IMG/VR virus record: IMGVR_UViG_3300036715_004471
Location: 62,001 to 126,000 of that record
Direction: 5' to 3' (one strand)
Length of the DNA stretch: 64,000 bases
Program-made: the position numbers and the translations under genes
Shown here: positions 1 through 64,000 of the stretch, piece after piece
How the letters are laid out: each line of letters starts with the position of its first letter
How positions within the stretch are numbered: the stretch's first letter is position 1
Notes under the pieces: generated by a model
What the model saw: only the letters and a program-made list of their open reading frames with translations
Databases searched by the model: none
What the model was told of the DNA's origin: nothing

Positions 1-514
1 TGAGAGATTCCGCAAGAGCCTTGCGACGAGCCTCCGCCTCCTCCTTGCCCTTCTTCATCTTATCGAGAAACTGGCGCTTGCGCTCAGCCACTCGGGGACG
101 TTCGGCTCTCTTCCATTCCGCCCAATCACCAGAAGGAATGACCTCCTCACGATAAGGAATCTTCCAGCGATTCAGAATGTAACAGTGAGCACGAGTACCA
201 TCCTCAAGCGAGATAATCCGGCGCGCCGTGCTGCTCGGACAATCCTCAACCGCATTGTCGAGCCATTCGATGGTGCGATTCTTCACCACATAAAGCTCGC
301 CAACGATGGCGGTCTCGCCACCATCAATGATGGCGGGTACCTCATCGTTCATGTTGATCATCTTGAACTGAGGCAAAGTTTTGGTGGCACCAACGAAGCC
401 CTTGTCACGGGCGACCGCCACGTTGAGGCGAAAGCCGGAACGGCAAACGCCGAACACGAACAAGTTGTTCGTTCTTTCGACTTCTTTGGGCTCAAGCCTG
501 GCGTTTGGGGGCAT
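1..514 (-). CDS. Gamma-glutamylcyclotransferase (GGCT/AIG2-like) family protein, 3' end runs off the window
   Basis: Not in the ORF track (no stop in window). My translation from ATG 514: MPPNARL...LFVFGVCRSG...FVGATKT...IVGELYVV...WLD...RRIISLEDG...IPSGDW, the GGCT/YtfP pattern; lies next to COOH-NH2 ligases as in phiEco32-like clusters. Confidence 0.7.
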   Translation of the reverse strand, partial: MPPNARLEPKEVERTNNLFVFGVCRSGFRLNVAVARDKGFVGATKTLPQFKMINMNDEVPAIIDGGETAIVGELYVVKNRTIEWLDNAVEDCPSSTARRIISLEDGTRAHCYILNRWKIPYREEVIPSGDWAEWKRAERPRVAERKRQFLDKMKKGKEEAEARRKALAESL

Positions 515-748
515 TTGTGTCTCCGGATTTCTCACTGGACCAATCCCGGGTTGAGTATCCTCACCATCCCAAGATAGATCGAACGTTGTCTGTTGATGTC
601 CAGGACGATCCGGCTCCGTTGATGGGGGAGGCGGAACGCGCAAAAGACCTTCATGACCTTGATATTGTTGGCTTTGCCAAGCCATATGATTCCTCTAACT
701 GGAATGCCCTCGCCACCTTCCGGTGGCGAGGGCATTCCAATGATTGTT

Positions 749-2170
749 TCAGATCTTCTTGCCCAGACGAAGAGCGACAATCGCGCTGCTCACCTTGGCG
801 TTGGGACTGGCGTTGCCGCATCTCCAGGCTTCGAGAGAGCCGTCCTTGGCATCGAGATACCAGTTACGAGCGAGGTTATCGGGCTCCGCGAGAGCGGTCT
901 CCATGCCATTGGCGAAGATGTTGTACAGGAGTTCCAGATCCTGCGCCGATGCCCAGGAGTAGTGACTCTGATAACAAGCAGCCAGGAGCTTGATGAAAAC
1001 CTCCTTGTTCTTCTCCAGACTCGCACGCGCAGCCGCGACATCGCAGTTGACGATGGTCTGAATCGTCTCCTCCTCAGTCGCCTGCCACAGATCCATCCAG
1101 CCCTTCTGACCGAGAATCACCACCTTGCGAGCTACATCGATCACCAGGTTCATGATGAACGGATGCGACAACCACGCATTGGAAAGCGGACGGTACTCGA
1201 TACCGTGAGGCGGGAGGCGGTACTCACCGGGAAGACCGTAGAAGATGCGACGCTTCTTTGCGTCGAACTTCGCGAAGAGCGACACGCACGCAACACCAAG
1301 GATGGTATCCAGAGCCTTGACGACAGGCACAGCCTTCTCCTCGGAAGTTTTACCCACTCCGAAGTGCAAGTGACCTCCGGCGCTGCGGAAGGGAACCTCT
1401 CGTCCAGGCGGGAGCTGCGTCTTGATGCCGTAAGCGTTGAGGCTCGGCATACAACCGAAGGCGACATGCTCATCAGCAGCCTCCATCAGCATCTCATGCG
1501 GAATATCGAAGACGCTCTTGATCGCGAGCTTCGCACCGGGGAAGCGCTTGCGCGCGGCATCGTAGACACCACGAAGACCAGCCGCAACCGAATCGGTATG
1601 CACCTCGTTGCAACCAGCCGCAAGCGTCGTGAACTCCGCTTGGAAGCCATCCCAGTACATCTTCTGGGGAGTCGGTCCAGCACCACCACGCGAGCCGTAC
1701 TGCTGGAGAGCGGAGGTGACATCCTTACCATCCTTGCTATCGAGGAAGAGGAAGGCAGGAATCATCTTGCCATCCGCATCCGTCACGAAAATCTCCGGAT
1801 CGGAGCCAATCGTGAAGCCGTAAGCCAGGTTCGTGGGAAGAGAGAGAAGTTTCAGCTTGCTCTTCAGCTCCGGAGGCGTCGACTCACAATCAAACTCATC
1901 GTTCAGATTGAAGTAGGTCACGAACGACGTACCAGTCTCCGTGCAGATGCAGCGAAGGCTGGCATAGTCCATGGTGACGCTCGCCTGCGTCACCAGAAAC
2001 TTCAAGCTGGGGAGCTTGTATTCCCTACGGATCTCATTGGTACGATCCGGCGACGAGGTGTGGTGATTCCAGTAGCACGCCGGAGGCATGGTGAGCTGTT
2101 TGGCGGTGAAGATGAATTCGCCGAACTTGGTGAACTTACCGCCGAGATTCAACTGTTGAATGGTCTGCAT
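749..2170 (-). CDS. Phage phiEco32-like COOH-NH2 ligase type 2 (copy 1)
   Basis: Motifs TIGSDPEIF, WDGFQAEF, FGCMPSLNAY, RSAGGHLHFG, RRIFYGLPGEYR, GIEYRPLSNAW. Confidence 0.85.
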   Translation of the reverse strand: MQTIQQLNLGGKFTKFGEFIFTAKQLTMPPACYWNHHTSSPDRTNEIRREYKLPSLKFLVTQASVTMDYASLRCICTETGTSFVTYFNLNDEFDCESTPPELKSKLKLLSLPTNLAYGFTIGSDPEIFVTDADGKMIPAFLFLDSKDGKDVTSALQQYGSRGGAGPTPQKMYWDGFQAEFTTLAAGCNEVHTDSVAAGLRGVYDAARKRFPGAKLAIKSVFDIPHEMLMEAADEHVAFGCMPSLNAYGIKTQLPPGREVPFRSAGGHLHFGVGKTSEEKAVPVVKALDTILGVACVSLFAKFDAKKRRIFYGLPGEYRLPPHGIEYRPLSNAWLSHPFIMNLVIDVARKVVILGQKGWMDLWQATEEETIQTIVNCDVAAARASLEKNKEVFIKLLAACYQSHYSWASAQDLELLYNIFANGMETALAEPDNLARNWYLDAKDGSLEAWRCGNASPNAKVSSAIVALRLGKKI

Positions 2171-2339
2171 GACTTCTTTCTATTGCTGAGAGTGATTGGT
2201 TACTTACCCCGTCACTATCCTTGGTGGATCGAGGCACCGATGGGAACGAAGGAAGCAACCTCTCAGCTTCAATGCTTCGTGGTTGCTTGTTACACCCTTG
2301 CCGCTTGACTTAGCTTGATGGGTAGTGGCAATGCCTAAT

Positions 2340-2368
2340 GCCCGTCATCCCGAGAAGGGATGACGGGC
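2340..2368. terminator. Perfect 12-bp intergenic hairpin (terminator or processing stem)
   Basis: GCCCGTCATCCC-GAGAA-GGGATGACGGGC just downstream of the 2381 stop; no clear U-tract. Confidence 0.5.
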
Positions 2369-2380
2369 TCAGGCTCGATC

Positions 2381-2704
2381 TCAGAAATCATCCCACGAAT
2401 TGGCGGGCGCCTCGTATGGTTCAACCAGAAGCTCGTTGATCCGAGCACCATGGTTACTGAACATGGCAATGGCAGTAACAGGAGAAAGCTCGACTGAGCT
2501 ATTATTCATGTTACCGCGACCGTACACCTCCTGAAAGAGGACCAGGTTTTTCTCCTGGCGATTGTACATTAGTCGGATCCGAACATGGTTTTGACCCGAA
2601 TCATCGTTCCATTCAGCAACCTTCTCGAAACGTTTGGAACTAAAGGGATCAGAATAGAAAAGCATTCTATTTCCTTTGTTAAAGATTGGGGAGATGCTAA
2701 GCAT
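2381..2704 (-). CDS. Hypothetical protein
   Basis: Fills the gap between the two ligases, co-oriented; true start may be the internal Met. Confidence 0.55.
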   Translation of the reverse strand: MLSISPIFNKGNRMLFYSDPFSSKRFEKVAEWNDDSGQNHVRIRLMYNRQEKNLVLFQEVYGRGNMNNSSVELSPVTAIAMFSNHGARINELLVEPYEAPANSWDDF

Positions 2705-2719
2705 CTCCCCAATCTTAGT

Positions 2720-4195
2720 TTACGCCGCGAGGTGCGAAGGATCCTTGTCGCGGGCACGGAGGAAGTTCGTCACGTTCGGTTCAACAGAATGGTTGTGGCT
2801 GTGCCACGACCACCCGCTGTGCAGGCGCCAGTTGGTCACAAAGTCCTTGGGATCCTTGACCGCAGAAGACACGCCACTCATGAAGATGTCGAACAGAATC
2901 TCCATCTCCTTCTTGATCTGCTTGACGGACTTCTCATCGTCGTAGTCATCGATCTTGTAACAGGCGCGCAGCAACTGGATGAAAACATCCTTGTTACGAG
3001 TAAGGATCTCACGAGCCTTCTCCGCATCACAGTTGATGATGCACTCGATGGTCTCTTCCTCCGTGGTCTTCCAGAACTTCATGAAGTCACACTGACCGAA
3101 CACAACGCATTTGCGCGCCACATCAATGATCAAGTTCATGATCACTGGATGACACAACCACGCGTTGCTCAGAGGGCGATACTCAATGCCGTGAGGCGGG
3201 AGGCGGTACTCACCGGGAAGACCGTAGAGCTGACGACGGCTGGGATCATCGATACCATCGAAGAGCGACACACACGCGACGCCGATGATGGCGTCGAGAG
3301 CCTTGACGATCTTCTCTGCATCCTTATGGGCATCCTTGCCAACACCGAAGTGGATATGACCGCCCGCCGAACGGAAGGGAACCTGACGAGCCGGAGGCAT
3401 CTTGACCTTCAATCCGTAGGCATTGAAGGAGGGCATGCAACCGAAAGCAACATGCTCATCATCTGCATTCGCAAGAATCTCCGGCTCGATGAAGAACACC
3501 GAACGAAGGCTCAGGCGCGCCTCGGGAAAGCGACGACGAGCAGCATCATACACGCCACGCATACCAGCAGCGATGCTGTCGCTGTGATAACCGAGGCAGT
3601 GATCCGGACGCGTGGTGAACTCCGCCTGGAAGCCATCCCAATACATCGGGCAGTCGCCGTGGTCGTTGAACAAGTCGTCCGAGTTCGGAGTACGATCGCT
3701 TCCATCCTTGCCATGGAGGAAGAGGAAGGCAGGAATCATCCGACCATCCTTGTTCTCTACGAAAATCTCCGGATCGGAGCCAATCGTGAAGCCGTGCGCC
3801 AGCTCGTTGTAGAGCGTGCGAGCACGAATCTCATCGAACTGAGCATCCACCTTCGCGTAGTCCGAATGTTTGAGATCGATCAGCTCGACCTCATGATCAC
3901 GACTGAAGTGGAAGTGTTCGATCTTGCCAGCGGGGTTGACGTAGGTCAAGTACGCACTCTTGTGGTATGCCGAGTCCTGAATCCTTCTGACACTCATCAG
4001 CGTATGCTTGCTGACTCTTTCCTCTTGGGTAGTATCACCGTAGTAGTTGACCACCCGAGGCATCTTCGCATCGGGCAGGCGAATGTAGACCGGACCACCC
4101 TTGGGCTTCGAGGGGTAACTCGTGGAGAACAACTTGGTGAGATCATGGATCTTGGTCAGCTTCACTTTTTTCTTTTCCTTCTTTACGCTCGCCAC
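2720..4195 (-). CDS. Phage phiEco32-like COOH-NH2 ligase type 2 (copy 2)
   Basis: Same motifs as copy 1 (TIGSDPEIF, RSAGGHIHFG, YGLPGEYRLPPHGIEYRPLSNAW); frame stays open upstream with Lys/Ala/Pro-rich sequence. Confidence 0.85.
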   Translation of the reverse strand: MASVKKEKKKVKLTKIHDLTKLFSTSYPSKPKGGPVYIRLPDAKMPRVVNYYGDTTQEERVSKHTLMSVRRIQDSAYHKSAYLTYVNPAGKIEHFHFSRDHEVELIDLKHSDYAKVDAQFDEIRARTLYNELAHGFTIGSDPEIFVENKDGRMIPAFLFLHGKDGSDRTPNSDDLFNDHGDCPMYWDGFQAEFTTRPDHCLGYHSDSIAAGMRGVYDAARRRFPEARLSLRSVFFIEPEILANADDEHVAFGCMPSFNAYGLKVKMPPARQVPFRSAGGHIHFGVGKDAHKDAEKIVKALDAIIGVACVSLFDGIDDPSRRQLYGLPGEYRLPPHGIEYRPLSNAWLCHPVIMNLIIDVARKCVVFGQCDFMKFWKTTEEETIECIINCDAEKAREILTRNKDVFIQLLRACYKIDDYDDEKSVKQIKKEMEILFDIFMSGVSSAVKDPKDFVTNWRLHSGWSWHSHNHSVEPNVTNFLRARDKDPSHLAA

Positions 4196-4270
4196 TTTCT
4201 TGGTGAGCTTTGCCTTGAGGGCGCTGATGGGCTTCTTGTTCGTCTTTTTGGCAGCCGGCTTCTTCGAGGG

Positions 4271-4350
4271 AGCCTTTTTCTTGGGGAGCCTTTTTCTTGG
4301 GGAGCCTTTTTCTTGGGGAGCCTTTTTCTTGGGGAGCCTTTTTCTTGGGG
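4271..4350. repeat. Tandem repeat, 5 x 16 bp (AGCCTTTTTCTTGGGG)
   Basis: Five identical adjacent copies read directly from the sequence. Confidence 0.95.
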
Positions 4351-4434
4351 AGCTGCAATCGTCTTCTTAGGCTTCGCCGGACTCTTCTTTGCCGGAGTAA
4401 CCTTTTTCTTTTTGATTGTTATTTGTCCTCACGA

Positions 4435-4629
4435 TCAGTGAAAGATGGGAAGTCCCAGAGTCAGAATGATCACTCCAGCAATCACACCTTCGTAAGAACG
4501 AAGGGCAAATTGATAGGCGATCCAACGATTGCGCTTTGTCACCTTGATCAAGTCTTTCAGATACGGTACAGAGTCAAGCCGTTCCTGGTTGGGTAACCCG
4601 AAATTATGCGGCTGAGGTTTCAGAAACAT
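4435..4629 (-). CDS. Small hypothetical membrane protein
   Basis: Co-oriented ORF with a C-terminal hydrophobic segment. Confidence 0.5.
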   Translation of the reverse strand: MFLKPQPHNFGLPNQERLDSVPYLKDLIKVTKRNRWIAYQFALRSYEGVIAGVIILTLGLPIFH

Positions 4630-4891
4630 CTGCTTGCTCCCAAAGAATGGAGATGAAAAAGAGGTGCCGTTGAACCCATGCCATAGATTCGACGGAACCT
4701 TCTACTTTTGCTTTCAACAACTCATTGAAAAACTGTGAAGACGTCAGCTCCACATTTCCCAATCGCGGATCATTTTTGAATCGCAACAAACGATTGGGAG
4801 AGGTCTTCTCCGACATTGCGCGATTAAACAAACCACGTGAAGGAAGTTTGCCATATGGCAGGCTGAAGAAATGTGACATGGCTACAACCAA
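4604..4891 (-). CDS. Hypothetical protein
   Basis: Co-oriented, overlaps its neighbours in operon fashion. Confidence 0.5.
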   Translation of the reverse strand: MVVAMSHFFSLPYGKLPSRGLFNRAMSEKTSPNRLLRFKNDPRLGNVELTSSQFFNELLKAKVEGSVESMAWVQRHLFFISILWEQADVSETSAA

Positions 4892-5151
4892 CCAAACAAG
4901 GAATCCGCAACAGCAATTTGCAATTTGAACTCCTCGAATCGATCCGCCGCGTTGACTGGATCGGCTTCATCCGTCCTCATGAGGATGACGTTAGTTGTAG
5001 TATCTACCAGATCAACCCGGTAAATATGTTCCTCACCTCGGAGTTGGAAAGTGCGAATGCGCATCTTCCCAATCGTTTCTGAATAACCTCTCAGGGCATA
5101 GATTCCTCCAGCCCAAAAGACTTCCAGTATTTTCAAACGTCCTAGATCCAT
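4882..5151 (-). CDS. Hypothetical protein
   Basis: Co-oriented ORF with ATG start. Confidence 0.5.
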   Translation of the reverse strand: MDLGRLKILEVFWAGGIYALRGYSETIGKMRIRTFQLRGEEHIYRVDLVDTTTNVILMRTDEADPVNAADRFEEFKLQIAVADSLFGWL

Positions 5152-5246
5152 GTCCTACACTCACGGATGGGGATAAGTCAGAATCAGAGCGGCGCAGAAA
5201 AGAAACGCCACTAACCCGAAACAGAGGGCGTATTTGAGATCCTCTT

Positions 5247-5852
5247 TCACTGCTTCGCCTTTGCTTTGCCCCATGGCAATCCGAAATCATTACGGCGAAT
5301 CTTGCACATTCTACCATCATGATGGGCGAACACAATGCCTTCCATCATATTGGTATTCAAGAAATGCGTGATTCCCTCGATGGTTCGCGGAACTTCCAGA
5401 ACCGTATCTCCATGACGTTTAAGCATCACGTAATCAACGTTCTCTGCATTGGCTCCAATGGGAGGACCAATCAACTCGTAAGTACCATCAGCAGGCTTGC
5501 GGAACTGAAGAACACGAAGCATCTCCCACCACGCTTGCATATGGTATTGGTCAGGGGCGTTGTTGAATAGACAACGAACCCAATGCGGATGATGACCAGT
5601 TACTGAATCTGGTTCTCCACAAGGAATGGCGCCTTCGGGAGCTGCTTTGTAAGTGCCGTCAGGTTTCCTTTTGGCATCGTACCTCTTGAAGAGGTTTCCC
5701 TTGATGACAGCACATGAAGTGCCATCCCACTTACGAGAAGCGGTACCTTCACCATTCAGAACCCACTCACACCCAGGAGTCACTTGGTCCGTCAACTCAA
5801 ACGAATTAGGTCCAGTGAAACGTCTGACCAGGAGACACGGCATCTTTTTCAT
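5247..5852 (-). CDS. ATP-dependent RNA ligase-like protein (DUF5565/RLIG1-like)
   Basis: N-terminal MKKMPCL..R, PGCEWVLNGEG, motif I RKWDGT, motif IV EGIVF, motif V KI. Confidence 0.7.
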   Translation of the reverse strand: MKKMPCLLVRRFTGPNSFELTDQVTPGCEWVLNGEGTASRKWDGTSCAVIKGNLFKRYDAKRKPDGTYKAAPEGAIPCGEPDSVTGHHPHWVRCLFNNAPDQYHMQAWWEMLRVLQFRKPADGTYELIGPPIGANAENVDYVMLKRHGDTVLEVPRTIEGITHFLNTNMMEGIVFAHHDGRMCKIRRNDFGLPWGKAKAKQ

Positions 5853-6157
5853 TTCTTTTTCTTCGCCGGCTTCTTTGATTTACTCTCGCGCTTGTCCAGC
5901 AGCTTGAGAAGACGCAACTGCGCCAGACGATGACCTTTGAAGATATCGCCGTGACTGAAAATTTCGCTGAACTTTGCTTCACACATTTCCATATCAAGGA
6001 CAATGCGGAGCATGTTCTTATTTTCTTTTGCCGAGTAAGGCTCTCCTCTTTTTCTGAGGTCTTTTAACTCAGCATATAGTCTGCGCTGTTTAACCGACAG
6101 ATCAACGAATGCACTAACCTTCCGATAGTGGACATCTTCAATCTGAATAGTTTTCAC
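5849..6157 (-). CDS. Hypothetical basic protein
   Basis: Stop overlaps the next start (ATGA); GGAG RBS ahead of an internal GTG (MKTIQ). Confidence 0.55.
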   Translation of the reverse strand: MKTIQIEDVHYRKVSAFVDLSVKQRRLYAELKDLRKRGEPYSAKENKNMLRIVLDMEMCEAKFSEIFSHGDIFKGHRLAQLRLLKLLDKRESKSKKPAKKKK

Positions 6158-6227
6158 AGCTTATTCTCCTTTGGTACGCACCCACGGAATTGGAATTCTC
6201 AATATACTAATACAATGGTATGTATTT

Positions 6228-6953
6228 ATGAAGCCACTGTTCAATATAGAGAACTTACCTACCGAGTCGGGCAGCAATCTACTTCCTTTAAAATGCGAAC
6301 GATGCCATTCAATCTTTCATGTTACAGCAAATCGCATCAGAAAAATTCGCAATTCCAAAAAGCTATGTGAAACATATCTACGATACTGTAATCGTAAATG
6401 CTCCTATTTAGCTATGAGAAAAAGAATATCTTTCAATTGCAGTCAGTGTACTAAGTCACTTGAAGTGGTTGTTAGTACTGCTTCTAAAAGAAAGAGCGGC
6501 AGACATTTCTGTTCTAGTTCGTGCGCTGCACACTACAACAATGCACATAAAATGCATGGAATACGACGTTCAAAACTAGAACAATGGCTGGAGCAAGCTC
6601 TGACAGCACATTATCCAAACTTACAGTTCGTCTTTAATGGAAAAGAAACCATCAACTCTGAGTTGGATATCTACATTCCGGAACTCAAACTAGCAGTCGA
6701 ACTCAACGGAATCTTCCACTATGAACCAATCTATGGTCCAGAGAAGCTGGCTTCTATTCAGAACAATGATAACAGAAAGTTCCAAGCCTGTTTAGAACGA
6801 GGAATTGAACTTGCCATCATTGACTCTTCTGTTATGAAGAGGTTTAGCGTAAAAAATGCTCAACAATTCTTGGATATTATTCGCAAGATTATTGCCAATA
6901 AATTAGTAGCGTTCCACGGATTCGAACCGTCAACACTCACCGAGACGGGGTAA
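6228..6953 (+). CDS. Free-standing Zn-ribbon + Vsr/DUF559-like (PD-(D/E)xK) putative homing endonuclease, copy 1
   Basis: AT-rich, opposite strand; CxxC/FCSxxC repeats then SKLE...ELDIYIPELKLAVELNGIFHY; start set at MKPLF by alignment with copy 2. Confidence 0.75.
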   Translation: MKPLFNIENLPTESGSNLLPLKCERCHSIFHVTANRIRKIRNSKKLCETYLRYCNRKCSYLAMRKRISFNCSQCTKSLEVVVSTASKRKSGRHFCSSSCAAHYNNAHKMHGIRRSKLEQWLEQALTAHYPNLQFVFNGKETINSELDIYIPELKLAVELNGIFHYEPIYGPEKLASIQNNDNRKFQACLERGIELAIIDSSVMKRFSVKNAQQFLDIIRKIIANKLVAFHGFEPSTLTETG

Positions 6954-6984
6954 GTATTTGTGCCTCCATTGACACTAAACGCCA
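6906..6984 (-). ncRNA. tRNA-like element with a 10-bp anticodon-type stem and no variable loop
   Basis: TGGCGTT/AACGCTA acceptor, GTGT..GCAC D-arm, AATACTTACC-CCGTCTC-GGTGAGTGTT stem-loop, ACGG-TTCGAAT-CCGT T-arm. Confidence 0.5.
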
Positions 6985-7165
6985 GGGCGCGATTACTCAG
7001 TAGATAGCGCCGCCAGGGTCACTGGAAAAGATATATTCTTTATAAACCTGATGCTGCGTTAAAAGCGCCAGATCGCAAGTCAATCCTATCCTACCTAACG
7101 GTTGGCACACTACCTTCCACCAATGCCCAATCTTTCAGGTATCCGCTGGATACCGCAAACTTTCT

Positions 7166-7549
7166 TTACGTAGAAGGCTGAATCTCTTGCTGACCATGAG
7201 GAATGGAGGCGATTTCATATACCGTGCCCAAACCGTTGGCACGAATGCTCATCCAATAACCACCCTCAATCTCCAAGTGTCGCTGCCGGATCAGAAGATC
7301 CAAAGCCTTGGATACATCTTGGTTTGATACTTCGGTTGCATTTTTCCATACCAGCCTAGTGGCGTTGTGGCATGGAACAGTTGGAACCAAATAGTACGAT
7401 GAGTTTGACCCCGACTCAGTTTGAAGGAGGAAAGAGCCTAGCAACCTATCGTTCGCATCACACCAAAGATGAAAAGCCTCTTCGATGTCTTCTTGAAAAA
7501 AGAGAAGCGCTGTCTTACGCTCAGACATTTTCGTCTCCAGGATCGACAT
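7166..7549 (-). CDS. Hypothetical protein
   Basis: Co-oriented ORF; probable start MSERK after GGAG. Confidence 0.55.
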   Translation of the reverse strand: MSILETKMSERKTALLFFQEDIEEAFHLWCDANDRLLGSFLLQTESGSNSSYYLVPTVPCHNATRLVWKNATEVSNQDVSKALDLLIRQRHLEIEGGYWMSIRANGLGTVYEIASIPHGQQEIQPST

Positions 7550-7925
7550 ACGGTTCCCACGTCGTTGGGATTCCGTACCTATTCAGGTCATCTCGCATAT
7601 GGGCACCGCGAGGATTGATGGAGTGTACAATCACTCGATTTGGTACAGACTTGCCGTGCAGGAAAGTGCGGGCAATAATCTCCCCCACCACATGACTGCC
7701 AGTGTAGAACTGACGTTGACCCTTACCATCCAGGTAGAAATCCGCATCGTCAACGAACTCTCCGAGGTCGTGATCAAGATGCACAAGGTCCCATTGATGG
7801 GCTTCCAACTGCGCAATGCAATCGTAATACTTCATCACAGTTACTACCTCGTGACCCTGAGCTTCGTACATCGCTCGGAAGACATCAAGACGACGCTGAA
7901 CATCATCCAAGATGAGGATCTTCAT
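7521..7925 (-). CDS. Cyclic-phosphate-processing receiver-domain protein
   Basis: ILILDD..R, LDHDLG, TG, VHSINP.G motifs. Confidence 0.75.
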   Translation of the reverse strand: MKILILDDVQRRLDVFRAMYEAQGHEVVTVMKYYDCIAQLEAHQWDLVHLDHDLGEFVDDADFYLDGKGQRQFYTGSHVVGEIIARTFLHGKSVPNRVIVHSINPRGAHMRDDLNRYGIPTTWEPYVDPGDENV

Positions 7926-7932
7926 CTGTTCC

Positions 7933-8175
7933 TCAGAAGTTCAGATCGAACAACTCACCATCGCCCACACAAAGGAACTCCAGCGTATCGACCTCGACGA
8001 ACTTGGAATCAGCCACCGACGCACCCGGCTGGAAGATGAAAGTCCCGGAGAACTTCCTCATGTCCGGCGTATCCTCGGGGGCGGGAGCGATCTTGATGTT
8101 GAGCGCGCCAACGTCATTTCTGTACTCGACGTGAGTCAGCAGCTCGCCTTGCTTGTTGTAAACGGGAATTCGCAT
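7933..8175 (-). CDS. Hypothetical protein
   Basis: Co-oriented ORF. Confidence 0.55.
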   Translation of the reverse strand: MRIPVYNKQGELLTHVEYRNDVGALNIKIAPAPEDTPDMRKFSGTFIFQPGASVADSKFVEVDTLEFLCVGDGELFDLNF

Positions 8176-8238
8176 GGTTATCTTTCTTGATGCGGAGACT
8201 TCCGCACTTCTTGATGCTGGGGTTAAGAGAGATGAAGT

Positions 8239-9051
8239 TTAATCCAGGGCAGTGAACTCGATGTCACCACGGATGATGATGCGGGACTTTCCGAGAAACT
8301 CCTCCACATCATGAGCCATACGATGCCAGAAGATCAGACACCCACCACGATGGGGCTCCTGCTTTGCCAGCACCTCATCCTCACGAGCAGAGCGAGTCCA
8401 GTCATCCAGGTTACGATTCTGAATCGGAAGATGGCTCTGATGATCTTCGATGAAGCGAGTGCAACCGCCAGTGTTTGGCTCCTCGGTCAGATACCAAACC
8501 ACAGACATGAGCGTGCGTCTGTGATCGTCTACGTTATGAGCCTCGTAATCGAACCCCATATCGTAATGGGTATTATGCTTGCCGCCACACTTGTACTCCA
8601 TGAAGCGGAGCACTGGAGAGATTCCGGTAGGAACCCACCTCCAATGTTCTTTTCTTTTGCCGGCGATTTCATACCAGTCAGTTGGAGTAAACTCACCAGT
8701 GGGTACAAAATCTTCAAACTCATCATCCAGCACTACATCGCGAATGCCAGTTCTGATTTTTTTCCAAAGCTGATTGCCCAGTTCCGGTCCCCAACCAGTA
8801 GCGCGAACGCTACCAACCTCGTTCGGATCCGATGTCTGGTAACCAGATACGGCAACCGGAGCGCGGTCTTGTTGTGCAAAGAGAGCTTGAAGCTGATCGC
8901 AATCCTCACCAGACAAAGCGTCCGGAATGTAGAGAGCGAGATTGGGCAGCAGGATCTTAGCAGAGATATTGCTGACATGGCTAGTCAGCTTGAAGTCGGT
9001 GGGGACACGCCACGCACCGGGAACCTTGCCCTTGAATCCAAGATCAGACAT
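8239..9051 (-). CDS. 2OG-Fe(II) oxygenase (prolyl-4-hydroxylase-like)
   Basis: RFMEY..GG.HNTHYD, SVVWYL, GGCTRF, LIFWH...HD, IIRGD; start set at MSDLG, overlapping the nadE stop. Confidence 0.8.
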   Translation of the reverse strand: MSDLGFKGKVPGAWRVPTDFKLTSHVSNISAKILLPNLALYIPDALSGEDCDQLQALFAQQDRAPVAVSGYQTSDPNEVGSVRATGWGPELGNQLWKKIRTGIRDVVLDDEFEDFVPTGEFTPTDWYEIAGKRKEHWRWVPTGISPVLRFMEYKCGGKHNTHYDMGFDYEAHNVDDHRRTLMSVVWYLTEEPNTGGCTRFIEDHQSHLPIQNRNLDDWTRSAREDEVLAKQEPHRGGCLIFWHRMAHDVEEFLGKSRIIIRGDIEFTALD

Positions 9052-9928
9052 AACGCCTTCCGAGAACGTGCGTGAAGCTGTTGGTAGTGGACCATCCACC
9101 GGGAACATGTCGCGGCAGAATGTCGAAGTGAACCGCAGGAGAACCAACCAGGTACTTGTGAAGGTTGGTTTTATGCAACCGCTCAATCGCCTCAGCGCCA
9201 GGCATATCTTTGATGAGCCATCGTGAAGACGCGTATTGGCACAGAGCCTCTAAGTATAGTTCAATCTGCGTATAAGATGCCCCAATCATCTCCTCATCGC
9301 AGCGAGAATCCCATACGTCGCCGCGAGGCTTCTCATTGATGATCTCATCGATCACGCCAAGGTACTCTGCCATGGCGTAGACTTGGGACTTCCAGAGATC
9401 CGAGATGGGCTGAACGTCATTCATGCCATCCGAACCCTTACCATAGAAGCCGATGTACGAGCCTTCCGATCGGTTGGTCGTACCAGCAACCAGGGTACGA
9501 ATACCCTCCGCTTGAAGATGCGCCGCCACACCGTAGAAGAGTGGAGTACGAGCAATGGAAAGGATCTGACCATCTGCCCAGACTCTCTTCTCGCCTTCTG
9601 CGTTGGAAGTAGAACATCGCATGATGCCTTCATAGCAGAACTGCGCAGGAGTCAGGTCCAGATTCCAAACCTCCATCTGAAAAGCCTTCGCCTGACGAGC
9701 AGCCCGTCGGGCAGCAACATCTTGGTTGGTTGCTCCCTTGGAAGAGATGGGTGCTGCCACAGCGACGATGCGTTTGAGAGAAGGACAATGACGAAGGATT
9801 CCAGCAACCACGGCGGAGTCAACACCGCCCGACATGCCGAACGATACGCCTTCGATTCCGAACTGACTGAAGTAATCCTCCATCAGCTCGACCTTCGCCT
9901 TGAGAAAAAGATTCGGATTGAAAATCAT
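9044..9928 (-). CDS. nadE: NH3-dependent NAD+ synthetase
   Basis: GMSGGVDSAV PP-loop, GTTNRSE, GFYGKGSDG, PISDLWKSQVY. Confidence 0.9.
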   Translation of the reverse strand: MIFNPNLFLKAKVELMEDYFSQFGIEGVSFGMSGGVDSAVVAGILRHCPSLKRIVAVAAPISSKGATNQDVAARRAARQAKAFQMEVWNLDLTPAQFCYEGIMRCSTSNAEGEKRVWADGQILSIARTPLFYGVAAHLQAEGIRTLVAGTTNRSEGSYIGFYGKGSDGMNDVQPISDLWKSQVYAMAEYLGVIDEIINEKPRGDVWDSRCDEEMIGASYTQIELYLEALCQYASSRWLIKDMPGAEAIERLHKTNLHKYLVGSPAVHFDILPRHVPGGWSTTNSFTHVLGRRYV

Positions 9929-9944
9929 CTTGGTTGTGTGGTCC

Positions 9945-10283
9945 TTACTTGTTTCGTTTCAGGTTACGATAAAGATCCAGCAAAGCTTCGATGTGCATCT
10001 CAATAATAACGCCATTGATCTTTTCAATCATAGCGCTACGTTTGAGTTCCAGCTTTGCGATCCGCTTGTCTTCCTTCTTTTGCTCTTTCGCCTCGGCGAT
10101 GGGCGCCAGATCGGCACAGTCAGAACAATAGGATTCCTTCTTTGACTCCCCGGTCAAACCACCAAACTTCTCCCCACACAGCGACTTAAAGTGATCGGGG
10201 TGCATGAACGACGCCGGAAACGCATGGTTCTCCCACACGATCTTTGAACGTCCAATCAATCTCCACGAAAAGAACTTCATCAT
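9945..10283 (-). CDS. Hypothetical protein
   Basis: Co-oriented, start overlaps the upstream stop. Confidence 0.55.
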   Translation of the reverse strand: MMKFFSWRLIGRSKIVWENHAFPASFMHPDHFKSLCGEKFGGLTGESKKESYCSDCADLAPIAEAKEQKKEDKRIAKLELKRSAMIEKINGVIIEMHIEALLDLYRNLKRNK

Positions 10284-11125
10284 GAGTCCAGTATCTTCAT
10301 CTCAACGAGAATATCGTACAGCTTTTGTACGTCGCAGATGTGCCGAGAGTTAGTTGTGCTGCCACCATAGTAATCACCCTCTTCTCTGGTGACAAGAGTA
10401 CAGCACTCTCTCTTCAACTTCTTGTAGGTTAGAAACCCGATGTTGGGGCAAGCTACCTCCAAAAGCCGATCGAACTCATCAAACTCAATGGGACTATCAG
10501 CACTGACAGTGCCGGATGAACCATCCCAACTACCCCACGTGCCGCCCAAACACCATGAGGAAGATTTAATTTCCAGAGAGTCGGTGACTTGTTCAATCTG
10601 CCACTCACTGTATTCCAACTTCTCAAGCAGGGCAGAGATCCATGCGATAGATGAAGACTTTCTAACTACCCTCATGGCTTGAACTCGTTTCTGGGAAAGC
10701 TCGGGGAACATTGAAAGATCTGGCTTCTCATACGGAAGGTTCTTGATCGATACCTCCGATGAGGTGGCGCGACGATTCTTGTCATTGTGAAGGCATGAGT
10801 CTCTATCTTCGCGCCAGTAAACCAGCTCAAACACCAACTGGTACCTGGAGAAGTCTGCCGTCAACGAGTCGATGATGTCTCTCAATTGCTGGTTGGTGGT
10901 TACCAAACCATCAATGATAATGTGGTCGCCACTGATTTTTCTGGCAACTTCCTTAGTGAGAGCAGCCATGACGGCGAACTTGTTGGGTCCAAATGACTTG
11001 ATGATTGAATCGAAGTCCACCTTCGGAATACGGGCAAGCTGATTGGCAAAGAGAGTTTTCCCGCTTGCAGGAAGACCATAGAGAATGGTTACCTTGAGCT
11101 GACTCTTTCCCTTTGCTTTAGCCAT
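10280..11125 (-). CDS. P-loop kinase (AAA_33/polynucleotide kinase-like) with extra C-terminal domain
   Basis: ILYGLPASGKT Walker A, IIIDG, C..RN..R lid-like segment. Confidence 0.7.
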   Translation of the reverse strand: MAKAKGKSQLKVTILYGLPASGKTLFANQLARIPKVDFDSIIKSFGPNKFAVMAALTKEVARKISGDHIIIDGLVTTNQQLRDIIDSLTADFSRYQLVFELVYWREDRDSCLHNDKNRRATSSEVSIKNLPYEKPDLSMFPELSQKRVQAMRVVRKSSSIAWISALLEKLEYSEWQIEQVTDSLEIKSSSWCLGGTWGSWDGSSGTVSADSPIEFDEFDRLLEVACPNIGFLTYKKLKRECCTLVTREEGDYYGGSTTNSRHICDVQKLYDILVEMKILDS

Positions 11126-11129
11126 TACT

Positions 11130-12392
11130 TTACTCCAACCAGAAAGTTTTGAAGATACGATCAGAGAACTCTACCGCCTGTTCAGGCAATACCGATGCTC
11201 TGACATGAGGACAAACAAAAGGATAGATATATGGAACACGCTCACCGTGAACCACCAATCCACCATCTGATACCGGGAGGAAGTCCCGACTGTCCATGAT
11301 CTCACACGTTCCATCATCCGAGAATGATAGCGCATGATAGGAAATAACGCTGCACCCTCGACCCCTCAAGAGATCGGTTGCCTTGCGCATGGTGTTACCA
11401 CTCACCACATCATCATCGAACAAAGAGATTTCCTTCCCGGCAAAAACCGAGAGCTGCTCTTCTAACGAAGGTGAATTGGGGCGATTGGTATATCCCAGCT
11501 TGTGGTATCCACCTTCGGCATAGTTCCGGGATAGACCCAGGTTGCCAAAGGGGGACGGAATCATCTGGTCCAAGCTAACCAGATTATGAATCTCTCCCGG
11601 AATCTTCTGGTCACGAACACGAACCAGATTGATATCCAGGTAGTAATCTTGGAGAATGGAAAGCAGTTTCTCCAAGTGGGGCTCGGAAGCCTCATCAACT
11701 CGAAGTATCAGCTTCTTTTTTCTCGAAGACCCGAACGTCATTTCATTTCGTACAGCCGTGCTGCTGCCAGCAAGAGGCTCGTTGTCAGCGAAGTAAACGT
11801 GTTGAGTTTCTTCTGTGATGTACGAACGAGACCTGTACTTAGCGTTGGGTAGAACATCGGAGGTTCTACGAACCACGCACAGCAATCCCTGGTTCTTGAA
11901 CGCCAGTGAGAAGCGTGCGTTATCCGAGCCCACCACATAGCAGACTCGACAACCCAAAAGCTTTTCCAGATGATCGATGACAGCCGTGAAGTTGACAGCG
12001 CAGTTACAACCGATAGCTTCCCACGGATCAACCATCAACCATGGATGATCTTTCAACTTCTTATTAGCGTAGACAAGACGCTCGGGGGAGGAAATCTGTA
12101 CCCCTTTATGAGACACAACATACTCATCATGTCCGGGAGAAACGTATCCTCCCCTCACACGGAACCCTCTGGATTCCATATGAGTCTTAGCGGCTTCCAT
12201 CATGGCGATATGACCATCGTGGATGGGTGCATAACCGCCAGTAGAAACAAGAATGATGTCTCTGTCATCCTGAGGATCTGAGAGTTTATAGGTAGGAGTC
12301 ATCGACCACAGCGTCCCGAACTTGTCGGGATTGCTATTGGCTTCTTGAAACCAACCCGCCTCTTCTAGATCCTCAAGATCACAAAACCACAT
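11130..12392 (-). CDS. NMN/NaMN adenylyltransferase-like domain fused to a phosphoribosyltransferase domain
   Basis: TGGYAPIHDGH (HxGH), GGYVSPGHDEYV, YVVGSD, SSTAVR; C-terminal LFDDDVVSGNTM PRPP-binding loop. Confidence 0.8.
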   Translation of the reverse strand: MWFCDLEDLEEAGWFQEANSNPDKFGTLWSMTPTYKLSDPQDDRDIILVSTGGYAPIHDGHIAMMEAAKTHMESRGFRVRGGYVSPGHDEYVVSHKGVQISSPERLVYANKKLKDHPWLMVDPWEAIGCNCAVNFTAVIDHLEKLLGCRVCYVVGSDNARFSLAFKNQGLLCVVRRTSDVLPNAKYRSRSYITEETQHVYFADNEPLAGSSTAVRNEMTFGSSRKKKLILRVDEASEPHLEKLLSILQDYYLDINLVRVRDQKIPGEIHNLVSLDQMIPSPFGNLGLSRNYAEGGYHKLGYTNRPNSPSLEEQLSVFAGKEISLFDDDVVSGNTMRKATDLLRGRGCSVISYHALSFSDDGTCEIMDSRDFLPVSDGGLVVHGERVPYIYPFVCPHVRASVLPEQAVEFSDRIFKTFWLE

Positions 12393-12406
12393 ACCTGTCC
12401 TATTTT

Positions 12407-13276
12407 CTAGGCATCTCTCCGAGGAGACAAGCCGTAGAGGTGAAGGGGAACCTCGAACTCATTGCGAACAAGCCGCTCGCGGATGTCGATACGCTTATCG
12501 TACTGCTGCCCCTGAAACATCGGATTGACCGTGTTCTTCGGGTGCTGAAGCTCTGTGAAAGAGTACGTGATCCTTGCAAACACCCGATTCACGGGGGCGG
12601 CAATCTTGGGAGTACGATGCACCATGTACGGATCAATCAGGTACAAATGACCTGGAAGAGAACCGTACACGTTGCTCTCACGCGCTTGCTTATCAAGCTC
12701 CTTGAAGAAGTTGTGCTTCGCCTCATCCAGATGGGTCAGGAAGAAAGGCTGGAGACAGAACTCGGTCGGAGGATCCGTTACCAAGATGTACGAGTGCTCG
12801 ATCAACACCTTGGGAGTAATCTTCGTGCCCTGAACGCCATCACCATGAAAACCAGGGTAGCGATGAAACTTTCCTGCCGGGACCGCGCTTCGGTCGAAGG
12901 TGATATGACAGAAACAATCGTCATGTTTGGGATTGATGAAAGCTTCGTACTCCGCAGCACGAGTAATGAGAGGCATCAGCCCACTCACTCCATCGGGAAC
13001 TCTGTACTCCGTGCCGGGGAACTTCAACGGCATACAGAGAACATTGGTATCACAACCAAACTCATCATCCTCCACCAATCCCATGTCGATGGGCGGACGG
13101 GGATAGATATACTGCTCCAGATCAAACGGCTGGAACAGCGAATGATACGCGATGTTTCCAGGATTGATCTTGGGAGTCCAGAGACCCTTTGGCGTGTAGT
13201 GCGTTCCATTACCAGAAAGGTCGGGGTGAGTGTACCGAATCTGGCTTACCGTAGCGTGATCAGCGTAACCACTCAT
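12407..13276 (-). CDS. Probable 2OG-Fe(II) dioxygenase-like protein
   Basis: HRYPGFHGDG (HxD), distal HRTP and R.F.RI. Confidence 0.55.
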   Translation of the reverse strand: MSGYADHATVSQIRYTHPDLSGNGTHYTPKGLWTPKINPGNIAYHSLFQPFDLEQYIYPRPPIDMGLVEDDEFGCDTNVLCMPLKFPGTEYRVPDGVSGLMPLITRAAEYEAFINPKHDDCFCHITFDRSAVPAGKFHRYPGFHGDGVQGTKITPKVLIEHSYILVTDPPTEFCLQPFFLTHLDEAKHNFFKELDKQARESNVYGSLPGHLYLIDPYMVHRTPKIAAPVNRVFARITYSFTELQHPKNTVNPMFQGQQYDKRIDIRERLVRNEFEVPLHLYGLSPRRDA

Positions 13277-13432
13277 GCTCTTTTAGAATCCTTTTGCAGC
13301 CCACGAAGACAGGAAGGGCAGGTTACCTCTGCCGGTTTATCGGAACGGTTCCGAGCTTGAGGAGTAGTGAGTACACTGTAGTGGACCCATACCTCTTCTT
13401 CAAGCTTTTGATGTTCTCGGATCCCTGGCAAA

Positions 13433-13933
13433 TCACCCGGCACGATGGGCATCGACTTGCTCCTTTAATTCAGAGAGCTTCTTCTTGACAGCTTCCAACA
13501 CATGACCCGTCTCATAGTTGGATGCTCTGGGAGCACCAACCAGATCCGCAAGCTGGGCGAGCTGATCAAACAATCGAAAGTAACGATCTCTCCAAAAGGT
13601 AGCGTTACTGGAAAGCTTCATAAGCTCAAGCTCTTGAAGCAAACGAAGAATCTCTCCACCACCTTCTGCGCCATACTTCTCCAGAAGAGCCTCATCCGAA
13701 TCACGATCACCAACAGGGGACATCGAAACGGCACACAACGCTGTAGTGATACCATCAGCATCCAGACAGGTTTTATCCTGCATGAACGGAATACCACGGC
13801 GAACGTAGTTGGCGAACTCATGAAGACGAGAAGCGAGCAAGAGCTTCGATCCTCTGACAACCAGAACGAACTGAACCTGTTCAGTGGGATCAACTCCACA
13901 CCTATAAAATTCTTTTCGATTATCAGAGGACAT
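13433..13933 (-). CDS. Hypothetical protein
   Basis: Co-oriented ORF. Confidence 0.55.
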   Translation of the reverse strand: MSSDNRKEFYRCGVDPTEQVQFVLVVRGSKLLLASRLHEFANYVRRGIPFMQDKTCLDADGITTALCAVSMSPVGDRDSDEALLEKYGAEGGGEILRLLQELELMKLSSNATFWRDRYFRLFDQLAQLADLVGAPRASNYETGHVLEAVKKKLSELKEQVDAHRAG

Positions 13934-13938
13934 GGTTG

Positions 13939-14193
13939 TTAGAATCCTTTCGCCAACTCTTCCTTGGCAAGTGCGTTTTTATAGGCGGTGATCACGCGCA
14001 AGCGGAGCCGAAGCTCGGCAAGATCCTTATCGTGACCAAGGAAACCTTTCTCGATGCACTGGCGATTCCAGAGCAACCAATACCGGACCTGGTGTTCCAG
14101 GCGTAGAAGGTAATCCGGATCCACATTGGCATATCTTGCGGAACTCACTGCGCTCCGCAAAATGAGCTTGAAGTCATCGGAAGATAATTTCAT
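13939..14193 (-). CDS. Hypothetical protein
   Basis: TGATG-coupled to the upstream gene. Confidence 0.55.
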   Translation of the reverse strand: MKLSSDDFKLILRSAVSSARYANVDPDYLLRLEHQVRYWLLWNRQCIEKGFLGHDKDLAELRLRLRVITAYKNALAKEELAKGF

Positions 14194-14444
14194 CAGAATC
14201 TTTTCCAGTAGCGCCGAGCATGTTCAGAAGCCGCCACGACATCTGGATTCGTGGGAATCGAACCCTTGTCATAACCGCCAGCGATGTCTCGCAGGAGTTT
14301 TTTGTGGTAGCGAGCCTTCTGCTCAGGGCTGTTCTGATGAGCTTCACGCAGTAGCTTAAAGAGAGAATGAAGCAGCGAACTCAGAATTAAAAACTGTCTC
14401 GCTGCTTCTCTCGCTTCGCTCACTTTATCGGCATCAAGATTCAT
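14193..14444 (-). CDS. Hypothetical protein
   Basis: Co-oriented, translationally coupled. Confidence 0.55.
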   Translation of the reverse strand: MNLDADKVSEAREAARQFLILSSLLHSLFKLLREAHQNSPEQKARYHKKLLRDIAGGYDKGSIPTNPDVVAASEHARRYWKRF

Positions 14445-14710
14445 GATTACCTGCGCAAAAGTCTGCTAAGCAACCAGAATGGAAAGACCAGCGTAGCCAA
14501 AGACCGACATTCAGAACTGATTGGAAGAACTTGAACAAGCAGTACGCTGCGATCCAGCACACCACCACCATGCCCACGATAGTGAAGAAAAACATCAGTG
14601 ACCCCTTTGGATGCTGATCCAAAACAGCAGCGCCAGAAAAGTGATTGCCATCTTCGGAATGCCCAGAATTGTCTTAATCGTTTTCATCGCATTATTCTTT
14701 TGGAAGAACT

Positions 14711-15844
14711 TTACTTCTGGAGATTATATCCCTCTCCAACAAGCTTAAGTTGCATCCTGGAGTTCAATCTCTCGCAGAACCTTTCCTTTGCCGTGACTGC
14801 AACGAAACCCTCGCGAACATGGCGACCACCCAAGGTAGTCTTACCTTCCGCATAAGGATACATTTTTTCCTTACCAAGCCACGGTCCTCGATACAACTCG
14901 GGCACAGGAGTAAAACCCAACTCACGAATAATCGTCACACGATCATCGTAGTCCAGGTATTTCATCTGTTTCGTATCCCAGATGTCGAAGAAATAAACAC
15001 GAGGTTGCAATCTTCCGTCAACGATTTCTGCATCGTAACGGAAGCCCTTCACTTGACCCGCGACCTCACCGAAGAACACTAGCCCAGGATGCTGAGCCAG
15101 CTTCTCCTCCAACTTGTAGAGGCGAGCGACTTCCCACCACTGGTCAGTAGACTGAACCACCTGCGTTCCAGTGATCTCCCCAGTCTCCGGGTTTCGGATG
15201 GGGACATCGAACTCCCCGCGCTTGTAGTAGTTGCGAGACTTGCACCAGAGCTTATCGCCATCGTGGGAGAAGCCGGCATTGGCTCCGTGAATCTTCTCAG
15301 TGAGAACGATCTCCTCACCCTCCTCCAGAGAAACCACGAACTTGCGAATGCTTTCGATGTCGTAGTACGGAATCGCCCAACCATCAGGCTTCTTCTCGTT
15401 CTGAGCAAAAGCCTTCTTCTTGTTACCCTTGGCAGAAGGATCAGAGGCTTCCTCCTCTTCTTCGATCCATTTAGTCAAACCAAAATGTTCAACTACCGAA
15501 TCTCCAACACTCAACCCGATGGGTGCCGGAATCAGAATTCCTTGTGAATAAATCCCGCGAAGTCGGCGCGCTTTGATTCGTCTATACTTTTCTGGAACAT
15601 TGCCAACTTCATATCTGAAAAGTAGAGATCCATCCATCCTTGGGCACAAGAAGTGAAAAGTCTCATTATCCGGAACGACGGAATCGATACTGATATAACT
15701 GGCGAGATCGCCAACCTTCCACTCGCCAAGTCTGGCAATGATCGGATAATCTCCAATAGAAGTAACCACTACATCGAGTGAATCCGCTCCAGGATGTTTT
15801 GAAATAGACTCAATGCGAACTACTTGGCAATTCCAATCAGACAT
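14711..15844 (-). CDS. RNA ligase, DRB0094/Rnl2-like family
   Basis: N-terminal HPGADSL module; TEKIHGAN (motif I), FFGEVAG, FFDI, REGFV, LKLV; start set at MSDWN. Confidence 0.85.
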   Translation of the reverse strand: MSDWNCQVVRIESISKHPGADSLDVVVTSIGDYPIIARLGEWKVGDLASYISIDSVVPDNETFHFLCPRMDGSLLFRYEVGNVPEKYRRIKARRLRGIYSQGILIPAPIGLSVGDSVVEHFGLTKWIEEEEEASDPSAKGNKKKAFAQNEKKPDGWAIPYYDIESIRKFVVSLEEGEEIVLTEKIHGANAGFSHDGDKLWCKSRNYYKRGEFDVPIRNPETGEITGTQVVQSTDQWWEVARLYKLEEKLAQHPGLVFFGEVAGQVKGFRYDAEIVDGRLQPRVYFFDIWDTKQMKYLDYDDRVTIIRELGFTPVPELYRGPWLGKEKMYPYAEGKTTLGGRHVREGFVAVTAKERFCERLNSRMQLKLVGEGYNLQK

Positions 15845-15911
15845 TATTTTTATTTCCTTGATATTGTCGATTCTTCCTCCACGTTCATCCCACACTGATA
15901 TATGTCTCTTT

Positions 15912-16616
15912 ATGACAAAGAGAAAAATCAGATACAAACATGAGGCTTTTGATACGACAAGTAAAACTTTTTATTATCTCTTGGGCGCATTTATGACAGA
16001 TGGAAACGTTTCCATTGTCAATAAAGGCTCTCCTTCGATGAGGGCGACCTTATCGAGTAGAGATAAAGATTGGTTATCTATTATTTCCATGACTACGAGT
16101 CATGATGATTTGATAAAAACCAATGCTAAAGGAGAATCAACCATCAAAATTTCCAATACAAAGATAGCGCGACTATTACAATCCTATGGATGTGTGCCAC
16201 ACAAATCTTTAACAATGGAAATGCCGGACATACCAGCGGAGCATCTTCCAGATTTTCTGCGAGGATGTATTGATGGTGATGGTAGTATTTTTCATGGGAA
16301 AGTAAAACAGAGAAAGGGAGACAAAGAATATCTCTATACCAAGTCCTCTGTTTATCTTTGCTCGGCAAGTTTGCTCTTCCTGCAAAAACTTAGCGAGTTA
16401 CTAAGAAATTTAGGATACAAGCATTATTGGATAACTCTACTGCCCAAAGAAAGAAAAATACACGACAAAATTATTCAACCGAAGAACACAGTTTATAGAC
16501 TGTTATTCAATGGTCCAGATTGCGTGAAATTTTTATCTTGGATCTATTACCCGGGTCACAATATCTCTATGCCCAGAAAACACGACCGGGCGCGGGTGAT
16601 AATAAATCAGGTATGA
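15912..16616 (+). CDS. Free-standing LAGLIDADG homing endonuclease
   Basis: Two motifs YLLGAFMTDG and FLRGCIDGDG; AT-rich, opposite strand. Confidence 0.85.
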   Translation: MTKRKIRYKHEAFDTTSKTFYYLLGAFMTDGNVSIVNKGSPSMRATLSSRDKDWLSIISMTTSHDDLIKTNAKGESTIKISNTKIARLLQSYGCVPHKSLTMEMPDIPAEHLPDFLRGCIDGDGSIFHGKVKQRKGDKEYLYTKSSVYLCSASLLFLQKLSELLRNLGYKHYWITLLPKERKIHDKIIQPKNTVYRLLFNGPDCVKFLSWIYYPGHNISMPRKHDRARVIINQV

Positions 16617-17739
16617 AAATCTCCTCGGCACCCATTACAGAGCCAAGTGAATCCCCAGAAACCAATCTCAAAAAGCAAACAGCCCTTTTCACGGGGTGAA
16701 TGGATGGCGAAGACCCATTCACTGGGACGACGCCATGATCCATCACGCCACATAAATTCACCAGGCATTTGAATTTCTTTCTAGAGAGTGGTACTATGGT
16801 TGAGCTGGTGGGAAACGATCTTGACGGCGTGCCCGTAATAGCCCGTGCCACGATTGTTGTAGAGCACGAACTGCAACTTACCGTTGGAAGTCTCGACATC
16901 GACGAAACAGAACTCGACATCGGGATATCCCTCGATATACCGCATATGCTCTGATTACACACCGGCTTGCTGTAATGCTTTTCAGACTTCTTCGGATCAT
17001 CTTCGTACTGAGCAGAGAAGGTCGCAGTAGCAGGGCTGTAGTGTGGTCCATCACTCTGTGCCGAAGTGACGGAGAACGTCACGTCTCCAACGACATGCTT
17101 TCCTTGAGCCTGAAGATGTTGCTTCAACACCTCGGCAACTTCTTGCGCAGTGTACGTGATGATCTGTCTGGGCATTTTTATTTCCCCGGTTATGCCGCAT
17201 CAGGAGTGGGCGGAGGACTCATAGCTGCGAGCTTACGAATCCACTCCTGGTTCTTCCTATTCCACTCTTCGGGATTCTCTCCCTTCTTGGGAGCCGGTAG
17301 AACCACCAATGCAGTATCACCCCAAATGGATGGGACCGTCACAATTAGCTCTATCACTTCTTCTCCGAATCGGGGTGACTCGGGCGCTTAGATTCACGCC
17401 ACGCTCTTATCTCATCAAGACCAAGGTTGATCAGTTCGACGAAAATGGTTGAAAGAACTGTGATGGCAAGGGCGGTGTGAACCGCATCCTTATCGACTTT
17501 GTTGGGGCTGTGTGTCATACGTCAAGACTCCTGCGAAGTAAGCGGACATTCTTTGCAGTGCCTCATGATCTTTCCAGGACCATGCTGGCGTTCGGGACCA
17601 CGGTGTCCGGAATGACCGCACGAATAAGTCTCGCTCGTTTCTTTCATCTCAACGACTTGAACGAGCTTTCCAAGCTTTGCTTCGCGTCGGAGACGGCGAC
17701 CAGATCGTGCGCCTTTGCCAGCCATTATCTTTAGTCCTC

Positions 17740-18183
17740 TCAGGGTCCAGCAGCCAGAGCCATGCCGGTACGATACCAGCAAAAACAGTCATCGCGACTC
17801 CATCCAACCCTGGCATACTTCTCGCCCTTGTATCTCACCACCGGTGGATAGAGCTTGAAGTGCTCATAGTCAGCGCAGTGCATGACTATGGTTTTGACAT
17901 CACCAGTATTGGTAGTACGCAAGATGCCATAAGAATCCGGATCGGGTTCCACGACATTTGGACTAATCGCAAGTAGCCACGCACACGTCTCCATCCAGTG
18001 ACGCATGAGATCATTCAGCTTCGTCGCACGCTCACCGGGTGATGGATTACGGCAATCGAAAGCGTACTGCTCATGTACTTTTTTGCTAACTAACTCGATG
18101 GGTATGATCGAGTAAGTTCCGGGAATGACCATCAACAAGCGCTCAGCTTGTCGCTTCAACGCATGGATTATATCATCCCTCAT
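17740..18183 (-). CDS. Hypothetical protein
   Basis: GGAG RBS, co-oriented. Confidence 0.6.
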   Translation of the reverse strand: MRDDIIHALKRQAERLLMVIPGTYSIIPIELVSKKVHEQYAFDCRNPSPGERATKLNDLMRHWMETCAWLLAISPNVVEPDPDSYGILRTTNTGDVKTIVMHCADYEHFKLYPPVVRYKGEKYARVGWSRDDCFCWYRTGMALAAGP

Positions 18184-18266
18184 AAGTTATCTCCAGTTAG
18201 ATGTCATGACTCCGGAACGCATGATGACCTCCCGGAGTCAAGTCTTGTTCTAGGATCTAGTTCTGA

Positions 18267-19109
18267 TCAGCTCCAGCCGTCGAGAGTGCCGGTGGCGCTT
18301 GGCTTTGCCTCAGCAGAGGTCGCACGACGAATGGATGGATGTTGTTTCGCCAATGTATCGGCAACGTTGACAAACATATCGCCATTGCGAACATGGCTGC
18401 GCAAGTCCGTTCCGTGCACACGAGCGGGCAGCAGATCCCTCACTGACTCCGGGATCTCATCGGAATAATTCACTCGATGACCAATCCTATCACCAGCAGA
18501 GACGGAAAGAATGTGATCCGTGTCCACCATAGCTTCCGGATTTGGAGCCTTGCCATCATGAGCGTCCATAGTGGGAAGACGGAAAGTGCTGGCATCGCTG
18601 GGAACATACCAGAGCAATAGAGGATCCATCTCCACATCACCAGCCCAGCAGGCGATGACAATGGGATCCTGATAGAGGGCAGCACAACCCACGATGAACT
18701 CCTGAGTGAAGGAGGGACGGCGATCCTCACGAACCTGATCCAGAACTGCCGCAGCTTGCTCGAAGTTGTCGGCATACACATAGGTCGTATTGCCACGCTC
18801 AACCACAACGGGAGCGCTGAAACTGAAGGAGCGAGAGTCTCCGCCTTTCGACAGCGAACGAGACTGCCACTTACTGGCATTTGAGATATCCTTCAAGAAG
18901 TCCGGGAACCCCGAAGTGTCGATGAAGTTGTCTCCCGTCAGACGCTCGGGCGACGGGATGGGAATGAGCATCGCTCCCTTACCAGAAGGATCACGAGCCT
19001 CCGCCGTACACTGATACGCCAGAACGTGAACGTTGCGATCATCACGAATACCAGCTCCGACGTAGACGCGAGTGCCCGAAGCGGCGGACTCGTTGAGACA
19101 GATGCACAT
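18267..19109 (-). CDS. Hypothetical protein
   Basis: 280-aa ORF with good RBS (AAGGA) and strong codon bias; no family recognised. Confidence 0.7.
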   Translation of the reverse strand: MCICLNESAASGTRVYVGAGIRDDRNVHVLAYQCTAEARDPSGKGAMLIPIPSPERLTGDNFIDTSGFPDFLKDISNASKWQSRSLSKGGDSRSFSFSAPVVVERGNTTYVYADNFEQAAAVLDQVREDRRPSFTQEFIVGCAALYQDPIVIACWAGDVEMDPLLLWYVPSDASTFRLPTMDAHDGKAPNPEAMVDTDHILSVSAGDRIGHRVNYSDEIPESVRDLLPARVHGTDLRSHVRNGDMFVNVADTLAKQHPSIRRATSAEAKPSATGTLDGWS

Positions 19110-19207
19110 TGTATCTTATGTTCCTTGTTTTGACGATCGGCTTACTACAAAAGAGAATGGCGGAAGGATGGGACCTTCCGCCATTGCTCATTGCTTGATG
19201 CGGAGAA

Positions 19208-19711
19208 TCACGCCGGGACGGAGGCGCTCTTCTTGACGCGACGGAAGCCGCCGCCCTCACCCTTGTGGATGGTGAAGAGCGTATCGTCGGTCGCCTCATC
19301 GACCGGCGCCGAGCAGTCGTCCAGGTAGGCACTGATCATCTCGCCAGCCATCTTCATCTGGTTGATCTTGATCTTGCCGTCGTCGACCATGCGACCGGAC
19401 ACCATGCTGATGATGACGGGCTTGGTGATGCAGCCGCCCTTGACGGTGCCGTTGAAGCGATCGAAGCACGCGTTGACGTACTCCGCGCTCATGGCATCCC
19501 AGGCACCACGCGTCTCGGCGTAGGTCTTGAGATCCGTCTCGAACGCAGCCAGCGTCTCATCACGCTCCTCGTTGAGCTTCTTCGTCGCTCGCTCCAGACT
19601 CTTGGCATGGGATGCCTCCAGCTTCTCCGAATAGGCGAGGTAGGTCGCCATCTCGTCGATGGAACCGTCGGTGTTACGCTTGATGCTCTTGACGAGCGCC
19701 TTGTTACTCAT
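19208..19711 (-). CDS. Hypothetical protein, paralog of 49008..49571
   Basis: AGGAG RBS before MSNKA; shares RGAW, SMV..M and DT.F...KG.G with the 49 kb gene. Confidence 0.7.
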   Translation of the reverse strand: MSNKALVKSIKRNTDGSIDEMATYLAYSEKLEASHAKSLERATKKLNEERDETLAAFETDLKTYAETRGAWDAMSAEYVNACFDRFNGTVKGGCITKPVIISMVSGRMVDDGKIKINQMKMAGEMISAYLDDCSAPVDEATDDTLFTIHKGEGGGFRRVKKSASVPA

Positions 19712-19901
19712 GGGAAATCTCCTTCTTGATCTTGGGTTTGTTGTCGAATCGATGGGAGCCGGTTTGGCTTCCCGCTTGGTTGGTTCCGACCCCACTTGTT
19801 GATGGGTGCCGGTCTGTCATCGGGCAGCGATGCCTGATTGACTAGGCTTCTCAACCACCGGGAGCGCCCCACATCGATGGGGCAATCTCTCAGTCGTTGA
19901 T

Positions 19902-20009
19902 GAACTTGCCATCATCGACTCTTCTGTTATGAACAAGTTTACCGAAACGATGGGTCAGAAATACCTCGACATTATCAAGGACATAATTGACCTAAAAATC
20001 CGGAGGTAG
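19902..20009 (+). pseudogene. C-terminal remnant of a third Vsr-like endonuclease copy
   Basis: Translates ELAIIDSSVMNKFTETMGQKYLDIIKDII, matching ELAIIDSSVMKRF...QQFLDIIRKII of 6228..6953; no upstream domain. Confidence 0.8.
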
Positions 20010-20068
20010 GAATCAAACCTACCTGCACAGTACAGCAGTAGCGTCCTTCCGCATTAGACGATTGAGTA
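20001..20068 (-). pseudogene. Degenerate tRNA remnant
   Basis: D-arm-like CGTCTAATGCGGAAGGACG and T-arm GGTAGG-TTTGATT-CCTACC, but the acceptor stem does not pair. Confidence 0.4.
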
Positions 20069-20430
20069 GGATGCGAGGGCACACCATCTACCCAAAGCGG
20101 TTCCCGAGGCGCCGCTATTTCTACTGCTTTTCTGCAACGACTTCAGTCGTTCTCTCCGGTGTAACCTTACGCCTTGCTGGCGTCGCGAAGCTCGCGCATC
20201 AACTGAACCCAGGCAACCTGCTCCAGTTTGTGCTCAGGTTGAGCCTCAAGCTCATTTCGCGCTTTACGCTCCGTTACACAATCCTCACATTCATGACCAG
20301 CACAATGCTCGATGGGCTCACCCGTTGGCATGGTAGCATTGACACGACAGGATTGAGCGAGCTTGACCTGAAGCTGAAGATTCTCGTACAGAGTCATTCG
20401 TCACTCCCTATGTATGGTTTGTGCTTTGCA

Positions 20431-20538
20431 GTACAGCATGGAATCGAACCCTGACGTAACTTCACTAGCGCTTTGGTGAAGTTCTTTAATCAGCCAACCT
20501 GCCGGTCAGCTATCGACGCGCCACTCGATGGGCTGTAC
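20431..20538 (-). ncRNA. tRNA-like structured RNA, ~108 nt
   Basis: Terminal stem GTACAGC/GCTGTAC, three internal hairpins and a GG-TTCGATT-CC T-loop. Confidence 0.55.
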
Positions 20539-20570
20539 TTACCACCACTACTCGCGTAGTGGATTTACTT

Positions 20571-20903
20571 TTACTTCGAGACCTTGCGACAGAGAACCAT
20601 CATGATCTGTGTAAATGTCCTAGCAGGAACATTATGATGGGGAAGACAAAGCCAGACCCTCGCATCATCAAATTGATCTTGCGTAATGGAGGGACAATCC
20701 AGCAACGCCATCACATCATTCAGACAACTGATGGTATTGATACTGGTTGCGCCAGCTCTCAACATCTCCAGCATCAGGCGAAGGTTGACAGTGTTTTCTT
20801 CGTAGAAGGCGCCGGCATAACTCAATTGTTCGATTGCGCCAGCTGTTACCCTGATCATCTCCCGGAGAACAGTCTCCGGGATAAGGACGTTTCTATCTGA
20901 CAT
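20571..20903 (-). CDS. Hypothetical protein
   Basis: Co-oriented ORF. Confidence 0.55.
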   Translation of the reverse strand: MSDRNVLIPETVLREMIRVTAGAIEQLSYAGAFYEENTVNLRLMLEMLRAGATSINTISCLNDVMALLDCPSITQDQFDDARVWLCLPHHNVPARTFTQIMMVLCRKVSK

Positions 20904-21250
20904 TGGGTTTACCCGCGGCGATGTGCTGCACGAAGCCGAGAGTAGAGCCGATCGGTGCGCCGCTTCTGCGCCTCAGCGGCGAGATAGCCCTTGAGGAAGC
21001 CGGCAAAATCAACCAGCTCGTCGCCTTCGGTGTTACAACAGATGGCGAACGTGGAGTGAGTACCAGCCATCGGATGGATGCTGAAAGCAGCCGAATGCTT
21101 CTTCGGCTTGGAAGCGCGAAGAATGCCGAGAAGACGCTCCGCCTCGGAATGTTTGCGGGTAGTGAAAAAAGGAACGTTGTTCATGTCTGTTCTCTCGATG
21201 TTCAGGTGATGGGTCAAGGGGCGCAAGTACATCTTGGGTCGAACGTATAT

Positions 21251-21544
21251 TCAACCCTTTTCTTTGTGTGCAGCCTCATCGGGCATGACGAACTTGAATC
21301 CAAACTCTTTTGCCCACGCCTTCTGACTTGCCCAAGGGTCCATATACACCTTGTAGGCAGCCTTCAGTTGCGCACGACCAAGCCGAACTTCGCTGCCGGT
21401 GGGGCTAGTGAAGATGAATACAATATCACCGAAAAAACCATTTTCGGTTTTAACGTACTCGATTATGTACTTGTCATCCGCTACTGCAACGTATTGGTCG
21501 CCGGGCTTTCTGGGATCATCCCAGCCTTCGTAGTAAAACATCAT
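21251..21544 (-). CDS. Hypothetical protein
   Basis: GAGGTG RBS, co-oriented. Confidence 0.6.
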   Translation of the reverse strand: MMFYYEGWDDPRKPGDQYVAVADDKYIIEYVKTENGFFGDIVFIFTSPTGSEVRLGRAQLKAAYKVYMDPWASQKAWAKEFGFKFVMPDEAAHKEKG

Positions 21545-22847
21545 TCACCTCAAAAGTAAGTCGCGGTCGAGCAGGCACAAGGCGAACACTCAACTGGGCG
21601 ATTCTTATACCCGAGGTTTCGGCTATAGTTGCCGATCATAGTCACGACCACGAAAAGAACCAGCAGCACCAAAAGCGAGCGCGGAACGTAAACCGGCTTG
21701 GCAAACCACTGGTGAAGAAGGTTCATTCTTTCCATGGTTCTACTTATGCAGCAGTCCTGCCGATCCGAGGGTGCAGAGAAAACCGCACAACGTCAGGATC
21801 AAGAAAAGGATCTTGGTGAGAACATTTGCATTATTGCTCGTGCTCCACTTCCAGTAAAGCAAGAAGAACAGGATGGTGGTAATAATACCGTACACCGTGA
21901 TGAGCATGGTTATGCCTTTATTGTTTCCTCAGAGTCATTCATCGAGCAAGTCGTCATCTCCGAACAGGAGGCGCTCTCGCTCGTTATTCGTCATGTCACG
22001 AATGATGGGACGATGAAGGTTGTACTGAAGCCAGATGTTACGAACATAGTCCGCAGCATCAGCCAGTCTACCTCTCAAGTCACTCACCATGTAAGGAAAG
22101 CCTTTACTTATGGCTCTCCTTAGTTGGGAAGGTTCGCCTTCCCAGCGGAAGCCTGTGAGCCATTGGCGGCGCTCACGAGGAATTGCATTGCCGGGGACGA
22201 GCTGACATCCTGGGTCGGAGCCTTGCACTCATGACGAATGAGGGGCATGAGCAGGTTGTTCAGGAAGTGAGAGGCGCGTCCCCTGTAGTAGGCATCGAGC
22301 TGGATCTGGCAAACCTCTTCGGCAGACTGAACCTTCTTGTCCGACATGACTTCCTCTTTATTCGTTCGTTGGTAACGCCTACGACGAGACATCCATCGTG
22401 CAACAGCACTGACACGGATACTCTGTTTTCTTTTTGGATGGGCGAGCCAACTACTTTGCCAGCTTCCCATTTCTTGGGAGTGAAAGTATCTTCCGGGAGA
22501 AATCGGATCTCGACTTCATCACCGTCATGAAGTTTCATAGCGCTTACTTTGCGCATGATATTACTCCTGTTTCCAGCCCGCCCCTGTAAAAACGCGAATG
22601 AATGTCGCGCGGGTGTACTTGGAATAAGTAACTTGATTGAGCTTGAACCAAACTGTCTTGGTTCTACCCTTCGGAGTTTTGAAAATGGTACGTTCCCAAA
22701 CGGAACCATCCGACATGAAAGTCATGATGGTTTTCTTCCAGATGGGTTTCTTTACCTTGGTAGACACACGGGCGATCTCAATCAAACCACCACTATTGCG
22801 ATCCATATCTTTCATAGGCGAGATATATCCTGATGGGAAGGATTCCT

Positions 22848-23342
22848 ATGCCCACAAAAGATTTATCTAAAAAAGCACTTCAACGAAAGAAGTACCAGAA
22901 ATCCTTGAAAGGTAAAGCCTCAGTTAAGGCTGCTCAACAAAGATATTACTCATCAACCAAAGGTAAGGCGGCTCGCTACAAAGCCAGAACTTCCCGTGCT
23001 CAGTATGAAAAAGCAAGATCCAATCTCCGCAGTCGATCATTGACTCGAAGGTTCAAGGCTGGCAAAAAGTCCGCCAACAAACGCAACTTAGAATTTACTA
23101 TCGAATTTGAAAGATGGATAGAAGAAATTCGGAAACCATGTTACTATTGTTCTAACCAATTAGGACCGCCAACTGAAACGGGGATCGGACTAGATCGATT
23201 AGATAATAAACAGGGTTATATTGACAGCAACATCGTTAGCTGCTGTAAGGTTTGCAACCTACTTAAATCAGATCGTTTTACCGCACAAGAAACAAAAGTA
23301 ATGGTTGATGCTGTCCTCAAGTTCAGGTCACCACCCGTATAA
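22848..23342 (+). CDS. HNH-type (His-Me finger) homing endonuclease
   Basis: CYYC...GIGLDRLDN.QGY...NIVSCCKVCNLLK; basic N-terminus; AT-rich, opposite strand. Confidence 0.8.
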   Translation: MPTKDLSKKALQRKKYQKSLKGKASVKAAQQRYYSSTKGKAARYKARTSRAQYEKARSNLRSRSLTRRFKAGKKSANKRNLEFTIEFERWIEEIRKPCYYCSNQLGPPTETGIGLDRLDNKQGYIDSNIVSCCKVCNLLKSDRFTAQETKVMVDAVLKFRSPPV

Positions 23343-23624
23343 GATACTTACTCCCCCTATAAGATCCCCCAAGTTTTTGTCGAGAGACGCCTTATGACCT
23401 GCCCAGGGACCAATGCGAGGTATCAGGGTGAGTGCGGCGGGCGTAAATTGGAATTTACTGAAACAATTTCAGATTTTGAAACGTTTCGGTTGGCGGTCCC
23501 ACACCAACCCTAGGAATATGGGAATCCTATAAACTGGTGTGGGCGGGGGAACCAGGAAACCCGCCTTTCCTTTGCCGGCATCACCGGCACCTGGTTTTCC
23601 CTCTTGACAAGCTATCGTTAAGAC

Positions 23625-24033
23625 TTACTGAAAGAGGGTGTAGATGTAGCCGATGACCAGGGCGATGGCGGGATAGGCGACCGCGGCGTAGCAATAGCCC
23701 TTGAAGAACTTGCCGGGATTCTTCTTGACGCGCTCCTCATACTCCACAGAAGTCGACTTGAGGGGCGAAGTGCGAAGCAGTCCGATCAGAAGACCCAGAC
23801 CCAGACCCAGAACGGAAATCATCCCCACATGCGGAGCACCCAGGGGTTCCGCGAACCAGCGCCACAGCTTGAGCGCCACGAAGGCGCTCCAGATGCCCGT
23901 CGGAATAGAAACCAGTATCACTCCTATGCTGACGAACCCCACAGCGATCTTGTTCGCCTCCTCCGCCTCCTTGAGCAGCCGAAGCTGCTCGGGAGAAAAC
24001 TGGAGTCGGGAAGAAGCAGCAAGCTCCTCCATG
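23625..24033 (-). CDS. Hypothetical membrane protein
   Basis: Three hydrophobic segments; start set at MEELA. Confidence 0.6.
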
Positions 24034-24825
24034 GTATTGGCGCGAAAACCACACTCACGGTGCATCGGGATTGTTCCTTTGGTTATTGGATTCCGGGCAC
24101 GTTGGCATCAAGAGCCTCTTGACGTGCCTTGAGAAGTTTTTGTTTCAATTTCTTCATACCATCGTCGGTGACATCAAGAGGTGGGTTCTCCCACGCCATG
24201 AGTGCCTCAAACCATTGACAGTATAGAAAAAGCTGAACAGCGGACAATCGATCTTTCATAGCAGTCCTTTCGTGAGGACCGTCTCATGATTGATTTACGA
24301 AACGTCCTCGGGGCGAATGATGTGAATGGTGATCTGGTTGGGACCTTGGATATGAACCGAGGTCTTCTCCAAATCAGCAAGCTCGACCGCTCTTACCACG
24401 AATGGAAGAGCAGCATCACTTTCGATGGGAAAGTGGAGCGGCATCACCAGGCGCGGAAACTTTCCGCCGTCCCGCAGCACTTTGATTTCCATAGCGGTAA
24501 TATTCGTCGCTCTTCACGACGACTCCTTCGCGGTCTCCGTTACCAACAACCACTTCATTTTGAAGTTGAAGTAGCTCTTCGCAATCACAATCGAAAGGAC
24601 AAGTGAAACACTTCTTGCTGATCAACGTATCCGCGATCAGACCAAGTACGCTTCGAACAAGTCCCATGATCAGCCTCTCACGTAAACCGTGGCGTTGATG
24701 AATGGAGGGGGCGGTTTGACCCACACAGCGGGACCGCTCATCACTCGACCTTCATTGTCGCCAGGCTTCTTGTAATGACGCCTGACGCAATCAACATAGA
24801 AAACATATGACAATGTAGAAGAACG

Positions 24826-25101
24826 TCACTCGTCTTCATCCTCTTCTGGAAGGTTGGGAACTTCGACGATGGGGTGGAGCTTGCGCTCTGCATCCGCAGC
24901 ATCCTTGGCAGCCACGAAAGCAGCCTGGAGATCCTTGCCGTCGGTCAGAGCTTTCTTCAAGTCCTTTCCGCCGGCGACCTCCATGAACTTTTTGTCGAAC
25001 GCTATCGCCACATCGCCATGAAGGGCGCGACGGTAGGCTTTGATCTTGTCACGAAGCGAGGGCTCTTTGACCTGCTTCTTCTGATTCTTTCCACGAGCCA
25101 T
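24826..25101 (-). CDS. Hypothetical protein
   Basis: Co-oriented ORF with RBS. Confidence 0.6.
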   Translation of the reverse strand: MARGKNQKKQVKEPSLRDKIKAYRRALHGDVAIAFDKKFMEVAGGKDLKKALTDGKDLQAAFVAAKDAADAERKLHPIVEVPNLPEEDEDE

Positions 25102-25115
25102 GATGACCTTCTCTT

Positions 25116-25490
25116 TCAGTTGGTAGGCGCGAGCATCTCTTCGTACGAAACGCTCTCGCTATAGTAGCCGTTGGACTCGCCGAGCCAACGAATCGTGATG
25201 GTTCCCTTGGCGGTGCCGAAACGGTAGAAGGTCCAGGTGTAGGAATCGGAGCCGGCGTACGGCTCATCCATGTTATCGACTTCTTCCGCCATCACGATGG
25301 GCGAGCCGATCAGATCACTGAGATCACCGCAGATATCCTCGACCCGGCACGAAGCACAGCAATCCTGGTAGTACAGGAAGGTGAACGTGCTTCCATCGCT
25401 GGCGACGAACTCCAGCTTCTCGTCACCCACATTACCATCGACGCGGGTTATGGTCTTGCCAAGCATGTTGGTGAAAACAGTGATACTCAT
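25116..25490 (-). CDS. Conserved phage hypothetical protein
   Basis: QDCC.S..VEDICGDL.DL.GSPI..AEE...TWTFY...T.KG...IRW.GESNGYYSE pattern, which I recall from other phages. Confidence 0.7.
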   Translation of the reverse strand: MSITVFTNMLGKTITRVDGNVGDEKLEFVASDGSTFTFLYYQDCCASCRVEDICGDLSDLIGSPIVMAEEVDNMDEPYAGSDSYTWTFYRFGTAKGTITIRWLGESNGYYSESVSYEEMLAPTN

Positions 25491-25681
25491 GGGATTTTCC
25501 TTTGTTCAATCCGAAAAGGAGAAGTAGTTGTGTGTTCCGGGTCCGCCCCTACCGTATTGCCCTTCCCCCAAAGCATCGGCAAGAACCGAATTGAAGTGAG
25601 CGAGCACAGCAGGAACTTCCTCTGCCGGGACGTGAATCACCGACAGCGACAACATCCGGAGAATCAATCACGAGTTTCATT

Positions 25682-26128
25682 TCAACCTCGGGGAATCCAG
25701 CAGTTGCGAAGCGGAGGCTTCGGGCGGAGTTTGATGAAACCCAATGCGGTATCGGTAAGCCATGGCAACAACAAAAGATCACCGGGGCTACCAGTAGTAA
25801 GCTGTGCCACTAATTCATCTCTTGTCATTGGACCATTACGTAGCTTCCAAACAGAGTCGGGACTGGGAGCGTCTTTGTAAGATATGCAGTTAGCGATTGT
25901 CAAGACAGAGAAGTATTCTACCTCGGTAGTCTCTTTGTTCGCCAAAGAAACGACTGCTCGCTCAGCGAAATGAACCATTTCGTTACGACTGGTCTTCCAC
26001 CCCCCCAAAACCTCGATTCGATCCCGATGGGCAATCAGGTAATCCATACCCGTCAGATGAGCGAAGGAAGTTTCGGCAGCCCCAATCCAGGGATATTCGG
26101 AATCTTTGGGGGCAGGGAACTGAGGCAT
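25682..26128 (-). CDS. Hypothetical protein
   Basis: Co-oriented ORF. Confidence 0.55.
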   Translation of the reverse strand: MPQFPAPKDSEYPWIGAAETSFAHLTGMDYLIAHRDRIEVLGGWKTSRNEMVHFAERAVVSLANKETTEVEYFSVLTIANCISYKDAPSPDSVWKLRNGPMTRDELVAQLTTGSPGDLLLLPWLTDTALGFIKLRPKPPLRNCWIPRG

Positions 26129-26132
26129 GGGT

Positions 26133-26405
26133 TTACCTTTTGTTATGAAAACGCTTCATCTCCATCAGTTTTTCACGAAGCTCGCTTTTGAGTTCGTCAA
26201 ACTCCTTTGATTGCTCTCGCCGCCGCTCATCCGACTCCCTATCGAGCCAGAGGAAGAGTAGCACAATTCCAATCAGCGCGTTGGTGTATCCTGGATTATG
26301 AAGCACCAACCCTGCCTGGTACATCCAATATATACCCAGAATCAGATTGGCGCTCTTACCGAAAGCCAACGCGAGGAAAGAGAGGAAATTCAAAAGCCTC
26401 TTCAT
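26133..26405 (-). CDS. Small membrane protein
   Basis: Two hydrophobic segments and a charged tail. Confidence 0.55.
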   Translation of the reverse strand: MKRLLNFLSFLALAFGKSANLILGIYWMYQAGLVLHNPGYTNALIGIVLLFLWLDRESDERRREQSKEFDELKSELREKLMEMKRFHNKR

Positions 26406-26614
26406 GATCTTTTTCTTGTTGGAGATTTTAATCGCGACTAGAGAACTCGTGCCGGTCGGCGTATTCGTTTTCCGCCCGGAGACGCTCTTCGCCAGAAAGC
26501 TCCGCGATCTCTTCGGGGAGCAGAACTTTTCTTTGTCGAATCAGGCGAGGGTTTCTGTGCGGGTCGTTCCGCCAATCCCAATCACCATTTTCATCCCGAG
26601 GGATGGGAAGATCG

Positions 26615-26968
26615 TCAGCCTTCATGTTGTGCGTATCTCCGCTGTTGGAACTTATCGTAAGCGATGTTGCGCCTCCGGTCCCGGTCGTTTTGGTAACCTT
26701 TGCCACCGCAGCGGAAACACATGCCATAAGCATTGGTCACGGGAGACTTGTATTGCCCAGTAGTATCACACTTGGGACAACCAAACTCCACTTGCTGCGC
26801 AGCCCATACCCAAGCCTCGTGGCTGGGATTAGGGTTCTTCTCCTTTAACGATTGCAGCAGTCGCTTGACCTCCGCATCGAATTCTTCCGGAGATTTTGCT
26901 TCGCTTCGCCCGCGAATTTTCCGGTAATAGTGGCGAGCGTTTGTCAGAGAAAGTTTTTTCTTTGCCAT
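26615..26968 (-). CDS. Zn-finger protein (CxxCxxxG repeats)
   Basis: CPKCDTTG and CFRCGGKG. Confidence 0.6.
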   Translation of the reverse strand: MAKKKLSLTNARHYYRKIRGRSEAKSPEEFDAEVKRLLQSLKEKNPNPSHEAWVWAAQQVEFGCPKCDTTGQYKSPVTNAYGMCFRCGGKGYQNDRDRRRNIAYDKFQQRRYAQHEG

Positions 26969-28027
26969 GTGGACACTCGCCACTATTCCAGATGTAGATC
27001 AGCCCTCGACCGGAACCTTGACCCAGCGCTTGCTGTTCACAGGAACGCGATAGAAACCGCCCAAGTATCCCGGGCTGGAACACGGCTTGAGAGTCTTGAG
27101 CGCGCGAAGCTTGGGCTCTTCGCCCTCCTTGTGAACCGCGAACTTCTTGCATGACCAGCAGACTTCAAGTTGGACAACGAGTGTCCGTTACGGGATGCGT
27201 CCCGGTGTTCTCTTTAAACTACGGCAACCAATTCAAGAACTTCAGATCGGGACCGGAATGTCAGCAGCCTGCAACCGACGCCGAACGATCTGACGACGCG
27301 GCTGCCGCCCGATGGGCTCCACCGGGTTGTTGATCCGCTGCTCGACCTCGACGGCGCGGTTCTGCATATCACGAGCCTCGGTCGATGCGACCTCGGAATC
27401 GTAATTGGCAGTCACGAGCTGAAGGCGCAACTTCGCCAACCTGCGCGTGTGCAAGTTGTCGCGCTCACCCGTGCGTGCGGTACGAATCTGATCCAGCAAA
27501 GCGCCCGCCTCGGAGCGCTGATCCTGCGTGTAGGGAAGAGACATCTTTAGAATTTCCTTCTGCGTTGTGGGTTGTTATCAACGCCGCGCGGGCGCGGCAA
27601 CAGAAACCTGCACTTGGAGAACACCACGACCAGCAGCCTCGAAGAAGGCGAAGTCGGTTCTCTTGGGTTCCGAACGAAACATCCGTTCGATCTCCGCCGC
27701 CACTCACCACGATCCGTGAAAACGTAGTGATAGGTGGCGAGATAAGGGCGATAGCCGCCCGGATCCCGGGCGTCGTATGGAGCATCGTATTGCTGCTACT
27801 GCTTGTACTCCATGATGACGAAGTGATCACCAGCGGGAATATCCGAAGGCTTCTCTACACGTTTGCGAGGCATCTCACATCACCTGATGGGTCAGAGCGA
27901 GACCTTGAAAATCTCGGGTATGTTGTTTGGACTTCTATGTGGATAATTCAGTCCACGGCGCGCAAGGAAGGCGCAACCAAAACGCACGGCTCTTTCGGAG
28001 TTGGTCCGTTGCTTTATAGATGTCCGG

Positions 28028-28101
28028 CAGGAACGGAGGGAGTCGAACCCACATCATCCAGTTACGGCTACCCGCTTAGAAGGCAGGACCGATACGTTCC
28101 C
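28028..28101 (-). tRNA. Non-canonical tRNA-Arg(TCT)-like gene lacking a D-arm
   Basis: GGGAACG/CGTTCCT acceptor, CCTGC-CTTCTAA-GCGGG anticodon arm, GTGGG-TTCGACT-CCCTC T-arm; only 7 nt in place of the D-arm and an 18-nt variable region. Confidence 0.6.
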
Positions 28102-28149
28102 AAAAAGTTTCGAAAATCTGATTTCTATTACTACCGAGACATCGTAGGT

Positions 28150-28824
28150 ATGAAACCTTTATTCGATCCCTCGACAATAAAAGAACTACCAGCTAAGAAA
28201 AAGCTGCCTTTTGAATGCGAGAAGTGCTCTATTACTTTTTACGTAGAACGCAAAAGATTCCAAGATGCTTTGAAAAGTCATCCGGGTAGGCACAAATTTT
28301 GTAGTAAAACATGCCAAACACAAGCCCAGGTAACTGTGCTCAGTATGTCATGCACTCATTGTGGTGAAGTAACTCAACGCCGTTCCAGCCAACATAAACA
28401 CTCCAAAAGTGGGAATGTTTTTTGTTCTAGTTCCTGCGCTGCCAAGTACAACAATGCCCACAAAACGATGGGGTGCCGAAGGTCAAAGCTGGAACAATGG
28501 CTGGAGCAAGCTCTAACAACTCATTATCCAAACTTACAGTTTGTTTTCAATGGAAAAGAAACCATCAACTCAGAACTTGATATCTATATCCCAAGTCTTC
28601 AACTTGCGGTAGAGTTAAATGGAATCTTCCATTATGAACCGATTTACGGTCCAGAGAAGCTGGCTTCTATCCAGAATAATGATGGTAGGAAATTCCAAGC
28701 CTGTTGCGAAGCAGGGATATCACTAGCCATCATTGATGTCTCTTCCATGAAACATTTCAAACCAAAAGGCGCCCAACGATATTTTGAGATTATCAAAAAC
28801 ATCATTGATGATATAAAGACGTGA
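28150..28824 (+). CDS. Zn-ribbon + Vsr/DUF559-like putative homing endonuclease, copy 2
   Basis: MKPLF start; C-terminal half nearly identical to copy 1 (RRSKLEQWLEQALT...ELDIYIP...AVELNGIFHYEPIYGPEKLASIQNND). Confidence 0.8.
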   Translation: MKPLFDPSTIKELPAKKKLPFECEKCSITFYVERKRFQDALKSHPGRHKFCSKTCQTQAQVTVLSMSCTHCGEVTQRRSSQHKHSKSGNVFCSSSCAAKYNNAHKTMGCRRSKLEQWLEQALTTHYPNLQFVFNGKETINSELDIYIPSLQLAVELNGIFHYEPIYGPEKLASIQNNDGRKFQACCEAGISLAIIDVSSMKHFKPKGAQRYFEIIKNIIDDIKT

Positions 28825-29068
28825 TTTCAGTTAGCTTTGATCTTGTCCTGAACTTCACTCATTGCCGTTTCCGACACCGTGAAGATATAGACATCACCCG
28901 AAGTCAAAGCCTCAAAGCTGAGTTGTTTTCTATTCAGCTCATCAGCAAGCTCTTGAGCTTCCTTCGGGTTGTTTCTTGTGGCAGCAACAGACATGATGGG
29001 TTCCGCTACGCCGAGCATCCAAGTTGCACGCATAACGCGCCAACGTCTATTATCATTCTTCATTTAAG

Positions 29069-29335
29069 CTATCCTTTCGATGGAGTACAAAAGTTCCGAT
29101 GACGGGAAGCACAAGCCATCTCGCATCGAAATCCGCACTTATCCATCATACGAAGATCGCTACGAAGAGCTGCGCCAATTGCTTCTTTGGTTTCGCAATG
29201 CGTTACCTTAAAAATTGGCTCCCCCGATTTTACATCGACTACTGCCGCATTCCATCCGCCCTTTTCTTTATTAGGGCGAACAACTGCCGTGTATCCGTTG
29301 CACGCTCTGGAAACCTCTTTGGTGTTAGGATTCAT
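29069..29335 (-). CDS. Hypothetical protein
   Basis: Co-oriented ORF. Confidence 0.55.
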   Translation of the reverse strand: MNPNTKEVSRACNGYTAVVRPNKEKGGWNAAVVDVKSGEPIFKVTHCETKEAIGAALRSDLRMMDKCGFRCEMACASRHRNFCTPSKG

Positions 29336-29775
29336 GGCGTTTTAGGTGCGACGATGGGCGCCCGCACTGACAGTGAAGTGAGAATATCCTTTGGCATCCC
29401 AATCACGCTTCGTGTACCACTTGCCATCAGGTCGCCTTTCAGCGATGGTGTCAACACCGCTCGGTGCGAAGGTGACTCCGAAGATACGATCCTCACTGAC
29501 GGAAATACGATCGTACTCCTTGGAGAGATGCTCTTGCGGATGATGACCATCGTTGTCGAATGATACGTTCATTACAGACACTCTCCCAGGTTCTTCACCA
29601 GTCGATGAAGCTCGACCATCTTCTCGGTCAAGCTGAGACCACGGAATGCTTGCAGCATGTCATCACGGCTCCGCTGGAACCGCTCGGCGATCGCCGTTTT
29701 GGTTGCTTCTTCTTTAGCAGCTCTTCGGATGGATTCGTGAAGCATTGATTTTCTCTTTGTGAGCTTATTGATGGG

Positions 29776-30237
29776 TCAGCGAACGAATCGGCGCTCCGTC
29801 GCGTAGTCGTCATCTTCGTCTTCGTCATCTTCGTCATCGTCGATTTCGACTTTGAGAGAGCCATCGATCTCTTTTTCGATCTCACGAACGACGCGCTCTT
29901 GCTCTATGCGAATTTTCTTTTCCAGCTCGATGCGAACGCTTTGGGCTTTATGACTCGACCAAGCATTATTCTCTCCGGACCTCGCAAGCCACACGAAGAG
30001 TTTACCTAGCAGTAAGTGAAAGAGCATGTAGATTGGCCACAACACAGCCGCCATGATTGGGTTTGGCGTGTCATGGTACCAACTAGGCTCTCTAGCTCGC
30101 TTGCTAGCAGCCGGGATATCTTCCCTGATATTGTGCGCACTAGCGCAGTGCGCGCACCAATACCCCCAAACCCACGCCCCGACCATGGAATATGCCAGAG
30201 CTGATGTGATGGTGATCAAGAGGTGTGTGGTGGTCAT
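29776..30237 (-). CDS. Hypothetical membrane protein with acidic tail
   Basis: Two TM-like segments; start set at MTTTH; stop directly followed by CCCATC. Confidence 0.6.
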   Translation of the reverse strand: MTTTHLLITITSALAYSMVGAWVWGYWCAHCASAHNIREDIPAASKRAREPSWYHDTPNPIMAAVLWPIYMLFHLLLGKLFVWLARSGENNAWSSHKAQSVRIELEKKIRIEQERVVREIEKEIDGSLKVEIDDDEDDEDEDDDYATERRFVR

Positions 30238-30266
30238 GTTACCATGCCATTCTTGTTGTAGTTGAA

Positions 30267-30715
30267 GATGGGTTGAACGCGGGAGAGACACGAGCGAAAC
30301 ACACGCCCTTACCAGAGCCGGGTGTCGCCTATGTTTCACCATATTGGACAGATGCCAAGTCCACAGGTGCGTGCTACGCCGTAGGATAGACCACGCATAC
30401 TACTGCTAACTTCTCTTTGCCCAAGGCGAAGAGGCGAGAGGGATGGGAATCTCTCCCGCGTTCTTCCCTGTTTGTTTCAAGGCTGGGCGCCTTATATTTC
30501 TCGTTTGCCTTAGACCTGGCAGTCAGGCGCATCACGGGGAGTGATCGAAACGATTATGCACCGTATTTCGGAAGGTGCTTATGGGCGGGATTCGGTCTCA
30601 AGGAATACGGCTTCACCGGCGACCCACCACCAGAGAATAACCACAGACCGACTGATGTTGTCAGACCGATCGAGATATAGAGATTTACTTCTTGGTCTCG
30701 CAGGAAGTCGTCGCG
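30267..30715 (-). ncRNA. Candidate large structured non-coding RNA
   Basis: No credible ORF; perfect 14-bp inverted repeat 30275-30288/30450-30463 enclosing several hairpins. Confidence 0.45.
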
Positions 30716-30821
30716 CGACTATCCAGGTATTTGGAGCCGAGATCCAGGGCTCCGCAGATCAGCACGAGACCGAGAATCAGCACGGTGAAGGGAGTGAAGT
30801 ATTCGCGCACGATCAGATCAC

Positions 30822-31811
30822 CTACAGCCGACCACTGGGAACGAGCATCAGCTCATACGTCCCGCCCTCCAAGCCCCCTTCACCCTCTTCGATGGGCTGT
30901 GGAAGAGCCTGCATCGGACCCTTGCCGGCAGTCTCCAGCTCGCCCGGATCCTTCCAGTCGCTCTCGTCGATGCAGCCAGCGAAGTAGGGAGCCGACATTC
31001 CATCACGAGTCATCCAGACGTAGAAGGTGTTGTTGAGCACCAGCGCCGGCTCGGATGCCATGATACACTCCAGAGCGAAGGCGAATGCCGCGGCACTCTC
31101 CGCCTTGGCGCCGATATGGTTCATGGCGAACTTGGTCTGCTGCTTCGCCTCGATCACCTTGTACTTGCCAATGGTGCCCGTGCGGACGCCCACGCCCTTG
31201 AACCACATGTCGACGAAAAAGCTGATGTCGACTTCGGCGTTGTGATCGACGAACGGGAAGATCACGCTTCCGTAATCGTAGACGCGTTTGCCATCCGTGA
31301 GCGACGAGACCGCCGCCAGAAGATCCAGACCCTCCAGCGAGGTATCCGCGGCGAGCGTCATGTGAACGACATCACCGTTCTGCGTACAGATGTGAGCCAC
31401 CGGATGGGGGTAGTCGGGGCTCTTGGTGAAGTAAACGTCCTCCTCCACTTCCGCCGCCTTGTACTCCTTCTCACCCTTGGTCAGGTAGGTCTCCTTGCCC
31501 TGGGTGATCCACTTGACGAGGACCTTCATCACCGACGCGGTGCCGAAGGTGTCCGGATCCTCGAACGGTTTGAGCTTGATCTCGAAGCCCTTGGCGGCGA
31601 GGAAGGCGTTGATCTTCTCGGCATCGAAGCTGGCGATGGTCTCCATCTCCTCGGAAGTGAGCTTGGAGAGCTGCTCTTTCCACTCGGAGAAGCGCTCCAG
31701 ATAGCGCTCCTGCTCGTGGTTGATGGGGTTGAACGGCGTACGAGCCGAACCGGTGACGAGACCCTGAGAAAGCGCGGCGACGAGGGGGTAAACGGCAACA
31801 GTCTTCGACAT
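30822..31811 (-). CDS. Serpin-like protein
   Basis: INAFL, LVKW, and C-terminal QQTKFAMNHIGAKAESAAA...LVLNNTFYVW...PYFAG resembling the serpin hinge, reactive loop and terminal strands. Confidence 0.6.
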   Translation of the reverse strand: MSKTVAVYPLVAALSQGLVTGSARTPFNPINHEQERYLERFSEWKEQLSKLTSEEMETIASFDAEKINAFLAAKGFEIKLKPFEDPDTFGTASVMKVLVKWITQGKETYLTKGEKEYKAAEVEEDVYFTKSPDYPHPVAHICTQNGDVVHMTLAADTSLEGLDLLAAVSSLTDGKRVYDYGSVIFPFVDHNAEVDISFFVDMWFKGVGVRTGTIGKYKVIEAKQQTKFAMNHIGAKAESAAAFAFALECIMASEPALVLNNTFYVWMTRDGMSAPYFAGCIDESDWKDPGELETAGKGPMQALPQPIEEGEGGLEGGTYELMLVPSGRL

Positions 31812-32426
31812 TTGGTGTAACTTCTTTGAATGTGGATTTGTTACCCTGCGCTCTGACGGCAAAGTTAATCCGCCAGCAGCTAGCACATCTGATGAAGATG
31901 TTCAAAGTGAAGAGCCAGCCAGGTATTTATTTCAAAACCTCTACGGGCTCAGCATCAACTACGCGACGATCCGCCACGTAATCTCCCTGGTATACTTCAA
32001 CCCGCAGACCTCTTGTTTGATGGGCTTCGTAAGCAAGCTTCATCGCCGCCCGTTTGCTCGGCTTTGTATGGATTTCATCATCCGCCGATACTATACGAAC
32101 AGTATGAGGCTTGCTATTATTCATCGGAAAAGTTTACCAGAGTGGCTTGCCGCTCCGATTGGGTCGCCGACCTCGACCATCGTTCTCACGCGGAGGGCGA
32201 GGGGGACGATTGCGCGTGATGCGCTCGAAACCGCCAGGCTCCGGATCGTCATCATCCTGAAAAGGAAGACGCTCTTCCCGCTCGGGCTGAACATCCTCGC
32301 CATTGTGATCCTGATGGGGCACACGACCCTGCATGGAGATCAATTCGCCCATAGTGTAACTCTTCTTTTCGTTCACTTTGCACCTTGCATGGTGGAGAGT
32401 GTCAACAGTGACAGCCGACGTAGTTG

Positions 32427-32720
32427 TTACAGGTCCTGCTCTTGCAGGTACTTGATCTCAGCCTTGTACTCGCGACGCCTAGCATCCATCCAGATGCAGA
32501 GCACCAGCAAGACAATCGCGGTCGCAATTCCTCCCCTGGAATCATAACCGATCGAAGTGCCCAACGTTACGGCAGCGATGCAGGCGAGGATGCCGAGAAA
32601 CCACATCAGACCCTCTTCGTACGAACGAGCGTCCGAGAGAGACTTCTTTTGAGCGTCGGTCAAACCACGCAAAACCATCTGATCGATGGGCTGCGTCGCG
32701 CGCGTTTCGTTAGCGGTCAT
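32427..32720 (-). CDS. Small membrane protein
   Basis: Two TM segments. Confidence 0.55.
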   Translation of the reverse strand: MTANETRATQPIDQMVLRGLTDAQKKSLSDARSYEEGLMWFLGILACIAAVTLGTSIGYDSRGGIATAIVLLVLCIWMDARRREYKAEIKYLQEQDL

Positions 32721-33889
32721 GGATTATCCTGTTGGGTAGAAGAAGGAAGTTGTGGGCGCCAGTGGAAGAAGATCGCATCCAGAAGATGATCAGCCACAGT
32801 GGGCACGAATTTCTTTACCACGTAAGGCGGAACAGAAAGCCTATCACCTTCCACGAACCAGCCACGCGGGAAACCCGCCGCCTCACAGGCGTCTTCGATT
32901 TCTTTGCGAGCAAGATACTGCTCCCAGGTCAGCACACCCTACTCCGTGATTTCCTCCAAGAAGAAGGAGAGCGGAATTTCCCTCTCCATGAACTCCTTGG
33001 AACTCGCCACGTAGCGATCGAGAGTATTGCCCAGCAACATCTCCCAGCTCTCCTGCGAGATCACTTTGTGAGTATCTGCCAGAGCATCGTGATGGATCTT
33101 ATCCATCCAGGACAGATGAAGCTTGAGCCAATCGAACTGTCGCGGCTTGATCGTATCTTCTTCCATGTCGGTTACCTCAGCTCGGGAGCGAGCTTTTCGA
33201 TGGGGAGCTTGGCATCGTCACATGCCGCGGCGGCACGCCCCATATCCTGAAGGGCGCTGAATACCGCATTCTGCCATACGGTACGAGGCGCCTGCTCGAT
33301 GGGTTCAGGTCCCGCCTGAATGCGCTTGTACTCGCGCACGGACTTCTCGTATGCCAGAATCAAAGGATGCTTCTCCGCAAACATCTTATTCTCCTTTGGG
33401 ATGTTAGCGACCATGACAGAAGAGACAGTCGTCCATGCCACTCTTCTTGAGACCGTCGTAAACGCATTCGCCAGTAGGCGACTCGCCACAGTCACAGGAA
33501 CCGAAGTACAGATGTGCAGGGCACGAGTCTTTCAGGGCTCCACGAACCGTGAGATCCATGGCGGTCTGCAAACTGTGCTCCAGAGCCGACAGCCTTTTCT
33601 GCGCGGCATCTCGTTCTTCCCGAACTGCCTTGATGATGGGGTTCATGATCGCCTCTACTAGAAGATGAGAATCAAAACCACCACGATGATGGGCGAGCAG
33701 AGAGCCAAGATAGCCAGGATAGCCAGGCATCCGACAGTCCCATAGATAGCTCCCTCAGTACTGCCGATGAACGGCATCGAAGAACACTTTCTTTTGAGAC
33801 CGAGATACCATTGGCTATGACGCCAATTGTTTTGAAGACTCATGCATTTTCCTTTATCGCGGGGATCCGCGATACCCGCCATAGCAAGT

Positions 33890-34483
33890 TCATGGTTTCA
33901 AGTTTTGAGTGACTCGTTTACACAAGTCTACCCAATCTTCTAACTTATGATGCGCTTTGGATTGATTACAATCACGACAACTTATGTTGATGTTATCGGA
34001 TGTGTTCTCCCCACCCAAACAAACTGGATGTATGTGATCTAAGCTTTTATGCCTAGTATCTGTAAAGGGCTGCGCACAATAGCAGCAATTCTTTGCTGCA
34101 ACATAGCGTTTAGTAACCTCTACTATTACTACCGCGCTTGCGGCATTATTCCAGTTTTTGTTGCTTCTTTTTGTGCCACCAACCAAAGCATGATGCACGA
34201 TGTTTCTCGCCACATAAGAGCAAGTATCGCATCTTCTGTGTCTGGAAGAAATCGGATTGAATTTCTCATCACATATCTCACAACTTTTTACAACTAAGAC
34301 GACTTCTTTGTCTACGTTGCGTTGAAGATAGCGCGGACCACTCTTATCCCTAAACTTCTTCCTCTTTTCGGCACAACAGAGTTTACAGTAACGATTACGA
34401 CCGTCACGTATAGCTCTGTTGATACCGAATTCGGTCGGTGATTTTTTATTCTTACACCTGATACAAGTTATGCACGTTTCCAT
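33890..34483 (-). CDS. HNH homing endonuclease
   Basis: CCYC...SLDHIHP...GG....NINISCRDCNQSK with N-terminal Zn ribbons; AT-rich. Confidence 0.85.
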   Translation of the reverse strand: METCITCIRCKNKKSPTEFGINRAIRDGRNRYCKLCCAEKRKKFRDKSGPRYLQRNVDKEVVLVVKSCEICDEKFNPISSRHRRCDTCSYVARNIVHHALVGGTKRSNKNWNNAASAVVIVEVTKRYVAAKNCCYCAQPFTDTRHKSLDHIHPVCLGGENTSDNINISCRDCNQSKAHHKLEDWVDLCKRVTQNLKP

Positions 34484-34537
34484 ACATAACTATATATCAA
34501 GTCTCACCTAAGTTTTTCGGTCAAACTTAGGTGAGAT

Positions 34538-36169
34538 TCACCTCAACGTGCCTCGCACCCTCCACAGTACATGCATGGCTCGCGTTCGAGCAACATAGGC
34601 GAGGTTACGTTCTTCACGCTGATTGCCGTTCTTGAGGAAACAGGTATCCTCCAGCACAGCCACTCGCTTCCACTCCTTGCCCTTGGCGCGATGAATCGTG
34701 CTGAGCAGCACGATGCGCTCCGGCATCTTCTTGGGATCGGGGAAGAGATCCTCGATGGCTTGAATCACCTCGTGGATCTCGAACCTGCCCTCGCAGAGCG
34801 TCGAGATACACTCGGCGGTATCGTTGACCGACTCGATGGGCTTCTTAGTTCCCTCGCGACGAGCAACCTCCGCTTCACGCCACTTCTCGGTCCACTCCAA
34901 CAGAGCATTGACGGTTTCCGCCCCGCTCCGCTTGACCATAAACTTGAGGTGCTCCGCCACGTCCCGACCCATGATGTTGGCAGGGATACCCAGCCGAATC
35001 AGAGCAAAGCAGAGCTTGAGCAACGGAGCATTGAGACGCGAAAGGATCGCGTCACCAACATCCACGGTGTCGAGAAGCTCCTCGATGGGGAGCACGATCA
35101 CTTCGCCTTCGTGAGCCCCTTCCGGGCACTCAAGTCCAGGCACGTATTCCTGCGCGGCTGCAACGATCGCCCTGCCGCAACGGTAGGTGCAAGGAAGCGG
35201 GAACCGCTGAGAATTGTAGCGCCCAACACCACGATCGATGGAGTCGGTACTAGCTCCACGCCAGATGTAGATCGCTTGGTTCTCATCACCACAGGTGATC
35301 ATCAGACCACCAGGCTTGACACTCCGATCCAACAGCTCGTGCTGAGATGGACAGAGATCCTGGTACTCGTCTACGCTCACCACGGAGTAGCGACGAATCT
35401 GAAGGTTGTGGTAGATGGGCATGGCGATCATGTCGCCGAAGTCGATTCGCTTGGTATCGTTCAGCCCGATGATGAGGATCTTCTCCGCAAGCGCGAGAAA
35501 CTCCGCGCGCGTGAGGTGACCCGTTTCCATCTCGAACTGATCGATCAGCGGCTCCATGTCCGCCGCGGTCCAGGCGAGGTAATCGCGTGCGCGATCCATC
35601 ATCTGACGAAGGTTCTCACGGGCAACCATCGTCTTGCGCTCGGTGCCCAGCTCCGCCTTGATGTAGCCGTCGTACTTCCGGTTATCGGTAGCACTCCGAG
35701 AGTTGAGCTTGGGATATGCCTTGACTACCGCTTGACGACCCAGGGCGTGAATGGTCTTAGCTTCCACACCGTCTGCCACGCGGTTCTTGAGAACCGTGGC
35801 AATGTCGAAGTTGAATGCAACCTGCACCGAATCGCGGAGAAGCTCCGCGGGCAGATAGTAATCCTTTTCCACCTCAGTGGTGGTTTTGCCACAACCAGCC
35901 AGAGCGTCGATGTGAATGCCGATGACAGGAGGCGGTTCCGGCATCGGTTGCCCGGGACGCCACGAAGCCATCTGCGCAGCATAGGTGCGGATATTCCGCA
36001 AGGCAGCCAGACCAGCAACCCGAATCGAATCGAAGATGGTGATCTGGTAGGAGGAAGGCGTGGCGAGACGCTTGCGCTCAGTGGGCGCAACCACAGGCTT
36101 GGTGTATCGCTGGTTCCCGTAGGAGCCGCCGTTACCGCGACCGTAACCACCGCTTTTGCTGTATGCCAT
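34538..36169 (-). CDS. UvrD/Rep-like superfamily 1 helicase
   Basis: ALAGCGKTT, VDEYQD, GDENQAIY.WRGA, TYRC, STIHRAKGKEW, YVARTRA; start set at MAYSK. Confidence 0.9.
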   Translation of the reverse strand: MAYSKSGGYGRGNGGSYGNQRYTKPVVAPTERKRLATPSSYQITIFDSIRVAGLAALRNIRTYAAQMASWRPGQPMPEPPPVIGIHIDALAGCGKTTTEVEKDYYLPAELLRDSVQVAFNFDIATVLKNRVADGVEAKTIHALGRQAVVKAYPKLNSRSATDNRKYDGYIKAELGTERKTMVARENLRQMMDRARDYLAWTAADMEPLIDQFEMETGHLTRAEFLALAEKILIIGLNDTKRIDFGDMIAMPIYHNLQIRRYSVVSVDEYQDLCPSQHELLDRSVKPGGLMITCGDENQAIYIWRGASTDSIDRGVGRYNSQRFPLPCTYRCGRAIVAAAQEYVPGLECPEGAHEGEVIVLPIEELLDTVDVGDAILSRLNAPLLKLCFALIRLGIPANIMGRDVAEHLKFMVKRSGAETVNALLEWTEKWREAEVARREGTKKPIESVNDTAECISTLCEGRFEIHEVIQAIEDLFPDPKKMPERIVLLSTIHRAKGKEWKRVAVLEDTCFLKNGNQREERNLAYVARTRAMHVLWRVRGTLR

Positions 36170-37215
36170 GGTTATCGCCAGCACCAATCGTTGATGGGTG
36201 CCGGTCCTCGTGTTAGGGCTTATTGGAGTAACACGCCCACTGCGTGTTATGAACACCAACATACATTTGCTTGATGGGATTTTGTCCGGTATGCGCAGTA
36301 TATAGTTCGTCAGCTTGAGACAAACTCATACTACCATCACACGAGAAGATGACTTTGCTGGTCCTATTATCGACGTAGACCCACATACAGTCTGCCTCTC
36401 CGTCGGCGACCATTTCTCATGGATCGCAATTGCTTTTTCAGCAGCTTGACCTGCTCTCGAACCTCGTCGAGTTTTTGGTCGTCAGTCTTGTGATGCAAGA
36501 TCCACTTCTTGAAGAAGGGGAAAAGGATCAGACCAATGACCACATCGAAAAGAAACATCAAGAACAGCTCAAATTGCCAGTGCGATGCGCTGCGCAAGAG
36601 CGTCCAAAAAGTCTCTGGTTCCACGATTCAACCCGTGATGGGTAGAGTATGGATCTCGCGAATCTCGTCGATCTCTTGATCCGTCGCATTCAACAACAGA
36701 CGAGCCGCGGCGAGCATTGCCCGCAAAGATCCCGTGGCAAGAATCTTCTTGTTTTCATCCCATGATTGGAAGAGATGGGGGCGCATACGTCTGGATGATG
36801 AAGCGCCCCGGCACTTTCGGATCACGAACGATGTTGCTTTGACCATCGTCGCGAATGATCCACCCGTGATTGTTCTGTGCCATGGTCTCCACTTTCTGTC
36901 CAGTATAGCCGCGCTTGCCGGCGTTGTACTTCACGTCCCATTGGCAGCCGGGGCATCCAGGCAAGCCAGACTCATCGTTCCACGATGAATGCCAGTAAGA
37001 TTCACAGATGGGTCGCGAGTTATCGACGCTCATTACTTATCTTCAAGCGAAAATTTTGCAACAAGAACTATGAGGATTGTTCTTCGCTCCCGGTGGTACC
37101 TACCCAGAAACAAAATACTTTCTCACGTTTCGCTAAACGTTTCGTATAGGTTCAACCAAACGTACCGTTAGGAACATTCAATTGAGCTAACCACTATCTG
37201 GCGCTTGTCGCAAGG

Positions 37216-37288
37216 TGCCCAGGGTGGGACTCGAACCCACACTTAACGGATTTTGAGTCCGTCGCGCTTGCCGTTTCGCCACATGGGC
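37216..37288 (-). tRNA. tRNA-Leu(CAA), short variable loop
   Basis: GCCCATG/CCTGGGC acceptor (one mismatch), ACGGA-CTCAAAA-TCCGT, GTGGG-TTCGAGT-CCCAC, discriminator A. Confidence 0.85.
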
Positions 37289-37363
37289 ATAGGGATTGCC
37301 TATCTCTAGCGCAACCCTATTCTTGCATCAACTTCAGCAAAACTGATCCTGTTTCCAGAATCA

Positions 37364-37444
37364 TGGTGCCAGTGATGGGATTCGATACCCACACCCTTTT
37401 CGGTACGGGAGCGACCCGCAACATATGCTTTATGCTACACTGGC
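37364..37444 (-). pseudogene. Degenerate tRNA or tRNA-like RNA with encoded CCA
   Basis: Perfect GCCAGTG/CACTGGC-ACCA acceptor and T-stem, but aberrant anticodon loop and 8-nt T-loop. Confidence 0.6.
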
Positions 37445-37610
37445 TAAATTGACATAACCAGAGCCATAGAATGGTTAATGTCGCGGATTATCTTAGAAGA
37501 TGCAATGATCTAGGATTGCTTCTCTTCACGAGATGGGTCAGGAAACACCGACCATCCTCTTGGTAATCTCTTGCGAGATTGTCCCTAGCAGCAAGCTGCT
37601 AAACCAACAG

Positions 37611-37683
37611 TGAACCCAGGGCGAGTCGAACGCCCAACTAACTGGTTAAAAGCCAGCTACTCTGCCGATTGAGTTATGGGTTC
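37611..37683 (-). tRNA. tRNA-Lys(TTT)
   Basis: GAACCCA/TGGGTTC, ACTC/GAGT D-stem, GCTGG-CTTTTAA-CCAGT, GGGCG-TTCGACT-CGCCC. Confidence 0.92.
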
Positions 37684-38130
37684 GTTGTACCAGGAGTACC
37701 AATTCTGTTCTTTTGCTGTCTTTTTTCTATGACAGTTGGCGCACCTGATTTCGCATTTCTCTATTTCAGAAACAACAGAGGTCATGGAGCATCCATCATG
37801 CACCATGATCGCAACGTTATCTCTCTTATTGCCACGTACATGATCGAAATCAAGACATGCAACGTTTCTTTCGCCACAATCAATACAGCCTTTGTTAGCT
37901 GCATAATCGTAAACGAATTTTTTTATCACGAGTATCGTAGTTTCTTTACGAAGCCTCGTGACTTTTTTATGTTTTTCTTTATTTTTTTGGTAATACTCTT
38001 TGGATGTGGTTTTGCCGCACTCCCTACAATGTGGCTGTAAACCGTCCCTTTTGGATTTGTTTTTGTTGAACTGCTCTGTGGGTTTAGGATCGTGACAGAG
38101 CACGCATACTTTTAACCGAATTGTTGTCAT
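37657..38130 (-). CDS. HNH homing endonuclease whose 3' end reads into tRNA-Lys
   Basis: CIDCG...LDFDHV...EIEKCEIRCANCHRKKT; AT-rich. Confidence 0.85.
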   Translation of the reverse strand: MTTIRLKVCVLCHDPKPTEQFNKNKSKRDGLQPHCRECGKTTSKEYYQKNKEKHKKVTRLRKETTILVIKKFVYDYAANKGCIDCGERNVACLDFDHVRGNKRDNVAIMVHDGCSMTSVVSEIEKCEIRCANCHRKKTAKEQNWYSWYNEPITQSAE

Positions 38131-38438
38131 ACCCTGATATCAGAGTATTCCTAGATCCGTATTAAAAGGTGGCGATGGGATTCATAGCTCTCGCCAAGGT
38201 GGTTTCACCATCCACCACGGAGAGGTTGAGAAATGATCAGGTTGCGATGATTACACACGCCCCGCGGACAAACGAGATACATCCCGCAAGCTTCGATTGC
38301 ATCACGATCACTGTCGGTTCTATGAGGAACCAGATCAATGTTGCAGAACTCCAGCTCGTAACCGCACTTCTTGCAAACAGTTTTTCTGGTCTCAACCGGC
38401 TTTTCGCTTATCACCCTGATGGTCATGATCTCTGGCTC

Positions 38439-38876
38439 CTAGGTGCAACAGTAGAACTGCGCGCCCGGACAGAAATCGGAACTGTTTCCCAGGATACATG
38501 TGCCGTCAGGACGCACTTCGGTCGGGCAATCCCACTCGAAAAGGTATGCGCCGAAAATGCAATTCGAGGTCTCCCCGATCATCACACACTCCGCAGGACA
38601 TTCCTGTCCTCCAGAAGTAGTAGAAGCGCCACCTCCTCCACCAGCGCCCCCCGACCCACCGCTTCCGCTGGTATCCCTCACGCCGACTTTCACCACCAAC
38701 CCCGATGAAGTTGAAGAAGCCGTGGTGGAATTGCTGCTGCTGACAGTCGCAGTTGTGGATCCATCGGAACCGCCTCCACCAGTCGTCCCACCAGCATCAT
38801 TCGATGGGGAGCCGGTGAACGGCGGTCCACAGGCGATCGTATTGCAGAGTGCGAAAATCAGCCAGGTACGCTTCAT
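38439..38876 (-). CDS. Putative lipoprotein with Gly/Ser/Thr-rich linker and Cys-rich C-terminus
   Basis: MKR + hydrophobic stretch + IAC lipobox-like site; GGGGS/SSST low-complexity linker. Confidence 0.6.
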   Translation of the reverse strand: MKRTWLIFALCNTIACGPPFTGSPSNDAGGTTGGGGSDGSTTATVSSSNSTTASSTSSGLVVKVGVRDTSGSGGSGGAGGGGGASTTSGGQECPAECVMIGETSNCIFGAYLFEWDCPTEVRPDGTCILGNSSDFCPGAQFYCCT

Positions 38877-40485
38877 GGGAAAGCTCCGATGTTTGGGTTA
38901 GTGCAACACCTTGCAATGCGGTAAGCCCGCGATCCCGCCGAAGCGAGACGCGAGCTTTACCGGATGATTGCCGCGAGGAGGAGGCGTGATAATATCCCAC
39001 CCCAGATCGATGCGGCGAAGCATCTCGTCGTTGAACTCTTTTTCGGTCCAGCCCGAAGCAGACATCAGATCGTGACACCGCTTCTGTTCATCAAACGACT
39101 TGATGTAATCACCAGCCAAATAGGCTTCGACCATCGCCGCCTCGTGTGGTTCCAGAACCTTCACAAGAACGGTATAGCTTATCCTCTTTTTCATGTCTTG
39201 ACCTCTCTTGTAGAACCTTGAGGCGGAATGGCGGTTCCGCCTCAAGGTCTGAGGAGATGGGATCAACGCTTGCCGGGCATGGCGTACGTCGCGTCGAACT
39301 GTGCCGCCGGCTTGGTGTAAAGCGCGTCGGGATCGTTCTCGAAGAAGTACGTCACGGTAGCCGCGGTGCGCTCCTTGACCCAGCATTCCAGGCGCATACC
39401 CTTGCTGACGTAGCGGGTGGGCTGCTGGGCGAAGGACTTGTTCTCGTAGTTCATGTTTGTTGACCTCGTGATGTATCTTGGAGAGAAGTTGGTGTGGATG
39501 GGCTCAGCGCGGATTCGGCGTGAAGAGCGCGAGCACGTCGGGCGGAAACAGGTACGAGTCCTGCTGAACACTGTCGCCAGAGCCGGTGCGATGGGTGCAG
39601 CAGACCTTGGTCGAGTTCTTGGGATGACTGTCGATCTCGAAGATCCGCCCCTCATGATCCTTGCGAGTCTTGCCCGCGACGACGACGACCTTGGTGCCCG
39701 GGGTGAGAAGAATGCGATCCGCCATGTTCGTTGACCTCGTTGTTTCTGACGTTGTGAGAATGGAAGTTGATGATTGTGTGATAGGTCCTAGAGACCTACC
39801 AAAGATTCCAGAGCGTCGACGTATGCCCTGGCATCCTCTTCGTACGTAGTGTCCGGATCGTAATAATCCAGACGAAGGTTTGCTTCCTGCAATGTAGGCT
39901 TAACACTCTTTTGATGGGTAGAGAAGACCAGATCGAACTTCTATTCCCAGGTGAGATCATGGTCATCCAACACTTCGCGCAACTCGCGCGCCAACTGCCG
40001 GACACGTCCCTTTCCTTCCGCAGGATCAGTTTGTTTTTTCTTGTAGTCCGAAAGAATAGACATCAGCGCCCACTTCCTCGCCGGCAAATTTTTGGTCCAT
40101 CAAGATACAGGAAGAACTCCCGCACCAAGAAGAAGAACAGCCCGGTGCTAGTAGCAGCCAGCAGGCAATGCTCAGTGATGGGATCCATCAGACCTTATCC
40201 ACCGTGTATTTGTTGTTCTTGCAGAAGTCACACACGGCGGCGAACTTCTCATCTTCCGAAAGACCGTCAGGAAACGAGAAGAAACAATCCTCCCAGTGTT
40301 CCAGCGACCCCTCGAATAGATCCCCACCATTGACCTTGAAGGTCACTTTTTGTTCCGTTTGTCTGCCTTGATGCGACCAGCTTTTGCTTTCGCCTTGGAG
40401 ACCTTCTTGCGCTTCACCTTTTTGTCAGCGTCAGCGTTCTCTTTTGCGGCGAGAGCGTCAGCGATGTTGCGATTGATCTCTTTGC

Positions 40486-41268
40486 TCATTTCTTTAGATC
40501 CAGGAAAATGAAGAAACACACGACCGCGAGGATCACCAGCGCCACCTGCCCGCCGACAACTGCGTGTGGATGGGTTGTGATATCGCCCAAGGCGCCGACG
40601 CCGACGCCGACGATCGAAGCGAGACACAGGATGAGATAGAAAAACGCCATCTTCGTTCCCACGGCGATCATGCCCAAGATCGCCAGAAAAAGGCTCGGTA
40701 TGAATCCAAACACCGCCTTGATTCCGGCGATGATGTAGAAGCTGATGGGTTTCCGCGGCAGCGGCGGGTCCACCACGCGCTCCGCGGGAGCACGATAGAA
40801 TCCTTTATGAAGATCCGCCACGATCGGCTTGCGGGGGCGGGAAAGGCACGCGAACAAATTCATCGAACGCCCAGCCGTTCTGAGGGAATCTCCTCGAACT
40901 CCGCGTCGATGATCACCAGGCATGGAGTTGCTCTTCTTGTGATTGCAAAGCGTACACATCGTCTGCAAGTTGCTCTGGCGTGAACCCCCACCCCGAGATT
41001 TTGGGATGATGTGGTCCTTCGTCATCAGGATGCGCTTGCCACTTTTCGTGATGTGAAAGAAATTGAGATGGGGCGGCTCGCCGACGTGAGTCTGCAAAGC
41101 GAACATCGTGCCCACCACACCGCAACACACACAAGTTTGGTTGCGCCTGAAGCACTCCAAACGAGCAGAGCCGGTATTCACCGAGAACCCTGCCAGTTTG
41201 ATTTGTTTTCTCTCAGTCCCGAGATGGGGAAGAATTTCATCAGCCGGAAAGATTGCTACGGTACGCAT
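40486..41268 (-). CDS. HNH endonuclease domain continuing in frame into a membrane segment
   Basis: CVCCG...MTKDHIIPKSRGG...NLQTMCTLCNHKK, then about three hydrophobic segments; may be two genes. Confidence 0.6.
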   Translation of the reverse strand: MRTVAIFPADEILPHLGTERKQIKLAGFSVNTGSARLECFRRNQTCVCCGVVGTMFALQTHVGEPPHLNFFHITKSGKRILMTKDHIIPKSRGGGSRQSNLQTMCTLCNHKKSNSMPGDHRRGVRGDSLRTAGRSMNLFACLSRPRKPIVADLHKGFYRAPAERVVDPPLPRKPISFYIIAGIKAVFGFIPSLFLAILGMIAVGTKMAFFYLILCLASIVGVGVGALGDITTHPHAVVGGQVALVILAVVCFFIFLDLKK

Positions 41269-41912
41269 CGTTTTATCCGCTCTTCTTTCCAGGATAGAGA
41301 ACGCAATCCGCTTTGTGGTCTTCTCCCACACGTTCGTGCCCACATCCCCAACAGTGGGTCGAACCGCTCCGCTCATCCAAATCGCGGGCGAGACAGACGA
41401 GATTGGTGAGTTGCTTTGCCAGATCCGGGTGGATGGGCATGGCGATGCGCTGCGTGATCTTCCAGCAGGCATAGTGCTTGTCACTGTTCCAGCCAGTCAG
41501 GCTGTAAAGCGCACCTTCCCACAGAAGGACTTTGGGCAACTTGGTATATGCCTCATAGTCCGCGCAGTCGCCGATGAGGATCGTTTCTCCGTCAACTTCC
41601 TGAATGTCGGCGAGAAGAAACGCGCACGTCACTGGTTTTGCCCACATGATGTGTCCTTTCAATGCCGAATCCCGCCGACTCCTTACGGAGCAGGCGGGTT
41701 CGGGTTCGTTCACGCGTGGGAGAAGATGGGCAGGATGAGCAGCCTCGTCACCGCCGAAGCGAACGCCAGCCACAGAACGATGTACGTCCAGCGCCACCGG
41801 CTCCGCTTCTCGACGTTGTAGTAATCACCGGACACCCACTTGGGTTTGGTCCAGATTTGCGCCAGCGCGATCACCAGCGCGACAACCAGCAGAAAGGTGA
41901 TCCTGTCGATGA

Positions 41913-53967: not shown

Positions 53968-54980
53968 GGCTTCTCCGTGAAAGGTTGGTTGATGGGTCAG
54001 AGAACCGCGCCCCGTCTCTCTCGACGTAAGGGCGCTGCTCCCGCCGATGGGTGTTTCCCACAAACAGGATGACGCTGCAACAGTCGCACTTCGCTCCACC
54101 ATTGTCGTTGTTGAAGATCCAACCCATGATGACCTCGATGGGTTATGCGATCACTCCGCAATCCTCGCCAAATCGATCATGAGCCCACTGATGGGCAGCG
54201 GACTCCGCCTCCGCGGCGGTAGCATGACCCATGCTGTATGGCACCAGAACTTTGCACATGGAATGCGCTTGCGTTCCGTACCAGTCAGAGCCGGGATGGG
54301 CGTCCCACGCCTGAGCGCAGAGATCGTCGGCGTTCGAGGCGCGCTCGCCTTCGATCACCTCGTCGGCGCAGACCGCCACATGGCTCAGATGGGCAGCCGC
54401 GCTGCTCGCCTTGTAGACCTTCTCCGTGGCGACGCGCAGCGCGCCCTTGGCGCCCTCGAACGCCATCATCTTGCGAAACGCGGCAGCCTTGGCACTCTTG
54501 ATGTCGCTCATGGGATTCCTCCGCAGAGTTGGAACGATGGGCTCAGCCGTGAACCAGCAGCGTGACCAGCGCCATCACGAAGGCGATGACCAGGAACAGC
54601 ACGCCGAGATGGGGCTTGCTGACCGCGGCGAAGCCGCAGCCCACGAACCGCACACCACGCGACACGGTGACCGCGCGGGTTTTGGGAACCAGATGGTACA
54701 CACCGATCGCCGCGAGAAGCCCCGCGAGAACCAGGAACAGGATGAACATACTCTCTCCGCTTCGATGAAAAGGATGGGTCGTAACGACCTTTGCTAGCTT
54801 GGGGCTTTGCCCCGTTTCTTGCGAGCGTGGTCCGTCTTTCCTTTAGAGCCCAATCCTGTTGTTGGATGGGGCGGGTTGACCTTCGATGCAAACCCGGTGC
54901 AAGCAGACTGCATTACCGTTGCTGCTCGTCTTTCGATGTTGCCGACAATCTCCAATTGATGGGTCCGGCGCATTGCGTCA

Positions 54981-55084
54981 TGGCGCGGATCATGCTATAT
55001 GCAAGCCCCATGCCTTGCCAAGTACGCGCCCTGTAAACTTTGGGGCTTTTGGCACGTATATGGCTATATGCACGCGCCATGCCA
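54981..55084. promoter_or_regulatory. Two head-to-head double sigma54-type elements
   Basis: 54981-55015 TGGCGCG-N4-ATGCT-ATA-TGCAA-N4-CATGCCT; 55050-55084 TGGCACG-N4-TGGCT-ATA-TGCAC-N4-CATGCCA. Confidence 0.7.
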
Positions 55085-56604
55085 ACCAAAACAGAAAAGC
55101 CAAACGACTCTGCCCCAGCATCCCTCGCGGGACACCAGGGACAAAAATCAGTAATCGTAGTAGGATTCTTCTAGCTCATCCTGAGCCTCGATGGGATCGC
55201 GGAAGAGGGATCCATCAGGTCATAGAGACACTCGTCGAAAGGATCCAGCGGGGGAAGATCGTCGATGGTGAAGAGAGCTTCCAGCGCCGCTTGCTCTTCC
55301 TCGATCTCTTGAAGCCCCTCGTTGATGGGGTTGAAGAAGTAGGGATCATCCTTCTTGGACGACCACCGAGTCCCAGGATCGCGATGTCGTCCCGAGTTGA
55401 GATCACGGCTGCGTTGATGATGGGTTCGTCCCCACTTCATGTAAGCCTCCTCAGATTGAATCTGATTCAACGACCAATCGACTTGGTGGATGGGTTTAGG
55501 TCTTGTCGGCGCGCTCTTCGGCGGCAGCCATCTCGAACACCTGATCCATGATGTCAGCGCCGATGGGATCCTCACGACGGATCCGAGCTTCCTCTTCCTC
55601 CGCGATGGCGAAGCCAAGCTTGATGAGATCGGGCGGCGCCTTCTTGTGAGGATGGGAAGGTCGCTCCGGCACCTTGCAAGCGCCGACGCTCTTGACGCCC
55701 TTCGACCGAAGCATGTCACCGATGGTTACCATATCTTGACCTCGATGGGTTCAGCGCACCGTCACCTTGCACTTGGCGCAGGTGTTGAAGCAGTTGTAGT
55801 TGACGACCTCCCGCAACGAAACCTTCTTGCGAGCCTTCTCGGATGGGTCGAGGCAGGCGACATGCTTGACCGTCACCGTGCCCTTGACGAAACACAGCGG
55901 GTTTGCATCCAGTTTCTCTTGAAGACGTTGCTGCCAGACGGGCTTTGCCATGACAACCTCCAGAACCACAGAGTGATGGGTCATACCTTGGGAAACAACC
56001 ACGAGTAGACGCCGCCCGATTGCGCGCGAATACCGCACATGACCTCGTAACGCAATCGGAAGTTGCCCAGGATACCCCTTGGACACCAGTCGCTCTCCAC
56101 CATCTCGATGGGTGGAACCCACGTCGTCGGGTCAGCCTCGGTGTAGTGAGGCTCCACCAGCCGGAACAGATGGGTGATCAGCTCGGCGCAATCGCAGGCA
56201 TCGCGCCGCTGGATCGCCCGCTTGTTCTCCGCGGTCGCCGTGGCGATCCGAATCTCGTGCATGAGGCGAAGGGCTTGGATGATCAGCCGCTCCGCTTCGC
56301 GCACCTTCTCCAGAATCTCGGGGTTCGTCATGTCGATCCTCCGATCCCCTGAGGGATGGGTCAGTCGGGCTTGCCGTCATTATCCGCCCAGAACGCCGGA
56401 GCGGATTGGTAGGACCAAGGCTGGTCGTCGCCGTAGCCAAGCGGCGTCTGCATGAGACGAAAGGCAACGCGATCGGAGATGGGGAGGAATACCCGCCGAG
56501 CCAGTCCAGCCCCCGCATGTGAACCTCGTCACCTTCGTAGATGGTGCCGGGGGAATTGCAGTCGATGAACTTCATGGCTCAGCCTACCTCCCTTAGAAGA
56601 TGGG

Positions 56605-56829
56605 TTACTCCGAGAGCACCACCGCGACATTGCTGCCGTGGACCTTCTCTTGAACCAGCACCTCGGGAGCGATGGGGTGCTGGTCGTGAACGAAGCTGAC
56701 CCCGTACAGGTAAAGGTCTCGCGCATCGCGCAAGCCGATCCCGATCGTTTCACGGATCACCTTGATGCACGGGTACTTCTCGCGCGGTAGGGTGAGACAG
56801 AACTGGACCCAGGCTTCTTGAGGAGTCAT
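56605..56829 (-). CDS. Small protein with ribosomal L7/L12 C-terminal-like motif
   Basis: KYPCIKVIRETIGIGLRDARDL resembles KI.VIK.VRE.TGLGLKEAKDL. Confidence 0.5.
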   Translation of the reverse strand: MTPQEAWVQFCLTLPREKYPCIKVIRETIGIGLRDARDLYLYGVSFVHDQHPIAPEVLVQEKVHGSNVAVVLSE

Positions 56830-57558
56830 GCCTTCTTCTCGACGTTCTCGACGATGGGGAGGTCGCAGGTGAAGTTGGGAACCTTGGCGAGCCCGCACGC
56901 CTCGTGCAGTCCGTCGCGGAAGCCTAGCGCCTGATTCCAGTCCTCGCGCCAGTTGAACGAGGCGTCGCCGTAGTCCGACCACGCCTTGTTCCGACGCTCG
57001 ATCTCGATGGGGTCGGTCGTGACCTCCGTCTCGAACTCGGGACGAACCGGACGCTTGTCCGTGAGATGGACGACGCGGCGCTCCGCCGCCAACCACGCCA
57101 ACCACAAAGCCCGCTGAACTTCCGTCATGTCGCTCGTGTTGCTCATGGACTCGCCCTCGTGCAGAGGTGGATGGGTTACTTGGGTCCGTATCGGAGGAGC
57201 AGCCAGCCCGCCACGGCGGCGAGCAGAATCCCCACGATGCCCGACGAACACAGCAGCCCGATCGAGACGCCGCCCATCAGGTAGAGAACGGCGAGCACGA
57301 ATTGGTTGATCTTCTGACGCCGACGAAGCTCTTGAAAGGTCATGGTCGTGACCCTCAGTTGCTCTGCGGCTGGTCGAACTTGATGGGCGGGAAGCCGTGG
57401 TTGGTCCGCATGTTGAAGGCGACGCCCGCGCGGAAGATGTCGCGCGGGGTGACCGGAACCACGTTGCCGGCGGAAGTGATCATGCAGAGCTTGCCGTTGA
57501 CGATCTTGGTGTGAAACTTGAGCATCATGTCACTACCCTCCGCTTCTTGGAAGATGGG

Positions 57559-58020
57559 TTAGCTGAACGAGACGACCCGATAGCCGCGCCGATCGCAGAT
57601 GACGGACCAGCCGAAGTTGCAGAGCGCCACCGCGATGGGCTGGTAGCACACCGATCCACCGTTGGTGGACATCGGCTTGCCGCATGCCTCCTCCCAATCC
57701 TGATGGGTTCGCTGTGCAGCTTCGATCATGGATCGCACCGCAGAGAGCGCTTCGGACTCGCTCCGCCGCGTATCGCCGTAACCGGAGCCAGAGACGGGCG
57801 TGGTGTCCTCGTGAACGCCCTTGCCGCGGAGCCCGAGATCCACCGCAGCGCACTCGCTGCCGAAGAGCGATGGGGAATACGTCTTCCCGTCGTAGGTATT
57901 GGTCCAGGGAGCCTTGACGATCTCCTCACCGATGGGCTTGCGGCAGTCGAAGACGCGCAGCCAGGAAGGAATCTCTTGCCCGAGGAAAGAACCCGTGATC
58001 TCGATGGCGAGCTTGTTCAT
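57559..58020 (-). CDS. Hypothetical protein
   Basis: GGAG RBS before MNKLA; the longer ORF call overlaps tRNA-Asn. Confidence 0.6.
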   Translation of the reverse strand: MNKLAIEITGSFLGQEIPSWLRVFDCRKPIGEEIVKAPWTNTYDGKTYSPSLFGSECAAVDLGLRGKGVHEDTTPVSGSGYGDTRRSESEALSAVRSMIEAAQRTHQDWEEACGKPMSTNGGSVCYQPIAVALCNFGWSVICDRRGYRVVSFS

Positions 58021-58049
58021 GGTCTTGCTCCAGAACTTTATAGGATGGG

Positions 58050-58124
58050 CGTCCAGAGGAGGAATCGAACCTCCGACATTCCGCTTAACAGGCGGACGCT
58101 CTAACCGAACTGAGCTATCTGGAC
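58050..58124 (-). tRNA. tRNA-Asn(GTT)
   Basis: GTCCAGA/TCTGGAC, GCTC/GAGC D-stem, TCCGC-CTGTTAA-GCGGA, GGAGG-TTCGATT-CCTCC, discriminator G. Confidence 0.93.
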
Positions 58125-59519
58125 AGATGGGAAACACAGGGACGTTCGCGACTTCCGAGTGACATCGCCTTGGCGATGGGTACGGCGAGGTCTTACGTCC
58201 CCATGCTTCAAGTTTTCAGCCGGCAGTTCCAGCCATGCCGTTGATGCTGCTCCCTCCGCCTCCGCCGTGCGATGGGCACGCCTGCCACCGATCGTGCGGA
58301 TTGCTGTTGAGGGTACGGAATCTCCGAGGAGGCAAGCGCTCCACCATGGTCAAGCCCCGCGCCTTGAGTCCGGCGATGAGGACCGATGGGCGCTCAGCGG
58401 AGTAACCCAGCTCCTCACTCCACTCTTGAGCCTGCGCGAAGGTGAAGGAGGTTTGATCGTTGTCGCGGATCTCTTTTGCGAGTCTATCCAACAAGGCTTC
58501 GTTCATGACCTTACCCTCTTGGTTGAGAAGATGGGATTAGGCGAACTTGATCCCCGCGCTGTAGCTAGGGACGCTCCGCCCAGGTGAAGATGGCGTTGAG
58601 ATCGCTGATGGACACATCCAGGGGCTTGCCCGCAGGATGGGTCAGGCGAAGGTCGGGCAGCCCGTCGGGCGCCTCGATCACGACGGTGTTGACGAAGCTA
58701 CCGCCAGGCAGCTCGCAACAGGGGAGCTTGGCTCCGATGGGCTTGCGGATCATCATGTCGCTACCGTGTTCTGCCAGACCTCGCCGTGAGGATGGGAGAA
58801 GAGGCGCTGGCAGTAAAGCGCCTGGTCTTGGAGCTTCAACACCTCGCGAGCGTCGAAGATGGGCAGCACGGTCCCGTTGTGGAACGCCTGGATCACGAGC
58901 CAGGCGCGCTCCTGGATGGGTAGCTTGTTCCACGCCTCCACGCAGGAGAGCGCGCCTGCGATGAGGAAATTGTTGAGGAAACGTTCCATGGCTCTACTTC
59001 CTTTCCTCGGGGTCTCCGCAGAACAGGCAGAAGTCGTGGATGGGGTCTTCGTTCTCGTCGTAGACGCAGAAGCCAGTCGGACTGGTCGAACAATCCCAGG
59101 TTCCGTGCTCCAGCCAGGATGGGCTGTCGGACTTGACCGCTCGAACCAGCATGTCCTCAGAAAGATGGGTTGGGGAGCCGGCTAACGGCTCCGAGGCAGC
59201 ACGCGGTGCTCTTTCTTCCACAACGCCAGCCGTTCGGCAAGCGGGGTCAGATGCAGCGCGTCGCCAGGAAGGATGGGCATCCCCGTCGCCGTCAGCTTTG
59301 GATTGCTTGCCCACTGTCGGCGCTCCGCGCCAGACGCACGCAACCACAGCCCGTGCCGATGATTCAGTCCACGCACCACAGATGGGTTACCCAGGCGAAG
59401 ATGCCAATCATCGGGGAAACCGACGAACTGACGTTGATTCCAGATTGCCGGGTAGGTGCTCACACCTTCACCGCCTTATTGAGAATGATGGGTCGGGCGC
59501 CCGCTTGGGCGTGTGGACT

Positions 59520-59625
59520 TGGCTTATCTTTTGCAATATGCAAAGCCCGTTCCAACCATAATCAGAAAAGCGGGCAACACTATCCGACCTTGGCATTAGT
59601 TTTGTAATAGGCAAAGCCCGTGCCA
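59520..59625. promoter_or_regulatory. Two head-to-head double sigma54-type elements
   Basis: 59520-59554 TGGCTTA-N4-TTGCA-ATA-TGCAA-N4-CGTTCCA; 59591-59625 TGGCATT-N4-TTGTA-ATA-GGCAA-N4-CGTGCCA. Confidence 0.7.
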
Positions 59626-59649
59626 GACAAAAGGGGAAAGCAGAAACGA

Positions 59650-59685
59650 CCCCGCCCTGGTGCCCGTGAGGGCACCAGGGCGGGG
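59650..59685 (-). terminator. Intrinsic terminator
   Basis: Perfect 16-bp stem CCCCGCCCTGGTGCCC/GGGCACCAGGGCGGGG just after the 59688 stop, T-rich sequence downstream on -. Confidence 0.75.
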
Positions 59686-59817
59686 CATCACTTTGGATTC
59701 GTCGGCTTGGGAGGCGGACGCTTGACCTTGGGCGGACACTTGCCCGCGTACCAGCGCTTGCCGTCGAAGGTGTGCGGATGGTACTGCTGGCACTTGTCAC
59801 ACAGCTTGTACATGGGG

Positions 59818-60141
59818 CTACTGCGCAGCCGCGTGGAGATCCTCCAGCGTTTCGATGGCGCGGATGTGCTCGCTCGCAGCCTCATGAACCTGCTGCCGAC
59901 TGATGTGGTTGTCGTGCTCGGCGCCGAGAACGTCTTGATGTGCGTCCCAGGCGATGGCGCACTCCGTCACCGCGCGATCGGCGCCTTCCTCGGCGACCAC
60001 CTTGAGGGCGTGTTCGCGAGCCTCGTTGGCGGCGAACTTGCTCTGCCGCACCTTGGCGCGCACCTCCGTGCGCTTTTCACGGCACTTGCCAACCGCCACC
60101 AGGGTGAGAAATGCGTTTGCCTTTGCTTCCAGAATGCTCAT
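59818..60141 (-). CDS. Hypothetical coiled-coil protein
   Basis: GGAG RBS, co-oriented. Confidence 0.6.
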   Translation of the reverse strand: MSILEAKANAFLTLVAVGKCREKRTEVRAKVRQSKFAANEAREHALKVVAEEGADRAVTECAIAWDAHQDVLGAEHDNHISRQQVHEAASEHIRAIETLEDLHAAAQ

Positions 60142-60569
60142 GGTTCATCTCCGAATTGGTGTTCGATGGGTCAGGTGAAGGGGAAGACCATCTTGCCCGC
60201 GACGTAGCGCGCGCAGGAGTGCTCGCCCCACTTGCCCTCAGGATGGGCGGTGCGCATCACCACCGCTTCGGGATCGGCGAAGGGGAAGTCGGGGTCCGAC
60301 CCGTTTCGGGCGAGCTGATGCGCCTCCGTGTGCGAGAACGCGGCACAGGGCGGAAAGTCGTCGATGGGTTGCGTGCAGCCGCCCGCGGGCAGGAACACGA
60401 CGAAGTATCGGGAAGCCAGAATGATCTCGACCATGGGATCCTCCGCAAGAAGCAGTCTGATGGGTTCGTCGCATGGGAGAGGGGAAGAACGTGGGCTTTG
60501 GGACACACTTACACCCGCCAGCGCAAGTGTGCCGCCCTTCCCCTCTCCGATGGGATAAACCCCGGAGGG

Positions 60570-60598
60570 GCGAGGAGAGGGGGAACCCCTCTCCTCGC
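60570..60598 (-). terminator. Hairpin after the 60607 gene
   Basis: 13-bp stem GCGAGGAGAGGGG/CCCCTCTCCTCGC. Confidence 0.55.
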
Positions 60599-60606
60599 GG
60601 GAGACA

Positions 60607-61953
60607 TCACGCGCGGGGCGCGGTGTTGAGAATGCCGTGGCTGTCGGAAGCGGTGTCCCGCTCGATCGCGGCGGCGCTGACGATGGTGCCCACGGGCAGG
60701 TAGGCGTGCGAGCGGCTCGCGGTGTCATAGATGCGGAGCGCTTCCTCGAAACACGCGGTCGCGCCGCGGGAGTGAAGGGCGGCGCTGACGCGCTCCACCG
60801 TATCGGGATCCGAGGGACCGCTCGACTCCAGGGAATCGAGATCCGCGCCAATCTGGTCGAGCCGCTCGTAAGCGAGCGCCTCCAGGCGAGCGAGGGCGGC
60901 GTCGAGATCCTCCGCGCAGCCGGCGCGGAACTTAAAGCCGTCCACCTTGTCCTGCACGTCCGTGATGGGGTGCAGGTACGGGAGCAGGGGGGCGACCACC
61001 GGGGAGGGAACCTCGATCACGCGGTAGCCCGCGTTTTCCAGGACCGCCTCACGAACCAGGCGGCGGTTCACCTTGACCTTGGCGCCGGACTCGTCCGTGA
61101 TGGGGCGAGCGACCACCTTCGTGTGCTGCTCGATTCCCCGAGTGTAGGGGAAGTTGCCGAGGAGCTTGGCGGAGAACTCGACGTGCTCCCCCGCGAGGAC
61201 GTGGGCGCGAAGGTCCGCGAAGAGATCCAGCTCCTCCGCCGCGATGACTTCCCGCTGGCAGAGATCCAGCCCGAGGGCGCGGATGGGGTTGGGCATCCCC
61301 TTGACGAAGCCCGTGGTCCCCTCCTGCCGCGCAGCGTAGGCGTCGGCGGAGCGGTGGGCGCGGATGGGAGCGGGGAACCCCTCGTCGCGACGCGCCTCGA
61401 TGTTCAGCTTGGCGTGCGCGTCCCGACGCGCGGCGTCGAGCTGCGCGCCGTGGGGCTCGCCGGAGGCGTAGCCGCAGAAGGCGATGAGGCTGGCGCGCTC
61501 GTCCTTCTTCTGCTCGGAGGAGTCCCACACCATGATGGGCTCGCCCTTCTGGTTGAGGCGGAGGGAGCCCGCCGCGTGGACCTCACCCGTGATGGGATCG
61601 GTGGTGTCGATCTCGTAGCGGGCGGGGCGCTTGCCGGCGACGCGGAGCGCGGTCAGGATGCCCGCGGCGTCGAGCCCGCCGGTGCAGGGGATGTTGACGT
61701 TGACGGCGCGGGGCGCCGCCTTCTCCGCCTTGTCGGCGGACTTCGCCTTGCGACCCTTGCGACCCTTGCGCTCGGCGGGCGTGATCAGGGTCGAGCCCTG
61801 AACGTTCGCCGTCACCGTGGTGCTCGTGGCACCGATGGGGTTGGGGGTCTTGGCGTACGACGCCATCAGCAGGGCGGTCGCCGCGGGGTCGCTGGCGAGG
61901 AGGAGGGCGAGAGAAGCGGTGGCGGCGTTGGGACGGGAGGCACGGAGAGTCAT
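60607..61953 (-). CDS. Large hypothetical (probable early) protein
   Basis: 448 aa, very high GC3, first gene downstream of the largest sigma54-type cluster; no family recognised. Confidence 0.75.
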   Translation of the reverse strand: MTLRASRPNAATASLALLLASDPAATALLMASYAKTPNPIGATSTTVTANVQGSTLITPAERKGRKGRKAKSADKAEKAAPRAVNVNIPCTGGLDAAGILTALRVAGKRPARYEIDTTDPITGEVHAAGSLRLNQKGEPIMVWDSSEQKKDERASLIAFCGYASGEPHGAQLDAARRDAHAKLNIEARRDEGFPAPIRAHRSADAYAARQEGTTGFVKGMPNPIRALGLDLCQREVIAAEELDLFADLRAHVLAGEHVEFSAKLLGNFPYTRGIEQHTKVVARPITDESGAKVKVNRRLVREAVLENAGYRVIEVPSPVVAPLLPYLHPITDVQDKVDGFKFRAGCAEDLDAALARLEALAYERLDQIGADLDSLESSGPSDPDTVERVSAALHSRGATACFEEALRIYDTASRSHAYLPVGTIVSAAAIERDTASDSHGILNTAPRA

Positions 61954-62241
61954 GGCGGTGACCTTTCGTTAGAGAGACTTGACCCGTTTGGGACCAACCC
62001 CAACGGGGATGGGTCGCTCTCCGTTAGGGCGCGGTAGCTATCTGCTACCGCCTCGCGGTGTCTTGCGACCCGCTTGACTACGCCAGCCGGGAAGGCTGGA
62101 TGGGAAGCGCACCATTGCGCTTCGCCCGGCTAGCTCATCAGGGAGCGTCGCCGGTATCTCACCACAATTAGTGCGATTGATGGGCTCCCCCTATTCTGAT
62201 TGATGTGCTCAATCTCCCCTAGCTCGGGGCTCGGCAGCCCT

Positions 62242-62464
62242 CGGCATCGATCTTGCATCTTGCAATCTTCGTGCCAGTCGTATCAGTCCATTCAATATAT
62301 TGGTCCGACCTTTGCATATTGCAATCTCTAGACCATATCGTCAATTCTGTGAAAACAGAATTGGTCTTGGCATATTCAATGCAATATGCAAAGAGAGTGC
62401 CAAGGTAAAAAGGAAACGCGAAAGGGGAGCCCGAAGGCTCCCCGCGACTGGCACGGATCTTGCT
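62242..62464. promoter_or_regulatory. Three double sigma54-type elements plus one single site
   Basis: Dyads at 62242-62276, 62301-62335 and 62368-62402 (the - half of the first is a perfect TGGCACG-AAGA-TTGCA); single + site TGGCACG-GATC-TTGCT at 62449-62464. Confidence 0.75.
62424..62443 (-). terminator. Intrinsic terminator with UUCG tetraloop
   Basis: GGGGAGCC-TTCG-GGCTCCCC on -, followed by TTTCGCGTTTCCTTTTT. Confidence 0.75.
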
Positions 62465-63122
62465 AGAGAGAAGCAATCGCTAGCATGGCAACAAGCTCCG
62501 CGCGATCATCAGGATCCCAACCGGGGAGATCCAGATCCCAGAACCATGCCGGGGCGAGATCGCACAGATTCGACGTTACCTCGTCGAAAGCCGCATCGTC
62601 ATCGGTCGACGTGGCATGGTAAGTGTAGAGCGCGGCGAGGATATGTTCGACGGTGGTGCACATACTCCACACGCAAAGCGCAGGAAGATGGGCATTGGAT
62701 GGGTTTTACAGTCAGAACGGAAGCGCCCGTTCTCCCCCTCGACGGGGAATATTGGGGCGCTTCCTAGTTGTCGCCGCCCCTCAGTTGATGGGGTCGATCC
62801 CGTCGAAGTTGACTTCCTTCTCGCGCTCCGCGAGGGTCAGCCGCTCGCGCTTGGCACGCCGCTTGTCCTTGCCGCGGATCTCGCCCGTGAGCTTGGCATC
62901 GGCGCGCATGTCGCGCGTCTGCGACTTGATCAGGGAATCCAGCTCCGAACCCGACGAACGCTTCTTCATGATGATCCCTCGAATCCTTCGAAAGATTGGT
63001 TGCTTAGAAACGCCTGGGACGGAAAAACCCGTCTTCCAAGCGGGTTGTCCAGGCATCGAACCGAAGCCAGTAATCGAGCAGCTTATCCAGCATACCCGAC
63101 GCCTGGCTCTGGTCTGGATGGG

Positions 63123-63400
63123 TCACAGCATCCCCGCCGCCGAGGCGACGACGAGCACCACGGTCCCGACGATCCACACGATGAGACCCTTCCACTGTCC
63201 GATCCAGATCGACACCACAGCCAGTGCCGTCCCGGCAATGGTGATGGGTACCTCCTGCGGGGCGAGCGACATGCGCCTGGCGCCGAGCAGCACCATGAGC
63301 GCGACCAGCGCCACCGTGCCGAAGAACCACACCGCGATACCCTTGCCCTTGCCGATGAAAAGGGCGACCAGATTGAGAGCGAGAACGAGGAGAGCCATGA
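63123..63400 (-). CDS. Small membrane protein
   Basis: Almost entirely hydrophobic from MALLV; stop directly followed by CCCATC. Confidence 0.55.

Positions 63401-64000: not shown

Follow-up and report, generated by a model that had tools for sequence, protein, structure and literature searches.

Short repeated words with a strict orientation are known from several phage and bacterial systems. T4 late promoters (TATAAATA) belong to a class of promoters that is defined by a short −10-type core without a −35 element; they are co-oriented with the genes, restricted to one temporal gene class and placed at a short fixed distance before the gene. In mycobacteriophages, the start-associated sequences of Cluster K and the stoperators of Cluster A (L5) are asymmetric 13-bp sites with 10-36 copies, which are strictly intergenic, lie close to stop and start codons and have one orientation relative to transcription. 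Stoperators share the consensus of the repressor operator and bind a known repressor of a temperate phage, whereas start-associated sequences have a fixed position just upstream of start codons and include the ribosome-binding site. T4-type phages carry PeSL cassettes, long units of a sigma-70 promoter plus hairpin, between the small early ORFs of hyperplastic regions. On chromosomes, Chi and KOPS/SRS are over-represented and strongly skewed words whose density rises toward a defined point, and in T7, a phage whose genes are all co-oriented, all EcoP15I sites lie in a single orientation.

Here, we analyzed a 64,000-nt stretch (positions 62,001 to 126,000) of the IMG/VR record IMGVR_UViG_3300036715_004471, which will be referred to as the window, in the context of the 446.5-kb genome of this uncultivated jumbo phage (G000) and of its relatives. 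An initial annotation made from the sequence alone had noticed that the hexamer CCCATC follows the stop codons of about 25 or more genes within 0-2 nt, and proposed an RNA-level role at cistron boundaries (cleavage into monocistronic units, coupling of termination and re-initiation, or stoperator-like roadblocks), with the alternative that this is simply the only free space upstream of the next ribosome-binding site.

Results

To validate the association with stop codons, all sites named in the initial annotation were examined. All 13 sites with CCCATC directly after the stop and all 10 sites with 1-2 intervening nt are present on the minus (coding) strand, and all three stop codons occur. Gene calls made independently by the JGI pipeline on identical contigs yielded 86 genes with a downstream neighbour, 23 of which carry the hexamer 0-2 nt after the stop (0 nt in 13, 1 nt in 8 and 2 nt in 2), whereas offsets of 3-12 nt hold about one each. 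The null model proposed beforehand, placing the motif uniformly in the spacer with 14 nt reserved for the ribosome-binding site, expects 10.8 ± 2.0 with a maximum of 19 in 5000 simulations. An ORF-based count that needs no gene caller gave 25 of 180 copies at offsets 0-2 in the dense zone against about 3.4 for random positions, and the same spike was seen in the relatives G001 (11 at offset 0 against 0.6) and G002 (17 at offsets 0-2 against 1.2). The observation is thus confirmed, and the association goes beyond free space. However, these 23-25 sites represent only about 10% of the 245 copies in the window.

Representative sites illustrate the arrangement on the minus strand. In a typical 29-nt spacer (43210-43238), the stop (43239-43241) is followed by CCCATC (43233-43238), 23 nt containing GAGGAG, and an ATG (43207-43209); six spacers are exactly 29 nt long. 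The hexamer at 53385-53390 directly follows the TGA of the gene ending at 53391 with an ATG 23 nt further on, that at 53740-53745 follows the TAG of the gene ending at 53746 in a 13-nt spacer in which the motif abuts GGAG, and that at 57553-57558 follows the TAA of the gene ending at 57559 (30-nt spacer). At 63117-63122, directly after the TGA of the gene ending at 63123, an ATG lies 23 nt downstream although no gene is called there. The leftmost of the named copies is at 29770-29775 (gene ending at 29776, 30-nt spacer).

Analysis of the complete window (1-64000) clearly demonstrated that the post-stop sites are part of a one-directional array. In total 248 copies were found against 43.7 ± 6.4 in shuffled sequences, 245 on the minus and 3 on the plus strand, and the split in the whole genome is 352:4. 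Density rises from about 1-4 per 2 kb on the left to 11-19 per 2 kb on the right. The untranslated leader of the first gene of the GC-rich block (63920-64000, minus strand; ATG at 63917-63919) carries copies at 63943-63948 and 63971-63976, and the abrupt onset of the array with two more copies lies about 20-120 bp beyond the right end of the window, where GC steps from 0.41 to 0.60. The onset element is conserved in G001, and the orientation is the same on both sides of the onset. From there the density, about 1 per 110 bp, decays along the direction of transcription, and it is zero in the 165-kb structural and replication block. The dense zone (38000-64000, minus strand) has a GC content of 54-68% and is filled with small early-type ORFs, its coding nature being shown by 3-base periodicity. 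Copies are evenly spaced here with a mode of 80-140 bp, spacings under 60 bp are depleted (16 against 58 expected), and the fraction of spacings below 0.3 times the mean is 0.03 against 0.26 expected (0.02-0.04 in three genomes), as expected for signals whose readers occlude each other.

The inverse word GATGGG is purged genome-wide (4 against about 75 expected), whereas all 18 one-mismatch neighbours, including the G-U wobble partner GGTGGG, are at normal levels. The forward word is enriched in the early zone (186 against 10 expected from base composition at genome 100-130 kb) but absent from the late regions of G000 (0 against 8.6) and G001 (0 against 5.5) and reduced in those of G002 (8 against 15.6); the inverse word in late regions amounts to 1 against 25.5, 0 against 20.9 and 16 against 45.6. 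The three inverse copies in the window are at 48099-48104, just upstream of a T-run and a 33-bp palindrome, 51510-51515 and 57273-57278.

This polarity might be explained by escape from a host Type III or Type ISP restriction enzyme that cuts only between inversely oriented sites; keeping every site in one orientation would make the phage immune, as with EcoP15I sites in T7. Depletion of the inverse word is restriction-site-like, specific to the exact hexamer and ranks alongside that of avoided palindromes (CTGCAG, 1 against 46; GAGCTC; CTCGAG). Nevertheless, avoidance does not predict a 10-25-fold enrichment of the forward word, its gradient, even spacing and purge from late genes, or the cassette described below, and three of the four persisting inverse copies lie inside the densest zone. 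We consider this explanation very unlikely. A Chi-like signal is also very unlikely, in which the G-rich strand 5′-GATGGG-3′ would face a RecBCD/AddAB-type nuclease entering at the first-injected end and switch it from degradation to repair, frequent recombination then raising GC by biased gene conversion. If the onset end enters first and the host has such a nuclease, the orientation is right and the skew and the gradient with its maximum at that end fit; even spacing minimises the longest unprotected stretch, and hexamer density and GC3 rise together within and between genomes. However, Chi in the inverse orientation is neutral and its distribution is irrespective of gene class, whereas here the inverse word is purged 20-fold and forward copies are purged from late genes; the start-linked cassette with its extended consensus in G002 and G003 also has no place in such a model.

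Of the 352 copies, 216 (about 60%) lie inside predicted ORFs, in all three reading frames, and further copies lie in leaders. The UvrD-type helicase gene (34538-36262, minus strand) is an example of a conserved gene with internal copies (34835, 35084, 35414 and 36193). Pro-Ile is 3-fold over-represented in the first 26 kb, where 49 of the 55 dipeptides are encoded CCC-ATC, while Asp-Gly is encoded GAT-GGG once against about 28 expected. Only 14 of 67 positions are shared with G001 orthologues, many of the differences being synonymous; positions turn over between orthologues while density is kept. These data indicate that the signal acts on nucleic acid and not on protein. Furthermore, copies keep the polarity of the genome inside opposite-strand genes: 3 are antisense within the trypsin-like peptidase gene, 2 (27886-27891 and 28467-28472) within the HNH/homing-endonuclease gene on the plus strand (27385-28824; PHROG HNH), and the ratio across conserved opposite-strand ORFs of three genomes is 12:0.

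We also considered that the array has no function and is a by-product of a local mutational or gene-conversion drive or of foreign GC-rich DNA, since the hexamer co-varies with a strong compositional anomaly, the first 30 kb has few orthologues in relatives and IMG/VR labels the record 'provirus' (the gene content looks lytic). However, orthologous genes differ almost only at third codon positions (dGC3 +0.3, dGC1/2 +0.03), so the block is native, and a drive neither purges the inverse word or the late genes, nor spaces copies evenly, nor builds a start-linked cassette in AT-richer relatives. This possibility appears the least likely.

The hexamer is tied to the next start codon at least as much as to the stop. 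An ATG lies 23-24 nt after the motif in 34 copies against a background of about 12, a peak also present in G001, and start distances of 22-25 nt occur 16 times against 4.2 expected, although this holds for only about 10% of copies in this genome. The hexamer lies upstream of a separate GGAGG-type site, and no flanking consensus or −35 element accompanies it in this genome. In G002, by contrast, it heads a roughly 30-nt cassette (CCCATC-N3-TAACGG-N15-ATG) placed once before each early gene, with the upstream stop either before or after the hexamer. Here 78 of 88 copies read CCCATC-NNW-TAACGG, and 47 of the 111 copies in the whole G002 genome have an ATG 24-25 nt on, with about one copy per gene. 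G003 has CCCATC-ATGAAACA.

Some copies follow hairpin-plus-T-run terminators, so that a new transcript would have to start there. In addition, 33-bp palindromes of the form TGGCAY-N5-TTGCA-N3-TGCAA-N5-RTGCC, whose halves resemble sigma-54 promoters, lie 8-29 nt upstream of a copy, like activator or operator sites. In the window such elements were found on the minus strand at 62369-62401, at 62243-62275 (followed 58 nt later by a CCCATC) and at 48035-48067, after a T-run and 27 nt upstream of the CCCATC at 48002-48007. Sigma-70-like sites are not enriched (60 against 57.6). Searching for a cognate factor, one Sigma70_r2 ORF was detected at genome 161.4 kb, in the late block, but no T7-type polymerase, no sigma-54 and no enhancer-binding protein; a protein with a DxDGD motif is dockerin-like and not a polymerase.

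Discussion

Our preferred but tentative explanation, which we hold with less than even confidence, is that CCCATC is a short, orientation-dependent signal read on duplex DNA that marks 'start or load here, in this direction, early'. In its simplest form it would be the core (a −10-like element) of an early-class promoter used by host RNA polymerase, as presumed from the sigma-70-family protein and the lack of a T7-type polymerase, together with an unidentified phage or host specificity factor. In this view the ancestral layout is still seen in G002: CCCATC, about 7 AT-rich bases, a C|GG start-like site, a 16-nt leader with a Shine-Dalgarno-like element, and ATG. Because spacers are minimal (about 29 nt), the upstream stop would abut the hexamer, giving the pattern first noticed. 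In this genome and in G001 the bare hexamer would have proliferated into coding sequence, most densely at the entry end of the co-oriented gene array and thinning out through the middle genes, with copies removed by selection where they would fire at the wrong time (late genes) or in the wrong direction (the inverse word anywhere). The selection seen on the forward and inverse words in early and late regions fits a directional start signal in all four combinations. The distribution, polarity, purges, cassette, distance to start codons and selection at synonymous sites are directly demonstrated by the sequences, whereas transcription initiation itself, RNA polymerase as the reader and a start about 8 nt downstream of the hexamer are inferred from sequence alone. 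A 6-bp promoter is unusually short, hundreds of sense promoters inside ORFs seem wasteful, and the GC-rich context is not what DNA melting would favour. Moreover, the stop-hugging preference persists in spacers too short for a promoter plus leader (6-19 nt) and in 16 sites without a called start 22-25 nt on, so the pattern is not explained completely.

The RNA-level interpretation of the initial annotation is only partly supported. CCCAUC in early polycistronic RNA might be a site for an endoribonuclease or RNA-binding protein (RegB-like early-mRNA turnover, processing to defined 5′ ends, or coupling of termination to re-initiation). This would be consistent with the post-stop spike, with one cassette per cistron in G002 at a fixed distance from the AUG, with the few promoter-like palindromes there (7 for about 80-100 early genes), so that most cassettes lie inside operons, with absence from late messages as for a tag of early-mRNA fate, and with a release factor encoded by the phage next to the array. 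However, cleavage at the intragenic copies would destroy the messages, an RNA-only reader would not see the inverse word, which is purged even in late genes while the wobble partner is not, copies in opposite-strand genes are antisense to those messages, and no nuclease was identified. A purely RNA-level role therefore appears unlikely.

Equally unlikely is a loading or guide site for a directional DNA-tracking machine other than RNA polymerase, either a motor that helps draw the 446-kb genome into the cell from its leading end or a KOPS/SRS-type guide for a translocase or helicase; forward sites would load the motor inward and inverse sites would drive it the wrong way. Strict polarity independent of the local gene strand, the exact purge of the inverse word, the highest density at one sharply defined end with decay over more than 100 kb, even spacing, and genes all co-oriented away from that end, as in T7, where entry is motor-driven, argue for it, if that end is indeed the physical one. 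It explains neither the fixed 23-25 nt distance to start codons, nor the one-per-gene cassette with a start-like C|GG in G002, nor the purge of forward copies from late genes, and no candidate motor was identified, the UvrD helicase in the window being ordinary. More generally, and with less than even probability, a bare hexamer may act as a self-sufficient, direction-specific loading signal for a DNA-tracking machine on a huge phage genome, whether as an unusually minimal promoter class or as a genome-entry or translocase guide. In some lineages it would be in runaway expansion, from about 12 copies to about 90, then 246, then 352, rewriting protein sequences (the Pro-Ile excess) and travelling with a genome-long GC3 and stop-codon gradient that would encode the infection timetable in DNA position.

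Compared with promoters such as those of T4 late genes, the hexamer is likewise a short asymmetric word co-oriented with the genes, restricted to one temporal class and placed a short fixed distance before the gene. Its copies are purged elsewhere and in antisense, as for a short-core, class-specific promoter, but it is only 6 bp, C-rich and set in GC-rich DNA, with hundreds of copies including those inside ORFs, a density gradient and an exact purge of the inverse word. With stoperators it shares the single orientation and, in short intergenic spaces, the position close to stop and start codons, but not the site length, the intergenic restriction or a known repressor, and its orientation does not flip in opposite-strand genes. 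The G002 cassette resembles a start-associated sequence, and the position relative to start codons is comparable, but the hexamer does not include the ribosome-binding site. Like PeSLs, the cassettes are repeated between small early ORFs, but the shared core is a bare hexamer. In contrast to KOPS/SRS, the orientation does not switch at the onset, and in contrast to both these and Chi, the inverse word is purged, the forward word is purged from late genes and the hexamer is linked to start codons. Finally, the single orientation resembles that of EcoP15I sites in T7, but here it is combined with massive enrichment, a gradient and a cassette context, which restriction avoidance does not predict.

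Genomic context of the hexamer

The window covers bases 62,001-126,000 of a single 446,541-bp contig (referred to as G000), which represents an uncultivated jumbo myovirus from microbial-mat metagenomes. The contig encodes terminase, portal, protease, tail sheath, baseplate, tape measure, a family-B-type DNA polymerase, SbcC and ribonucleotide reductase, and within the window two phiEco32-type COOH-NH2 ligases, an RNA ligase, a UvrD helicase and HNH nucleases. Almost every gene lies on the minus strand. No close relative was found among deposited GenBank phages, whereas IMG/VR holds the relatives G001 (432.8 kb, terminase 83% identical), G002 (447.8 kb, 79%) and G003 (353.8 kb, 68%). Five further partial relatives showed no clear polarity of the hexamer, but these are 29-47% complete fragments around the late genes. 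Among the DNA sequencing runs, compared as assembled contigs only, the sequence was identical in X2 and X3, and X4 holds a strain about 95% alike, a comparison without power to resolve conservation of the hexamer. A 465,767-bp JGI contig holds the same genome but is about 19 kb longer, so that a terminal repeat or a longer version is possible.

CCCATC follows stop codons more often than free space predicts

The initial annotation had reported CCCATC 0-2 nt after the stop codon of many genes, and this observation was confirmed, as every site it listed is present. Using JGI gene calls on identical contigs, the motif starts 0, 1 or 2 nt after the stop in 13, 8 and 2 of 86 genes, respectively, whereas later offsets hold about one each. 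Under the null model that the annotation itself had proposed, with the motif placed uniformly in the spacer and the RBS excluded, 10.8 +/- 2.0 sites are expected and 23 were found. The spike recurs in G001 and G002. The alternative that the motif merely occupies the only free space is therefore not sufficient.

The post-stop sites are part of a one-directional array

The post-stop sites represent only about a tenth of all copies. CCCATC occurs 245 times on the minus strand of the window and 3 times on the plus strand, and in the whole genome the split is 352 to 4. Reading along the coding strand, the array starts abruptly about 100 bp beyond the right end of the window, where within 1 kb GC steps from 0.41 to 0.60 and the count from 4 to 9 copies per kb. 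Density reaches 81 copies per 10 kb, decays over about 100 kb to about 3 per 10 kb, and is zero on both strands through the 165 kb that hold the structural and core replication genes. In the dense zone the copies are evenly spaced, with a mode of 80-140 bp and 16 spacings under 60 bp where 58 are expected. No flanking consensus was detected. A tRNA or tandem-repeat origin of the ~110-bp spacing was rejected, since only 3 tRNAs lie in the window (37214-37288, 37610-37683 and 58046-58125) and the flanks are not conserved.

Directly before the first hexamer lies an AT-rich non-coding region of about 300 bp (within 5900-6480 of L005, a stretch of this genome; genome 125.9-126.5 kb, just right of the window), with blocks conserved in G001 and G002, for example AATGCNATAAGATGCTT and a half-palindrome GGCAAGAGTCGTGCC. 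It is a candidate first early promoter, origin or DNA end, and a search for known RNA families at the onset gave no Rfam match. A secreted-looking trypsin-like peptidase gene lies on the opposite strand right at the onset (L005:6444-7175 (+), genome 126,444-127,175). Just upstream of the onset, a run of five paralogous small ORFs (88-110 aa) with an N-terminal CxxC motif was found on the JGI contig L138 (L138:5067-6788, genome about 127.2-128.9 kb).

The signal resides in the nucleic acid and is under selection

Genome-wide, where genes were called with a crude caller of our own, copies lie in frame 0 (112), frame 1 (66), frame 2 (38) and between genes (136). A protein-level motif was rejected, as the hexamer occurs in all three frames and in leaders. 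In the first 26 kb, Pro-Ile dipeptides are three times commoner than amino-acid frequencies predict (55 against 18), and 49 of them are spelled CCC-ATC, against 19 expected from codon usage. Only 14 of 67 copies in orthologous genes sit at the same place in G001, and many of the differences are synonymous (CCC-ATC against CCA-ATT), indicating that density rather than position is maintained.

The reverse-complement word on the coding strand is among the most depleted hexamers (GATGGG 4 against 75 expected), ranking with classical avoided palindromes such as CTGCAG (1 against 46). Restriction-site avoidance was also seen for GAGCTC (12 against 52), CTCGAG (9 against 33) and GTGCAC (13 against 29), and GGTACC is avoided in G001. 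The depletion of GATGGG is exact, as all one-mismatch neighbours are at normal levels. These include the G-U wobble partner GGTGGG, by which RNA-RNA pairing was rejected as the cause of the purge. Asp-Gly is spelled GAT-GGG once where about 28 are expected. In late regions both orientations are purged in three genomes. A functionless drive fails on these purges and on the even spacing and is considered very unlikely.

Related genomes suggest the origin of the array

G001 repeats the architecture, with a split of 246:4, an abrupt onset and GC rising from 0.28 to 0.5, whereas G002 has a weaker version (111:25, with GC rising to 0.42) and G003 has about a dozen copies just after an equivalent GC step. 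In G002, 78 of 88 dense-zone copies read T-CCCATC-NNW-TAACGG, and across all 111 G002 copies an ATG follows 24-25 nt after the hexamer in 47. G002 carries about one copy per small early gene, with 50 gene units holding exactly one copy against 33 under a Poisson expectation, and the upstream stop codon lies either 0-2 nt before the hexamer or in the TAA of TAACGG. G003 has CCCATC-ATGAAACA. In G000 the extension is gone, but an ATG still peaks 23-24 nt after the hexamer (34 copies against about 12 background), and six spacers are exactly 29 nt. The stop-hugging pattern is therefore largely the footprint of a compact pre-gene cassette in minimal spacers. Nevertheless, a residual preference for the position next to the stop remains, as 16 of the 23 sites have no called start 22-25 nt on.

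A proposed reader of duplex DNA rather than of RNA

Three results point to a reader that sees duplex DNA and acts directionally. First, the inverse word is purged everywhere with exact specificity. Second, the forward word is purged from late genes. Third, copies keep the polarity of the genome inside opposite-strand genes, with 3 copies antisense to the trypsin-like peptidase gene at the onset, 2 in an HNH gene, and 12:0 in conserved opposite-strand ORFs of three genomes. An RNA-only cleavage or re-initiation site would not constrain the antisense word and would be destructive at one site per 110 nt inside ORFs. The RNA-level role at cistron boundaries inferred in the initial annotation is only partly supported. 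RNA processing fits the cassette but not the antisense purge, and we regard it as unlikely.

The forward word is wanted early and unwanted late, and the inverse word is unwanted both early and late. This four-way pattern is what a short start signal for a directional machine predicts, and the simplest such machine is RNA polymerase, with the hexamer as a -10-like core. In G002 and G003 the hexamer is followed by about 7 AT-rich bases and a pyrimidine-purine step (C|GG, C|A), which would leave a 16-nt leader carrying the Shine-Dalgarno-like element. Some copies follow terminator hairpins, and the avoidance of close pairs fits mutual occlusion of the machines that would read the signal. The identity of the reader and the start position are inferred from sequence alone, and we propose this reading only tentatively. 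A non-polymerase translocase or entry motor fits the polarity and the gradient but neither the link to start codons nor the late purge, and appears unlikely. Chi sites and escape from Type III restriction each fail on two tested features and are considered quite improbable, the latter slightly more so.

In all four genomes, 33-bp palindromes (TGGCAY-N5-TTGCA-N3-TGCAA-N5-RTGCC) lie 8-29 nt upstream of a copy, often following terminators. They are found in the window at 62369-62401, 62243-62275 and 48035-48067 (minus strand), 10-14 copies are present in G001 and G003, and a degenerate copy lies at the onset itself. Each half matches the sigma-54 -24/-12 layout, but no phage-encoded sigma-54 or enhancer-binding protein was found. 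By eye, the outer arms do not covary, so that a symmetric DNA site fits better than an RNA hairpin.

The phage has a sigma-70-family gene, whereas no T7-type polymerase was found. The only sigma-70 region-2 match (genome 161,463-161,582, minus strand, within a 207-aa ORF) lies in the late block next to ribonucleotide reductase. A search for a late-promoter word gave only a weak GATATAT enrichment upstream of late genes, which may be the promoter of this sigma-70-family protein. Sigma-70-type promoters are not enriched in the G002 early zone (60 against 57.6). A 1331-aa protein with a DxDGD motif (L007:15859-19854 on another stretch of this genome, minus strand; genome 175,859-179,854), which lies among the structural genes and is conserved at 65-90% identity across hundreds of huge-phage contigs, was considered as a virion RNA polymerase. 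This was rejected, since its DIDGD loop is annotated as dockerin-like in relatives and there was no other support.

Companion gradients in composition, tRNAs and stop codons

GC3 falls steadily with distance from the onset from 0.73 to 0.21, the window being the steep part. The GC rise is native, as orthologues in relatives differ by +0.3 in GC3 but only by +0.03 at positions 1 and 2, and its amplitude differs between related phages and tracks hexamer density. A foreign or host origin of the GC-rich block was rejected on this basis, and also because the most GC-rich ORF has only phage-contig relatives. This 448-aa ORFan (window 60607-61953, minus strand) has a GC3 above 0.9 and carries seven hexamer copies. 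It gave no Pfam or PHROG hit, and its only homologues are three clusters on phage-like metagenome contigs. IMG/VR classes both G000 and G001 as 'provirus', probably because the GC-rich early block looks like host DNA, although synteny and the GC3-only divergence of orthologues show that the block is part of the phage. As a practical warning, the GC-rich early block probably makes virus-prediction pipelines label these phages in this way.

G000 has 56 tRNA genes (39 in G001, 37 in G002), mostly clustered in the middle region, and many have U34 anticodons that read A-ending codons. It might be inferred that early genes use host-like codons before the phage tRNAs accumulate. TAG ends 19 of 82 genes in the first 40 kb but none of about 250 late genes. 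Two CTA-anticodon suppressor tRNA genes are present, at coding-strand positions 125,658 and 431,239 of the reverse-complemented contig, as well as a PCRF/RF-1 release-factor gene just upstream of the array (L138:1712-2797). Nevertheless, long late ORFs are intact under the standard code, and no recoding is claimed.

Implications and comparison with known systems

If the hexamer is an early start or loading signal, it provides a purely sequence-based readout of the temporal programme and entry polarity of an uncultivated clade of 350-450-kb phages, in which the early, middle and late blocks can be read from hexamer density, GC3 and TAG usage. It would further show how short a regulatory word can be while still being policed by selection across half a megabase, being enriched, evenly spaced, purged in the wrong orientation and purged from the wrong gene class. 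In this view, the related genomes catch a regulatory cassette being stripped down to its core and spreading into coding sequence, at a measurable cost to proteins.

A literature search found no description of this hexamer or of such gradients, and there is a substantial chance that the array is something less familiar than a variation on the systems described so far. The nearest known systems are short-core class-specific promoters, start-associated sequences and stoperators, PeSL cassettes, Chi/KOPS and the EcoP15I site bias of T7, each of which shares one or two features with the array and fails others.
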